From positions 34,430 through 68,270 of the forward strand of contig MGBV01000099.1 of assembly GCA_001788415.1 (NCBI GenBank): a DNA stretch of 33,841 nt, written 5' to 3'. Made by a program: the position numbers and the translations under genes. This stretch comes from Candidatus Rokubacteria bacterium GWC2_70_16 (lineage in GTDB: Bacteria; Methylomirabilota; Methylomirabilia; Rokubacteriales; CSP1-6). The notes below the pieces were generated by a model. The model did not search any database. It was given only the letters and a program-made list of their open reading frames with translations, and was not told the DNA's origin. This document shows positions 1 through 33,841 of the stretch, in pieces. How positions within the stretch are numbered: position 1 is the stretch's first letter; each line of letters starts with the position of its first letter.

Positions 1-284
1 GCTCCCCGCCGGCCGCGGCCCTCAGGCGCCTTGAACCTGGGGCGGGCGCTTCAGGAAATTGATGTGTCAGGCCCATTGACCAGGTGCCGGGCGGGGAAGA
101 ATGTGGGCCAACATACCAGCAGAGTGAATGGGCCCATCAAGTCACCCAGGCCCGGCCCCGGAGGTGGACGGCAGGGCATTATCCCTCCTGACACGAACGT
201 GAACGGCCCCGCAGCCCGATGGAAGTCCTCGCTGCCGGGGATTGCCCGCGCGGCCGACGGGGCTGGCGCGGAGAGGGGGTGGCA

Positions 285-524
285 ATGGCGCAGCTGAGCG
301 CCGACCTGATGCTGGACTGCCGAGGGCTGGCCTGCCCTGTGCCGATCCTGAAGCTGTCCAAGGCCATCACTCAGATTCAGGCGGGGCAGATCATCGAGCT
401 CAGCGCCACCGACAGCGGCTCCCGGGACGACGTTCCTGCCTTCTGCCAGCGCACCGGCAACGCGCTGGTCTCCACCCGGGAGGAGGGCGGCGCCTTCATC
501 TTCTATGTCAGGAAGGGGCCCTGA
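285..524 (+). CDS. tusA: TusA/SirA-family sulfurtransferase
   Basis: LDCRGLACPVP (CPxP motif), 79 aa, ends FYVRKG; ATG at 285 after GAGAGGGGG, inside track ORF 219..524. Confidence 0.92.
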   Translation: MAQLSADLMLDCRGLACPVPILKLSKAITQIQAGQIIELSATDSGSRDDVPAFCQRTGNALVSTREEGGAFIFYVRKGP

Positions 525-545
525 GGGCGCCCCGCGGAGCTACGC

Positions 546-746
546 GTGTACATCGTCGCCATCGATCCTGAAGTCTGCAACGGCAACGGGGAATGCGTCC
601 AGGGATGCCCCGTGGCCATCCTGTCCGAAGAGGGCGAGGGCGACGAGAAGAAATGCGTCGTGAGCGGGGCCATAGCGGATTGCCTCGGCTGCATGGTCTG
701 CGTCGAGGTGTGCCCCACCGGCGCCATCAAGGTGGACGAGGTATAG
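546..746 (+). CDS. Small dicluster ferredoxin (probably 7Fe type)
   Basis: CNGNGECVQGCP and CLGCMVCVEVCP motifs; 66 aa; GGAG upstream of GTG start. Confidence 0.9.
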   Translation: MYIVAIDPEVCNGNGECVQGCPVAILSEEGEGDEKKCVVSGAIADCLGCMVCVEVCPTGAIKVDEV

Positions 747-751
747 GCGCA

Positions 752-2140
752 GTGCATATCCCCCGCCTGGTCATCTCAGCCCCCCATGGCCGGTCGGGCA
801 AGACCACCGTGGCGATAGGGCTGGCAGCCGCCTTCGCCCGGCGGGGGCTGAGGGTCCAGCCCTTCAAGAAGGGGCCGGACTACATCGACCCGAGCTGGCT
901 CGGCGAGGCCGCCGGCCGCCCCTGCCGGAACCTGGATCTCTTCCTGATGGATGCCGACAGGGCCCTGGAGACAGTGGCCTGCGCCTGCCAGTCGGCAGAC
1001 CTGGCCCTCGTCGAGGGCGCTCATGGCCTCTATGACGGGCTCGACGGGGACGGAGCCAATAGCACGGCCCGGCTGGCCAGGCTCCTCCAGGCGCCTGTCG
1101 TGCTCGTCGTGGACGCGACCCGGATGACCCAGAGCGTGGCCGCCCTGGTCCTGGGATTCCGGGACTTCGACCCCGGCGTCCAGCTCGCCGGCGTCATCGC
1201 GAACCAGGTGAGCAGCCCTCGCCACCGCGCCAAGCTGGCCGATGCCCTCGCCCGGCACACGGGCATCCCGCTCCTGGGCGCCCTGCCCCGGGACCCCTCG
1301 CTGTCGATCCCCGACCGCCACCTGGGGCTCGTCCCGAGAGACGAGGACGATGGGCTCCTCCCCGTGGTGGAGCGGGTCCGCGCCGCCGTGGAGGCCTCGG
1401 TGGACGTGGAGGCGCTGCTGGGTCTGGCCCGCGGCGCGCCGGCCCTGCCGGTGGGTCCGCATTGCCCTGAGCGAATGCCTCCCGCCCAGGTGAGGCTCGC
1501 CATCGCCAGAGACCGGGCCTTCACCTTCTACTACATGGAAAACATCGAGGCCCTGCGGGCGGCCGGGGCCGAGCTGGTCTGCCTGGACACGCTCGGGGAC
1601 GGGGCGCTTCCCGACGTCGACGGCCTGTACCTCGGCGGGGGCTTCCCGGAGATGTTCCTCGATGAGCTCGAGGCCAACGAGGCGCTCCGCGCGGACATCC
1701 GCGCAGCGGTTGGCGAGGGTCTGCCGGTCTATGCCGAGTGCGCGGGGCTCATGTACCTGGCTCGGCGCATCGCCTGGCGCGGCCGCTCGGCGGCCATGGT
1801 GGGGGCGCTGCCCTGCGACGTGGAGGTCACGGAAAGGCCCCAGGGGCACGGCTACGTGCGCGCGCGCGTCACGGGCGCGAACCCCTGCTTCCCGGTCGGG
1901 ACTGAGCTCCGCGGCCACGAGTTCCACTACTCCCGAGTGGTGAACCTGGGGCCGGCGCGCTTCGCCTATCGCCTGGAGCGCGGACAGGGCGTGGCCGACG
2001 GGCGGGACGGCCTGGTGGTGGGCAACGTGCTCGCCGCCTATACCCACCTGCACGCCGCCGGCACCGCGGGGTGGGCCGAGAGCCTCGTGGCCCAGGCGCG
2101 CGCCCACCAGGCCCGCCGGCCGGCCAGGGAGGCCCGATGA
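752..2140 (+). CDS. dsrN: Cobyrinate a,c-diamide synthase-like siroheme amidase DsrN
   Basis: GRSGKTT P-loop, FKKGPDYIDP, glutamine amidotransferase YAECAGLMYL and GHEFHYS; dsr operon context; GTG start at 752 inferred. Confidence 0.85.
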   Translation: MHIPRLVISAPHGRSGKTTVAIGLAAAFARRGLRVQPFKKGPDYIDPSWLGEAAGRPCRNLDLFLMDADRALETVACACQSADLALVEGAHGLYDGLDGDGANSTARLARLLQAPVVLVVDATRMTQSVAALVLGFRDFDPGVQLAGVIANQVSSPRHRAKLADALARHTGIPLLGALPRDPSLSIPDRHLGLVPRDEDDGLLPVVERVRAAVEASVDVEALLGLARGAPALPVGPHCPERMPPAQVRLAIARDRAFTFYYMENIEALRAAGAELVCLDTLGDGALPDVDGLYLGGGFPEMFLDELEANEALRADIRAAVGEGLPVYAECAGLMYLARRIAWRGRSAAMVGALPCDVEVTERPQGHGYVRARVTGANPCFPVGTELRGHEFHYSRVVNLGPARFAYRLERGQGVADGRDGLVVGNVLAAYTHLHAAGTAGWAESLVAQARAHQARRPAREAR

Positions 2141-2490
2141 AGATCGGGGTGATGGTCCAGGAGGGCCCGTATCAGCACCAGGCCTCCGACAGCGCCTGGG
2201 AGTTCGTCCAGGCGGCGCTCGCGCGGGGACACGAGGTCGTCGGCGTCTTCTTCTACACCGACGGCGTGCACAACGTGAACCGGTTCATGAACCCGCCGGG
2301 CGAGCGGGTGATCGGCAAGCGGTGGTCCGAGCTGGGGGCCCAGGGGGTGCCGCTGGTGGCGTGCGTCACCGACTCGACGTACCGGGGCGTCACCCAGGAG
2401 CTCGCCGTCGCCAACGTGAAGATCTCCGGGCTGGGCAGCCTGGCCGAGTTCATCCAGCAAGCCGACCGCTTCGTGACGTTCGGCGACTGA
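2137..2490 (+). CDS. dsrE: Sulfurtransferase complex subunit DsrE/TusD
   Basis: GPYQHQASDSA, VFFYTDGV, active-site Cys in LVACV, ISGLGSLAE...DRFVTFG; ATGA overlap with the dsrN stop. Confidence 0.92.
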   Translation: MKIGVMVQEGPYQHQASDSAWEFVQAALARGHEVVGVFFYTDGVHNVNRFMNPPGERVIGKRWSELGAQGVPLVACVTDSTYRGVTQELAVANVKISGLGSLAEFIQQADRFVTFGD

Positions 2491-2504
2491 GAGGGGGGAG
2501 CACA

Positions 2505-2813
2505 ATGAGGGGGGTCGGAGTTCTTGGCGTAACGCTTCTGGTTGTCCTTGCGTCGGTGGGCGTCTCGGCCCAGATGCCGATGGAACACAAAGGCACAATC
2601 TCGAAGATCGACACGAAGGCGAAGACCTTCGCCGTCAAGGACGAGAAGGGCAAGGAGGTGACGATGCACGCGGAGGATGTCAAGGCTTTGGCGGGCCTTC
2701 GGGTGGGTGACAAGGTCGTCGTGAAGATGACCGCGAAGGACGGGAAGAACATGGCCAAGGAGGTGCTGAAGGAAGCTACCGGACGGGCTCCCGCGCCTGG
2801 GTATGGAAAATGA
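2505..2813 (+). CDS. Small secreted Lys-rich beta-barrel (OB-fold-like) protein, possibly ExtJ-like partner of the cytochrome
   Basis: Signal peptide ending VSA; GTISKID...LRVGDKVVV pattern; GAGGGGGGAG RBS; ATG at 2505. Confidence 0.65.
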   Translation: MRGVGVLGVTLLVVLASVGVSAQMPMEHKGTISKIDTKAKTFAVKDEKGKEVTMHAEDVKALAGLRVGDKVVVKMTAKDGKNMAKEVLKEATGRAPAPGYGK

Positions 2814-2841
2814 CACGCTCCGCATTGCGAAGGAGGAAGTC

Positions 2842-4146
2842 ATGACGCCGCAATCCTCCGGCAAGACCGCCTGGGCCAGTGTCTCCTGGATCGGCGGACT
2901 CACCGTCTTGATGCTCGCTCTTCTCTCCCTTCCCGACGTCGCACTGGCTCAACAGAAAGCAAGAACGGTGGACGATCTCGCGAAGATGTACGACGTCGCC
3001 TCATGCAAGCAGTGCCACGCCAAGGTCTACGAGGAGTGGGAGAAGTCAACGCACGCGCGCTCCCTCATCGGAACCGGCCGGACCATCGGGGGATTCCAAG
3101 GAATGATCAGGGCCGGCCTCATGGGGGCATTCACGAAATCGGGGGTGAAGGATGTAGGGGACGTCAAAGTCGAGCACCTCGCGCAGTGTTTCAAGTGCCA
3201 TCTTCCGCAGATTTCGGATGCCACCGATGAGGTCGCGCGGGAACTCGTCAAGGCATACCTGGATGCTGATCGGGCCACGCTCGGCAAGGTCAACGTCAAC
3301 TGTCTCGTGTGCCACAACACGAAGGCGATTCTGCACAAGTGGCAGGATGGGGAGCCCGAGAAGGGCGTCGTCTACGGCTCCAAGGACGGTCCGCATCCCG
3401 ACAAGTACCCGGCGATGAAAAACAGCGTGGTCATGAAAGAGGCGGCGATGTGTGGCCAGTGCCACGGCACGGGGCCGAACTTCGAATTCCCGCAGCCTTC
3501 GCAGTGCGCGACCGCGTACGGGAGCTATCTCCACGCCTATATTCCCGCGGGCGGCACAGAGACGTGTCAGGACTGCCATATGAAGAAGGACGGCAAGGGG
3601 CACCTCATGCCCGCCTACCGCGACCCGGATATGGCGAAGAGGGCCGTGGATGTCGACGTGGAGGCGAGGGGATACAAGTTCCTGCTCAAGGCAGGGGACT
3701 CAATCCCGACAGCCGTGGTGACGGTGAAAATCACGAATAAGGCAGGGCATCGAATCCCTGATGGCTGACCCTCGCCCCAGAGAGCGGTCCTGGACGTGAC
3801 CGCGAAGACAAGCGATGGCAAAGAGATCTTCAGGGATTCAAAGATCTATATGCCGCAAGCCACCAATAGTCGTGGTGATGCGATGGTCTACGGGGCGCAC
3901 TTCAAGATGGGATATACCCGCGACACGAGCCTTCAGCCGCTTCAGACCAGGGTGGAGACCTACGAAATCAAGTTCCCGTATGAAGACGTCGAGAAGGAAA
4001 AGGGCAAACCCAGGGTGAGAGAGATACGGGCCAGGGAGATGGACGTGACGGTTGAGCTGCGGTACCAGCCTGATCCTGCGCCAGGTGAAGCGGGAAAGGA
4101 CAGTTTCGTTCTGCATAAGACGACGAAGAAAGTCAGCATCAAATAG
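2842..4146 (+). CDS. extKL: Periplasmic pentaheme cytochrome c selenoprotein (ExtKL-type), Sec at TGA 3766-3768 (residue 309 of 434)
   Basis: AGGAGG RBS then ATG 2842; signal peptide; five CxxCH (CKQCH, CFKCH, CLVCH, CGQCH, CQDCH); track ORFs 2803..3768 and 3796..4146 share a frame and are separated only by TGA in GHRIPDG*PSP; hairpin downstream. Confidence 0.85.
3784..3803 (+). promoter_or_regulatory. Putative bacterial SECIS element
   Basis: GCGGTC (3784-3789) pairs with GACCGC (3798-3803) around CTGGACGT, starting 15 nt after the in-frame TGA; C3790-G3796 pairing leaves apical loop UGGAC with G at position 2. Confidence 0.7.
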
Positions 4147-4164
4147 AGCGGCTGGGGGTGGTGT

Positions 4165-4587
4165 ATGGAAGATCTGTCGGGGCACGGTGAGCTCCAGGTG
4201 GAGCCCCGCGGGGCTCCACCGAAGAAGGTTTTGGTGCTGATGCGCAAGGCCCCTTATGGAACCCTCTACAACTGGGAGGGCCTGCAGGTGCTCCTCATCA
4301 TGGGGGCCTACAAGATGCAGGGTCTGGTGGACATCGCCGTGGCCTTCGTGGAGGACGGGGTCTTCGCGATCACCCAGGGGCAGGACCCGAGCAGCCTGGG
4401 GATGAAGGCGATCGCGAAGACCTACCCGGCGCTCCCGGACTTCGAGGTGGACCGCTTCTACGTCGACGGGCAGTCACTGGCCGATCGGAGCCTGACCCTG
4501 GATGACCTGGTGATCCAGCCCGAGATCCTCGACGCGGCGGGGATGGCCCGGCTCTTGGAGGAGCAGGACGCGGTCCTGCCGTTCTAG
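4165..4587 (+). CDS. dsrF: Sulfurtransferase complex subunit DsrF/TusC
   Basis: KKVLVLMRKAPYG...EGL, FVEDGVF, SLADRSL, ends DAVLPF; short N-terminal extension. Confidence 0.9.
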   Translation: MEDLSGHGELQVEPRGAPPKKVLVLMRKAPYGTLYNWEGLQVLLIMGAYKMQGLVDIAVAFVEDGVFAITQGQDPSSLGMKAIAKTYPALPDFEVDRFYVDGQSLADRSLTLDDLVIQPEILDAAGMARLLEEQDAVLPF

Positions 4588-4600
4588 AGGAGGCCGAGTG

Positions 4601-4894
4601 ATGCTCTTCACGGTGAACAAGTCGCCTTACCTGCACGGCAACCTGGAAGGCTGCCTGCGGCTGGCCCCGGCCGGGACGCCGCTCGTGCTCTACGAGGACG
4701 GGGTGTACGCGGCGGCGGCGGGCACGCGCGTGGAAGAGCTGATGCGCCAGGCCCTGGCCCGGCACCCCGTCTATGTGCTGGAAGCCGACCTCAGGGCCCG
4801 CGGGCTCGGGCGCCTGATCGAGGGCGTGCGGGTGATCGACTACGCGGGCTTCGTGGAGCTGGTGGAGCAGCATCCCGTGGTGCCCTGGCTGTGA
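4601..4894 (+). CDS. dsrH: Sulfurtransferase complex subunit DsrH/TusB
   Basis: MLFTVNKSP, LEGCLR, LYEDGVYAA, DLRARGL, IDYAGFVELV, ends WL; start is GTG 4598 or ATG 4601. Confidence 0.92.
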   Translation: MLFTVNKSPYLHGNLEGCLRLAPAGTPLVLYEDGVYAAAAGTRVEELMRQALARHPVYVLEADLRARGLGRLIEGVRVIDYAGFVELVEQHPVVPWL

Positions 4895-4930
4895 CAGGGA
4901 CCGGGCGGGCGGCGTAAGAGGAGAACGAGC

Positions 4931-6340
4931 ATGCTGGTGGTGCAGCTGGCGTGTCCCAAGTGCGGCTTCGTCATCGAGCAGTACCCGGCCGAGCAGCTCG
5001 AGACGGACTCCCAGAAGCAGAAGCGCTACCAGTACCTCCGGAAGAAGCAGACGCTCTGCCCGAGCTGCCTCACCCAGACCTCCAAGCTCGAGGAGCGCCG
5101 GGTGGAGGCCCAGGCCGGGGCCGAGGCGAGCGTGCTCGCGGCGGCCCAGGCGCCCGCCGAGGCCGGCGCCCCCGAGGCGGACGAGGGGCCGACGCCATTC
5201 TGCGACGAGCTCGGGCGGGGGCCCTGGCCGAGCCACGTGAGGGAGCTCAGGCGAACCCGCTACCACATGCAGATGTACGAGGAGGCCCTGAGGCTCCGCC
5301 AGACCCAGTGGGGCTTCGGCGGCTACGTCTCGCTGCCGGGGGTGGCCGCCGGGCTTGCGGTGCGCGCCTCGGCCCGCCCCGAGATCGCCAAGGGGGCCAA
5401 CTTCCTCCGGATCCTCCCTCCCGGCGGCAGCTTCTACTCCACCGAGACCCTCGGCAAGGTCTGCGACATCGCCGACCGCTACGCCTATGGCCTCCTGCAT
5501 CTGCACAGCACCGGCGGGAACATCGAGATCCTGGGGATCCCCACCGAGCAGCTCAAGGAGGTGGTCTCCGCCCTGAACGCCCAGGGGCTGGACGTGGGGT
5601 CCACCGGCGATGCCTACCGCAACACCGTGGAATGCGTCGGCCCGGCGCGCTGCGATGCGACCCTGATCGACACGCTCGGGATCCGCGACGCATGGTACCG
5701 GCGCTTCCTGGACGACGTGCAGTTCCCGCGCTTCCCCCACAAGCTCAAGATCAAGATCTCCGGCTGCCCTAACGACTGCACCCGCTCCGTCCAGAAGTCG
5801 TGCATCGCGCTCATCGGCGTCTTCCGCGACGCCCCGAAGATCGACCACGAGCGGCTGGCCGCCTGGGTCGAGGGGGGAGGCGACGCGGCCCACATCGCGC
5901 GGATGTGCCCGCCCCGGGCCCTTGACTGGGACGGGCGGCGGCTTGCGATCGACCAGGAGGCCTGCACCCACTGCATGTACTGCATCAACAAGTGCCCGGC
6001 CATCCGGCCGGGGGACGACCGCGGGGTGGCCGTGCTGGTGGGCGGGAAGCTCCGCGGCAAGTACGGCCCGCTCCTGGGACGGGTGCTGGTCCCCTTCGTT
6101 CCCTTGGCGCCGCCCGAGTACCGCGAGCTGTTCGACCTCCTCCACAGGATCGACGAGGTCTTCGACGAGCACGCCCGCCGGAAGGAGCGCCTGGGCGATT
6201 TCCTCTTCCGGATCGGGATGGACCAGTTCTCCCGGCTCGTGGGGATCGAGCCCTCGGCCCATCAGATGGCCGAGCCCCGGAGCAATGTCTTCTATCACTG
6301 GGCCGCCGGCCCGCCCGGCAGCGACGCGGCGGAGGTGTAG
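4931..6340 (+). CDS. dsrA: Dissimilatory sulfite reductase alpha subunit, copy 1 (divergent/basal type, N-terminal Cys4 extension)
   Basis: TPxCDELxxGPWPS, CVGPARC (CX5C) and GCPNDC (CX3C), FPHKLKIK, ferredoxin domain CTHCMYC, ERLGD, EPRSNVFY. Confidence 0.9.
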   Translation: MLVVQLACPKCGFVIEQYPAEQLETDSQKQKRYQYLRKKQTLCPSCLTQTSKLEERRVEAQAGAEASVLAAAQAPAEAGAPEADEGPTPFCDELGRGPWPSHVRELRRTRYHMQMYEEALRLRQTQWGFGGYVSLPGVAAGLAVRASARPEIAKGANFLRILPPGGSFYSTETLGKVCDIADRYAYGLLHLHSTGGNIEILGIPTEQLKEVVSALNAQGLDVGSTGDAYRNTVECVGPARCDATLIDTLGIRDAWYRRFLDDVQFPRFPHKLKIKISGCPNDCTRSVQKSCIALIGVFRDAPKIDHERLAAWVEGGGDAAHIARMCPPRALDWDGRRLAIDQEACTHCMYCINKCPAIRPGDDRGVAVLVGGKLRGKYGPLLGRVLVPFVPLAPPEYRELFDLLHRIDEVFDEHARRKERLGDFLFRIGMDQFSRLVGIEPSAHQMAEPRSNVFYHWAAGPPGSDAAEV

Positions 6341-6342
6341 CC

Positions 6343-7395
6343 ATGCCCGGAATCGGCGTCGCGCCAATGGAAGCGAATCTCCCTCCCATCGTGAGGCGCA
6401 ATTACGGCGCGTGGGTGTGGCACGAGGTGATCCGGCCCGGCGTCCTGAAGCACGTGTCGAAGAGCGGGGAGGCCTGCTTCACCGTGCGAGCGGGGATGCC
6501 CCCCAACGCCCGGGTGTCGACCGCGCTCGCCCGCCGGATCTGCGAGGTGGCCAACCGGTTCTGCGGCGGCTACCTCCGCATCACCCGGCGCCACAGCCTG
6601 GAGCTGGTGGGGGTGGCCGAGGCCGAGCTCGGCGCGGCGATCGCGGCGCTCCGCGAGATCGGGCTGGCGGTGGGGGGGGCCGATCGCACCTTCCACAACA
6701 TCGTCTGCTGCACGGGCTGGATCCATTGCCAGTTCGCCGCCACCGATGCGCCCGCCATCGCCAAGGCGATCTCGGACGGGCTCTGGGAGGATTTCCAGTC
6801 GGAGGGGTACCCGGCCAAGCTGAAGATCTCCATCGCCGCCTGTGTCAACCAGTGCGGCGAGGGCTCCACTGCCGACATCGGGGTGATCGGCATCCATCGC
6901 GACCTGCCGCGGGTCAACGACGCGGAGGTGGCGAAGTGCGAGGTGCCGCTGATCGTCTCCATCTGCCCCACCGGCGCCATCCGTCCGAAGCCCCCCAAGA
7001 GCGTGCAGGTGGACCCCAGGCGCTGCATCCACTGCGTGGCCTGCGTGGGGCAATGCGTCGGCATGCCCATCGGGGACCCCGAGACCGACGGCGTGGCGAT
7101 CTACGTCGGCGGCAAGGCCGGCAACCAGGGGAGCGGCCCCGCCTTCGGCAAGCTGGCGATCCCGTATCTGCCCAACCGCCCGCCGCGCTGGCCGGAGGTC
7201 GTCCAGGCCGTGACGGGCATCATCGGGGTGTGGACGAAGGGGGCCCGGAGGGACGAGCGCATCGGCGACTGGATCAGCCGGATCGGCTGGGAGCGCTTCT
7301 TCGACAAGACAGGGCTGCCGGTGAGCGACAAGCACCTGGACGGCTATGTCCTCTGGCCCATGGCGGCGCGCACCGGGGTGCGGTTCCGCTGGTAG
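6343..7395 (+). CDS. dsrB: Dissimilatory sulfite reductase beta subunit, copy 1
   Basis: LPPIVRRNYGAW..HE...PGVLKHV, GWIHC, CVNQCG, CIHCVAC, PPRWPE, RIGWERFF; ATG 6343 after GGAGG. Confidence 0.92.
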   Translation: MPGIGVAPMEANLPPIVRRNYGAWVWHEVIRPGVLKHVSKSGEACFTVRAGMPPNARVSTALARRICEVANRFCGGYLRITRRHSLELVGVAEAELGAAIAALREIGLAVGGADRTFHNIVCCTGWIHCQFAATDAPAIAKAISDGLWEDFQSEGYPAKLKISIAACVNQCGEGSTADIGVIGIHRDLPRVNDAEVAKCEVPLIVSICPTGAIRPKPPKSVQVDPRRCIHCVACVGQCVGMPIGDPETDGVAIYVGGKAGNQGSGPAFGKLAIPYLPNRPPRWPEVVQAVTGIIGVWTKGARRDERIGDWISRIGWERFFDKTGLPVSDKHLDGYVLWPMAARTGVRFRW

Positions 7396-7443
7396 GCCAA
7401 CCCCGCGCATGACGGGAGGGGACACGGTGAGGAGAGAGCGACG

Positions 7444-8856
7444 ATGCTGATGGTGCAGCTGGCCTGTCCCAGGTGCGGCTTCGTCATCGAGCAGTACGGG
7501 GCCGCCCAGCTGGAGGCGGACACCCAGAAGCAGAAGCGCTACCAGTACCTCAGGAAGAAGCAGACCCTCTGCCCGAGCTGCCTCAGCCAAACCGCCAAGC
7601 TCGAGGAGCGCCGGGTGGAGGTGGAGGCTGGGCCCCAGGCCGAGCTCATGGCCGAGGCCGAGGCGCCGCCCGAGGCGGTACCTGCGGGCGAGGCCGTCGC
7701 GCCGACGCCGCTATGCGACGAGCTGGAGCGCGGGCCCTGGCCCAGCCACGTGACCGAGCTCAAGCAGACGCGGTACCACATGCAGATGTACGAGGAGGGC
7801 CTCCGCCAGAAGCGAACCCAGTGGGGGTTCGGCGGTTACACCTCGATTCCCGGTGTGGCCTCCGGGATCCTCATGCGGGCCTCGGCCCGGCCCGACATCG
7901 CCAAGGGCGCCAACCTGGTCCGCGCCTTCTGTCCCAGCGGGACGTTCTACTCCACGCAGACCTTCCGGGCCCTCTGCGACGTGGCGGACCGCCACGGCTA
8001 CGGCATCCTGCACCTCCATGCCACGACCTGCGACATCGAGGTCCTGGGGGTGCCCAAGGAGGAGCTCCGGGCGACGGTGGACGAGCTGGTGGCGGCCGGC
8101 CTGGACGTGGGCTCCACCGGGGATGCCTACCGCAACTGCCAGGAGTGCATCGGCCCCTTGCGCTGCGAGATGGTCCTGGTGGACTCGGTGGCCATGCGCC
8201 AGGCCTACTTCACGCGCTTCCTGGACGACGTCCAGTACCCGCGCTTCCCCCACAAGATCAAGTTCAAGCTCTCGGGGTGCCCCAACGACTGCACGCGCTC
8301 GCAGCAGAAGGGGGACATCGCCATCGTCGGGGTGTTCCGGGATCCGCCGACGATCGACGCGGCCCGGCTCGAGGGCTGGGTCGCTGGGGGCGGGGACATC
8401 GCCCACATCGTCAGGATGTGCCCGACGCGAGCCATGGAGTGGGACGGCCGGCGGCTGGCCATCGACGCCGACGGCTGCGTCCGCTGCATGTACTGCATCA
8501 ACAAGTGCCCGGCCGTCCGCCCGGGGGGCGATCGCGGCGTGGCCGTCCTGGCCGGCGGCAAGATGCGGGGCAAGTATGGGCCCCTCCAGCCCTTCGTCAT
8601 CGCGCCATTCGTCCCCGCCGTCCCGCCGGACTTCACGGAGGTCTTCGACCTCTGCGCCAAGATCACCGATGTCTACGACGAGCACGCGCGCCGCAAGGAG
8701 CGGCTGGGGGACTTCATCTACCGCACGGGGATCGACCAGTTCTGCCGCCTGGTCGGCGTGCCGTCGGCCCCTCAGCAGATGGTCTCTCCCCGCATCAATC
8801 CCTTCTACCACTGGACGCCCGAAGAGCTGCAGGCCTCCCGGAAGGAGGCCGACTGA
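7444..8856 (+). CDS. dsrA: Dissimilatory sulfite reductase alpha subunit, copy 2
   Basis: Collinear paralog of 4931..6340; CIGPLRC and GCPNDC, FPHKIKFK, CVRCMYC. Confidence 0.9.
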   Translation: MLMVQLACPRCGFVIEQYGAAQLEADTQKQKRYQYLRKKQTLCPSCLSQTAKLEERRVEVEAGPQAELMAEAEAPPEAVPAGEAVAPTPLCDELERGPWPSHVTELKQTRYHMQMYEEGLRQKRTQWGFGGYTSIPGVASGILMRASARPDIAKGANLVRAFCPSGTFYSTQTFRALCDVADRHGYGILHLHATTCDIEVLGVPKEELRATVDELVAAGLDVGSTGDAYRNCQECIGPLRCEMVLVDSVAMRQAYFTRFLDDVQYPRFPHKIKFKLSGCPNDCTRSQQKGDIAIVGVFRDPPTIDAARLEGWVAGGGDIAHIVRMCPTRAMEWDGRRLAIDADGCVRCMYCINKCPAVRPGGDRGVAVLAGGKMRGKYGPLQPFVIAPFVPAVPPDFTEVFDLCAKITDVYDEHARRKERLGDFIYRTGIDQFCRLVGVPSAPQQMVSPRINPFYHWTPEELQASRKEAD

Positions 8857-9908
8857 TGCCGGGCGTCGGCCTCCCCCCGCTCGAACGGAACCTGCCGCCC
8901 ATCGTCCTCCGCAACTACGGCAAGTGGCTGGACCACGAAGAGCCGAGACCGGGCGTCCTCAAGCATGTGGCCGAGAGCGGCGAGGCATGCTACACCGTGC
9001 GCGCCGGGATGCCGACGAATGCGCGGGTCTCCACCACGCTCGCCCGCAAGATCGCGGACCTCGCGGACGACTTCGCCGGCGGGCACCTGCGCCTGACCCG
9101 GCGCCACAGCCTGGAGCTGGTCGGAGTGGACCCGGCCCGGATCGACGAGCTGATCGAGCGGCTCCGGGGTCTCGGGCTGCCCGTGGGCGGCACCGGCCGG
9201 ACATTCCGCAACACGGTGTCCTGCACCGGCTGGATCCACTGCCAGTTCGCTGCCACCGATGCCCCGGCGGTGGCCAAGGCCATCTCCGACGAGCTGTACG
9301 AGGACTTCCTCACCGAGCGCTACCCGGCCAAGCTCAAGATCTCCATCTCCGGCTGCGTGAACCAGTGCGGCGAGGGGTCCACCGCCGACATCGGGATCGT
9401 CGGCATCCACCGGGACCTGCCCCGGGTCATCGACGAGGAGGTGGCCCGCTGCGAGATCCCGCTGATCGTCTCGGTCTGCCCCACCGGCGCCATCAGGCCC
9501 AAGCCGCCGAAGAGCGTCCAGGTGGATCCCGAGCGCTGCATCCACTGCGTGGCCTGCGCCGCGCCGTGCCAGGGGATGCAGATCGGCGACCCCGACACCG
9601 ACGGCGTCGCGGTCGTGGTTGGCGGCAAGGCGGGCAACTCGGGGAACGGCCCGGCCTTCGCCAAGTTCGTGATCCCCTACCTCCCGAACAGCCCGCCGCG
9701 CTGGCCCGAGGTCACGCGGGCGGTGAGGCAGATCGTGGAGGTGTGGGTGAAGGGAGCCCGGCGGGACGAGCGGATCGGCGACTGGATCGCGCGGATCGGC
9801 TGGGACAAGTTCTTCGAGAAGGCCGGGCTGCCGATGAGCGACAAGCTCCTCGACGGCTACGTCCTCTGGCCCATGTCGGCCCGTACCGGGGTGCGGTTCC
9901 ACTGGTAG
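8856..9908 (+). CDS. dsrB: Dissimilatory sulfite reductase beta subunit, copy 2
   Basis: TGATG overlap with dsrA2; NYGKW, CTGWIHC, GCVNQCG, PPRWPE, RIGWDKFF. Confidence 0.92.
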   Translation: MPGVGLPPLERNLPPIVLRNYGKWLDHEEPRPGVLKHVAESGEACYTVRAGMPTNARVSTTLARKIADLADDFAGGHLRLTRRHSLELVGVDPARIDELIERLRGLGLPVGGTGRTFRNTVSCTGWIHCQFAATDAPAVAKAISDELYEDFLTERYPAKLKISISGCVNQCGEGSTADIGIVGIHRDLPRVIDEEVARCEIPLIVSVCPTGAIRPKPPKSVQVDPERCIHCVACAAPCQGMQIGDPDTDGVAVVVGGKAGNSGNGPAFAKFVIPYLPNSPPRWPEVTRAVRQIVEVWVKGARRDERIGDWIARIGWDKFFEKAGLPMSDKLLDGYVLWPMSARTGVRFHW

Positions 9909-9941
9909 CTCAGGTCCCTCGCACGAGAGGAGAGAACGGCC

Positions 9942-10259
9942 ATGGCGACGGTAGAGCTCGAAGGCAAGACGATGGAGCTGGACGAGGATGGGTTCCTGCA
10001 GAATCCGGATCTCTGGTCCGAGACGGTGGCCCAGTACTTCGCCGACCAGGAGGGGCTGGGGCAGCTCACGGACGAGCACTGGAAGGTGGTGAAGATGATC
10101 CGCGGCTACTACCTGCAGTTCGGCGTCGCCCCCATGATCCGCAAGGTCGTCAAGGACACCGGCTTCGACCTCAAGTACATCTACCAGCTCTTCCCCTCGG
10201 GGCCGGCCAAGGGGGCCTGCAAGGTCGCCGGGCTCCCCAAGCCCACGGGCTGCGTGTAG
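9942..10259 (+). CDS. dsrC: Sulfur carrier DsrC with both C-terminal cysteines
   Basis: DEDGFL, LTDEHW, LFPSGPAKGACKVAGLPKPTGCV (CX10C). Confidence 0.97.
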   Translation: MATVELEGKTMELDEDGFLQNPDLWSETVAQYFADQEGLGQLTDEHWKVVKMIRGYYLQFGVAPMIRKVVKDTGFDLKYIYQLFPSGPAKGACKVAGLPKPTGCV

Positions 10260-10275
10260 GCGGGCGGAGGCTCGG

Positions 10276-10851
10276 GTGACGCTGCCCGCGGGCGCCCGCG
10301 CGGCGGGCGGGCCAGGTCTCGAGGCGCTGGCGGCACGGCGGAGCGCCATTGCCGGCCGGTGGCTGGCGCTGACGCTCGAGGGCTACCCGGCCCCCACCGC
10401 GCGCCTGCTGGCGCGCGAGACGGACCCCTTCCGCAACCCCGTCGGGCACACCCTCAGGCAGGCGCTGTCTGGCCTCGCGGAGGAGCTTGTCGGGGCCATG
10501 GACCCCGCCAGGGTCGCCGCCCTCCTGGACAGCGTCGTGAGGATCCGCGCCGTCCAGGACGTGAGCGCGAAGGAGGCGGTGAGCTTCGTGTTCCTGGCCA
10601 GGCAGGCCCTTCGCGAAGAGATCGACAGCGGCGGGGGACTGCCGGCCGGAGACGGGCTGGCGGCCGTGGAGGCGCGGGTCGACGAGATGGCGCTCTCGGC
10701 CTTCGACCTGTTCATGCGCTGCCGCGAGCAGATCCACGCGATCCGGGCCGACGAGGCCCGACGCCGGACGGCTCTCCTGGACCGCATCCGCGAGCGGGCC
10801 GGCCGGCCCGGGAGCGAGCCCGCCGGGGCGGACCCGGGAACTGCGCCGTGA
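10276..10851 (+). CDS. dsrT: DsrT (RsbRD N-terminal-domain protein)
   Basis: W...YP, DPFRNPVG, VRIRAVQD, AVSFVF, AFDLFMRCRE; directly upstream of dsrM. Confidence 0.88.
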   Translation: MTLPAGARAAGGPGLEALAARRSAIAGRWLALTLEGYPAPTARLLARETDPFRNPVGHTLRQALSGLAEELVGAMDPARVAALLDSVVRIRAVQDVSAKEAVSFVFLARQALREEIDSGGGLPAGDGLAAVEARVDEMALSAFDLFMRCREQIHAIRADEARRRTALLDRIRERAGRPGSEPAGADPGTAP

Positions 10852-11840
10852 GCGCGCTGGCCCCCCTGGCCCTCGTCCTGCTCCTGGCCGGGCTGGCCCT
10901 GGCCGGCGGGCAGTTCTCCGGGCTCCGCCCCGTGCTCGGCGTGCTCCTCCCCTACGCGGCCTTCGTCACCTTCCTCCTCGGGGTGTGCCATCGCATCCTC
11001 GTGTGGGTGCGAGCGCCTGTCCCCTTCCGCATCCCCACCACCTGCGGCCAGCAGCGCTCCCTGCCCTGGATCAGGCAGAGCCGCATCGAGAACCCGTCCT
11101 CGACAGCTGGCGTCGTGGCGCGCATGGCGCTGGAGGTGTGTCTGTTCCGGTCGCTGCTCCGCGGCAGCCGGGCCGAGCTGCGGGAAGGGCCCCGGCTGGT
11201 GTACGCCGACGACCGGCTCCTGTGGCTGGCGGCGCTGGCCTTCCACTGGTCGCTTCTCGTCGTCGTCCTGAGACACCTGCGCTTCGTCCTGGAGCCAGTG
11301 CCCGCGGCGATCCGCACGCTGGCCGCGGTGGACGGGTTCTTCCAGCTGGGCGCCCCGGGGCTCTACGCCACGGATGTCGTCCTCGTGGCCGCGCTGGGCT
11401 ATCTCCTCTGGCGGAGGCTCGCAAACCCGCAGCTCCGGTACCTGTCGCTGTCCGCCGACTACTTCGCGCTCTACCTGCTGCTGGGGCTGGCCGCCTCCGG
11501 CCTGCTCATGCGGCATGTGGTCCGGACGGACGTCGTGGCGGTGAAGCAGCTCGCCCTCGGCCTCGTGACCCTGTCCCCCATTGTCCCCGAGGGCGTGGGC
11601 TCCCTGGCGCTCCTGCACCTCGTCCTCCTGAGCACGCTCGCCGCCTACTTCCCCTTCAGCAAGCTCATGCACATGGGCGGCATCTTCCTGAGCCCGACGC
11701 GGAACCTGGCCAATACGAGCCGGGCGCATCGCCACGTCAACCCCTGGAACGCGCCCGTCGCCACCCACAGCTACGAGGAGTGGGAGGACGAGTTCCGGGA
11801 CAAGATCAGGGCGGCCGGCCTGCCGCTCGAGAAGGGATAG
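10848..11840 (+). CDS. dsrM: DsrM, NarI-like membrane cytochrome b
   Basis: PVPFRIPTTCGQQ, FHWSL..LRHLR, YFPFSKLMHMGGIFLSPTRN, YEEWEDEFR; GTGA overlap with dsrT. Confidence 0.93.
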   Translation: MSALAPLALVLLLAGLALAGGQFSGLRPVLGVLLPYAAFVTFLLGVCHRILVWVRAPVPFRIPTTCGQQRSLPWIRQSRIENPSSTAGVVARMALEVCLFRSLLRGSRAELREGPRLVYADDRLLWLAALAFHWSLLVVVLRHLRFVLEPVPAAIRTLAAVDGFFQLGAPGLYATDVVLVAALGYLLWRRLANPQLRYLSLSADYFALYLLLGLAASGLLMRHVVRTDVVAVKQLALGLVTLSPIVPEGVGSLALLHLVLLSTLAAYFPFSKLMHMGGIFLSPTRNLANTSRAHRHVNPWNAPVATHSYEEWEDEFRDKIRAAGLPLEKG

Positions 11841-11842
11841 CC

Positions 11843-13462
11843 ATGGCGGAAGAGGCCCCGGCCCCCGCGCAGCTCGCGCAGGTCGACTACCGGCCGCCGG
11901 CGCGGGACTGGCGGGAGGCCGCCGTCGACTTCCGCAAGGGGACCTACTGCTACAGCGCCGCGCCCAAGAACCTCCAGTACCTGGGGCTGCCCAATCCGCG
12001 ACCGTGGCAGCCCCACGACGCGGACTGGAAGCTCCCCCCCGACTGGAAGCAGACCATCCTCGCGGGCATGAAGGACAGGCTCGAGCGCTTCCGGTCCTTC
12101 CGCCTGTTCATGGACATCTGCGTGCGCTGCGGGGCCTGCGCCGACAAGTGCCACTTCTACCTCGGCACCGGCGACCCCAAGAACATGCCGGTGTTGAGGG
12201 CCGAGCTGATGCGCTCGGTGTACCGGCGCTACTTCACCCTGCCCGGCCGGCTGCTGGGCGGGCTCGCGGGCGGGCGGGAGCTCACCGAGGACGTGCTCAA
12301 GGAGTGGTTCTACTACTACCACCAGTGCACGGAGTGCCGCCGCTGCTCGGTCTTCTGCCCCTTCGGGATCGACACGGCGGAAGTGACCATGATGGGGCGC
12401 GAGCTGCTGACCCTGGTGGGCTGCAACATCAACTGGATCCTCGAGCCGGCGGCGAATTGCTACCGGACGGGCAACCACCTCGGGATCCAGCCCCATGCCT
12501 TCAAGGACAGCGTCGACTTCGCCGTGGACGAGCTGGAGGAGATGACCGGCATCCGCGTGGAGGCTCCCATCAACAAGAAGGGCGCCGAGATCCTGTACGT
12601 GATCCCGTCGGCGGAGACCTTCGGGACGCCCCACTACTACACGCTCCTGGGCACGCTGCTCCTCTTCCACGCCATCGGTCTGGACTACACGCTCAGCGCG
12701 TATGCCTCCGAGGGCGGCAACTTCGGCCTCTTCACCTCCCACGAGGTGATGAAGCGGCTGAACGCCAAGATCTACGCCGAGGCCCGGCGGCTGGGGGTCA
12801 AGTGGATCCTCGGCGGCGAGTGCGGCCACATGTGGCGCGTCGTGCACCAGTACATGGACACCATGAACGGCCCGGCGGACTTCCTGGAGGAGCCCGTCTC
12901 GCCGGTGACGGGCACGCGGTTCGAGCAGGCGCGGTCCACGAAGATGGTGCACATCTGCGAGTTCACGGCCGATCTCATCCGCGAGGGCAAGCTCCGGCTC
13001 GACCCCCGGCGGAACGACCACTGGGTCGCGACCTTCCACGACTCCTGCAACCCGGCCCGGGCCATGGGGCTCCTCGAGGAGCCGCGCTACATCCTCCGGA
13101 GCGTGTGCCAGCGCTTCCACGAGATGCCCGAGAGCACCATCCGGGAGCGGACCTTCTGCTGCGGCAGCGGGTCGGGTCTCGGCACGGACGAGAATTTCGA
13201 GATGCGCATGCGGGGCGGCTTCCCCCGGGCCAATGCCGTGAGGCATGTGCAAGACCGGTTCGGCGTGAACCTGGTGGCGTGCATCTGCGCCATCGACAAG
13301 GCCACGCTCCCGCCGCTCCTGGAGTACTGGGTGCCGGGGATGAACGTGGCCGGCGTGCACGAGCTCGTGGGCAATGCCCTCGTGGTCGACGGCGAGAAGG
13401 CGCGGACCCAGGACCTGCGCGGCCAGCCCCTGGTCTCGCCGGAGGCACCCGCCGGTGCGTGA
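11843..13462 (+). CDS. dsrK: DsrK, HdrD-like Fe-S protein
   Basis: CVRCGACADKCH, CTECRRCSVFCP, GECGH, FHDSCN, FCCGSG; ATG at 11843. Confidence 0.95.
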   Translation: MAEEAPAPAQLAQVDYRPPARDWREAAVDFRKGTYCYSAAPKNLQYLGLPNPRPWQPHDADWKLPPDWKQTILAGMKDRLERFRSFRLFMDICVRCGACADKCHFYLGTGDPKNMPVLRAELMRSVYRRYFTLPGRLLGGLAGGRELTEDVLKEWFYYYHQCTECRRCSVFCPFGIDTAEVTMMGRELLTLVGCNINWILEPAANCYRTGNHLGIQPHAFKDSVDFAVDELEEMTGIRVEAPINKKGAEILYVIPSAETFGTPHYYTLLGTLLLFHAIGLDYTLSAYASEGGNFGLFTSHEVMKRLNAKIYAEARRLGVKWILGGECGHMWRVVHQYMDTMNGPADFLEEPVSPVTGTRFEQARSTKMVHICEFTADLIREGKLRLDPRRNDHWVATFHDSCNPARAMGLLEEPRYILRSVCQRFHEMPESTIRERTFCCGSGSGLGTDENFEMRMRGGFPRANAVRHVQDRFGVNLVACICAIDKATLPPLLEYWVPGMNVAGVHELVGNALVVDGEKARTQDLRGQPLVSPEAPAGA

Positions 13463-13850
13463 CCGGGGTTTGCTGGTCGGCGGCCTGGCCCTCTTCGTGG
13501 CCGTGATCACCTTCCCGGTCTGGTACAACGTCGCCGCCGGGACGCCCACGCGGGGCCCCGAGCCCGTGCGCCCCGCCGGGACCGGGCGCTGCGTTGGGCC
13601 CACGGAGTACATGCGCGCTTCCCACATGAGCCTGCTCATGGCGTGGCGCGACGACGTGGTGCGAGGGCAGGACCGCAACTTCGTGGGCCCCGACGGGAAG
13701 ACCTACGCCAAGAGCCTCACGCGCACCTGTCTCGGCTGTCACACCAGCAAGGCGGAGTTCTGCGACCGCTGCCACGACTACGGCGCCGTGAAGCTCACCT
13801 GCTGGGAGTGCCACATCGACCCCGCCTCACTCCGGAAGGCTCAGCGATGA
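13455..13850 (+). CDS. dsrJ: DsrJ triheme cytochrome c
   Basis: N-terminal TM helix, CV...YMRASHM..L..WRDDVVR, CLGCH, CDRCH, CWECH; GGAGG then GTG 13455. Confidence 0.92.
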   Translation: MRDRGLLVGGLALFVAVITFPVWYNVAAGTPTRGPEPVRPAGTGRCVGPTEYMRASHMSLLMAWRDDVVRGQDRNFVGPDGKTYAKSLTRTCLGCHTSKAEFCDRCHDYGAVKLTCWECHIDPASLRKAQR

Positions 13851-14614
13851 GCATGGATCGCCGGGCTTTCCTGGGCGCGGCCGGGCTCTCCGCGCTGGCC
13901 ATGACCGGGACCCAGTCCCTCGAGGCCCTGGCCGGCGCCGGCCGCCCGGAGACAACGCCCGAGGGGCGCCGCGCCCCGCGCTGGGGCATGGTCATCGATC
14001 TGCGGAAATGCCTCGAGGACCGGGGCTGCACCGATTGCATCGCCGCCTGCGAACGCGCGCACAACGTGCCGCGGCTCGAGTCGCGGGCCCACGAGGTGAA
14101 GTGGATCTGGCGGGAGCCCTACGAGCGGGCCTTCGCCCAGCGCGGGAGCGGGTACGGGGACGAGGCCCTCAGGGGCAAGCGCGTCCCCGTGCTCTGCAAC
14201 CACTGCGACAATCCCCCGTGCGTGCGCGTGTGCCCCGTCAAGGCCACGTGGAAGCGGGGAGACGGCATCGTCATGATGGACTGGCACCGCTGCATCGGCT
14301 GCCGCTACTGCATGGCGGCCTGTCCCTACGGGGCGCGGAGCTTCAACTGGCTCGACCCGCGCCCCCGGGTCAAGGAGGTGAACCCGGATTTCCCCACGCG
14401 GACCAGAGGGGTCGTCGAGAAATGCAACTTCTGCGAGGAGCGGCTCGCCCAGGGGCGCGGGCCGGCCTGCGTGGAGGCGTGCCGGGAGCGGGCCCTGACT
14501 TTCGGGGACCTGCGGGACCCCGGCTCGGAGGTGCGCGGGCTCTTGCGGAGCCGTCACGCCATGAGGCGGAAGCCCGAGCTCGGCACCGAGCCGAGCGTCT
14601 ACTACCTGGCATGA
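13847..14614 (+). CDS. dsrO: DsrO periplasmic Fe-S protein
   Basis: Tat signal DRRAFLG, RWGMVIDL, CNHCDNPPCVRVCP, CIGCRYCMAACP, KCNFC. Confidence 0.93.
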   Translation: MSMDRRAFLGAAGLSALAMTGTQSLEALAGAGRPETTPEGRRAPRWGMVIDLRKCLEDRGCTDCIAACERAHNVPRLESRAHEVKWIWREPYERAFAQRGSGYGDEALRGKRVPVLCNHCDNPPCVRVCPVKATWKRGDGIVMMDWHRCIGCRYCMAACPYGARSFNWLDPRPRVKEVNPDFPTRTRGVVEKCNFCEERLAQGRGPACVEACRERALTFGDLRDPGSEVRGLLRSRHAMRRKPELGTEPSVYYLA

Positions 14615-14632
14615 GGAGGCAGGGAGGCGGCC

Positions 14633-15832
14633 GTGCTTGACAAGGGGCTCAGTGGGGGCGGGCGGTACTGGGCCTGGCTCGGCGCCCTGGCCGCGCTGAT
14701 CGTCGCGGGCGCGCTGGCCTACCAGCGGCAGCTCACGCTGGGGCTGGGGATCACGGGGCTGAGCCGGGATGTGACCTGGGGTCTCTACATCGCCCAGTTC
14801 ACCTTCCTGGTCGGGGTCGCGGCCTCGGCCGTCGTGGTGGTCCTGCCCTATTACCTGCACGACTACCGCGTCTTCGGCAAGATCACGATCCTCGGCGAAT
14901 GCCTCGCCGTCTCCGCCGTGGCCATGTGCCTGCTCTTCGTCTTCGTGGACATGGGCCAGCCCGCGCGCGCGCTGAACGTGCTCCTGTACCCGACGCCCAA
15001 CTCCATCATGTTCTGGGACATGCTCGTGCTCGCCGGCTACCTGGCGCTCAACGCCGTCATCGCCCGGGCCACGCTCTCGGCCGAGCACCGGGGCGTGCCG
15101 CCGCCCCGGTGGCTCCGGCCCGTCATCGTGCTCTCCATTCCCTGGGCCGTCAGCATCCACACGGTCACGGCGTTCCTGTACAGCGGGCTCCCCGGACGGC
15201 ACCTGTGGCTGACCGCGCTCCTGGCGCCGCGCTTCCTCGCCTCGGCCTTCGCCTCGGGGCCCGCCCTGCTGATCCTCCTGGCCATGCTCCTCCGCCGACT
15301 CACGGGCTTCGACGTCGGCCGGGAGGCCCTCCAGAAGCTCGGGCTGATCGTCGCCTACACGATGACCGTCAACGTGTTCTTCGTGCTGGTGGAGCTCTTC
15401 ACGGTCTTCTACAGCCAGGCGCCCGAGGCGATGCACCACTTCGAGTTCCTGTTCCTCGGACTCGAGGGCCAGGCGGGGCTGGTCCCGTGGATGTGGGCCT
15501 CGGTGGTCCTGGCCATGATGTCGCTGGGCCTGCTCCTCACGCCGCGCTGCCGCCAGGACATGCGGCTCCTGGCCGCCGCCTGCGCCATGGTGTTCGCCTC
15601 GCTGTGGATGGACAAGGGCCTCGGCCTCATCGTCGGCGGCTTCGTGCCCTCGCCCCTGGGAGAGGTGACGGGCTACGCCCCGACGCTGCCGGAGGTCGCC
15701 ATCGCGCTCGCCATCTGGGCCGTGGGCTCGCTGCTGGCCACCGTGCTCTTCAAGGTCGTCGCCGCCGTGAGGGGGGAGCCGAGTGGCCCCGACCCCCACT
15801 CCCGCTGGGCCCGGGCCCCCGTCGAGCCATGA
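14633..15832 (+). CDS. dsrP: DsrP, NrfD/PsrC-family membrane protein
   Basis: TGLSRDVTWGLYIAQFTFLVGVAA, SIPWAVSIHTVTAFL, RFLASAF; polytopic hydrophobic protein. Confidence 0.93.
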   Translation: MLDKGLSGGGRYWAWLGALAALIVAGALAYQRQLTLGLGITGLSRDVTWGLYIAQFTFLVGVAASAVVVVLPYYLHDYRVFGKITILGECLAVSAVAMCLLFVFVDMGQPARALNVLLYPTPNSIMFWDMLVLAGYLALNAVIARATLSAEHRGVPPPRWLRPVIVLSIPWAVSIHTVTAFLYSGLPGRHLWLTALLAPRFLASAFASGPALLILLAMLLRRLTGFDVGREALQKLGLIVAYTMTVNVFFVLVELFTVFYSQAPEAMHHFEFLFLGLEGQAGLVPWMWASVVLAMMSLGLLLTPRCRQDMRLLAAACAMVFASLWMDKGLGLIVGGFVPSPLGEVTGYAPTLPEVAIALAIWAVGSLLATVLFKVVAAVRGEPSGPDPHSRWARAPVEP

Positions 15833-16326
15833 AGGTCAGGCGCGAGAGCAAGTACGGCCTCCTCGGCCTGATCTTCCTGGCCCAGCAGGCGCCCGGCCGC
15901 GTGGTCGGGCTCAAGGAGATCGCGGCGCGCCAGGGGCTGCCCGAGCACTTCCTGGCCAAGATCTTCCCGAAATTCGTCCGCTACCGGCTGGTGAGGGCCT
16001 ACCGCGGCGCCACGCGAGGGTATGCCCTGGCGCGGGCCCCGGAGCACATCAAGCTCCGCGAAATTCTCGAGGCCATCGAGGGGCCCGAGGTGACCAACCA
16101 GTGCTTCTTCTGGGGCAGCGAGTGCGACGTGACCAACCCCTGCCCCGTGCATTGCCGGTGGAGAGAGATCCGGCCCTGGATCACCGACATCCTCGAGCGG
16201 ACCACGCTGCAGGAGCTGATCCTCAAGCAGTTGATGGTGAACGAGGTCACGGGCAAGGAGCGAGGGCCCGCTGACAGCCCCGCCGCGCCGGCCCGGATCG
16301 GTGAGCAGGCCTCAGGGAGCCCCTGA
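15829..16326 (+). CDS. Rrf2-family (IscR/NsrR-like) transcriptional regulator
   Basis: KYGL, LKEIA...LP..FLAKI, RG..RGYALAR, LREILEAIEG, C-X6-C-X5-C-PVH; ATGA overlap with dsrP. Confidence 0.9.
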   Translation: MKVRRESKYGLLGLIFLAQQAPGRVVGLKEIAARQGLPEHFLAKIFPKFVRYRLVRAYRGATRGYALARAPEHIKLREILEAIEGPEVTNQCFFWGSECDVTNPCPVHCRWREIRPWITDILERTTLQELILKQLMVNEVTGKERGPADSPAAPARIGEQASGSP

Positions 16327-16329
16327 CGG

Positions 16330-16959
16330 ATGGGCAGCTATCCGGTGTGCCTCGAGCTTGCGGGCCAGCCCTGTCTCGTCATCGGCGGCGGGCCCGTCGC
16401 GGAGCGGAAGGTCGAGGGCCTCCTGGCCGCGGGGGCGGCGGTGACCGTCGTGAGCCCTTCGCTGACGGCCGGCCTGGCGGCCCTGGCCCGCGGGGGGCGG
16501 ATCCGCCACCTGCCGCGCGAGTACGGGCCCGGGGATGTGGCCGGAAACCGGCTCACCCTTGCCGCCACCGGGAAGCGCGAGGTCGATGCGGCAGCCAGCC
16601 GCGAGGGCCGCGAGCGCGGCGTCTGGGTCAATGCCGCGGATGCTCCCGATCTTTGCGACTTCACCCTCCCGGCGGTGCTCCGTCGCGGTGACCTCGTGGT
16701 GGCCGTGTCCACCGGGGGGGCGAGCCCCGCGCTGGCGCGAGCGGTCAGGGAGGAGCTCGAGGGCCACCTCCCCGAAGCGTATGCCGCGCTCGCCGACATC
16801 GTCGCCGAGGTCAGGCGGGAGCTGAGGCAGCGCGCCTGCTCCCCCGGCGGAGAGGCGTGGCGCCAGGCTCTCGACGCCGATCTCCGCCGGCTGGTCGCGG
16901 AGGGACGACGGGCGGAGGCGAAGGCCAGGCTCCTGGCGAGGCTCGCCCCATGCCCGTAG
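16330..16959 (+). CDS. Precorrin-2 dehydrogenase / sirohydrochlorin ferrochelatase (CysG N-terminal / SirC-like)
   Basis: YPVCL, VIGGGPVAERK, VNAAD.P.LCDF..PA, AVSTGGASP. Confidence 0.9.
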   Translation: MGSYPVCLELAGQPCLVIGGGPVAERKVEGLLAAGAAVTVVSPSLTAGLAALARGGRIRHLPREYGPGDVAGNRLTLAATGKREVDAAASREGRERGVWVNAADAPDLCDFTLPAVLRRGDLVVAVSTGGASPALARAVREELEGHLPEAYAALADIVAEVRRELRQRACSPGGEAWRQALDADLRRLVAEGRRAEAKARLLARLAPCP

Positions 16960-17729
16960 GCCCCGTGTATCTGGTCGGCGCAGGTCCCGGCGATCCAGGG
17001 CTCCTCACGGTGCGAGGCCTGGAGCTCCTGCGCCAGGCGGAGGTGGTGGTCTACGACCGCCTGGTCAATCCGGCCCTCCTGGAGGAAGCCCCCAGCGAGG
17101 CGATCCGGATCTTCGCCGGCAAGCTCACGGCCATCCACAGCCTGCCTCAGGAGGAGATCAACGCCCTCCTCATCGCGCATGCCCGCCGCGGCCGGCGCGT
17201 GGTCAGGCTCAAGGGCGGGGATCCCTTCGTCTTCGGCCGGGGCGGCGAGGAGGCCGAGGCCCTCCTGGCGGCAGGGATCTCCTTCGAGGTCGTGCCCGGC
17301 GTCAGCTCCGCCGTCGCGGTTCCCGCCTACGCCGGCATCCCGGTCACCCATCGGGGCCTGGCCTGCTCCTTCGCCGTGATCACCGGCCATGAGGACACCG
17401 GCAAGGGCCAGCCCGCCGTGGACTGGAAGCGGCTCGCGACGGCCGTGGACACGCTCGTCATCCTCATGGGCGTGACGGCCCTGCCCGGAATCGTGGCCGA
17501 TCTCCTCGCCGGCGGCCTGTCACCGGAGACCCCCGTCGCCCTCATCCGGTGGGGAACCACGGCGGCCCAGCAGACGATCACCGGCACCCTCGGAGACATC
17601 CTCCCACGGGCGACAGGGCTTGCGCCTCCCGTCGTCGTCGTCGTCGGTGAGGTCGTCGCGCTCGGCCACCGGCTCCAGTGGTTCGAGGCCGCCGCCGGGG
17701 CCATCCCCCTCCCCGCGCTGGCCACCTGA
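16950..17729 (+). CDS. cobA: Uroporphyrinogen-III C-methyltransferase
   Basis: VYLVGAGPGDPGLLT, VVYDRLV, VVRLKGGDPFVFGRGGEE, VPGVSS, GIPVTHR. Confidence 0.95.
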   Translation: MPVGPVYLVGAGPGDPGLLTVRGLELLRQAEVVVYDRLVNPALLEEAPSEAIRIFAGKLTAIHSLPQEEINALLIAHARRGRRVVRLKGGDPFVFGRGGEEAEALLAAGISFEVVPGVSSAVAVPAYAGIPVTHRGLACSFAVITGHEDTGKGQPAVDWKRLATAVDTLVILMGVTALPGIVADLLAGGLSPETPVALIRWGTTAAQQTITGTLGDILPRATGLAPPVVVVVGEVVALGHRLQWFEAAAGAIPLPALAT

Positions 17730-17908
17730 CCAGCCGCCTCGGACGGCGCGCCCCGCGCTCGCCGGCGCGCGAGCCGACGGGACCCTGAGCCCATGACGGT
17801 TGCGGACCCGCCGGAATATGAGACCATGGCGCTGGAGCGCGTGGCCGAGGCCCCGCAGGTCCGGGGGCTCGACGGCCGCCACCGATCCTCTCTCCGGGAG
17901 GCCGTTCA

Positions 17909-18487
17909 ATGACCAGCGCGCAGAGCCCCCATCCGATGCGGATCGGCCGCGAGGGAACGACCCTCCTCGTCGTGGACGTCCAGGAGCGCCTCTTCCCAGC
18001 CATGGACGCCGACCACCGCGAGGAGGTCATGCGCAACATCAAGGTGCTGGCCACGGCGGCGCGGCGGCTCGGGCTGCCGGTGGTCGTGACCGAGCAGTAC
18101 CCGAAGGGCCTCGGGCACACGCTGCCGGAGCTCAGGGAGACGCTGGGGCCCGGCGTGGAGGTATTTCCGAAGGTCGCCTTCTCCTGCGCCGCCGCCGAGG
18201 GCGTGCGCGCCCACCTGCGTGCGGCGGGCACCCGCCAGGTCGTTCTCGCGGGCATCGAGGCGCATGTCTGCGTGCTGCTGACAGCCCTCGATCTGCTCGC
18301 CGAGGGATACGGGGTCCACGTGGCGGCCGACGCCGTCACCTCCCGCACCCAGGCCAGCTGGCGGCTGGCCATGGATCAGCTCCGCCAGGCCGGGGCCGTC
18401 GTCACGAGCACCGAGACCGTGCTCTTCCAGCTGCTGGGGCAGGGCGACACCGAGGAGTTCCGCGAGTTGGCCAGACTCATCCGCTGA
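17909..18487 (+). CDS. Isochorismatase-family hydrolase
   Basis: LLVVDVQERL, TEQYPKGLG.T, K..FSC, GIEAHVCV. Confidence 0.92.
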   Translation: MTSAQSPHPMRIGREGTTLLVVDVQERLFPAMDADHREEVMRNIKVLATAARRLGLPVVVTEQYPKGLGHTLPELRETLGPGVEVFPKVAFSCAAAEGVRAHLRAAGTRQVVLAGIEAHVCVLLTALDLLAEGYGVHVAADAVTSRTQASWRLAMDQLRQAGAVVTSTETVLFQLLGQGDTEEFRELARLIR

Positions 18488-18488
18488 G

Positions 18489-18920
18489 ATGCCGCGCTAC
18501 TTCGACATCGGCTCCACCGTGCTGATCGTGGTGGGCTACGGCATCCTCGCCGAGGCGGAGGACCGGCCGACGGCCTACGAGCTCAAGCGGATGATCGACT
18601 CGCGCGGCGAGGGCACGGAGAGCCGCAGCGCCGTGGTGGTCACCGACATGTGGGTGCTGAACCAGGAGATGGCCGATCTCTTCCCGGCCATCGCCGTCGG
18701 CGGCCCCGGCGTCAACGCCTTCACGGCCCAGATCTACGAGGAGCTGCCCGTGGCCGTCGCGCGCGATCAGCGGCTCTTCGTCCAGATGAACCAGGACGCG
18801 GGCAAGCGGGTGGCGCTCTGGGGGATGGACCAGTCAGCCACCCGGGAGGCCGTGGAGCTGTTCATCAAGGATGGGCTCCTCGACCGCCTCCTGGACCTGG
18901 TCTGGCACCGCGACCGCTGA
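18489..18920 (+). CDS. Hypothetical protein
   Basis: 143 aa ORF with host-like codon usage, starting 1 nt after the upstream stop; IAVGGPGVN motif. Confidence 0.75.
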   Translation: MPRYFDIGSTVLIVVGYGILAEAEDRPTAYELKRMIDSRGEGTESRSAVVVTDMWVLNQEMADLFPAIAVGGPGVNAFTAQIYEELPVAVARDQRLFVQMNQDAGKRVALWGMDQSATREAVELFIKDGLLDRLLDLVWHRDR

Positions 18921-18937
18921 GCCCCCCGGGGCCGCGC

Positions 18938-19492
18938 CTATCGAGAGGCGTCCCAGCGCGCGGCGTGATAGACCGCCCGCTGCGCCTCGGTGAGGATCTC
19001 CCGGGTCCTCAGGTGATAGCGCAGGTGGACGAGCCGCAACCCGGCGCGCAGGCGCTCGCTCTCGGCCACCTGGGCCTGCAGGCTCTCCTCCGCGGCCCGC
19101 TTCGTCTCGAAGAGCGCACGCAGCCGCGCCTCGGCCTCGAGCAGCGCCGCGCCGGCCGGCCGCGACTCGGCATGCATGGCCGCGACCAGCGCCCGGACCC
19201 GTCCCTCCTGTTCGGAGGTCAGCCGGAGCCGCTCCCGCAGCTCGAGGACGTGGGTGGGCCCGGGGTAGCCGTTCCGATCTGCGGTGAAGGCCATCCCGAA
19301 CCCCAGCCCCTGTCGGACCACCTCTTCGAAGCGCTCCTCGCAGCGCAGCGCCTCGATGTGCCCCTGCGGGTGCCCCGCCGTGTGCCCCGGCGCGGCTCCG
19401 CCGTGGGCCGGGCTGCTGCCGTGCGTCTGCGCCGCCGCCGAGCCGGCGAGAAGAGATGTTCCCGTGAGTAACACCCAGATGAGTGCACGCAT
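18938..19492 (-). CDS. Secreted Spy/CpxP-like helical periplasmic protein
   Basis: Signal peptide, His-rich linker, G.G.GMA..A..NGYPGP.HVLEL, L.LTSEQ and ILTEAQ (LTxxQ) motifs. Confidence 0.75.
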   Translation of the reverse strand: MRALIWVLLTGTSLLAGSAAAQTHGSSPAHGGAAPGHTAGHPQGHIEALRCEERFEEVVRQGLGFGMAFTADRNGYPGPTHVLELRERLRLTSEQEGRVRALVAAMHAESRPAGAALLEAEARLRALFETKRAAEESLQAQVAESERLRAGLRLVHLRYHLRTREILTEAQRAVYHAARWDASR

Positions 19493-19548
19493 GCTCGCCT
19501 CCTCGACGCGTCGAGTGGGGTGGGATGCGGGGCGTGGAGCCCGCGGGC

Positions 19549-20220
19549 TCAGCGCAGCCTGAGACCTGCGGGCGGGCGGATATTTGTGTAGGTGACGGTC
19601 CCGTCGGGATCCTCGTAGCGGTAGATGACCTGGACGGGCTCGCCGCCGCCGTGGGTCTCGAGGATCTTCCGCACGTACTGCTGCGTCTCGGGGTAGGGCG
19701 GGATGCCGCGGTAGTGGGTCACCGCGTTCTCCCCCGCGTTGTAGGCCGCCAGGGCCAGCGGCAGGTTCCCCGGGTATCGGTCCACGAGGGAGCGGAGATG
19801 ACGCACGCCGCCCTCGATGTTCTGCCGGGGGTCGAAGGCGTCACGCACGCCCAGCGACGAGGCGGTTTGCGGCATGAGCTGCATGAGCCCCTGCGCCCCC
19901 TTGCGTGACATCGCCCACGGATTGAAGGCCGACTCCACGCGAATCACCGATTCCACCAGTCCCGGGCTCAGACCGTAGCGCGCCGCGATCTCGCGGATGT
20001 CCTGCGCATACTTCCCCGCCGCCCCCTCGGGGAGCCTGAGCCAGCCGGCCAGGGTCCCGGACATGCCGGGGATGCGGCGGTAGCGCGGGTCCGTGGGCGC
20101 ATTGGTGAAGTGAGTGACGCCGTCCGGATCGGTGAGCCGGTAGGACCCGGCCGCGGAGACAGACGGCAGCGTGACTGCCGCGAGGCCGATGAGCAGGGGT
20201 ACCAGGAGTGAGAAGATCAC
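19549..20220 (-). CDS. Lytic transglycosylase (SLT) flanked by DUF4124-like segments
   Basis: VIRVESAFNP.A.S.KGAQGLMQLMP, ALAAYNAG, IPPYPETQ.YV; D.DG...[FY]TN motifs at both ends. Confidence 0.9.
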   Translation of the reverse strand: MIFSLLVPLLIGLAAVTLPSVSAAGSYRLTDPDGVTHFTNAPTDPRYRRIPGMSGTLAGWLRLPEGAAGKYAQDIREIAARYGLSPGLVESVIRVESAFNPWAMSRKGAQGLMQLMPQTASSLGVRDAFDPRQNIEGGVRHLRSLVDRYPGNLPLALAAYNAGENAVTHYRGIPPYPETQQYVRKILETHGGGEPVQVIYRYEDPDGTVTYTNIRPPAGLRLR

Positions 20221-20262
20221 CGCGCCTCTATAGATAGCGAACCCGCCGGCCCCCAGGCAACG

Positions 20263-20292
20263 AAAAAAAGAGGCGCTCGTCGCCGGCGAGCG
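20263..20292 (-). terminator. Probable intrinsic terminator of the dnaK-lon operon
   Basis: Minus strand CGCTCG-7 nt loop-CGAGCG, then CCTC and T7, about 30 nt after the lon stop. Confidence 0.55.
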
Positions 20293-20322
20293 ATTTCGCC
20301 TTGTGCTGCTGCGGGTTGCCGG

Positions 20323-22752
20323 TCAGTTGCTGGAGGCGAGCAGCCCCGTGTGCGCGGGCTCGGCCGGGACCTGAGCCGATTCCAGCGCCAGGGCCAGCAC
20401 CTGGTCCACGGAGTCCACCAGGTGGAAGGTCATCCCCTCCCGCGCCTCCTGCGGCACGTCCTCCACGAGGTTCTTCTCGTTGCGACCGGGCAGGATCACG
20501 GTCTTGACCCCCGCCCGTCGCGCCGCCAGCACCTTCTCCTTGATGCCCCCCACCGGCAGCACGCGCCCCGACAGCGTCACCTCGCCGGTCATGGCCAGGT
20601 TCGGCCGCAGCGGACGCCGCGTGAGCAGCGACACCAGCGCGGTGAGCATGGTCACGCCGGCCGAGGGTCCGTCCTTGGGGATCGCCCCCGCCGGGATGTG
20701 GACGTGCAGGTCCGAGTGCTCCCAGAAGTCCGGCCGGATGCCGACCTCGGTGGCGTGGGAGCGGACCCAGGAGAGCGCGGCCTGCGCGGACTCCTTCATC
20801 ACCTCCCCCAGCTGCCCCGTGAGCGCCAGCGTCTTGCCGCCCCGCATGCGCGTCGCCTCGATGAAGAGGATGTCGCCGCCGGCCGCCGTCCAGGCCAGGC
20901 CCACGGCCACGCCGGGCACCCGCGTGCGCTCCTCCAGCTCCTCGAAGAGGAACCTGGGGGCGCCCAGCAGCTCACCCACGAGCGCCTCCGTCACCTCCAC
21001 GGCCTCGGCGTGCCCCTCGACCCGCCGCTTGGCGACCTTGCGGGTGATGGCCGCGATCTCGCGCTCCAGATTGCGCAGGCCCGCCTCGCGCGTGTAGCCG
21101 CGGATCAGCAGGCGCAGCGCCTCGTCCGTCCACCGGATGTGCTCGCCCGCGGCCAGCCCGTGGTCGGCCGTCTGCTTGGGGATCAGGTGCCGCCGGGCGA
21201 TGTGGACCTTCTCCTCCTCCGTGTAGCCGGCGATCTCGATGACCTCCATCCGGTCGCGCAGCGCGGGCGGCACCGTGTCCAGGAGGTTCGCCGTGGTGAT
21301 GAACAGCGCCCGGGACAGGTCGAAGGCCACGTCGACGTAATGGTCCCGGAAGGCCATGTTCTGCTCGGGGTCGAGCACCTCGAGGAGCGCCGAGGCCGGA
21401 TCGCCCCGGAAGTCCATCCCGAGCTTGTCGATCTCGTCGAGCATGAACACCGGGTTCCGCGACTCGGCGCGGCGCAGCCCCTGGATGATCTGGCCGGGCA
21501 GCGCGCCGATGTAGGTGCGCCGGTGGCCGCGGATCTCCGCCTCGTCGCGCATCCCGCCCAGCGAGATGCGGTGGAACTTCCGGCCGAGCGCCCGCGCGAT
21601 GGAACGCCCCAGCGAGGTCTTGCCCACGCCTGGGGGGCCCACGAAGCAGAGGATGGGGTCCTTGCCCGCGGGGCGCATCCCCTTGACCGCCAGATACTCG
21701 AGGATGCGCTCCTTGACCTTGTGGAGCCCCGAGTGGTCCTCGTCGAGGATGGCGCGGGCCGCGGCCAGATCCAGGTTGTCCTGGGTCTCCTTCGCCCAGG
21801 GCAGCGCGACCAGCCACTCGAGGTAGGTCCGCGCCACGGTGTACTCGGCGGCGGCCGGGGGCATCTTCGCCAGGCGGTCCAGCTCGCGGAGCGCCTCCTT
21901 CCTGGCCTCCTCGGTCATGCCGGCGGCCTCGATCTTCTGGCGCAGCTCGCCGATCTCCTGGCTGCGCTCGTCGCTCTCGCCCAGCTCCTTCTGGATGGCC
22001 TTGAGCTGCTCGCGCAGGTAGTACTCGCGCTGGGTCTTGCCCACCTCGGACTCCACCTGGGACTGGATCTTGGAGCCGAGCGTCAGGATCTCGACCTCCT
22101 TCGTCAGGGAGGCCACCAGCCGCTGGAGCCGCGCCTTGACGGCCGCCGTCTCCAGCAGCTCCTGCTTGACCTGCGTGCTGAGCCCGGGCAGCGCGGCCGC
22201 GATGACGTCCGCCACATGCCCGGGCTCGGCGACATGCTGCACCGCCCCCGCCAGCTCGTCGGGCAGGAAGGGCGACAGCTCGACCGTCTGGCGGAAGAGC
22301 GTGACCGCGTTCCGCATGAGGGCCTCGGTCTCGAGATCCCCGGCAGGCGGCAGCGTTTCCTCCACCGCCTCGACGCGGGCCTTGAGGAAGGGGCGCGTCT
22401 GCACCAGCTCCACGATGCGGACCCGGGCGATCCCCTGGACGAGCAGGCGGACGATGCCGTCGGGCTGCTTGCCGACCTTGAGGATCGTGGCCACGGTGCC
22501 GACGCGGTGGAGGTCGGCCTGCTGGGGGTCTTCCACGGATGGATCCCGCTGCCCGAACACGCCGATGAGCCGACCACCGCGGGCGGCGTCCTCGATCAGG
22601 CGCACGGAGGCCTCTCGCCCCGCGGCCAGGGGGGTCACCGCCTGCGGGAAGAGGACCGTGTCGCGGAGCGGCAGGATGGACAGCACCTCGGGGACGCTGC
22701 CGCCCGCTCCCAGCTCTCCAGCGGCTCCACTGCCGACCGTCGTCTCAGCCAT
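20323..22752 (-). CDS. lon: ATP-dependent protease La
   Basis: [43 protein letters not shown] (Ser), GGIKEK (Lys). Confidence 0.97.
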
Positions 22753-22785
22753 GCGCCTCAATCCTTTCCTTTCCGGGAGCCCGTC

Positions 22786-23172
22786 CTAGAACGGCTCCAG
22801 CGGCGAGAGGTGGCTCGCGGCGGCTCGCACGAGAGCCTCGCCCGTCCCGCGCGCGGCCGGATCGCGCGCCTGCGCCAGGTCCGTCCGCACGTACCGCGAC
22901 AGCTCCTCGAGCTGCTGCTGCATGGCGGTCATCCGGCGCCGCATCTTTAGGATGATCTCCACCCCCGCCAGATTCACCCCCAGGTCCCGCGTGAGCCGGA
23001 CCAGCCGGGCGACGTCCTCCACGTCCTCGGCGGAGTACATCCGCGTCTTGCCCACGGTGCGGCTCGGCCGGATGAGTCCCTTCTTCTCGTACATGCGGAG
23101 CGTCTGGGGGTGGAGCTTGAGCATCTCTGCCACCACGCCGATCATGTAGAGGGGCTTGCTCTTGTCGCTCAT
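22786..23172 (-). CDS. hspR: MerR-family heat-shock repressor HspR
   Basis: YMIGVVAEML.LHPQTLRMYE..GLI.PSRT.G..R.YS, LGVNLAGV.II; downstream of dnaJ with ATGA overlap. Confidence 0.9.
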   Translation of the reverse strand: MSDKSKPLYMIGVVAEMLKLHPQTLRMYEKKGLIRPSRTVGKTRMYSAEDVEDVARLVRLTRDLGVNLAGVEIILKMRRRMTAMQQQLEELSRYVRTDLAQARDPAARGTGEALVRAAASHLSPLEPF

Positions 23173-24182
23173 GCCCGCGCCGCCGCCCGGGGCTCCCCGC
23201 GGGGCGCCTGCGGCAGGAGCCGGCCGATCTCGCGGAACAGCTCCTGGGTGCGCGCGTCGAGCCCGCGGGGGATCTCCAGCCGCACCGTGACATAGAGGTC
23301 GCCCCGTCCGTCCGCCGCCAGCCTCGGCATGCCCCGGCCCCGGATGCGGAAGACCTGGCCGCTCGTCGTGCCCGGCGGGATCACGAGGTCCACGTGGCCG
23401 TGCAGCGTGCCGACGGGAATCCGGGCGCCCAGGACGGCCTCGACGATGGTCAGCGGGAGCTCGCAGTAGAGGTTGTCCCCCTTGCGGGTGAAGACGGGAT
23501 CGTCGTGCACCCGCGTGATGACGATGAGGTCGCCGCGGGGGCCGCCGAAGGGACCCGCGTGGCCCTCGCCCGGGACGCGCAACTGGGCGCCCGTGTCCAT
23601 GCCGGGCGGTATGGGGACCCGGACCACCGCGCGCTGACGGCTGGCGCCGCGTCCCCGGCAGGCCGGACATGCCTCCGTCACTCGCTCCCCGAGCCCGTCG
23701 CAGGCCGGGCAGCGCTCGGCGTGCGCGGCCGTCTCGCCGACCCATACCAGGCCGGCGCCGCCGCAGTGCCCGCAGCGCAAGGCCGGCGCCCCGGGCCTCG
23801 CCCCCGTGGCACCGCAGCCCTCGCAGGCCGACAGCCGGTCCACGGCCAGGTCAGCCGCGATCCCCGTCACTGCCTGGTGGAAGGCGAGTTCCACGGGAAC
23901 ATGCAGGTCCTCCCCTCGGCGTCCGTCCCGGTGCGACTGCCCCGCGCCTGCCTCCCGCGCGGCCTGTCCGGCCCCCGATCCATGACGGTCATAGAGCATC
24001 CTCGCCGAGGGATCGCTCAGGACCCGGTAGGCCGCGGAGATTTCCTCGAACAGCGCCTGGGCCTCGCGGTCCCACAGGTTGACGTCCGGCGAGTAGCGCC
24101 GAGCCAGTCCCTGATACGCCCGGCGGATCTGCGCCTGCGAGGCGTCGAGGCTGACGCCCAGCACCGCGTAGTAGTCCCTCAT
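23169..24182 (-). CDS. dnaJ: DnaJ-family co-chaperone (J domain with SPD instead of HPD, four CxxCxGxG-type repeats, C-terminal domain)
   Basis: RDYYAVLGV, YSPDVN, CEGCGATG/CGHCGGAG/CPACDGLG/CPACRGRG, GEG.AG..GGP.GDL. Confidence 0.88.
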   Translation of the reverse strand: MRDYYAVLGVSLDASQAQIRRAYQGLARRYSPDVNLWDREAQALFEEISAAYRVLSDPSARMLYDRHGSGAGQAAREAGAGQSHRDGRRGEDLHVPVELAFHQAVTGIAADLAVDRLSACEGCGATGARPGAPALRCGHCGGAGLVWVGETAAHAERCPACDGLGERVTEACPACRGRGASRQRAVVRVPIPPGMDTGAQLRVPGEGHAGPFGGPRGDLIVITRVHDDPVFTRKGDNLYCELPLTIVEAVLGARIPVGTLHGHVDLVIPPGTTSGQVFRIRGRGMPRLAADGRGDLYVTVRLEIPRGLDARTQELFREIGRLLPQAPRGEPRAAARA

Positions 24183-24284
24183 GGTTCCTCACCCGGCACG
24201 GGCACCCGGGCTGGCGCCCGCCCGTGCCCGACGGATTCGCGGGCTCGCTTCTTCACTCACGCTTCGCGAGTCGCTCGCGGCCCG

Positions 24285-26198
<1,914 letters not shown>

Positions 26199-26254
26199 GA
26201 GTCATGTCTCCTGTTCGGGTTGCTGCGCTGGTCTCTCCCGGGACGGAGCCGGCG

Positions 26255-26431
26255 GGGCAGCTCTGCCGTCACCACGAGATCGTCCTTCGTCTGGTACATG
26301 TCCACAGCCGGGGCCCAGGCTCTGTCGACGCCGCCCAGGGGGCTTGGCCGGCCGAAGACGCCGTCGAAGAGACGATTCACCTCCCACCGCTCGACCCCCT
26401 CATTCATCGGATGCCACCTCAAGGTGGCTAT
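26255..26431 (-). pseudogene. Truncated Hsp20/alpha-crystallin gene remnant
   Basis: AAGGAGG + 7 nt + ATA (not ATG) GCC ACC TTG AGG TGG CAT CCG; translates ...EVNRLFDGVFGRP...WAPAVDMYQTKDDLVVTAELP, after which similarity stops. Confidence 0.75.
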
Positions 26432-26501
26432 ACACAAGCCTCCTTCGCCGGGTATCCTCAACTCCGGCAATCCAATATCTAAGCCTGTTTCATATATATT
26501 C

Positions 26502-26522
26502 CCTGAGTGCGTTCGTGTCAAG
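26502..26522. promoter_or_regulatory. HAIR-like HspR operator overlapping the -35 box of the dnaK operon promoter
   Basis: CCTGAGT-N7-TGTCAAG versus HAIR consensus CTTGAGT-N7-ACTCAAG (11/14); minus strand reads TTGACA-17 nt-TATATA toward hsp20/dnaK; hspR is in the operon. Confidence 0.72.
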
Positions 26523-26604
26523 ATCTCGTGGCAAGAAATCCCTAACACTACGGAAGTGCTCGAATCTTTGACGCATTGGGAGGGCTGGTGCTAAGGTCTT
26601 CCTG

Positions 26605-27255
26605 ATGAGGATAGGCTGCTTCGGTTGCCTCACCCTGGTCGTGACGATTCTGGTCGTGGTCGTCGCCGCGGCTGGCTTCCTGTTCCTCTCGGGAAACATC
26701 GCGGCAGCGCCGGAGTTCTCGCCCACCCGCTTCACCAGGGGCGACGGCTTCTCGGCGCAGCAGAAGCTCTACGAGATCGTCCTCAGACAGTCCGGCCGAT
26801 CCACCCGCCAGGACGACGTGGTCTTGACGCAGCAGGAAGTCAACGCCTTCCTGGCAATCCATCTCGCAGAGGCCGCCGATCTGCCCTTCAATCCGCTGAG
26901 CGTGAAGTTCACTGGAGGGCTCATGGAGGTGAGGGGCCAGACAGCGCTCAGGAACCTGCTCCAGGGACCCCCGTTGGCGCAGCTCCTCCCGTATCTGCCG
27001 ACGGAGAGGATCGAGCGTCCCATCTGGGTGACGATCAAGGGGCGGATCGTGATCGAGCCGGGGCCCGCCGGCGCCACCCGGAGCTATGGACGGGTGCACC
27101 TCACCGAGTTCGACCTGGGACAGCAGCCCGTGGGAACGTGGCTGCTCTCAGTGATGCTCGGGCCCACGGGCGGCCGCCTGCTGCGATGGCAGGTGCCGGC
27201 CGTGGTCCAGGGGGTGAGGATCGAGGAAGGCCGAGTCGTCATCCACACCCGCTGA
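26605..27255 (+). CDS. Hypothetical membrane-anchored protein
   Basis: GCFGCL followed by a hydrophobic N-terminal helix; LTQQEVNAFL; 216 aa. Confidence 0.7.
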   Translation: MRIGCFGCLTLVVTILVVVVAAAGFLFLSGNIAAAPEFSPTRFTRGDGFSAQQKLYEIVLRQSGRSTRQDDVVLTQQEVNAFLAIHLAEAADLPFNPLSVKFTGGLMEVRGQTALRNLLQGPPLAQLLPYLPTERIERPIWVTIKGRIVIEPGPAGATRSYGRVHLTEFDLGQQPVGTWLLSVMLGPTGGRLLRWQVPAVVQGVRIEEGRVVIHTR

Positions 27256-27268
27256 GGCTGGCGCGGCC

Positions 27269-27691
27269 TCACCCGGGGCGGCCGGCCCTCCTCGTGGCCT
27301 GGACATAGCGCATCTGCAGGTCGTAGAGGACATCCTCCAGGAAGCGGCTTTCCTGCTCGGTCCGGTTGCCCTCGGTCTTGGCTCGCAGCAGCAGCAGGGT
27401 TTCGATGGCCTCCTGCGCCTGCTCGAAGTCCACGCGCTGCGCTCCCGTCACCGGGTCCGGGGCGGCGCCGAGACCGATGAGGGCAGAGCTGGCAAACATG
27501 ACGAAGAGCCCGCTCAGATCGGCCTCCCCGGGCGGCTCCTCGCGCGGGCCGGGGCGCGGGGGCGGAGCCGACGCGGAGGGGGTCGGGCCTGGAGGCGGAG
27601 GTGGCGTCGGGGCCGGCCCGCGCCCCTCCGTGAACTCGCGTTCGAGGCCTCGCCGGTCCGTGACCTTGAAGCCCTCTTCCTCGGCGGTCAT
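27269..27691 (-). CDS. DUF1844-like protein
   Basis: FKVTDRR N-terminus, Pro-rich linker, A...LG...DP.TG, A...I..L.LL..KTEGN.T..E...L...LY.LQM.YV. Confidence 0.8.
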   Translation of the reverse strand: MTAEEEGFKVTDRRGLEREFTEGRGPAPTPPPPPGPTPSASAPPPRPGPREEPPGEADLSGLFVMFASSALIGLGAAPDPVTGAQRVDFEQAQEAIETLLLLRAKTEGNRTEQESRFLEDVLYDLQMRYVQATRRAGRPG

Positions 27692-27813
27692 TTCGATGGC
27701 TCTCCCGGGCCTGCGCCCGTGCTTTGGCCTGACCTGCCCCCAGCCGCGCTCTCCCGGAGGGCGAGGCGCGCGCGCAGCGCCGTCCGCCCGAACCTAACAC
27801 GTCCGTCGAACTC

Positions 27814-27843
27814 CTTACAAGGAGCGGCGCCCTTGTGTATAAT
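27814..27843 (+). promoter_or_regulatory. Putative sigma70-type promoter of the mazG-pil operon
   Basis: Perfect TATAAT at 27838-27843 in GC-rich DNA; CTTACA 18 nt upstream; 23 nt before the mazG ATG. Confidence 0.55.
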
Positions 27844-27866
27844 GCCGATCACCTCCAGGATCGTCC

Positions 27867-28691
27867 ATGGCTGACGCCGCCGGTGCCCTCTTCGAATCCC
27901 TGCTCTCCGTCATGACCCGCCTCAGGGCGGAAGGCGGCTGTCCCTGGGACCGCGAGCAGACGCGGGAGTCCCTCAAGCCGTACCTGATCGAGGAGGCCTA
28001 CGAGGCCCTCGAGGCCATCGACGAGGGCTCCCCCGAGCACATCATGGAGGAGCTCGGCGACGTTCTCTTCCAGGTGGTGTTCCACTGCCAGGTGGCGAGC
28101 GAGCAGGGCGAGTTCACCATGGCCCATCTGCTGGCACGGCTCCACGACAAGATGGTCCGCCGCCACCCGCACGTCTTCGGCGATGGCGCCGTGGCGAACG
28201 CCCAGGAGGCGCTGAGCCAGTGGGAGCGCATCAAGCGGGGCGAGGGCGGCAGCGAGGGCGGGCCCCGGTCAGCCCTGGAGGGCGTCCCGCGGAATCTCCC
28301 CGCGCTGCTCAGAGCCCAGCGGCTGCAGAGCAAGGCCGGGCGCCTCGGCTTCGACTGGCCGAGCTGGGAGGAGGCGTGGGCCAAGGTGCGCGAGGAAGTG
28401 GGGGAACTCGATCGCGCCGCGGCCGAGGGCAACGCCCAGCAGGTGCGTGAGGAGCTGGGCGACCTGCTCTTTTCCATGGTCAACGCGGCCCGGCTCCTCG
28501 GCGTCGACGCCGAGGACTGCCTGAGGCAGGCCGCCGAGAAGTTCACCCGTCGCTTCAAGGAGGTGGAGGCTGCGATGAGGGCCACGGACCGCACGGTGGG
28601 CGAGGCGTCACCGGAGCAGCTGGACCTGACGTGGGAAGCGGTGAAGTCCCGCGAGCTCGGGCGCGGGACGGGGTCCGGGGGCGCGCCATGA
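27867..28691 (+). CDS. mazG: Nucleoside triphosphate pyrophosphohydrolase MazG
   Basis: GCPWDREQT, EEAYE, EELGDVL, RRHPHVF, GFDW, second EELGDLLF. Confidence 0.95.
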   Translation: MADAAGALFESLLSVMTRLRAEGGCPWDREQTRESLKPYLIEEAYEALEAIDEGSPEHIMEELGDVLFQVVFHCQVASEQGEFTMAHLLARLHDKMVRRHPHVFGDGAVANAQEALSQWERIKRGEGGSEGGPRSALEGVPRNLPALLRAQRLQSKAGRLGFDWPSWEEAWAKVREEVGELDRAAAEGNAQQVREELGDLLFSMVNAARLLGVDAEDCLRQAAEKFTRRFKEVEAAMRATDRTVGEASPEQLDLTWEAVKSRELGRGTGSGGAP

Positions 28692-29224
28692 AGGTCAAGC
28701 TCGGATCCGCCACCGTCTCGGTCGCGCGCGGCGACATCACCGACGCCGAGGTCGACGCCATCGTCAACGCGGCCAATTCCCAGCTCTGGATGGGCGCCGG
28801 CGTCGCGGGGGCCATCAAGCGCAAGGGCGGCACGGTGATCGAGGAGGATGCCGTGAGGCAGGGCCCCATCGAGGTGGGGGAGGCTGTCCTCACCGTCGCC
28901 GGCAACCTGGCGGCCACGCACGTCATTCACGCGGCGACCATGGGGGGCGATCTCAGGACCGACCCGGAGAAGATCGCCGCGGCGACCAGGGCGAGCCTCG
29001 CCATCGCCGAGAAGCACCGGCTGTCGTCCATCGCCTTCCCGGCCCTCGGGAGCGGGGTCGGCGGGGTCCCGCCCGAGAAGTCGGCCCAGGCGATGGTGGC
29101 AGTTCTCGTGGAGCATCTCAAGGGGGGCAAGTCGAGTCTGCAGAAGGTCCTGTTCGTCCTCTACCAGGACGAGGCCCACAAGGCATTTACGGATGTGCTG
29201 AAAAAGGCGGGTGGAGTACAATGA
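28688..29224 (+). CDS. Macro-domain (ADP-ribose binding/hydrolase) protein
   Basis: GDIT..EVDAIVNAAN..L.MGAGVAGAI, VIHAA, SIAFPALGSGVGG; ATGA overlap with mazG. Confidence 0.93.
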   Translation: MKVKLGSATVSVARGDITDAEVDAIVNAANSQLWMGAGVAGAIKRKGGTVIEEDAVRQGPIEVGEAVLTVAGNLAATHVIHAATMGGDLRTDPEKIAAATRASLAIAEKHRLSSIAFPALGSGVGGVPPEKSAQAMVAVLVEHLKGGKSSLQKVLFVLYQDEAHKAFTDVLKKAGGVQ

Positions 29225-29257
29225 CCGGACCGGACCCCGAGAACGGGCCCGGACGCG

Positions 29258-30994
29258 ATGGCGGAACCGAAACTAGGGCAACCGGTTAGCCGACGTCTCG
29301 GGGACCTCCTGGTTCGCGAAGGGCTCATCAACCAGGAGCAGCTCCAGCGCGCCCTCGCCGAGCAGAAGGGGAGCAACGAGAAGCTCGGCTCCATCCTGGT
29401 CCGCCACAACGTCATCACCGACGACCAGCTGATCGCCTTCCTCTCCAAGCAGTACGGCATCCCCTCCATCACGCTGTCCCAGCTCGACATCGACGCCGAC
29501 GTCCTCAAGCTCGTTCCGGCCCCGATCGCCAAGAAATACGAGGTCCTCCCCATCAAGCGGGCGGGCAACTCCCTGACGCTGGCCATGGCCGACCCCACCA
29601 ACGTCTTCGCGGTGGACGACGTGGGGTTCATGACCAACCTCCAGGTCGTCCCGGTGGTCGCCTCGCAGGGGGCCATCCGCAAGGCCATCGACCGACTCTA
29701 CGAGGCGCAGGGCTCGGGGATGGCCGAGGTCATCTCGGAGATGGAGGGGAGCGCCGGCGACGTCGAGGTCGTCGAGGGCGACGAGGAGTCATGGGCGAAG
29801 GCCGACATCTTCGAGCTGAAGGAGTCGGCGGACGAGGCCCCGGTGGTGCGCCTCGTGAACATGATCCTGGTGGACGCCATCCGGCGCGGGGCGTCGGACA
29901 TCCACCTGGAGCCCTACGAGAAGGTCTTCCGCGTCCGCTTCCGCGTGGACGGGGTGCTCCACGAGATCATGACGCCGCCCAAGCGGCTCGAGGCAGCGCT
30001 CACCTCCCGCGTGAAGATCATGTCGAACCTGGACATCGCCGAGCGGCGGCTGCCCCAGGACGGGCGGATCAAGCTCCGGTACAGCCAGCGCGAGATCGAC
30101 TTCCGGGTCTCCACCCTGCCGACGATCTTCGGCGAGAAGACCGTCATGCGCATCCTGGACAAGGAGTCGCTCCAGCTGGACCTGACCATGCTCGGCTTCG
30201 ATCCCTGGAGCCTCGAACAGTTCACGAAGGCCATCCACCAGCCCTACGGCATGATCCTCATCACGGGGCCGACGGGCTCGGGCAAGACGACGACGCTGTA
30301 CTCGGCCATCCACAACATCAACTCCCCCGACGTCAACATCATGACGGCGGAGGACCCCGTCGAGTACAACCTCAAGGGCGTCAACCAGGTCCAGGTCAAT
30401 GAGGGGGTCGGGCGGACGTTCGCCGCGGCGCTGCGCTCCTTCCTGCGCCAGGACCCGGACATCATCCTCGTCGGCGAAACGCGCGACCTGGAGACGGCCC
30501 AGATCGGCATCCGCGCCGCCCTCACGGGCCATCTCGTCCTCTCCACGCTGCACACCAACGACTGCCCCTCCACCGTCGCCCGGCTCCTGGACATGGGCAT
30601 CCCGCCTTTCCTCGTCTCCTCGGCGCTGACGCTCATCCTGGCGCAGCGCCTCGGGCGCAAGATCTGCAAGGACTGCAAGCAGCCCTATGAGGCGGACGAG
30701 GAGAGCCTGACCCCCTACGGGCATGTGCCCCAGGGGCTCGGCAAGGTGCAGTTCCACAAGGGCAAGGGCTGCCACACCTGCAGCTTCACCGGCATGAAGG
30801 GGCGCGTGGCCGTCTACGAGGTGATGCCCGTCAGCGAGGAGCTGCGGGAGCTGATCCTGCGCAACGCGCCCAGCGCGGAGATCCGCGAGCTGGCCCTCTC
30901 CCAGGGCATGAAGACGCTCCGCCAGAACGCGCTGCAGAAGGTCCTTGACGGGGTGACCACTCTGGAGGAAGTGCTCCGGGTGACGCTGGCATGA
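29258..30994 (+). CDS. pilB: Type IV-A pilus assembly ATPase PilB with N-terminal MshEN domain
   Basis: RLGDLLVREGLI, ASDIHLEP, DIAERRLPQDG, GPTGSGKT, LRQDPD, CKDC/CHTC zinc motif. Confidence 0.95.
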   Translation: MAEPKLGQPVSRRLGDLLVREGLINQEQLQRALAEQKGSNEKLGSILVRHNVITDDQLIAFLSKQYGIPSITLSQLDIDADVLKLVPAPIAKKYEVLPIKRAGNSLTLAMADPTNVFAVDDVGFMTNLQVVPVVASQGAIRKAIDRLYEAQGSGMAEVISEMEGSAGDVEVVEGDEESWAKADIFELKESADEAPVVRLVNMILVDAIRRGASDIHLEPYEKVFRVRFRVDGVLHEIMTPPKRLEAALTSRVKIMSNLDIAERRLPQDGRIKLRYSQREIDFRVSTLPTIFGEKTVMRILDKESLQLDLTMLGFDPWSLEQFTKAIHQPYGMILITGPTGSGKTTTLYSAIHNINSPDVNIMTAEDPVEYNLKGVNQVQVNEGVGRTFAAALRSFLRQDPDIILVGETRDLETAQIGIRAALTGHLVLSTLHTNDCPSTVARLLDMGIPPFLVSSALTLILAQRLGRKICKDCKQPYEADEESLTPYGHVPQGLGKVQFHKGKGCHTCSFTGMKGRVAVYEVMPVSEELRELILRNAPSAEIRELALSQGMKTLRQNALQKVLDGVTTLEEVLRVTLA

Positions 30995-31029
30995 CCGGGC
31001 CCGACCCCACGCCGAACGCGAGGTAGCCC

Positions 31030-32154
31030 ATGGCCGCCACGATGCACGACCTCCTGAGCATCATGATCGAGCGGGGCGCCTCCGACGTGCACATCACGAC
31101 GGGCACCTATCCGCAGATCCGCCTGCACGGCAAGCTCACGCCGCTCAACCAGTTCGAGGTGCTGATGCCCCAGGACACCCAGCGGTTGGCCTACAGCGTC
31201 CTCAACGAGGGGCAGAAGCAGAAGTTCGAGGAGGAGAACGAGCTGGACCTCTCGTTCGGGATCCAGGGGCTCGCGCGCTTCCGGTGCAACGTCTACCGGC
31301 AGCGTGGCGCCGTCGCCGCGGCCATCCGCGTCATCCCGTTCAAGATCCGGACGTTCGCGGAGCTCGCGCTGCCGCCCATCGTCGAGCAGCTGGCGGACCG
31401 GCCCAAGGGCCTGATCCTGGTCACGGGCCCCACGGGCTCCGGCAAGTCCACGACGCTGGCGGCCATGGTCGACAAGATCAACTCCGAGCGCAGCGAGCAC
31501 ATCATGACGATCGAGGACCCCATCGAGTTCGTCCACCAGCACAAGAAGTGTCTGGTGAACCAGCGGGAGGTGTTCTCGGACACGCAGTCGTTCAAGAACG
31601 CCCTGAAGTCGATCCTGCGCCAGGACCCGGACGTCGTCCTCGTCGGCGAGATGCGCGACCTCGAGACCATCGCCGCGGCGCTCACGATCGCCGAGACGGG
31701 CCACCTGACCCTCGGCACGCTGCACACCAACTCTTGCGCCCAGACCATGAACCGCGTCATCGACGTGTTCCCCACGAGCCAGCAGGGCCAGGTCCGCGCC
31801 CAGCTCTCCCTGGTGCTCGAGGGGGTGCTCTCCCAGCAGCTCATCCCCACGGCCGACGGGCGGGGGCGGGCCATGGCGCTGGAGATCATGGTCACGACCC
31901 CCGCCGTCCGCAACCTGATCCGGGAGGAGAAGATCCACCAGATCTACTCCGCGATGCAGGCGGGGCAGAAGTTCGGGATGCAGACGATGAACCAGTCCCT
32001 GGCGGAGCTGGTGCAGAAGCGGCGCATCAGCCGCGAGGAGGGCCTGAACCGGAGCACGATGCCCGAGGAGCTGGACCAGCTGCTCAAGGCCGGAGGCCTG
32101 GGGCCATCCGCGGCCGCGGCCACCGGCGGCGGCTCGCCCTTCGGGCGGCGCTGA
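31030..32154 (+). CDS. pilT: Twitching-motility retraction ATPase PilT
   Basis: GPTGSGKSTT, TIEDPIEF, GEMRD, AETGHL, AVRNLIRE. Confidence 0.96.
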   Translation: MAATMHDLLSIMIERGASDVHITTGTYPQIRLHGKLTPLNQFEVLMPQDTQRLAYSVLNEGQKQKFEEENELDLSFGIQGLARFRCNVYRQRGAVAAAIRVIPFKIRTFAELALPPIVEQLADRPKGLILVTGPTGSGKSTTLAAMVDKINSERSEHIMTIEDPIEFVHQHKKCLVNQREVFSDTQSFKNALKSILRQDPDVVLVGEMRDLETIAAALTIAETGHLTLGTLHTNSCAQTMNRVIDVFPTSQQGQVRAQLSLVLEGVLSQQLIPTADGRGRAMALEIMVTTPAVRNLIREEKIHQIYSAMQAGQKFGMQTMNQSLAELVQKRRISREEGLNRSTMPEELDQLLKAGGLGPSAAAATGGGSPFGRR

Positions 32155-32166
32155 GGAGAACCCACC

Positions 32167-33366
32167 ATGCCGGTCTTCACCTACACGGGGCGGGGAGCGC
32201 GGGGACTCAGCACCGGGGAGATCGAGGCCCCGGACCGGACGGCGGCGGTGGGAGAGCTGCGGAGCCGCGCCATCCTGGTCACGAAGATCGAGGAGAAGGC
32301 GGGCGGCAAGACGGTCGTCAAGTTCGGCGGCAAGGTCAAGGACCGCGAGATGGCGATCTTCACCCGGCAGTTCTCCACGATGATCGACGCCGGGCTGCCG
32401 CTGGTGCAGTGCCTGAACATCCTGGCCGAGCAGAGCGATTCCAAGACGCTGCGCGGCGTCACCGCCAACGTGGCCCGACACGTGGAGGCCGGCTCGACCC
32501 TGGCCGAGGCACTGCGGCGCCACCCGCGGACCTTCGACGATCTCTTCACCAACCTGGTCCAAGTGGGCGAGGCGGGCGGTATCCTCGACGTGGTGCTCCA
32601 GCGCCTCGCCGTGTACATCGAGAAGGCCGCCGCGCTCAAGCGGAAGGTGAAGGCGGCCATGGTCTATCCCTCGACGATCATCGGCGTGGCCTTCCTGATC
32701 GTCATCTTCATGCTCACCTTCGTGATCCCGACCTTCGCCACGATGTTCAAGAACCTCGGGGCGGACCTGCCGCTGCCCACGCAGATCGTCCTCTGGCTGT
32801 CGGACTTCGTGCGCGGCTACATCATCTTCATCATCCTCGGGGTGATGGGCGCGGTGTACCTGCTGCGACGGTACTACAGGACCGAGACCGGCAGGGCGAC
32901 CGTCGACGCGCTGCTGCTCAAGCTGCCGGTCTTCGGTGTCCTGATCCGCAAGGTCGCGGTCGCGCGCTTCACCCGGACCTTCGGGACCCTGGTGTCCTCG
33001 GGCGTCCCCATCCTCGAGGGCCTGCGCATCACCGCCCGGACCGCCGGCAACAAGGTGGTGGAGAAGGCGGTCATGCAGTGCCGCGCCGCGGTGACCGCCG
33101 GGAAGACCCTGGCCGAGCCGCTCAAGACCTCCGGCGTCTTCCCGCCCATGGTGACGCAGATGATCGCCGTGGGAGAGCAGACCGGCGCGCTGGACGCGAT
33201 GCTGAACAAGATCGCCGACTTCTACGATGACGAGGTGGACACGGCGGTCGGCGCCCTGACCGCGTTGCTGGAGCCGCTCATGATCGTCATCCTGGGCGTG
33301 ATCATCGGCGGTCTGGTCGTGGCCATGTACCTGCCGATCTTCCGCCTGGTCACGCTGATCAAGTAG
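32167..33366 (+). CDS. pilC: Type IV pilus inner-membrane platform protein PilC
   Basis: FTRQFSTMIDAGLPL, GEAGG.LD, AMVYP, GEQTG.LD.ML.KIADFY, AMYLPIF. Confidence 0.95.
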   Translation: MPVFTYTGRGARGLSTGEIEAPDRTAAVGELRSRAILVTKIEEKAGGKTVVKFGGKVKDREMAIFTRQFSTMIDAGLPLVQCLNILAEQSDSKTLRGVTANVARHVEAGSTLAEALRRHPRTFDDLFTNLVQVGEAGGILDVVLQRLAVYIEKAAALKRKVKAAMVYPSTIIGVAFLIVIFMLTFVIPTFATMFKNLGADLPLPTQIVLWLSDFVRGYIIFIILGVMGAVYLLRRYYRTETGRATVDALLLKLPVFGVLIRKVAVARFTRTFGTLVSSGVPILEGLRITARTAGNKVVEKAVMQCRAAVTAGKTLAEPLKTSGVFPPMVTQMIAVGEQTGALDAMLNKIADFYDDEVDTAVGALTALLEPLMIVILGVIIGGLVVAMYLPIFRLVTLIK

Positions 33367-33376
33367 CGCGGCCATC

Positions 33377-33841
33377 GTGGCTCACCCGGCAGGGCTGCTC
33401 CGGCCTTCCCTCCAGGGGCTCGGCTGGGCGCGGCTCGCGATGGCCGCGCTCGTGTTCGGCGCAGGCACCGCCCTCTGGTACGCCGACGCCCTGCCCTTCC
33501 AGTTCCCGCTCTTCCTCCTGGCCGCGGGGGGCAGCGCGCTCACCTCGCTGCCCCTGCTGCTGGGCCCGCTGCGGATCCCGGACCCCCGCCGCTTCGCCTG
33601 GCTCCAGCTCTCGCTGGACGTGGTCCTGGTCACGGCCATCGTGGCCACCAGCGGCGGCCCGCGGTCGCTCTTCACCTTCGTCTACGTGCTCCTGGTCATG
33701 GAGGGCTCCTTCCTCCTCTCGCGGGTCGGGGGCATGGTCGTGGCCGGACTGTCGAGCCTCCTCTACATCGGCCTCGTGCTCGGCAAGACGATCCTCCCGC
33801 TCGTCGACCTCATGGAGCCCACCGAGACCACGGCGCTGGAG
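33377..33841 (+). CDS. pilS: PilS-like sensor kinase, N-terminal membrane domain (runs off the window end)
   Basis: Open frame from GTG 33377 to the end: WARL..., QLSLDVVLVTAIVATSGGPRSLFTFVY; typical position after pilBTC; kinase domain not visible. Confidence 0.65.
   Translation, partial: MAHPAGLLRPSLQGLGWARLAMAALVFGAGTALWYADALPFQFPLFLLAAGGSALTSLPLLLGPLRIPDPRRFAWLQLSLDVVLVTAIVATSGGPRSLFTFVYVLLVMEGSFLLSRVGGMVVAGLSSLLYIGLVLGKTILPLVDLMEPTETTALE

Follow-up and report, generated by a model that had tools for sequence, protein, structure and literature searches.

The window, a stretch of 33,841 nucleotides from a metagenome-assembled genome (MAG) of Candidatus Rokubacteria (Methylomirabilota), contains a dsr operon, and this operon is a rare version of the published mixed-type Rokubacteria dsr cluster that has gained a seleno-cytochrome and a second copy of the sulfite reductase. 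Pfam and NCBIfam profiles delineate, between positions 285 and 17729 of the + strand, a single string of co-directional and overlapping genes (Table 1) that contains all the components listed in an earlier note on this DNA. Adjacent genes overlap or are separated by at most 49 nt. Four terminator-like sites were observed, against 4.5 expected by chance, and the only one on the + strand is located within tusA. The core order is tusA-fdx-dsrN-dsrEFH-dsrAB-dsrC-dsrT-dsrMKJOP-rrf2 followed by the sirohaem genes, with two inserted genes splitting dsrE from dsrFH.

Table 1. Features of the dsr operon and their positions in the window.
Feature	Position	Strand	Evidence
tusA, sulfur carrier, CPxP cysteine motif	219..524 (alternative start 285)	+	Pfam TusA 81 bits
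2x[4Fe-4S] ferredoxin	546..746	+	Fer4 families
dsrN, sirohaem a,c-diamide synthase (CobB-like)	752..2140	+	NF002204 471 bits; CbiA + GATase_3
dsrE (TusD family)	2137..2490	+	TIGR03012 96.8 bits, cut-off 89.25
orfX, small Lys-rich secreted protein matching no family, first cassette gene	2505..2813	+	signal-peptide-like N-terminus
mccSep/extKL, pentahaem c-type cytochrome selenoprotein	2842..4146	+	NF040886 521.7 bits
UGA read as selenocysteine (U322)	3766..3768	+	in-frame TGA
SECIS-like hairpin, 5-bp stem, 8-nt loop	3785..3802	+	RNAalifold
dsrF (TusC family)	4165..4587	+	TIGR03010 93.9 bits, slightly below cut-off 94.15; Pfam DsrE 69 bits
dsrH (TusB family)	4601..4894	+	TIGR03011 87.6 bits; Pfam DsrH 88 bits
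dsrA1, extra sulfite reductase pair	4931..6340	+	TIGR02064 326 bits, below cut-off 392.85
dsrB1, extra sulfite reductase pair	6343..7395	+	TIGR02066 368 bits, above cut-off 341.5
dsrA2, ortholog of published Rokubacteria DsrA	7444..8856	+	88-93% identity to L001-L003
dsrB2, ortholog of published Rokubacteria DsrB	8856..9908	+	90-96% identity to L001-L003
dsrC	9942..10259	+	Pfam DsrC 133 bits
dsrT	10276..10851	+	RsbRD_N domain 58 bits
dsrMKJOP membrane complex	10848..15832	+	NF038037 488, NF045796 717, NF038038 140, NF045797 310, NF045798 448 bits
Rrf2-family regulator	15829..16326	+	Pfam Rrf2 99.8 bits
sirC-like precorrin-2 dehydrogenase	16330..16959	+	NAD_binding_7 + Sirohm_synth_M
uroporphyrinogen-III methyltransferase	16950..17729	+	TP_methylase 187 bits

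The cluster combines markers of sulfur oxidisers (TusA, DsrEFH) with markers of reducers (DsrT and a DsrMKJOP of the sulfate-reducer equivalog type, its five proteins all scoring above the NCBIfam equivalog cut-offs), and neither dsrD nor dsrL is found in the window. DsrC ends with CKVAGLPKPTGCV (C-x10-C-V), where both C-terminal cysteines are present. This mosaic is not new; it is an already published Rokubacteria/Methylomirabilota system (PMC6018805, PMC10504309, PMC10591310), which the text of the 2018 description presents with deep-branching DsrAB, dsrEFH together with dsrT, and apr/sat/qmo, without dsrD or dsrL (PMC6018805), and which passages of the 2023 literature term chimeric. The MAGs CSP1-6 and GWA2_70_23 (Anantharaman et al. 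2018, PMC6018805) display the same gene order, ending in sirC and the methyltransferase gene, with 88-96% identity to DsrA2B2 and, according to that text, apr/sat/qmo elsewhere in the genome. Gene order matches in the named Rokubacteria loci L001-L003, with protein identities of 54-96% (54-58% for the gene at the position of dsrT), and nucleotide identity to the same-genus locus L083 is 91-94%. TusA is 65-97% identical across Rokubacteria loci, and the ferredoxin gene is kept at the equivalent place in L001, L003 and L083-L086. In L001, dsrF directly follows dsrE and dsrAB is single, whereas the window has orfX and mccSep between dsrE and dsrF and the extra pair dsrA1B1. The cassette of orfX and MccSep/ExtKL in this position, and its co-occurrence with the tandem dsrA1B1, appear to be new; the running text of PMC6018805 mentions neither two dsrAB copies nor a selenoprotein.

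Concerning the cassette, the NF040886 match spans positions 26-423 of 423 when the TGA is read through, and the protein matches the solved MccSep structures (PDB 9wt8/9wt9) over its full length (E 1e-120). Residues are numbered here from an upstream ATG at 2803, which is also open. Across 18 homologs, there is no variation in the five CxxCH motifs, in C235 or in the DGUP loop; C235 corresponds in the alignment to C239, the haem-2 ligand of the solved MccSep, and D-G-U322-P to D323-G324-U325-P326. The same traits (five haem c motifs, a Cys as distal ligand of haem 2 and a D-G-U-P loop with UGA-encoded Sec) characterise MccSep of Geobacter sulfurreducens (ExtKL, GSU2937-2936). The U322 codon is TGA in all 79 related loci (79/79), dN/dS 3' of it is 0.034, and the genome encodes SelB (371.7 bits) and tRNA-Sec together on contig C150. 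In the SECIS-like hairpin, RNAalifold on 38 sequences gave no broken pairs and two pairs with compensatory changes; the single-sequence fold was not better than shuffles. The only characterised member of the MccSep family is a periplasmic polysulfide reductase, whose structure was solved in 2025 (bioRxiv 10.1101/2025.11.18.688581), and the periplasmic polysulfide redox step guessed at in the earlier note thus has real backing in family membership. A small gene (about 100 codons) is located directly 5' in both organisms, ExtJ in Geobacter and orfX here, likened by position and size; the profile search of orfX gave only sub-threshold matches to small beta-barrels. In Geobacter, mccSep belongs to the extHIJKLMNOPQS locus, where its neighbours include a porin gene, one for a rhodanese-like protein and bc-type genes, whereas in the window it lies inside a dsr operon; the main text of the preprint mentions neither dsr nor Methylomirabilota.

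The two sulfite reductases inferred by the earlier note exist as two gene pairs, which are by sequence paralogs inside one early-diverging clade; a pairing of oxidative with reductive dsrAB was rejected on this ground. Copies 1 and 2 share 67% identity in DsrA and 75% in DsrB. Both belong to a single clade, and they do not speak directly for direction switching, contrary to what had been proposed. DsrA2 and DsrB2 are 97 and 96% identical to those of L083, whereas dsrA1B1 finds its counterpart in copy 1 of L086 (83-85% identity), with a dN/dS of 0.22-0.23, and the contig end of L002 (CSP1-6) retains a dsrB of the copy-1 type. A comparable situation is reported in the text of Diao et al. 2023 (PMC10591310) for MAGs with two DsrAB types on one contig, where dsrEFH shares its region with at least two dsrAB pairs; contrary to the window, with its close paralogs, one of their pairs is reductive and one oxidative, each accompanied by a dsrD or dsrL of its own.

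The orfX-mccSep insert with tandem dsrA1B1 was found in four of 80 metagenome MccSep loci and in only one of five Rokubacteria-type dsr genomes, and is under purifying selection (dN/dS 0.03-0.23; 0.19 for orfX). L086 carries the entire tusA to dsrB2 string at 83-93% identity, L087, L105 and L107 carry insert junctions, and orfX copies 5' of MccSep in L086 and L107 are 82-83% identical. Contigs from other studies span the dsrE-orfX junction (X7, 2296-2571) and the mccSep-dsrF junction (X3, 3967-4293). The dsr-linked MccSep proteins form at least three sequence-distinct lineages, with 100%, about 89% and about 81% identity to that of the window. The slot between dsrE and dsrF varies among relatives, being empty or occupied by one or three genes; in a same-genus genome it contains a cytochrome c and a SCO1-like protein.

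DsrD is an activator typical of reducers. The DsrD Pfam profile had no match in the genome, but it was silent in control genomes too, so its sensitivity is unproven; 3' of the two dsrB genes, dsrA2 and dsrC come directly next. One protein alone has the domain order of DsrL; it was rejected as DsrL, being encoded in a 2-oxoacid:ferredoxin oxidoreductase operon and excluded by published criteria. With the MAG at 87% completeness and 5% contamination, absences from it are weak evidence. The genome carries soxXAYZB (SoxB 787 bits, with SoxYZ and a SoxA-type cytochrome) and sat-aprB-aprA-qmoA/B-like genes; SoxC gave no match above cut-off and RuBisCO was not found. COX1 matches above cut-off occur on four contigs (C244, C235, C148 and C178), and a rhodanese, a DsrE-like protein and a YeeE-type transporter are encoded about 6-11 kb upstream on the dsr contig. 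With its truncated Sox, sat-aprBA-qmo and haem-copper oxidases, the remainder of the genome resembles that of a sulfur oxidiser more than that of a dedicated disproportionator.

We tentatively favour, at somewhat less than an even chance, a chimeric Rokubacteria dsr core that serves, with its MccSep cassette and second dsrAB, mainly in sulfur oxidation, S0 disproportionation being a live rival. Sox without SoxCD would convert thiosulfate and sulfide to periplasmic sulfane sulfur or polysulfide, and MccSep could shorten or mobilise periplasmic polysulfide or S0. Sulfane sulfur would be relayed in the cytoplasm from rhodanese, YeeE and TusA through DsrEFH to DsrC, DsrAB would oxidise it to sulfite, and AprBA-Sat would convert sulfite to sulfate. 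DsrMKJOP would couple DsrC chemistry to the quinone pool, while periplasmic DsrJ may link the complex to periplasmic cytochromes, here including MccSep. The sequence analysis establishes what the genes are, that Sec is decoded and that the arrangement is conserved, while we infer both the direction of flux and this link. The leaning rests on DsrEFH with TusA, the rhodanese, DsrE-like and YeeE genes, Sox without SoxC, sat-apr-qmo, COX1, the unmatched DsrD and the cytochrome c and SCO1-like slot genes.

The oxidative cluster of Allochromatium vinosum is ordered dsrABEFHCMKLJOPNRS. The window shares with this type TusA, DsrEFH, DsrC, DsrMKJOP and DsrN, and its genome Sox without SoxCD and AprBA/Sat; it differs by dsrEFH located 5' of dsrAB, by the presence of DsrT, by DsrAB outside the oxidative clade in published trees as described, and by the absence of DsrL, which the text of PMC10591310 gives as essential in Allochromatium. 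Besides the missing DsrL, DsrT and the match of DsrMKJOP to NCBI sulfate-reduction equivalogs speak against oxidation, as does the RuBisCO not found in the 87%-complete MAG. Trees reported in PMC10504309 put Rokubacteria DsrC, DsrM and DsrK among reductive types, cultured representatives of the early-diverging DsrAB group are, according to PMC10591310, reducers, Loffler 2020 deems Rokubacteria unlikely sulfur oxidisers, and the sole demonstrated MccSep activity is reductive. The ferredoxin of the operon would also be an awkward acceptor for sulfane oxidation.

Disproportionation of S0 or polysulfide, or a switchable pathway, is possible but less probable. The operon would in that case combine both half-reactions: one sulfur atom would be oxidised in the cytoplasm via TusA-DsrEFH-DsrC-DsrAB-AprBA-Sat, and its electrons would exit by DsrMKJOP and DsrJ to periplasmic MccSep, which would reduce polysulfide to sulfide. 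One operon indeed joins DsrEFH, DsrC, DsrAB and DsrMKJOP to a polysulfide reductase homolog that retains its catalytic residues, and this junction is kept in the distinct lineages mentioned above. The cytochrome c and SCO1-like genes in the slot of relatives fit a swap of periplasmic electron partners, and, according to the MccSep preprint, most of the family occurs in taxa known to reduce or disproportionate sulfur. On the other hand, Sox and the oxidases are explicable by a plain oxidiser, and electron transfer from DsrJ to MccSep is conjectural. To our knowledge, no cultured disproportionator needs DsrEFH. Disproportionators are moreover, in the text of Anantharaman 2018 (PMC6018805), not distinguishable from reducers by genes, and the rule given there demands dsrD.

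Sulfite or sulfate respiration via Sat-AprBA-Qmo, DsrAB, DsrC and DsrMKJOP seems improbable. MccSep, which Geobacter requires for S0 respiration, would add S0/polysulfide respiration, and DsrEFH/TusA would have another sulfur-transfer role. This accords with the reductive type of DsrT, DsrMKJOP and DsrC (NCBIfam; PMC10504309, as far as its text goes), the clade of DsrAB, the ferredoxin and the sat-aprBA-qmo genes, whereas the unmatched DsrD (a search without positive control), DsrEFH with TusA, rhodanese and DsrE-like protein, SoxXAYZB and several haem-copper oxidases argue against it.

That the cassette is a passenger, recently inserted in a permissive slot under a borrowed promoter with a role unrelated to Dsr such as selenite reduction, is very unlikely: its G+C of 0.63 against about 0.70, the variable slot, the nearest MccSep relatives that are not dsr-linked (G171, L091 and L113, 77-80% identity) and the reduction of selenite by Geobacter MccSep would agree with it, but this insertion has been retained by L086, L087, L105 and L107 (dN/dS 0.03-0.19), lies 14 nt past dsrE and 18 nt ahead of dsrF, and occupies a slot whose occupants in relatives are all secreted redox proteins, which argues for a functional slot.

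The source genome of the window (G000) is a 4.7-Mb MAG of 309 contigs that is 87% complete and 5% contaminated and has a G+C content of about 70%. From the codon-position G+C and the family searches, the dsr operon is a single co-directional string of genes, in which all the components listed in the earlier note were recovered. The gene order is tusA, a 2x[4Fe-4S] ferredoxin gene, dsrN, dsrE, a small secreted ORF (orfX), the gene of a pentahaem cytochrome with an in-frame TGA (mccSep), dsrF, dsrH, dsrA1B1, dsrA2B2, dsrC, dsrT, dsrMKJOP, an Rrf2 regulator gene, a sirC-like gene and a uroporphyrinogen methyltransferase gene. Each gene start is at most 49 nt from the preceding stop, or overlaps it. 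A consensus scan of the plus strand detected one terminator-like site, located within tusA, which is fewer than expected by chance. DsrC ends with C-x10-C-V, and no dsrD was found behind dsrB1 or dsrB2 in the window.

Coordinates of the features in the window, in other contigs of the source genome (G000) and in compared loci
Feature	Sequence	Position	Strand
Window	G000:C99	34430-68270	+
dsr operon	window	285-17729	
orfX	window	2505-2813	+
mccSep	window	2842-4146	+
Sec codon (UGA) of mccSep	window	3766-3768	
dsrA1B1 (copy 1)	window	4931-7395	
N-terminal extension of DsrA1	window	4931-5200	
dsrA2B2 (copy 2)	window	7444-9908	
N-terminal extension of DsrA2	window	7444-7715	
ORF ahead of the operon	window	1-297	
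Region downstream of the operon	window	17909-26198	
N runs ahead of the window	G000:C99	34206-34218, 34340-34429	
Rhodanese to YeeE/YedE-type transporter genes	L051 (G000:C99)	8775-14271 (23205-28701)	
Genes between qmo-like genes and soxYZ	L059 (G000:C233)	8729-9835	
GltD-type protein of 558 aa	L061 (G000:C178)	175-1854	
tRNA-Sec beside selB	G000:C150	4854-4951	
Second tRNA-Sec	G000:C180	2934-3015	
393-aa protein gene	L003	8078-9259	
dsrE-dsrF slot with 393-aa-type protein	L083	about 4830-7358	

The closest named records are three Candidatus Rokubacteria MAGs (L001-L003), whose gene order is identical to that of the core of the window; DsrA2 is 88-93% and DsrB2 90-96% identical, the remaining proteins 54-90%. 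The genes dsrEFH, dsrT and dsrMKJOP are all included in one cluster, as in the Rokubacteria-type chimeric Dsr. The window shares DsrEFH with the oxidative (reverse) Dsr of sulfur oxidisers, but differs from it by the presence of DsrT and the lack of DsrL; it differs from the canonical reductive Dsr of sulfate reducers by the presence of DsrEFH, no DsrD being found. Anantharaman 2018 (PMC6018805) describes Rokubacteria with deep-branching DsrAB, dsrEFH, dsrT and apr/sat/qmo and without dsrD, places their DsrAB outside the oxidative clade in its trees and calls their Dsr system "of mosaic evolutionary origin". Neukirchen 2023 (PMC10504309) terms the Dsr systems of Rokubacteria and Chloroflexi chimeric, with DsrC, DsrM and DsrK falling among the reductive types and DsrN adjoining that of sulfur oxidisers. 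Methylomirabilota are reported by Diao 2023 (PMC10591310) to be devoid of both dsrD and dsrL. Given these three accounts of the Rokubacteria-type Dsr, the mosaic nature of the core is already known.

The two dsrAB pairs display 67% identity between DsrA1 and DsrA2 and 75% between DsrB1 and DsrB2. Copy 2 clusters with the DsrAB of the named Rokubacteria (SH-aLRT 100) and is orthologous to the Rokubacteria enzyme already in print. Orthologs of copy 1 were detected in the metagenome locus L086 (83-85%) and in L002, where the end of the contig holds an incomplete dsrB (85%). Both copies are included in a clade composed of Rokubacteria and Chloroflexota (SH-aLRT 98-99), whose deep position is taken from PMC6018805 and PMC10504309. 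Copy 1 is placed next to Rokubacteria copy 2 in the DsrB tree (SH-aLRT 80) and next to the Chloroflexota in the concatenated quick tree (SH-aLRT 83); a single Rokubacteria clade for both copies was not rejected by the AU test (p 0.278). The columns invariant in 22 homologs, including all the cluster cysteines, are kept by both copies, and both are under purifying selection (dN/dS 0.12-0.23). A pairing of one oxidative with one reductive enzyme was rejected on the basis of the 67/75% identity and of the common clade. DsrA1B1 and DsrA2B2 are paralogous isoenzymes of a single type. A DsrA-like match was obtained in 14 of the 251 genomes of the phylum that were searched, five of these being of the Rokubacteria type, and among these five only the source genome contains two full dsrAB copies. 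The junction between dsrB1 and dsrA2 is supported by the assembly itself, by L086 and by L002; no contig bridging the two genes is present among the run-contig pieces listed.

In both copies, about 90 residues precede the TIGR02064 match of DsrA as an N-terminal extension. All 22 aligned homologs, which come from Rokubacteria, Chloroflexota, Verrucomicrobiota and Planctomycetota, share the cysteines C8, C11, C43 and C46 of this extension, and the comparison of the extension with Pfam gave only sub-threshold zinc-ribbon matches. The extension is absent from shorter relatives (375-400 aa) and could represent a metal-binding or electron-entry domain in the DsrAB lineages without DsrD and DsrL. 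Nine genomes of the genus g61 (L067-L075), which belongs to another family of the same class, contain a different DsrAB where the N-terminal extension is also absent; their DsrA and DsrB are respectively about 37% and about 45-48% identical to those of the window, consistent with the multiple dsrAB acquisitions in Methylomirabilota (Diao 2023, PMC10591310).

The insert composed of orfX and mccSep has a G+C content of 0.63, versus about 0.70 in the flanks. A chimeric assembly at this position was rejected, since contigs from the sequencing runs of other studies bridge dsrE to orfX (run X7) and mccSep to dsrF (run X3), and since metagenome loci also contain the insert. A 2032-nt contig of run X1, possibly the source sample, covers the whole insert with no mismatch. 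A joint that skips positions 2446-5089 (runs X3 and X4) was disregarded, its shorter side being of only 20 letters and likely derived from relatives. In the comparison with L001, L003 and L083-L085, orfX and mccSep were found between dsrE and dsrF only in the window. This junction is empty in L001 and L084, it is occupied in L003 and L085 by a secreted protein of 393 aa with a C-terminal CxxCH, and in the same-genus locus L083 by a protein of the 393-aa type, a monohaem cytochrome c and an SCO1-like protein. Besides the 393-aa-type protein, the slot in the genome G223 contains a monohaem cytochrome c and an SCO1/SenC-like protein. The 393-aa protein belongs to no Pfam or NCBIfam family and is a candidate YncE/cytochrome-d1-like beta-propeller. 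The content of the dsrE-dsrF junction varies, as in a slot that receives different periplasmic partners.

Homologs of MccSep were detected in four of the 251 genomes of the phylum, and the homolog of G171, which is 80% identical, does not adjoin dsr genes. Among 80 metagenome loci with MccSep relatives, four have the gene embedded in dsr: L086 contains the entire string from tusA to dsrB2 with both additions, and L087, L105 and L107 contain the junctions. In all four, MccSep is at least 81% identical to that of the window, and no dsr linkage is seen in L091 and L113, the relatives of 77-79% identity whose length allows a judgement. From these loci and junctions, the arrangement is a recent recruitment, retained by a small subclade of Rokubacteria from groundwater and soil.

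MccSep read through the TGA obtained 521.7 bits with NF040886 (positions 26-423 of 423; cut-off 250), and the segment ahead of the TGA alone 395.7 bits. The protein matches the multihaem cytochrome c selenoprotein of Geobacter sulfurreducens (PDB 9wt8/9wt9; E 1e-120). This Geobacter enzyme is described as a polysulfide reductase of the periplasm that forms homotetramers and is indispensable for S0 respiration; C239 ligates its haem 2 and catalysis depends on U325 (bioRxiv 10.1101/2025.11.18.688581). The polysulfide reductase activity and the homotetramer are established for the Geobacter enzyme only. The alignment reveals that C239, the distal ligand of haem 2, corresponds to C235 of the window and that D323-G324-U325-P326 corresponds to D-G-U322-P. 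These residues and the five CxxCH motifs are invariant in the 18 aligned homologs, window included. The Sec codon (context PDG*PS) is a TGA in 79 of 79 related metagenome loci, and the dN/dS downstream of it is 0.034. A 5-bp hairpin, 17 nt 3' of the UGA, shows no broken pair in 38 sequences and includes two covarying pairs, which is weak taken alone; the putative SECIS fold of the single sequence did not outperform shuffles (z 0.45). On contig C150 of the source genome, the gene of SelB (371.7 bits) adjoins a tRNA-Sec gene. Two tRNA-Sec genes were called by ARAGORN, and the second one, on contig C180, may be a false call or a contamination. The start of mccSep is likely the ATG preceded by AAGGAGG, with a signal peptide ending between ALA and QQ. 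The Pfam search with orfX gave only sub-threshold matches.

The genes sat, aprBA, qmo and sox, which the earlier note had proposed to look for, are represented on contig C233 by sat, aprB, aprA and three genes at the qmo position (two HdrA-like, one FeS), followed by a lipoate-protein ligase gene, soxY, soxZ, the gene of a SoxA-type cytochrome and soxB (AprA 960 bits, Sat 383 bits, SoxB 787 bits). These three genes behind aprA encode two flavoproteins resembling HdrA and an FeS protein, and only their position and domains led to the name qmo. Between these genes and soxYZ, the lipoate-protein ligase gene is accompanied by a gene of the dienelactone hydrolase family. In the source genome, no match above cut-off was obtained for SoxC and RuBisCO was not found. 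Matches for COX1 above cut-off are distributed on four contigs (C244, C235, C148 and C178). A rhodanese of two domains is encoded about 6-11 kb upstream of the operon on the same contig as the operon, along with a DsrE-like protein, a 127-aa ORF without family and a sulfur transporter of the YeeE type, whose gene is followed by a TusA-like gene. No additional copies of dsrAB, dsrC or dsrEFH were detected in G000.

Concerning DsrD, a search with PF08679 and without positive control gave no match in the source genome (87% complete) nor in the same-genus genomes G221 and G223 (94% and 98%). The absence of dsrL claimed in the earlier note holds in the search of G000, which yielded two GltD-type matches and no accepted DsrL. 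The match on contig C207 is an open frame of 485 aa, the length of a plain GltD small subunit. The match on contig C178 is a protein of 558 aa with the domain order of DsrL (N-terminal Fer4_20, FAD/NAD(P), C-terminal 2x[4Fe-4S]); its gene is flanked by the genes of the gamma and alpha subunits of a 2-oxoacid:ferredoxin oxidoreductase, and these neighbours exclude it as DsrL under criterion 3 of Loffler 2020.

The direction in which the Rokubacteria-type Dsr runs is disputed in print: it is read as oxidative by Anantharaman 2018 (PMC6018805), Rokubacteria are unlikely sulfur oxidisers for Loffler 2020, and the cultured organisms with early-diverging DsrAB are reducers according to Diao 2023 (PMC10591310). 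The presence together of a truncated Sox, TusA/rhodanese/DsrEFH, AprBA-Sat and oxidases leads us to regard the organism, with a confidence that stays slightly below even, as a sulfur oxidiser passing via sulfane sulfur. MccSep would then cleave or mobilise periplasmic polysulfide or S0 and feed the cytoplasmic relay. Against oxidation stand the absence of DsrL, the presence of DsrT and of reductive-type DsrC, DsrM and DsrK, the ferredoxin encoded in the operon and the activity demonstrated so far for MccSep, which is reductive only. The earlier note had read the locus as a mosaic Dsr and a candidate for a bidirectional or disproportionating pathway. In the corresponding model, sulfur would be oxidised inside, the electrons would leave via DsrMKJOP and DsrJ, and polysulfide would be reduced by MccSep. 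This model is mechanistically coherent and its periplasmic half now has a biochemical precedent in the Geobacter MccSep; we hold it to be possible, if rather unlikely. It is doubtful that the operon as a whole is a self-contained machine for S0/polysulfide disproportionation, where the content of the slot sets the periplasmic acceptor of the Dsr pathway. Electrons from the cytoplasmic oxidation of sulfane (DsrEFH-DsrC-DsrAB) would pass to DsrMKJOP, then to periplasmic DsrJ and to MccSep, which as a selenoenzyme would reduce polysulfide; the slot would provide MccSep as the acceptor in the window, and in relatives a beta-propeller haem protein, a cytochrome c or an SCO1-like protein. To our knowledge, the periplasmic partner of DsrJ is still unknown, and such a machine, if real, would give the first physiological partner of DsrJ a name. 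A purely reductive pathway is improbable, and it is very improbable that MccSep is a passenger gene.

Literature searches found no published account of MccSep inside dsr or together with tandem dsrAB, and supplements may hold more. The MccSep preprint (bioRxiv 10.1101/2025.11.18.688581) lists the family mainly in Desulfobacterota and Nitrospirota, and its main text does not contain "dsr", "Rokubacteria" or "Methylomirabilota"; its Supplementary Datasets 1 and 2 may list Methylomirabilota homologs. No mention of a second Rokubacteria dsrAB or of a selenoprotein was found in PMC6018805, whose supplementary tables or figures may list a second copy. The main text of the preprint names neither the phylum nor the soil and groundwater populations in which MccSep is now placed. 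A polysulfide-cleaving selenoenzyme, biochemically defined in 2025 and set between dsrE and dsrF, provides a concrete and testable hypothesis, according to which DsrMKJOP would couple periplasmic polysulfide chemistry to the DsrC/DsrAB cycle of the cytoplasm.

At the 5' side of the operon, the divergent gene encodes a glycosyltransferase, and the ORF at the start of the window displays no family and a poor codon bias. Two N runs occur in the 230 bases preceding the window, where the G+C content falls to 0.57; the assembly of the operon's promoter region is therefore incomplete. The downstream region contains an isochorismatase-family gene and an ORF with a weak S-layer-like match, followed on the minus strand by an SLT transglycosylase gene with DUF4124, lon, dnaJ and dnaK. 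These ordinary housekeeping genes delimit the sulfur cluster on this side.

Follow-up and report, generated by a model that had tools for sequence, protein, structure and literature searches.

A probable pentahaem cytochrome c selenoprotein of the ExtKL/MccSep family encoded within a dsr operon of Candidatus Rokubacteria

Genes of the dsr operon and of its two-gene insert

The window, which is the whole stretch of DNA that was analysed (33,841 nucleotides of contig MGBV01000099.1 from Candidatus Rokubacteria bacterium GWC2_70_16), carries dsrAB, dsrC, dsrEFH and dsrMKJOP side by side on one strand. Two further genes occupy the spacer between dsrE and dsrF. The features are as follows, with the evidence for each in brackets.

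219-524, + strand: tusA-like gene (55.3 bits, below the cut-off of 78)
593-2140, + strand: dsrN-like cobyrinic acid a,c-diamide synthase homologue (profile search)
2137-2490, + strand: dsrE (TusD/DsrE), whose TGA stop at 2488-2490 bounds the insertion site on the left (TIGR03012, 96.8 bits, cut-off 89.25)
2495-4178, + strand: two-gene insert of ~1.7 kb coding the small secreted protein and mccSep (empty site in G002; GC shift)
2505-2813, + strand: small secreted protein of 102 residues with a hydrophobic amino terminus and no cysteine (translation)
2831-2836, + strand: Shine-Dalgarno sequence AGGAGG, 5 nt 5' of the ATG at 2842 (direct sequence reading)
2842-4146, + strand: mccSep/extKL, probable pentahaem cytochrome c selenoprotein of 434 residues (NF040886; PDB 9wt8/9wt9; residue check)
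3766-3768, + strand: UGA predicted to be read as selenocysteine, U309 (column conservation; aligned with U325 of MccSep)
3784-3803, + strand: likely apical SECIS hairpin, stem 3784-3789/3798-3803, loop CUGGACGU (pairing conservation; compensatory change)
4165-4587, + strand: dsrF (TusC/DsrF), which bounds the insertion site on the right (TIGR03010, 93.9 bits, just below 94.15)
4598-4894, + strand: dsrH (TIGR03011, 87.6 bits, cut-off 49.2)
4931-9908, + strand: tandem dsrAB pairs, with dsrA1 at 4931-6340, dsrB1 at ~6340-7395, dsrA2 at 7444-8856 and dsrB2 at ~8856-9908 (TIGR02064, TIGR02066)
9942-15832, + strand: dsrC, a DsrT-like gene (RsbRD_N domain), dsrM, dsrK, dsrJ, dsrO and dsrP (profile searches)

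The products DsrB, DsrC, DsrE, DsrH and DsrM/K/J/O/P all exceed their profile cut-offs, and the two DsrA proteins score 326 and 333, below the cut-off of 392.85. The tandem copies are 67% (A1/A2) and 75% (B1/B2) identical; the same-genus genomes G002 and G003 have one dsrAB pair each. Named matches among the DsrB2 homologues come from Chloroflexota (60-73%). DsrF is 91% and 89% identical to its counterparts in G002 and G003, respectively.

The insert is delimited by comparison with these two genomes, whose homology to the window stops at 2494-2497. G002 has the empty site, with dsrE and dsrF adjacent (window positions 2494 and 4179 correspond to L105 9183 and 9175, respectively), while the same spacer of G003 holds another cargo composed of a Cox11-like/cytochrome c fusion, SCO1 and a secreted protein without assignment. 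A true mccSep homologue is found in none of three same-genus genomes and in one of 40 relatives (G018, same family, 40% identity). The insert has a GC content of 59.5% against 72% and 70% in its flanks, and a GC3 of 0.71-0.84 against 0.9-0.99 elsewhere. No direct repeats or mobile-element scars were seen by eye at its junctions. Gaps of 14, 28 and 18 nt separate dsrE, the small ORF, mccSep and dsrF, and a crude terminator scan of the + strand gave no terminator-like site from 500 to 5200; both features suggest that the insert may be co-transcribed with the dsr operon. The small ORF yields only sub-threshold Pfam matches (DUF1344/DUF5666), together with a CusF-like Atlas cluster at 0.90 that is to be taken as a lead only. 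It is conserved 5' of mccSep in the metagenome contigs L107 and L131 (81-82% identity). Beside extKL elsewhere its tblastn matches are weak or absent (L051 and L061, ~3 kb upstream; L160, just downstream, 53%).

The mccSep gene and its in-frame UGA codon

The ORFs 2803-3768 and 3796-4146 of the + strand lie in the same frame according to the ORF list and are split only by the TGA at 3766-3768, as an earlier note made from the sequence alone had described. Reading this codon as selenocysteine gives the 434-residue protein coded by 2842-4146, with the peptide ...NKAGHRIPDG-U-PSPQRAVLDVTAK... across the TGA. The coding GC3 signal keeps one frame through it, from 2851 to 4200. The five CxxCH haem c motifs and the additional cysteine which that note had listed could all be located: CKQCH at residue 55, CFKCH at 116, CLVCH at 154, CGQCH at 204, CQDCH at 242 and, in PSQCAT, C222 (nt 3505-3507), the equivalent of the haem-2 distal ligand. 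The amino terminus is hydrophobic and ends ...VALA-QQ, which by eye is a predicted export signal.

The joined protein scores 521.8 bits, against a cut-off of 250, with the model NF040886, "multiheme c-type cytochrome (seleno)protein ExtKL". The alignment spans both sides of the TGA (protein residues 34-434 on profile positions 26-423 of 423), and so does that with the Geobacter MccSep chains 9wt8 and 9wt9 (E values of 1.1e-120 and 1.9e-120; query 36-433 on chain 39-445), which runs through the carboxyl-terminal Ig-like domain of the solved enzyme (9wt9). Similarity to ExtKL on either side of the codon is thus as the earlier note expected. The ExtKL/MccSep family is reportedly listed in a 2026 selenoproteome review. 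A 2026 Science Advances paper establishes it as a periplasmic polysulfide reductase, and residues R83, H122, C239, U325 and K372 matter for the activity of Geobacter MccSep according to excerpts of PMC13510729. Their aligned equivalents in the window protein are R80 (in GTGRT), H120 (in CFKCH), C222, U309 and K355 (in HFKMG), respectively. The alignment directly supports that the published MccSep active site is wholly kept, namely the haem-2 CxxCH, C222, R80, K355 and, on the DG-U-P loop within the carboxyl-terminal domain, a predicted Sec309. Region 2842-4146 is best read as a single gene whose product is a pentahaem cytochrome c of the ExtKL/MccSep family, a selenoprotein predicted to reside in the periplasm, a reading to which a probability of about 0.85 is assigned.

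The predicted recoding of UGA 3766-3768 to selenocysteine is directly supported by comparison of related genes. The codon at the U309 column is TGA in 157 of the 160 related loci compared (78/80 from genomes, 79/80 from metagenomes), the exceptions being L065, which has TGC, and L038 and L131, which end short. Protein P0007 has a cysteine at this column, which therefore holds Sec or Cys as anticipated by the earlier note. Protein similarity runs on past the codon in all 157 TGA-bearing loci. Within sequencing runs of two other studies, X3 record 9 (3220-3947) and X4 record 18 (3220-3803) cross the codon with 0 differences, so that independent assemblies keep the TGA, and no other letter at 3766-3768 appeared in any sequencing run compared. 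A 258-nt contig of RNA library X20 (10 differences) also crosses the site with TGA and stem intact; it comes from a relative and may be library DNA. The RNA runs X19 and X20 cover small shares of the window. X19 matches it in three short pieces, two of them of 33 nt, with 90-99% likeness and continuing into unlike sequence, so that nothing is concluded from this run.

The hairpin that the earlier note had placed downstream of the UGA begins 15 nt past it, has a 6-bp stem and an 8-nt loop, and is present in the minimum-energy fold. The fold of 3760-3830 is unexceptional by itself (z = -1.33; 19 of 200 shuffles fold equally well), and the significance of the hairpin therefore rests on its relatives and not on thermodynamics. 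Paired cells make up 89.7% of the stem alignment against 22.6-59.4% when partner columns are slid, and compensatory changes occur at three stem pairs (12 cells in total). Stem pair 20-37 is C-G in the window copy alone; in the remaining 72 of the 73 distinct sequences it is U-G or U-A. Third codon positions are conserved at 84-100% inside the hairpin (47% at loop position 3795) against 33-41% just outside. A scan of the whole window with Rfam at gathering threshold gave 0 matches, so no curated SECIS family is matched. The conserved hairpin 3784-3803 is likely the signal for UGA recoding.

All four selenocysteine genes sought are found in the genome, a metagenome bin of 309 contigs (87% complete, 5.3% contamination). 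The genes selA (573 bits) and selB (372 bits) adjoin on contig C150, which also codes tRNA-Sec (selC, C150:4854-4951, ARAGORN); selD (350 bits) carries an in-frame TGA too. The three protein genes score above their profile cut-offs. They are on contigs other than that of the window, with a GC content (71-73%) that fits the bin.

A true stop at the TGA would leave a 308-residue pentahaem cytochrome and a separate 116-residue protein from GTG 3796, or a decaying pseudogene. ORF calling with table 11 yields exactly these two ORFs, TGA is the commonest stop locally (it ends 11 of 18 genes called in the locus), and 119 of the best 120 database matches are deposited as forms of 267-312 residues; the five ~300-residue entries inspected all end ...HRIPDG, exactly at the TGA. 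This explanation is nevertheless highly improbable in view of the similarity past the TGA in every TGA-bearing locus, the fit of the carboxyl-terminal part to the Ig-like domain, the cysteine in L065 and P0007, the continuing GC3 frame, the frozen synonymous sites of the hairpin and the complete Sec machinery; in Geobacter, read-through was demonstrated by Western blot and mass spectrometry (excerpts of PMC13510729). An artefact, be it a TGA misread from TGC or TGG or a chimera in which a Nitrospirota gene was falsely fused with a Rokubacteria operon, could be imagined from the fragmented, partly contaminated bin and the deviating GC of the insert. Its probability is close to negligible: besides the error-free matches across the codon, contigs bridge the junction of the insert with dsrE (X3 record 5, 2465-3074) and with dsrF (X3 record 12, 3967-4250; X4 record 20, 4081-4250), and the same order of genes is found in L107, a separate assembly.

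The description of the selenoprotein as hidden needs qualification. It fits nearly all of the best database matches but not every annotation pipeline: a curated NCBI model for the (seleno)protein exists, and two truncated entries already bear the ExtKL name. Gene callers cut the family short almost everywhere, so that metabolic reconstructions of sulfur-cycling bins will miss it.

Recurrence and origin of the dsr-embedded gene

Related metagenome contigs, four to five in number, show the dsr-embedded arrangement as well. L107 has the order tusA-dsrN-dsrE-small ORF-extKL-dsrF-dsrH-dsrA1B1-dsrA2B2; extKL is followed by dsrF in L108, L109 and L126, and L131 carries dsrE-small ORF-extKL. In a FastTree phylogeny drawn with midpoint rooting, the window copy nests with L107, L108 and L109 in a clade of 31 rows whose 12 named members are all Nitrospirota (SH-like support 93, below the starred level of at least 95). 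The same sub-clade includes L011, a 64%-GC "uncultured bacterium" sequence with no dsr genes nearby. The mccSep gene was probably acquired horizontally, given its placement in the tree amid ExtKL genes of the Nitrospirota type, and Nitrospirota are suggested as the donor lineage. The transfer is cleanly documented in that genomes with the empty site and with the filled site are both at hand.

In 80 loci from representative species of other lineages (73 of them with at least 500 nt downstream), neither dsrE, F or H nor dsrA, B or C was found near the gene. Coupling to Dsr is therefore not a trait of the family. Among the 160 loci examined, the one described here is the only context with a putative periplasmic polysulfide enzyme embedded in the Dsr pathway.

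The selenoprotein itself is no discovery, as the family and its chemistry are established. Novelty is therefore limited to the dsr operon context, which appears undescribed, and to the host lineage: the gene places MccSep in Rokubacteria/Methylomirabilota, outside the two phyla said to hold the family mainly. In the literature searched, the supplementary list of 637 homologues of PMC13510729 and the supplements of PMC6018805 excepted, and in line with the earlier note, no description of an ExtKL/MccSep gene inside a dsr operon was found.

Proposed function and comparison with known systems

By analogy with the Geobacter enzyme, the window protein would cleave polysulfide S-S bonds in the periplasm, with electrons passing via its haem chain. 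The earlier note had proposed a periplasmic Sec/haem enzyme acting on polysulfide or sulfur, a function since shown for the Geobacter orthologue, the only member of the family for which excerpts of PMC13510729 give polysulfide and selenite reduction. The position of the gene suggests that this periplasmic chemistry may be coupled to the surrounding cytoplasmic TusA-DsrEFH-DsrC-DsrAB/DsrMKJOP sulfur pathway. As to the direction of Dsr in Rokubacteria, a polysulfide enzyme co-transcribed with the operon would hint at S0 or polysulfide as substrate and possibly at disproportionation.

A broader proposal, tentative and on balance unlikely, is that the Rokubacteria dsr operon forms a self-contained module for disproportionation of elemental sulfur or polysulfide and that the dsrE-dsrF spacer is a recurrent docking site for periplasmic redox cassettes. 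The captured haem/selenium polysulfide reductase would then be a periplasmic electron sink, fed either from the quinone pool or through DsrMKJOP, whose subunit DsrJ is periplasmic and has a His/Cys haem, with electrons from cytoplasmic oxidation of sulfane sulfur by TusA-DsrEFH-DsrC-DsrAB. The extra dsrA1B1 pair might be part of the same adaptation. MccSep would have plugged in here, and a copper/cytochrome c cassette in G003.

The same findings can be read with a genuine Sec-MccSep that works independently of Dsr, as a stand-alone S0/polysulfide or selenite reductase housed in a permissive spacer. This is somewhat unlikely, with several observations to its credit: the gene evidently functions without Dsr in the other-lineage genomes, MccSep reduces selenite in vitro (excerpts of PMC13510729), and a tolerant insertion spot is suggested by the unrelated cargo of G003 and by X3 and X4 contigs that diverge at 2491-2495 into other sequences. 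Against it, the arrangement is kept in L107, L109, L126 and L131 with ExtKL proteins only 79-91% identical, which argues for its retention through speciation in a tightly packed operon, and the cargo of both lineages consists of periplasmic redox proteins rather than random genes. The enzyme might also work in the oxidative direction, converting periplasmic sulfide to polysulfide and feeding sulfane sulfur to oxidation by TusA-DsrEFH-DsrC-DsrAB. Available passages of PMC6018805 interpret Rokubacteria Dsr with dsrEFH and without dsrD as sulfur-oxidising, and the present genome has aprA (960 bits) and gave no dsrD match, the latter in an 87%-complete bin where the controls were silent too, so that it is not evidence of absence. 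The MccSep authors, in the excerpts of PMC13510729, liken the chemistry to the reverse of that of TsdA/SoxAX, which have His/Cys-ligated haems. Oxidative operation is quite unlikely all the same, the reductive reaction alone having been demonstrated for any family member and no periplasmic electron acceptor having been identified here.

The reference system is MccSep of Geobacter sulfurreducens, identical to ExtKL (GSU2937-2936; PDB 9wt8, 9wt9, 9wta, 9wtb, 9wtc), with which the window protein aligns over its full length (E ~1e-120; roughly 50% identity in the PDB alignment). MccSep is described as a homotetramer with an Ig-like domain at its carboxyl terminus. Common to both proteins are CxxCH motifs, five in each, a haem 2 with His and Cys ligands (here by aligned residues), Sec (here predicted) in the D-G-U-P loop and the equivalents of R83 and K372. 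The host is Rokubacteria-like (Methylomirabilota) here, its DnaK having its best named matches in Candidatus Rokubacteria (97%) and Methylomirabilota (87-88%), and belongs to Desulfobacterota in the case of Geobacter. The Geobacter ext cluster is said to include the rhodanese ExtH, the porin ExtI and ExtJ. Profile searches of the present locus found no ExtH, ExtI or ExtJ neighbours (comparison of the small ORF with ExtJ left out); the neighbours are dsr genes, unlike those of the Geobacter cluster. A UGA followed by a hairpin is shared with the Geobacter gene as described in excerpts of PMC13510729, and the hydrophobic amino terminus seen here by eye would correspond to the export signal of the Geobacter protein. 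The SECIS stem of the window is of the Nitrospirota type (GGUC/GACC), whereas in the Geobacter-type subgroup the stem is shifted and reads CCGAC/GUCGG.

The nearest named relatives are ExtKL proteins of Nitrospirota (Thermodesulfovibrionia-type, e.g., L013, L016 and L017), with 73-77% identity, the same hairpin sequence and a common U-P-S-x-Q/N-R motif. Their genomes have a GC content of 41-51%, in contrast to the window copy whose composition is partly shifted, to 59% GC; in Nitrospirota the gene stands alone, without the upstream small ORF and without dsr neighbours.

The operon itself resembles that of Candidatus Rokubacteria in the available passages of PMC6018805, with dsrEFH next to deep-branching dsrAB, dsrT, dsrMKJOP and apr; these passages mention neither a second dsrAB pair nor any cytochrome or selenoprotein in the dsrE-dsrF spacer. 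The closest functional parallel is with Desulfurivibrio dismutans, for which excerpts of PMC12142623 describe S0 disproportionation with two branches, Dsr and the periplasmic polysulfide reductase PsrABC. Both systems would combine cytoplasmic Dsr with a periplasmic polysulfide-reducing enzyme and electrons crossing the membrane, a coupling that is only inferred in the present case. Their reductases differ: going by the same excerpts, that of Desulfurivibrio dismutans is a molybdoenzyme encoded elsewhere, whereas the one considered here would be a haem/Sec enzyme with its gene inside the dsr operon.

The read-through protein and its family

On the plus strand of the window, ORFs 2803..3768 and 3796..4146 lie in one frame and are separated solely by TGA 3766–3768. 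Translation from ATG 2842, immediately preceded by a Shine-Dalgarno-type AGGAGG (2831–2836), with this TGA decoded as U309, yields a 434-aa protein with a hydrophobic N-terminus, five CxxCH motifs (residues 55, 116, 154, 204 and 242) and an additional conserved cysteine, C222, within PSQCAT. The earlier note had read the two ORFs as such a single protein, with five CxxCH motifs and an extra Cys, and the sequence bears this out. The high-GC3 coding signal keeps its frame over 2851–4200, i.e. across the TGA, in a locus where TGA is the usual stop (11 of the 18 genes called).

The protein matches the NCBIfam profile NF040886, “multiheme c-type cytochrome (seleno)protein ExtKL”, with 521.8 bits (cut-off 250) over profile positions 26–423 of 423 and thus on both sides of the TGA, while its Pfam matches are to generic multihaem domains only. 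A search of solved structures retrieved five Geobacter MccSep entries (9wt8, 9wt9, 9wta, 9wtb and 9wtc; E ~1e-120), query residues 36–433 aligning onto 39–445 of the MccSep chain. The predicted ExtKL similarity on either side of the codon is confirmed by both alignments. GSU2937-2936 (extKL) is described as one periplasmic homotetrameric pentahaem selenoprotein whose haem 2 is ligated by H122 and C239 and whose activity depends on U325, R83 and K372 (PMC13510729). All five residues are kept in the window protein, as H120, C222, U309, R80 and K355. Judged by homology, it is a Sec/haem enzyme with a complete MccSep active site, predicted to be exported to the periplasm.

Selenocysteine codon, hairpin and decoding machinery

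Homologs were expected to carry Sec or Cys at the TGA column, and they do: TGA is found in 157 of 160 loci (78/80 from species-representative genomes, 79/80 from metagenomes) and TGC in one genome locus, L065, whereas L038 (genome) and L131 (metagenome) stop short of the column. Protein similarity runs on beyond the codon in all loci that have it. Among the best 120 database matches 119 are 267–312 aa long, and the five of these that were fetched all terminate at ...HRIPDG and are therefore gene-caller truncations at the TGA. The 397-aa database protein P0007, which has Cys at the column, reads ...HRIPDGCPSQQR... in the Sec region. The sole Cys form among the 160 loci (L065, 7843–7890) has a long branch (0.84) and retains little of the hairpin sequence, in line with Sec decoding being no longer needed.

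The putative SECIS is a 6-bp stem (3784–3789 with 3798–3803; loop CUGGACGU) that begins 15 nt past the TGA and also forms in the minimum-energy fold. Claimed in the earlier note from the window alone, it is conserved among relatives, but its own fold is unremarkable (z = -1.33, equalled in 19 of 200 shuffles). An Rfam scan of the window gave no match. In an alignment of 48 columns and 80 sequences (73 distinct), 89.7% of the cells of this stem are paired, vs 22.6–59.4% with the partners slid by 1–3 columns. Both-sided changes occur in three of the six stem pairs (12 cells; G-C to A-U twice, C-G to U-A), a count matched by 0 of 500 shuffles, although kin sequences can outdo shuffles even without structure. 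Third-codon conservation is more telling than this comparison: inside the hairpin, positions 3786, 3789, 3792, 3798 and 3801 are 96, 90, 100, 89 and 84% conserved, with loop position 3795 (47%) as the exception, vs 33–41% at the flanking positions 3771, 3774, 3777 and 3804, a contrast that spans genomes of 41–73% GC. Geobacter-type ExtKL loci (L034, L037, L048, L053, L066, L069, L074) have no GGUC/GACC stem and carry a shifted CCGAC...GUCGG hairpin (columns 13–33 of the hairpin-region alignment); two or more SECIS forms thus occur in the family at these same codons. The window pair 3785/3802 is C-G, against U-G or U-A in the other 72 of the 73 distinct sequences, at the price of Leu/Val to Ala in the protein (R-A-V vs R-L/V-V).

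The earlier note had proposed looking for selA, selB, selC and selD in the genome, and all four were found. selA adjoins selB on host contig C150, which also carries tRNA-Sec (4854–4951, ARAGORN), and selD lies on C95 (5991–6929, L007); the GC of these contigs, 71–73%, agrees with the bin. There is one in-frame TGA within selD, whose product probably contains Sec itself and would be a second selenoprotein of the genome. ARAGORN gave another, shorter tRNA-SeC candidate (82 nt) on C180 (2934–3015) of the host bin, possibly a false call or contamination.

The TGA at 3766–3768 is intact in independent contigs spanning it. Contigs from two runs of other studies cover 3220–3947 and 3220–3803 with 0 differences, and both junctions of the insert are spanned by further contigs. 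A 258-nt RNA-library contig crosses the TGA and the stem, both intact; it has 10 differences and hence comes from a relative, and is no proof of transcription.

An insertion between dsrE and dsrF

Gene order around mccSep, assigned by NCBIfam and Pfam scans
219–524, tusA-like
593–2140, dsrN-like
2137–2490, dsrE
2505–2813, secreted protein of 102 aa, no family assigned
2842–4146, plus strand, mccSep (NF040886)
4165–4587, dsrF
4598–4894, dsrH
4931–7395, dsrA1B1
7444–9908, dsrA2B2
9942–10259, dsrC
10276–10851, DsrT-like RsbRD_N protein
ending at 15832, dsrMKJOP
after dsrMKJOP, Rrf2 regulator and sirohaem synthesis genes
after the sirohaem synthesis genes, housekeeping genes (Lon, DnaJ, DnaK, MazG, PilB/T/C)

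Around the two genes within dsrE-dsrF the gaps are 14, 28 and 18 nt, and a crude scan of the plus strand over 500–5200 found no terminator-like sites. The best named relatives of the window DnaK are from Candidatus Rokubacteria (97%) and Methylomirabilota (87–88%).

The mccSep stretch is an insertion in the dsrE-dsrF spacer. Region 2495–4178 has 59.5% GC between flanks of 72% and 70%, and a GC3 of 0.71–0.84 vs 0.9–0.99 in the surroundings. G002, a genome of the same genus, matches the window up to 2494 and again from 4179, with a mere 7 nt between the two matches, so that its dsrE adjoins dsrF. In G003, of the same genus, the site holds ~2.5 kb of other genes (L106, 6826–9346), coding for a secreted protein of unknown function with a C-terminal CxxCH (no Pfam match), a Cox11/CtaG-like domain-class I cytochrome c fusion and SCO1/SenC. 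Contigs from sequencing runs X3 and X4 follow the window through dsrE as far as 2491–2495 and then diverge into four other sequences, which shows that the junction varies in nature. The spacer seems to be a spot at which periplasmic redox genes insert repeatedly.

A true ExtKL homologue was found in 0 of 3 same-genus genomes and in 1 of the 40 relatives searched, the same-family genome G018 (L092, C447:931–1977, minus strand). This copy has 40% identity and a TGA and belongs to the other major clade, which suggests a separate acquisition. The L092 locus has 72.5% GC, a PDG-U-LWT motif and an apical hairpin sequence identical to that of the window.

In a FastTree phylogeny with 135 read-through proteins (rows <330 aa, 11 duplicates and the minus-strand L092 left out; midpoint root for drawing only), the window protein forms a clade with L107, L108 and L109 (support 93), nested in a group of 31 rows (support 93); each of the 12 named rows in that group is from Nitrospirota. 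L011 (731–2044), from a 64%-GC “uncultured bacterium”, has an ExtKL of the window's sub-clade, and the next gene downstream is an unrelated 622-aa ORF instead of dsrF.

The tandem dsrAB pairs (4931–9908) share 67% (A1/A2) and 75% (B1/B2) protein identity. The single G003 pair is orthologous to dsrA2B2 (95% nt) and has ~80% nt identity to dsrA1B1. The extra pair is present in L107, which has the insert, and absent in G002 and G003, which lack it; the genomes concerned are kin and the co-occurrence is therefore not independent evidence. DsrA1 and DsrA2 each carry an N-terminal extension of ~90 aa (4931–5200 and 7444–7710), the TIGR02064 match beginning at residue 92, with two CxxC pairs (ACPKCG ... 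CPSCL) that looks like a zinc-ribbon.

Relation to the Dsr pathway and to known systems

It is from position only that we infer a tie between the MccSep reaction and the Dsr pathway in the host. The dsr-embedded arrangement recurs in metagenome contigs with ExtKL 79–100% identical: L107 has the full gene order with both dsrAB pairs, L108, L109 and L126 have extKL followed by dsrF, and L131 has dsrE-small ORF-extKL. The L108 protein is 100% identical to that of the window and may come from the same population. No dsrE, F, H, A, B or C was found near ExtKL in the 80 genome loci of other lineages, 73 of which have at least 500 nt downstream. The enzyme may also have no link to Dsr, its gene just occupying a permissive spacer.

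Geobacter MccSep reduces polysulfide, selenite less well, and is required for S0 respiration (PMC13510729). In the window protein, Sec309 would attack polysulfide; as proposed for Geobacter, a Se-S-S(Cys222) intermediate would arise at haem 2 and the five haems would relay the electrons that reduce it. Selenite could also be the substrate, or the enzyme could be oxidative in the host, turning sulfide into polysulfide. The host genome carries aprA; dsrD was not found in it, the control genomes gave no match either and the bin is 87% complete. Many of the named ExtKL carriers among the loci are Desulfocapsa, Desulfobulbus, Desulfurivibrio and Dissulfurispiraceae, groups that include known sulfur disproportionators.

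The ExtKL family, its Sec codon, SECIS and function are all already published, and ExtKL/NF040886 is among the known prokaryotic selenoproteins of a 2026 review (PMC13188914). The earlier note knew of no member within a dsr operon. This still holds for the operon context, although the family itself is in print: no description of an ExtKL copy in a dsr operon or in Rokubacteria was found in the literature, whose supplementary tables might list such copies, and a term search met “dsr” in PMC13510729 in the reference list only. What is new here is the host lineage and operon context, and the main value is a lead on the sulfur chemistry served by the Rokubacteria Dsr system. The window operon resembles the Rokubacteria dsr operon reported in PMC6018805, with dsrEFH, dsrT (here a dsrT-like gene) and dsrAB, deep-branching in that report. 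By analogy, the logic of Dsr-linked polysulfide reduction has a published precedent in Desulfurivibrio dismutans (PMC12142623).

Follow-up and report, generated by a model that had tools for sequence, protein, structure and literature searches.

In a groundwater Rokubacteria genome, two intact dsrAB pairs lie side by side in one operon, A1B1 at positions 4931-7395 and A2B2 at 7444-9908 of the window (the whole 33,841-nt stretch of DNA that was analysed). Is this tandem real, where do its two pairs come from, and do both of them work? We refer to the upstream pair A1B1 as type 1 and to the downstream pair A2B2 as type 2. The operon order is dsrN-E-(cytochrome)-F-H-A1B1-A2B2-C-T-M-K-J-(O)-P, with the following features:

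593..2140, + strand: dsrN-like gene, cobyrinic acid a,c-diamide synthase family (NCBIfam CobB family, 471 bits)
2143..2481, + strand: dsrE (TIGR03012, 96.5 bits, above cut-off; genome match G000:C99:36572-36910)
2803..4146, + strand: multiheme c-type cytochrome gene between dsrE and dsrF (Pfam cytochrome c7, paired CXXCH)
4165..4587, + strand: dsrF, TusC-like (Pfam DsrE/DsrF; TIGR03010, 93.9 bits, cut-off 94.15)
4598..4894, + strand: dsrH (Pfam DsrH, 88 bits; TIGR03011, 87.6 bits)
4931..6340, + strand: dsrA1, type 1 alpha subunit, 469 aa (ORF, Pfam, NCBIfam, alignments)
4931..5110, + strand: 5′ tract of dsrA1, zinc-ribbon codons 1-60, ~90% identical in nucleotides to dsrA2 7444-7623
6343..7395, + strand: dsrB1, type 1 beta subunit, 350 aa (TIGR02066, 368 bits, above cut-off)
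7396..7443, + strand: B1-A2 spacer, 48 nt, with a ribosome-binding-like GGAG tract (sequence)
7444..8856, + strand: dsrA2, type 2 alpha subunit, 470 aa (ORF, Pfam, NCBIfam, alignments)
8856..9908, + strand: dsrB2, type 2 beta subunit, 350 aa (TIGR02066, 387 bits)
9942..10259, + strand: dsrC, C-terminal ...CKVAGLPKPTGCV (Pfam DsrC, 133 bits; TIGR03342, 122.9 bits)
10276..10851, + strand: dsrT-like gene, RsbRD_N domain (Pfam PF14361, 58 bits)
10848..13462, + strand: dsrM and dsrK, starts approximate (NCBIfam DsrM, 488 bits; DsrK, 717 bits; both above cut-offs)
13374-13850, + strand: dsrJ (NCBIfam DsrJ, 139.7 bits)
14008-14640, + strand: candidate ORF in the dsrO position (position only)
14633-15832, + strand: dsrP (NCBIfam DsrP, 447.6 bits)

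The B1 start was taken as MPGIG, internal to ORF 5992-7395. The units are direct repeats with a start-to-start spacing of 2513 throughout. A1 and A2 were identical at 306/458 residues (67%) and B1 and B2 at 262/350 (75%), both in gap-free alignments. The initial annotation had described two units with intact frames, each 2465 bp long; stops and frameshifts were indeed absent from both, and the lengths agree (7395-4931+1 and 9908-7444+1). Its hand counts were exact: A1 and A2 differ at 50 positions over residues 91-240 (100/150 identical), and B1 and B2 at 32 over residues 1-100 (68/100 identical). The significance that it gave to the equal length did not survive comparison with relatives, whose tandems do not keep equal lengths (2471 and 2459 nt for the two units of L023, a related tandem). 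The units of the window agree in length by chance: A2 has one codon more than A1, and a 2-nt gap separates A1 from B1 whereas A2 and B2 overlap by 1 nt.

The tandem is genuine: four further contigs, drawn from other assemblies, show the order dsrH-A1-B1-A2-B2(-dsrC). This order is complete in L023; L027 and L018 end at a contig edge inside A1 and inside B1, respectively, and the L024 contig runs out after B1, early in an A gene. A phylum scan found two DsrB copies in 2 of the 5 family-f1 species genomes that have this DsrB (G000 and G204). The tandem was shown to occur in at least two Rokubacteriales lineages. One might suppose that alleles of a type-1-only and a type-2-only strain had been stitched head to tail during assembly or binning: the source MAG consists of 309 contigs with 5.3% contamination, single-type strains occur in nature, and related strains co-occur in public runs, which yielded contigs with 3-13 mismatches over the type 2 unit. 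This is hardly credible, and already largely refuted, because the four contigs carry the B1-A2 joint, with a 13-nt spacer conserved within their lineage group; the window's own joint is bridged by a 231-nt public-run contig (7273-7503, 0 mismatches); and exact-match contigs from four runs of four studies lie on both units.

All cofactor cysteine motifs were found in A1, B1, A2 and B2, in agreement with the initial annotation. CX5C lies at position 235 in both A subunits and 123 in both B subunits, CX3C at 279 and 167, the ferredoxin-insert motif CX2CX2CX3C at 345 and 228, and the CP motif at 326 and 208, respectively; Pfam NIR_SIR and NIR_SIR_ferr match all four subunits. B1 and B2 scored 368.1 and 386.9 bits with the DsrB model TIGR02066, above its cut-off of 341.5. 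A1 and A2, at 326.1 and 333.3 bits, fell short of the cut-off of the DsrA model TIGR02064 (392.85), although this model matched them far better than any other (E 1e-97 and 1e-99). Judged by sequence, A1 and A2 are divergent DsrA of the kind expected in a deep-branching clade. The gene context is also that of DsrAB, with dsrB directly 3′ of dsrA and with dsrC and dsrMK(JOP) in the genome. Homology to the solved DsrAB of A. fulgidus (3mm5) and D. vulgaris (2v4j) extends over the whole core (E=1.3e-74 for A1, 4e-89 for B1), and the cysteines of the cluster and of the ferredoxin insert are common to all. The DsrA of the window differs from the solved structures in an extra 86-residue N-terminal extension, a zinc ribbon plus linker, present in both A1 and A2. 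Its DsrB has a complete CX5C (CTGWIHC), whereas both solved beta chains show T at the first position. The motifs GPWPSHV..EL..TRY and RITRRHSLE, previously noted as unusual, are present, and alignments showed that they differ from the A. fulgidus and D. vulgaris chains. The Arg/Lys positions of A. fulgidus in ..MRI.., ..LRT.. and ..YKFKIK.., which we take to be sulfite-binding residues, align with R/K in A1 and A2.

The neighbouring genes bear on how the pairs may work. No terminator-like site was found on the + strand between the units. A single dsrC/tusE-family match was found in the whole genome, as the idea of one shared DsrC predicts, and at 87% completeness a second copy could lie outside the assembly. 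The genes dsrE, dsrF and dsrH are present beside the tandem, and aprA is encoded elsewhere in the genome. DsrD (PF08679) had no match in this 87%-complete genome, and the control genomes were equally without a match. ORF 14008-14640 had no NCBIfam match at E<=1e-5. The name dsrN for 593..2140 is suggested by operon context, and dsrT is named after the Rokubacteria DsrT in the main text of PMC6018805. The cytochrome gene has an in-frame TGA at codon 322 (3766-3768), and a single frame reads through it with TGA=U. Its C-terminal part matches the NCBIfam ExtKL (seleno)protein model, and selA was found in the genome; the product is possibly an ExtKL-like selenoprotein.

We consider it probable that this real tandem consists of old paralogue pairs that act as partly redundant isoenzymes, both transcribed with the operon, and that it is unstable, with units lost by recombination. 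The two pairs would be transcribed together with the rest of the operon; no RNA run was found to contain this stretch. A1B1 and A2B2 would each assemble as a siroheme-[4Fe-4S] dissimilatory sulfite reductase, and both would work with the single DsrC, DsrMKJOP and DsrEFH encoded alongside. That both pairs share adjacent partners argues for partly redundant isoenzymes, a plausible reading of the sequences that the initial annotation had put forward alongside possible mixed heterotetramers; the redundancy itself is suggested by the existence of single-type relatives. Among close relatives, some carry both pairs, some type 1 only (L025, L026) and some type 2 only (G003, L005, L016, L019). The tandem is polymorphic in this way, with recombinant junctions, which the initial annotation had not noticed; in some strains a single pair of either type is evidently enough.

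Alternatively, the pairs could divide the labour, one being reductive (sulfite to sulfide) and the other oxidative, acting on another substrate or in another redox regime. Such a division would match the mixed reductive/oxidative accessory gene set: the operon unites dsrEFH with dsrC, T and MKJOP, and the main text of PMC6018805 and of PMC10504309 terms the Rokubacteria Dsr system mosaic or chimeric. Fixed differences between the types number 75 in DsrA and 33 in DsrB. Some lie near the cluster motifs (YRNCQEC in A2, YRNTVEC in A1; CCTGW in B1, SCTGW in B2), and B2 lacks the family-conserved C67 and H118. However, type-1-only L025 and L026 and type-2-only L005, L016 and L019 share their neighbours (dsrF/H upstream, dsrC/T downstream), so no accessory set goes with one type in particular. 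Both types also keep nearly all family-conserved columns. We consider a division of labour unlikely.

Types 1 and 2 formed separate clades in the DsrA, DsrB and concatenated trees (support 98-100), and each type has orthologues in other Rokubacteria contigs. A1 orthologues in L023-L027 and L031 are 81-87% identical, and further relatives of type 1 DsrB, at 84-91% identity, occur in other samples. The single DsrA of G003, a genome of the same genus, is 97% identical to A2, and that of L016 is 92.5% identical; DsrB of both is 96% identical to B2. Both types fall in a starred clade, the rokubacteria-type or 'basal type II' clade, with Rokubacteria- and Chloroflexota-titled sequences. Its next-nearest relatives are named Verrucomicrobia and Planctomycetota. 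Canonical reductive and oxidative bacterial DsrAB were left out of the trees, and separation from them rests on identity (<=50%) and on the papers cited. The type 1/type 2 split is about as old as the sister clade of Chloroflexota-titled records. On this phylogeny, the types are old paralogue pairs. The initial annotation had claimed an old duplication; the old split is upheld by the separate supported clades, whereas for a duplication origin the trees disagree, and the AU test (p=0.09) rejects neither in-lineage duplication nor acquisition of the second pair.

A transfer origin is possible but rather doubtful. Type 1 would in that case have come from a Chloroflexota-like lineage, by uptake or exchange, as a xenologue inserted before native type 2. 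The concatenated DsrAB tree joins type 1 with Chloroflexota-titled L017 and L021 (UFBoot 94, SH-aLRT 91), but this branch is under the star threshold of the tree tool; the DsrB tree has types 1 and 2 as sisters (SH-aLRT 85), and the DsrA tree is a three-way polytomy. L021 DsrA is 70% identical to A1 and 64% to A2; the taxonomic labels of the MAG contigs are those of the record titles. The main text of PMC10591310 lists Methylomirabilota among taxa thought to have gained dsrAB laterally more than once. Nevertheless, Rokubacterial monophyly was not rejected in the AU test (lnL difference 5.53), and the N-terminal extension, operon slot and GC3 of 0.95-0.96 are common to both types. A transfer would concern ancestry only: two alleles of separate origin would reside in one genome, and both pairs could still work. 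The tandem itself appears to have been inherited from the common ancestor of the Rokubacteriales lineages that carry it.

Both copies were claimed to be maintained, and the orthologue comparisons bear this out. Against L023 orthologues (NG86), dN, dS and their ratio were 0.100, 0.413 and 0.24 for A1; 0.095, 0.421 and 0.23 for B1; 0.052, 0.348 and 0.15 for A2; and 0.041, 0.335 and 0.12 for B2. That dS is similar in both types is consistent with their co-inheritance. Overall, orthologue dN/dS of type 1 was about 0.23-0.29 and that of type 2 about 0.09-0.16, values that are well below 1 but rough because the GC3 compresses dS. We also counted departures at columns conserved in >=90% of other clade members. 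At 135 DsrA columns (97 other sequences), there were 2 departures in type 1 and 3 in type 2; at 100 DsrB columns (60 others), there were none in type 1 and 2 in type 2. The sequence comparisons indicate that both types are under purifying selection.

Type 1 evolves at about twice the rate of type 2 and could be the more dispensable copy. If it were redundant, relaxed and being lost, only type 2 would carry the function. At similar dS, its dN is roughly double the type 2 value, its terminal branch in the window is 0.14 compared with 0.01 for type 2 (concatenated tree), three type-2-only lineages lack it (G003, the L016 group and L019), and A1 has a private R175G in a column that is >=90% conserved. 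Yet such decay of one pair, most likely type 1, is very unlikely, given a dN/dS far below 1, uninterrupted frames and the few departures at conserved columns; in L025 and L026 it is type 1 that survives, type 2 having been lost, and the type 1 DsrB relatives in other samples likewise argue against it.

The preferred reading, an unstable tandem of working isoenzymes, also accounts for the relatives with one unit. The copies resemble each other most over the first 180 nt of dsrA and the final ~50 nt of dsrB; windowed A1/A2 nucleotide identity was 0.89-0.92 in the 5′ tract vs about 0.70 in the gene body, and 4931..5110 is a likely recombination substrate. The single dsrA of G003 is A1-like at 11/13 informative sites up to nt 147 and A2-like at 324/341 sites past it. 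The optimal breakpoint of this chimera is at gene nt 147/151 (Fisher p=6.5e-12), and V3, P19 and S27 of G003 DsrA are shared with A1 only. In L025 and L026, dsrB is B1-like through nt 999 and then has a B2-type site at nt 1044, a B2-type TGA stop and the B2-dsrC spacer. Across the type 1 unit, L025 has 97-98% nucleotide identity to the tandem-bearing contigs L024 and L027. In-register repeats, single-unit relatives and chimeras with breakpoints in the most similar tracts were thus all observed. A surviving gene that is chimeric at the most similar stretch points to unit loss by unequal homologous recombination, which would remove exactly one unit. A crossover in the dsrA 5′ tract would give type-2-only relatives with an A1-5′::A2 chimeric dsrA, and one near the dsrB end would give type-1-only relatives with a B1-body::B2-end chimera. 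We infer the direction of these events, loss vs gain; the G003 event could be a deletion in G003 or, by the same crossover, a one-unit insertion into the window's lineage.

The deep-branching DsrAB lineage of Rokubacteria, Verrucomicrobia and Hydrothermarchaeota was described by Anantharaman et al. 2018 (main text of PMC6018805) and is named 'basal type II DsrAB' in that of PMC12948486 (2026). The dsrAB known from published Rokubacteria genomes is type 2; A2B2 is 90-97% identical to DsrAB of Candidatus Rokubacteria-titled L016 and L018, and an operon with dsrEFH, dsrC, dsrT and dsrMKJOP agrees with the lineage description in PMC6018805. In the main texts of these two papers, this lineage has one dsrAB per operon and duplication goes unmentioned; here, a second pair (67/75% identity) lies directly upstream, and copy number varies among close relatives. 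Tandem dsrAB is not mentioned in the main text of PMC6018805, PMC10591310, PMC10504309 or PMC12948486; the main text of PMC10504309 mentions duplication only for ancient DsrA/DsrB and DsrN events. According to that text, Moorella thermoacetica likewise has two diverged dsrAB pairs, both detected in the proteome, which have different genomic regions, phylogenetic histories and neighbours. In contrast, the two copies in the window adjoin each other within a single operon, come from one deep clade and have all accessory genes in common. The main text of PMC10591310 reports more than one diverged dsrAB in MAGs of candidate phylum CG2-30-53-67 and of Myxococcota_B (GCA_003598065) and describes no head-to-tail dsrAB for either; in the latter, one reductive and one oxidative type lie on different contigs and have accessory genes of their own. 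What is new here is the gene organisation; the DsrAB lineage itself was already known.

Direction-specialised isoenzymes, one reducing sulfite and the other oxidising DsrC-bound sulfur from DsrEFH, are quite unlikely on the sequences. If they did exist, one Rokubacteria cell could redirect flux between them and so run Dsr in both directions or disproportionate sulfur, and strains that had lost one unit would be locked into a single lifestyle.

Two dsrAB pairs, an upstream pair A1B1 (type 1) and a downstream pair A2B2 (type 2), each measure 2465 bp, counted from the start of the A gene through the stop of the B gene, within a dsr gene cluster of the window.

Genes of the dsr cluster and its flank, by position and strand in the window
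593-2140, +: dsrN-like gene, at one end of the cluster
2143-2481, +: dsrE
2803-4146, +: multiheme cytochrome c gene, between dsrE and dsrF
4165-4587, +: dsrF
4598-4894, +: dsrH
4931-6340, +: dsrA1 (Pfam NIR_SIR and NIR_SIR_ferr)
6343-7395, +: dsrB1 (Pfam NIR_SIR and NIR_SIR_ferr)
7444-8856, +: dsrA2 (Pfam NIR_SIR and NIR_SIR_ferr)
8856-9908, +: dsrB2 (Pfam NIR_SIR and NIR_SIR_ferr)
9942-10259, +: dsrC
10276-10851, +: dsrT-like gene
about 10848-13462, +: dsrM and dsrK
between dsrK and the ORF at the dsrO position, +: dsrJ
between dsrJ and dsrP, +: unconfirmed ORF at the dsrO position
ending at 15832, +: dsrP
16330-17729, +: two siroheme-synthesis genes, directly after the dsr cluster

A1 and A2 aligned without gaps (306 of 458 residues identical), as did B1 and B2 (262 of 350), and the direct-repeat spacing was 2513 throughout. 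The initial annotation had counted about 50 differences in the first 150 core residues of the A proteins and about 32 in the first 100 residues of the B proteins; we found exactly 50 in A residues 91-240 and exactly 32 in B residues 1-100. The siroheme-[4Fe-4S] cysteines that it had claimed were present in all four proteins as CX5C, CX3C, CX2CX2CX3C and CP. It had also stressed the identical length of the units. The two units are indeed equal, but this equality is accidental, because A2 is one codon longer, A1 and B1 are separated by 2 nt while A2 and B2 overlap by 1 nt, and the tandem units of the related database locus L023 measure 2471 and 2459 nt. The original observation was correct, and the tandem is a real feature. 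The CX5C of B1 and B2 is complete (CTGWIHC, residue 123), whereas the beta chains of A. fulgidus and D. vulgaris have T at its first position in the alignments. B1 has an additional adjacent cysteine (CCTGW). Both DsrB proteins passed the curated DsrB model; the curated DsrA model gave 326 bits for A1 and 333 bits for A2, which is strong but below the cut-off of 392.85.

The genome (4.70 Mb in 309 contigs, 5.3% contamination, GC ~70%) is 87% complete, and these four genes were the only DsrA/DsrB-like matches in it; their GC3 was 0.95-0.96. An assembly artefact is very unlikely, since Logan contigs from four runs of four studies were identical to both units and one of them crossed the B1-A2 joint (7273-7503, 0 mismatches). 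The public-run evidence consists of short Logan contigs that leave most joints unbridged and are unfit for ranking unit depth. Two "skip" joints, 6869>7990 and 7381>8451, had sides of just 21-23 nt and were taken as paralogue or strain cross-matches.

Both DsrA proteins begin with an N-terminal addition (residues 1-86; 4931-5188 and 7444-7701): first a mini-domain resembling a zinc ribbon, then an Ala/Glu/Pro-rich linker of poor conservation. A1 residue 87 aligns to residue 3 of A. fulgidus DsrA, so the first 86 residues are an addition, which the solved DsrA chains lack. C8, C11, C43, C46, K31, R32, Y35, L36 and K39 were invariant among 61 aligned sequences. Coverage of at least 97% of A1 by 64 of the 120 listed homologues indicates that these 64 carry the extension too, and the carriers include proteins named Chloroflexi, Verrucomicrobia and Planctomycetota. 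In the AlphaFold2 model, most of residues 1-60 have a pLDDT of 76-86 and the linker one of 33-37. A protein-atlas search with residues 1-62 returned unnamed small proteins and DUF2197 (scores 0.90-0.91) with few shared features and was uninformative, and no paper on an N-terminal zinc ribbon in DsrA turned up in the literature search. In locus L026 the type 1 dsrA (385-1790) matches A1 piecewise, residues 1-62 in one frame and 85-469 in another, which points either to a frameshift or indel within the linker or to a misassembly.

The cytochrome gene forms a single 448-residue frame if its in-frame TGA (3766-3768, codon 322, context HRIPDG-U-PSP) is read as selenocysteine. Beyond the TGA, the sequence matched the C-terminal end of NCBIfam's ExtKL (seleno)protein model (E=3e-24), and selA was detected in the genome (573 bits). 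Downstream of the TGA no SECIS-like fold stood out; a hairpin 16 nt downstream was no better than shuffles (z=-1.33). The siroheme genes encode a precorrin-2 dehydrogenase/ferrochelatase resembling the CysG N-terminal domain and a uroporphyrinogen-III C-methyltransferase. With these at one end and the dsrN-like gene at the other, the locus encodes cofactor synthesis and amidation besides the enzyme.

Ten operon proteins were mapped to related loci by tblastn and gene ends were inspected. The best-matching loci, L016, L018 and L019, belong to records titled Candidatus Rokubacteria or Rokuibacteriota. Loci L031 and L037 are cut short and were assigned to no arrangement class.

Arrangement of dsrAB units in the window and related loci
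Window: tandem, type 1 then type 2
L023: tandem, complete; dsrF, dsrH, A1-type, B1-type, A2-type, B2-type
L027: tandem; A1-type truncated where the contig ends, followed by B1, A2, B2, C, T, M, K
L018: tandem; B1-type truncated where the contig ends, followed by A2, B2, C, T, M, K
L024: tandem; dsrF, dsrH, A1, B1, then 81 nt starting another A gene at contig end
L005 (genome G003, same genus as the window): type 2 only, dsrH to dsrC
L006/L016 (identical values, one count) and near-identical L028-L030: type 2 only, dsrH to dsrC
L019: type 2 only, dsrH to dsrC
L025, L026: type 1 only, dsrH to dsrC

Of the 251 species genomes scanned across the phylum, 14 had a DsrB match at E<=1e-80. Five of these belong to the window's family: the window's genome and G204 have two copies, and G002, G003 and G228 have one. 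The remaining nine (G046-G063, loci L044-L050) belong to another family (f7, genus g61); their DsrB proteins are only 45-47% identical to B1, and the phylum thus contains at least one further dsrAB lineage, more distantly related.

Phylogenetic trees were built from concatenated DsrAB (24 rows, leaving out the frameshifted L022, L031 and L037 with A only or cut, and L036 with no usable B), from DsrA (73 rows, among them P0001-P0040, P0066-P0073 and five outgroup proteins of shorter length out of the 120 listed homologues; near-duplicates L028-L030, L033 and L035 were dropped) and from DsrB (79 rows). Type 1 and type 2 formed separate clades in all trees, with respective support of 99 and 100 for DsrA, 99/98 and 100/100 for the concatenation, and 99 and 100 for DsrB. 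The relation of these clades to a Chloroflexota-titled (Anaerolineae) clade differed among trees: the DsrA tree gave a polytomy of the three, the careful concatenated tree grouped the Chloroflexota-titled rows with type 1 (94/91), and the DsrB tree joined type 1 with type 2 (85). A single clade of all Rokubacterial sequences was not rejected by the AU test (lnL difference 5.53, p=0.09). The split between type 1 and type 2 is therefore as old as the split from the Chloroflexota-titled sister clade. The second pair may have arisen by duplication, or it may be an acquired xenologue. The closest non-Rokubacterial DsrAB (64-72% identity) were in L021 and L017, recorded as Anaerolineae and Anaerolineales MAGs; in L021, dsrF and dsrH lie ~4.3 kb upstream of dsrA, not directly before it.

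Selection was estimated by NG86, whose values are rough here, dS being compressed by extreme codon bias: dN/dS was 0.45 for A1 vs A2 and 0.32 for B1 vs B2 in the window, 0.23-0.29 for type 1 orthologues (window vs L023, L024, L025 and L027) and 0.09-0.16 for type 2 orthologues (window vs L005, L016, L019, L023 and L027). Paralogue dS was ~0.55, near the ceiling imposed by a GC3 of 0.95. Relative to L023, dN and dS were 0.100 and 0.41 for A1, 0.095 and 0.42 for B1, 0.052 and 0.35 for A2, and 0.041 and 0.34 for B2; dS was alike between types, whereas dN was about twofold higher in type 1. This pattern fits joint divergence of both units from an ancestor that was already tandem, with type 1 under weaker, still clear constraint. 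Conserved positions were largely retained. Of 135 DsrA columns with at least 90% conservation among 97 other members of the clade, two differed in type 1 (R28Q, R52K) and three in type 2 (R28Q, R52K, Y397F). Among 100 such DsrB columns in 60 other members, type 1 departed at none and type 2 at two (C67A, H118R), so that type 2 DsrB lacks a cysteine and a histidine that are otherwise conserved. Fixed differences between the types numbered 75 in DsrA and 33 in DsrB.

Loci with one unit preserve recombinant junctions. At sites differing between A1 and A2 of the window, the single dsrA of G003 was A1-like at 11 of 13 up to gene nt 147 and A2-like at 324 of 341 beyond; the best breakpoint was nt 147-151 (Fisher p=6.5e-12, uncorrected for breakpoint choice). 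At the protein level, V3, P19 and S27 of G003 DsrA are shared with A1 alone. The breakpoint lies within the zinc-ribbon codons, where the paralogues are 89-92% identical in nucleotides vs ~70% elsewhere. In L025 and L026, dsrB was B1-like to nt 999, then had a B2-type base at nt 1044, and ended with the B2-type TGA stop and B2-dsrC spacer; in this lineage B1 and B2 agree throughout their final ~57 nt except at nt 1044. Over the type 1 unit, L025 was 97-98% identical in nucleotides to the tandem contigs L024 and L027, and over A2, G003 was 96% identical to the window. Strains ~2-4% apart in nucleotides thus differ by exactly one unit, with the joint in the most similar tract. Unequal homologous recombination would account for this by deleting one dsrAB unit. 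For G003 the same crossover might have run in reverse, a unit being inserted in the lineage of the window. Deletion is favoured over insertion by the dS argument, by the tandem's occurrence in two lineages and by the ease with which a unit is lost within a chromosome.

We infer that the 5' tract of dsrA probably served as recombination substrate. The first 180 nt of A1 and A2 are ~90% identical; orthologues are just as similar there. The tract has many two-fold-degenerate codons, the genome GC3 is 0.95, and codon identity at identical residues was 0.90 for paralogues and 0.88-0.90 for orthologues. Codon usage therefore explains the likeness, and ongoing gene conversion is not claimed.

The B1-A2 spacer is 48 nt with a GGAG tract on the + strand, and 13 nt in L023. 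A simple scan of 2000-11000 detected no promoter-like site and, on the + strand, no terminator-like site, including in the B1-A2 spacer; the three terminator-like sites in this region were all on the minus strand, at chance level. Public runs containing the stretch were 20 DNA runs from 9 studies and no RNA runs. The 87%-complete genome has one dsrC-family gene, and aprA lies elsewhere in it. The genome search gave no DsrD match, and control genomes were equally blank. Lineages with the zinc-ribbon extension had no detectable dsrD. The most likely working model, judged from sequence, would be two co-transcribed sulfite-reductase isoenzymes with a common DsrC, DsrMKJOP and DsrEFH. Natural strains carry either pair alone with the same neighbours, from which we infer that the pairs may be at least partly interchangeable.

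According to the text of PMC6018805, the DsrAB of Rokubacteria form a new, deeply branching lineage whose mosaic operon has dsrEFH and lacks dsrD; the text of PMC12948486 names the clade "basal type II DsrAB", and that of PMC10591310 proposes "multiple lateral acquisitions" for Methylomirabilota. There was no mention of tandem dsrAB in the main text of PMC6018805, PMC10591310, PMC10504309, PMC8780371 and PMC12948486. Where the text of PMC6018805, PMC10504309 and PMC12948486 treats duplications, and where these papers and PMC10591310 treat copies or paralogues, the subject is the ancient duplications of DsrA/DsrB and of DsrN, or else Moorella and further taxa, but never Rokubacteria. In a supplementary file of PMC12948486, "Methylomirabilota" appears three times, and two of these rows are single rows from separate genomes. 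A known enzyme lineage is thus found in a new gene organisation: two dsrAB pairs, old paralogues of each other, lie in tandem and are both conserved, and recombination has made their presence or absence polymorphic. From the recombinant junctions one can see by what route copy number changes at such loci.

DsrAB serves as the standard marker of both sulfite/sulfate reducers and organisms that oxidise sulfur. A single cell with two pairs at only 67-75% identity would be scored as two organisms in marker-gene surveys. Hidden old paralogy with differential loss mimics lateral transfer, and single-type strains only 2-4% in nucleotides from tandem strains offer an alternative to part of the lateral acquisitions proposed in the text of PMC10591310. 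The tandem would be of higher interest if the pairs prove functionally specialised. The DsrAB lineage to which the tandem belongs is among the earliest-branching ones, and its physiological direction is still debated. A1B1, A2B2 and the single-pair strains constitute a natural experiment that could reveal which changes matter for direction or partner use.

Follow-up and report, generated by a model that had tools for sequence, protein, structure and literature searches.

Both DsrA proteins encoded in the 33,841-nucleotide stretch of Candidatus Rokubacteria bacterium GWC2_70_16 DNA analysed here (the window) begin with a small four-cysteine module, followed by an acidic linker and the catalytic core, and we put at about 0.5 the probability that this module is an accessory subunit, acting in cis or in trans, of DsrAB enzymes that work without DsrD. 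DsrAB is the key enzyme of dissimilatory sulfur metabolism and serves as its marker gene. The Rokubacteria/Verrucomicrobia type of DsrAB has been cited among the earliest forms, while its reductive or oxidative direction is disputed (available passages of PMC6018805, PMC10504309 and PMC7596348). A literature search found no paper that connects DsrA with a zinc ribbon or an extended N-terminus, and neither is mentioned in the available text of the main Rokubacteria dsr papers, supplements and figures aside; the four-cysteine module is previously undescribed.

An earlier note on this DNA had described a 59-residue CPxC-x31-CPxC segment followed by an Ala/Glu/Pro linker on both DsrA proteins, and this was confirmed for both genes (Table 1). 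The two N-termini share the pattern M-L-x-VQLAC-P-[KR]-C-G...QKQKRYQYLRKKQTL-C-P-S-C, in which the cysteines are residues 8, 11, 43 and 46 of either copy (codons 4952-4954, 4961-4963, 5057-5059 and 5066-5068 in copy 1), so that the two CxxC motifs are separated by 31 residues. The alignment to TIGR02064, the NCBIfam dsrA model, begins at residue 92 and profile position 2 in both copies, and about 90 residues therefore precede the canonical DsrA start. Canonical DsrA N-termini from another family in the phylum start 14-19 residues before GPWPS and carry no Cys motif (8/8, with a ninth locus, L023, left out as it was missed by the motif search). Across 19-21 sequences, down to 28-33% identity, C8, C11, C43 and C46 are the sole invariant columns, which argues that the module is not a product of chance; the best-conserved polar residues besides them are K29 and E55, and the module has a basic pI (8.4-9.4 in 17/19 members) and a conserved RK-KR helix.

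Table 1. Features of the dsrAB region, in window coordinates.
Feature	Position	Strand	Details
Upstream genes: DsrE/F-family (TusC-like) gene 4165-4587, dsrH 4598-4894	4165..4894	+	
Shine-Dalgarno GAGGAG, dsrA1	4918..4923	+	7 nt 5' of ATG
dsrA1, whole gene	4931-6340	+	469 aa
DsrA1 N-terminal four-Cys module, aa 1-59	4931..5107	+	Cys 8, 11, 43, 46; AF2 pLDDT 93.7
DsrA1 acidic Ala/Glu/Pro linker, aa 60-87	5108..5191	+	0 Lys/Arg; 68% A+E+P
DsrA1 catalytic core, aa 88-469	5192..6340	+	first residues TPFCDELGRGPWPS
dsrB1	6343..7395	+	350 aa; TIGR02066 366.7 bits, above cut-off
Shine-Dalgarno AGGAG, 5' of dsrA2 ATG	7430..7434	+	
dsrA2, whole gene	7444-8856	+	470 aa
DsrA2 N-terminal four-Cys module, aa 1-59	7444..7620	+	162/177 nt same as copy 1
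DsrA2 acidic Ala/Glu/Pro linker, aa 60-87	7621..7704	+	
DsrA2 catalytic core	7705..8856	+	ortholog of single dsrA in related genomes
dsrB2	8856..9908	+	350 aa; start overlaps dsrA2 stop by 1 nt
Downstream genes: dsrC, RsbRD_N (DsrT-like) gene, dsrMKJOP	9942..15832	+	

Behind the linker, the core from residue 88 resembles canonical DsrA in carrying the NIR_SIR_ferr and NIR_SIR domains, both above their Pfam cut-offs (copy 1, residues 155-217 at 41.4 bits and 226-440 at 95.3 bits; copy 2, 34.6 and 107.9 bits), and in its conserved Cys motifs, of which C235, C241, C279 and C283 are invariant in alignment A7. The window DsrA differs from the canonical form by the roughly 87 added N-terminal residues, and canonical DsrA from another family of the same phylum is 36-38% identical to it. 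The TIGR02064 scores of DsrA1 and DsrA2 (326.1 and 333.3 bits) are below the equivalog cut-off of 392.85, in keeping with a deep-branching lineage separate from the canonical types (PMC6018805, in the passages available).

The module is translated and under purifying selection, as between orthologs its dN/dS is 0.09-0.22 at a dS of 0.25-0.43, with a synonymous excess (Fisher p about 1e-5, 3 pairs) and variable sites that fall 7/5/23 on the three codon positions; the linker has a dN/dS of about 0.5. The opposite reading, with DsrA translated from a start further downstream and no module in the protein, would put the likeness of the copies down to gene conversion of untranslated leader DNA; it is highly improbable and already contradicted by these data. 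The low dS between the paralogous modules (0.16 vs 0.60 in the core, Fisher p 0.0014) and the sharp boundary at the ATG, where identity between the copies falls to 26/60 in the upstream 60 nt, do show recombination or conversion, and to this extent the alternative is right; it is opposed by the ortholog dN/dS and codon-position pattern, by an open frame whose identical ATG and Shine-Dalgarno are kept in 6/6 genes, with a GGAG-type site at equal distance from the start in all six, by homologs at 28-59% identity that retain the frame and the four cysteines and include stand-alone proteins with their own stop, and by the confident fold prediction for the module. Of the refuting case that had been set for the module, conversion of untranslated DNA, the recombination or conversion stands and the lack of translation does not.

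Between the two copies, 51/59 residues of the module are identical (8 differences), as opposed to 36% of the linker (60-87) and 66% of the core (88-456), in line with the 8 differences, the core identity of about two-thirds and the variable linker counted in the earlier note. That the module is more conserved than the core, as also claimed there, holds between these two paralogs only; among orthologs the module is 86-93% and the core 90-99% identical, and against the distant fused homolog P0021 the module is 42% identical vs 55% overall. Since the dS of the module is four times below that of the core, the similarity of the paralogous modules can largely be put down to recombination or gene conversion acting on translated DNA, and the pattern points to this process with no extra constraint. 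Stronger purifying selection on the module than on the core, for which the paralog similarity had been taken as a sign, was rejected, as dN/dS is near-equal (0.45 in the module, 0.41 in the core) and the segment stands apart in its divergence time alone. In DsrA1, the upstream sequence is identical to that of the single-copy ortholog in genome G223 and the module is near-identical (dS 0.05).

Judged from sequence searches, the family is rare, so far undescribed, and tied to deep-branching DsrA in Rokubacteria and others. Searched with a profile, 1.84 billion representatives yielded 18 matches at E<=1e-3, of which 17 appear real, and the DsrA-fused members among them are P0021 (470 aa) and P0012; a set of 5.8 billion proteins contained 24 clusters (29-109 aa), and look-alikes of P0017 in the ESM Atlas belong to unnamed clusters at 0.93. 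In the survey of 251 genomes of the phylum, the module is present in 5/5 with the deep-branching DsrA type and in 0/9 with canonical DsrA and 0/237 others, and a scan of a genome collection with Rokubacteria-specific patterns gave 3 loci, all from Rokubacteria. Whether the module also occurs by itself had been raised as a check, and stand-alone members of 54-76 aa were indeed found. The short matches of another search, considered as stand-alone proteins, were rejected as truncated DsrA N-termini. One stand-alone member, P0022, sits directly downstream of a dsrB, at a distance of 50 nt, and that DsrB is 50% identical to DsrB2; it is the only stand-alone member with genomic context, its contig of 1332 bp stops 26 nt past the gene, and this was the single locus given by a metagenome scan with a narrow alignment. 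Because the module is also encoded on its own, by a very small gene next to a related enzyme, it probably represents an additional subunit of early-branching DsrAB. In three homologs (P0011, P0013 and P0026) it is joined to a C-terminal tail that resembles PCP_red (PF08369) only, at 23.2, 17.9 and 18.3 bits against a cut-off of 32.5, and these fusions indicate that the module is not confined to DsrAB.

The AF2 model of the module (pLDDT 93.7, pTM 0.75) has strands at 2-7, 14-19 and 54-59 and a helix at 20-38, and predicts a sheet of zinc-ribbon type plus a basic helix, in which knuckle 1 would lie between strands 2-7 and 14-19 and knuckle 2 between the short strands 41-42 and 49-50; the metal is assumed to be Zn. 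For the module, all Pfam and NCBIfam models stay below their cut-offs, which agrees with its first description as unrecognised. Sub-threshold matches are almost all to zinc-ribbon families (TFIIB Zn ribbon in 9/19 members), a PDB sequence match is to a TFIIB knuckle (E 0.0035), and RNA polymerase subunits and ribosomal proteins are also among the best matches to solved sequences. Fold searches gave 0 matches at E<=0.001 with Foldseek (best E 0.4) and 0 at Z>=5 with VIA (best Z 4.4), the weak matches of both being headed by ribosomal zinc-ribbon proteins. Like the zinc-ribbon superfamily (PF08271, Zn_ribbon_3), the modelled module has two CxxC knuckles on beta-hairpins; it departs from that superfamily in the 19-residue basic helix inserted between the knuckles, with its 31-residue spacing, and in lying below every family model cut-off.

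The usual gene order in dsr operons is dsrABD. DsrD, a small protein rich in Lys, activates DsrAB, and Rokubacteria are described as lacking dsrD (PMC6018805, PMC8794893, in part); DsrD is a basic winged helix without cysteines, its binding to DNA is no more than non-specific although it acts on DsrAB, and in Bilophila its gene is fused to dsrB (passages of PMC8794893). The absence is mirrored in the genome studied here (87% complete), where DsrD (PF08679) has no match at E<=1, and PF08679 is not among the Pfam matches of the module; the module thus sits on a deep-branching DsrA in genomes in which no DsrD was found. The module and the allosteric activator DsrD are alike in being small (55-78 aa), basic and free of cofactor-type chemistry, and in their genetic tie to dsrAB, either by a gene that follows dsrB or by fusion with one of the two subunits. 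They have no sequence relation, the winged helix of DsrD contrasts with the Cys4 ribbon of the module, and the fusions differ in place, at the N-terminus of DsrA for the module and at the C-terminus of DsrB for DsrD. DsrD activates DsrAB, and by analogy the module, present where DsrD is absent, is a candidate for an activating effect.

Support for a contact with the enzyme comes from a complex model of the module on DsrAB, with an ipSAE of 0.74 (runs 0.67, 0.75 and 0.74), as opposed to 0.00 for the best of 3 controls; the mark applied is reached by 116/157 solved complexes and 2/215 mismatched pairs, although the shallow custom alignments and riding Zn used here lie outside the calibration of the tool. 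At least 84% of contacts are common to the runs, with a partner pLDDT of 80 or more, and because the module is without a solved relative, this pass is not the recall of a known complex. The predicted site comprises DsrA 129-146 and the DsrB ferredoxin domain, with further predicted contacts at DsrA 205, 208 and 261-267, and would touch DsrB 199-203 and 236-239, beside the cluster cysteines C199, C234 and C238. The predicted interface is no better conserved than the rest of the module (mean column entropy 1.75 vs 1.67 elsewhere, Mann-Whitney p 0.58), K29 and E55 are outside it, and the AF2 model of full-length DsrA1, from an 8-row alignment, was too poor for cis docking (pLDDT 42.4). A docking or regulatory accessory role, as initially suggested, fits the distribution of the module, and this model with its controls favours docking on DsrAB.

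In the accessory-subunit reading, the four-cysteine module of about 59 residues would fold independently and be tethered to the core by the flexible acidic linker of about 28 residues; in the deep-branching DsrD-less lineage it would be fused to the DsrA N-terminus or made as a separate protein of about 55 aa, encoded once right after dsrB. In the predicted complex, strand 2 and Cys knuckle 2 of the module pack on the DsrA beta-hairpin 129-146, and the basic helix contacts the ferredoxin domain of DsrB; docked in this way, the module may stabilise or modulate the enzyme near the outer [4Fe-4S] cluster, which would make it a parallel to DsrD, a small and basic activator to which it is not homologous. 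Any such effect on the enzyme is inferred. A bolder form of the proposal appears rather improbable: the earliest-branching bacterial DsrAB would have a new subunit, a Cys4 metal protein joined to DsrA or encoded behind dsrB, which is bound at the ferredoxin domain of DsrB, gates or carries electrons into the enzyme and, where DsrD and DsrL are lacking, replaces an activator or the physiological electron-donor adaptor long sought for DsrAB.

Electron transfer can also be assigned to the module directly, as a redox unit in which a Cys4 iron site (rubredoxin-like or Kti11-like) relays electrons to or from the DsrB [4Fe-4S] cluster as an adaptor in the absence of DsrL. Rubredoxins have CxxCG ... 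CPxC motifs about 30 residues apart. The CPxCG ... CPxC of the module, with 31 residues between, recalls this spacing, RUBY_RBDX is found below threshold in 4/19 members, and the predicted site lies next to the DsrB cluster cysteines; moreover, DsrL is given as not uncovered in Rokubacteria (PMC7596348, in the part available). We consider this role quite unlikely, as rubredoxin (PF00301) is absent at E<=0.1 among the matches listed for the window module (first 25 of 65 families) and from the 13 homologs scanned, rubredoxin is not among the Foldseek or VIA matches listed, and the model sets a 19-residue helix between the knuckles, unlike rubredoxin (PF00301). Of the metal site with a basic helix proposed in the earlier note, the four-Cys module, its helix and its basic pI were borne out, whereas the rubredoxin-like option and the electron-transfer role gained no positive support from fold or profile matches.

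An adaptor for another partner is also unlikely, if less so: here the basic module would stay off DsrAB and recruit an acidic partner such as DsrC, DsrEFH/DsrH, the DsrK of the membrane complex or a ferredoxin, or bind nucleic acid as a regulator. The pI and conserved RK-KR helix suit such a role, as does a long flexible linker fit for fly-casting, the conserved K29 and E55 fall outside the predicted DsrAB interface, the PCP_red-like fusions show that the module can serve other proteins, and the top matches to solved sequences are zinc ribbons of the nucleic-acid machinery. Those matches span the CxxC knuckle only, at E >= 0.0035, however, and the complex model favours DsrAB, the sole partner modelled, over its controls; DsrD, also basic, provides a precedent for a protein with non-specific DNA binding that acts on DsrAB (PMC8794893, in part).

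The accessory-subunit reading makes the module a candidate for stabilising, regulating or supplying electrons to DsrD-less enzymes. The four-Cys profile can serve directly as a marker of the deep-branching DsrAB type, and the placement of DsrA starts in automated pipelines shifts with the module. In the window itself, Rfam found no RNA family. The DsrA2 core is 90-98% identical to DsrA of four genomes (G223, G221, G200 and G172), and among the Logan contigs listed for 4 DNA runs, no piece bridges the dsrB1-dsrA2 junction; both dsrA copies are covered by contigs from these runs, and the tandem dsrA arrangement is backed by the independent genome G172.

Both DsrA copies of the Rokubacteria dsr operon open with M-L-x-VQLAC-P-x-C-G-F-V-I-E-Q-Y ... 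QKQKRYQYLRKKQTL-C-P-S-C, a module of 59 residues followed by an Ala/Glu/Pro-rich linker (residues 60-87), which has no Lys or Arg, and then by TPxCDELxRGPWPS. Alignment to the NCBIfam dsrA profile sets in at residue 92 in both copies, and in eight canonical DsrA proteins of another family in this phylum the start lies 14-19 residues ahead of GPWPS. Between the paralogs, 8 of 59 module residues differ, and identity is 36% over the linker and 66% over the core (residue 88 onward), as the earlier note had correctly described in all particulars. What is new is the pairing of a known enzyme, DsrAB, with an undescribed, lineage-specific and putatively accessory zinc-ribbon module. Literature searches found no N-terminal extension or zinc ribbon described for DsrA, and supplements and figures may show a longer DsrA without comment; in the portions consulted of papers on dsrAB and Rokubacteria, "N-terminal" refers to other proteins.

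The module is translated. Six dsrA genes (the two here and four orthologs, these from four genomes of three genera) all keep the same ATG, preceded at 7-10 nt by a Shine-Dalgarno site of GGAG type, ahead of which the sequences are unrelated. Variable sites in the 177 nt of the module number 7, 5 and 23 at codon positions 1, 2 and 3, and dN/dS among orthologs is 0.09-0.22 at dS 0.25-0.43 (core in the same comparisons, 0.05-0.13), with a significant synonymous excess in the three ortholog pairs tested (Fisher p about 1e-5). In homologs down to 28-59% identity, the frame and all four cysteines (8, 11, 43 and 46) are retained. A start further downstream, in the linker, is contradicted by the shared initiation site, the codon-position pattern and these dN/dS values, and an untranslated artefact in place of a protein feature is extremely improbable.

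The earlier note had read the module as more conserved than the core, but paralog dN/dS is nearly equal in the two (0.45 and 0.41) and only the synonymous distance is lower (0.16 in the module versus 0.60 in the core and 0.88 in the linker; Fisher p 0.0014), so stronger constraint was rejected as the cause of the likeness. Paralog nucleotide identity is 162/177 in the module as against 26/60 directly 5' of the ATG, and falls off past codon 59. Copy 1 (dsrA1) matches the sole dsrA of G223, which belongs to the same genus, exactly or almost exactly over the module (dS 0.05) and the 25 bases upstream; over its remainder the two genes are only 66% identical. G223 and two further relatives (G221, G200) carry one dsrAB, which is of the copy-2 type and follows dsrH immediately; the tandem dsrA1B1-dsrA2B2 found here (4931-8856) recurs in G172. 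Copy 1 is a recombinant whose upstream region and module match the resident locus. A type-1 cassette therefore came in, or recombined, inside the module, which acts as a repeated stretch of homology. Of the "recent gene conversion of untranslated DNA" that had been considered, the conversion holds and the lack of translation does not. The linker and core of copy 1 belong to a second type, known from the metagenome proteins P0001, P0003, P0004 and P0006. In more distant comparisons the module changes faster than the core, with 42% identity versus 55% overall in P0021, a distant module-bearing DsrA of 470 aa. P0021 also lacks two ferredoxin-domain cysteines of the Rokubacteria copies (KCP to KVD, MCP to GCR).

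A genome-wide search found the module confined to the two DsrA proteins. Among 251 species genomes of the phylum, searches with a single sequence and with the family profile both recovered it in the same five genomes, all of one family and exactly those with this type of DsrA; nine genomes of another family encode canonical DsrA (36-38% identical), with the module in 0/9. Of the 18 matches at E<=1e-3 from a profile search across 1.84 billion representative proteins, P0025, a low-complexity repeat protein, was discounted. The others comprise DsrA-fused forms or fragments (the Rokubacteria group, P0012 and P0021), stand-alone proteins 54-76 aa long, among which several subfamilies share a stop, and three proteins of 111-128 aa with weakly PCP_red-like tails (17.9-23.2 bits, cut-off 32.5). 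A second search, of 5.8 billion proteins, found 24 clusters of 29-109 aa, one of which (P0028) continues into the DsrA start motif; source labels include one Verrucomicrobiae and one Symbiobacteriaceae. By eye, the tails of P0010 and P0016 resemble frame-shifted DsrA, and that of P0020 the DsrA C-terminus. On this distribution the family is rare, extends beyond Rokubacteria and for the most part accompanies this DsrA lineage. In the three longer proteins (P0011, P0013, P0026) the C-terminal tail of about 45 residues has a conserved W...A...L...V..FA...GY..IT motif, PCP_red being a domain of protochlorophyllide reductase subunit B; such fusions show that the module can combine with other domains.

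AlphaFold2, run on 61 residues with a 21-row alignment (pLDDT 93.7, pTM 0.75), predicted strands 2-7 and 14-19 around the first knuckle, a helix (20-38) bearing the conserved basic residues, short strands flanking the second knuckle and a final strand, 54-59. No clearly related solved structure was found (Foldseek best E 0.4; VIA best Z 4.4), ribosomal zinc-ribbon proteins being among the top weak rows, and the best PDB sequence match was the TFIIB ribbon knuckle (E 0.0035). None of 19 members reached the cut-off of any Pfam or NCBIfam model, and their sub-threshold matches are nearly all zinc-ribbon families. We call it a zinc-ribbon-like Cys4 module, a candidate metal site; of the proposed "Zn-ribbon or rubredoxin-like" site with a basic helix, the predicted fold resembles the former and has the helix, and rubredoxin is absent among the matches listed.

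The module also occurs as a stand-alone protein, a point the earlier note had left to be checked. In L034 (1332 bp), the one stand-alone locus analysed, P0022, a 56-aa module with its own stop, lies 50 nt after the stop of a dsrB whose product is 50% identical to DsrB2, and the contig ends 26 nt past it. In the classical dsrABD operon this slot is that of dsrD. A profile search of the genome studied here (87% complete) did not find DsrD (PF08679). In published work, DsrAB of Rokubacteria, Verrucomicrobia and Hydrothermarchaeota form deep branches without dsrD, and DsrL had not turned up in Rokubacteria; DsrD is described there as a small, Lys-rich protein that activates allosterically, with a gene fused to dsrB in Bilophila (PMC6018805, PMC8794893, PMC7596348).

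At roughly even odds (about 0.5), the module is an accessory subunit of deep-branching DsrAB, functionally parallel to DsrD yet unrelated to it. Either tethered flexibly in cis or supplied in trans as a separate small protein, it would pack on DsrA and the DsrB ferredoxin domain and so stabilise or modulate the enzyme. When the DsrA1 core (88-469), DsrB1 and the module with accompanying Zn were modelled, ipSAE was 0.74 (runs 0.67, 0.75, 0.74; best of three controls 0.00), a mark reached by 116/157 solved complexes and 2/215 mismatched pairs, though it expresses model confidence, and own alignments and an accompanying small molecule fall outside the tool's calibration. The runs had at least 84% of contacts in common and partner pLDDT of at least 80, with predicted contacts between module residues 14-17, 28, 31-32, 34-35, 39-45, 47 and 49-52 and DsrA 129-146, 205, 208, 227, 261, 265-267 and 417 and DsrB 199-200, 203 and 236-239. 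The DsrB residues sit in the ferredoxin domain, beside conserved cysteines. Predicted interface residues are no more conserved than other module residues, which counts against docking. Among the alternatives, an iron-binding electron relay is improbable; a role as adaptor to some other partner or to nucleic acid is doubtful, if slightly less so than the relay.

Genes of the dsr operon in the window, from profile annotation, in listed order
Feature	Position	Strand	Placement
Cobyrinic-acid-diamide-synthase-like (DsrN-type) gene			first in order
ExtKL multihaem cytochrome gene	2803-4146	+	after DsrN-type gene
DsrE/F-family gene, then dsrH	4165-4894	+	directly before dsrA1-dsrB1
dsrA1-dsrB1	4931-6340 (dsrA1)		before dsrA2-dsrB2
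dsrA2-dsrB2	7444-8856 (dsrA2)		after dsrA1-dsrB1
dsrC, RsbRD_N (DsrT-like) gene, dsrMKJOP			3' of dsrA2-dsrB2

Only two sulfur-relay genes lie 5' of dsrA, the DsrE/F-family gene (93.9 bits against the TusC/DsrF model, slightly below its 94.15 cut-off) and dsrH; dsrEFH has been described for Rokubacteria in the literature, and no third member adjoins these two in the window. The dsrA2 stop and dsrB2 start share one base (TGATG, 8854-8858), which suggests translational coupling, and 2 nt separate dsrA1 from dsrB1. The ExtKL-type gene has a single in-frame TGA at 3766-3768 (…HRIPDG*PSPQ…), likely a selenocysteine codon, since both halves around it match the NCBIfam "(seleno)protein ExtKL" model (395.7 and 85.3 bits). 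A hairpin 3' of this TGA weakly exceeds shuffles (z -1.7).
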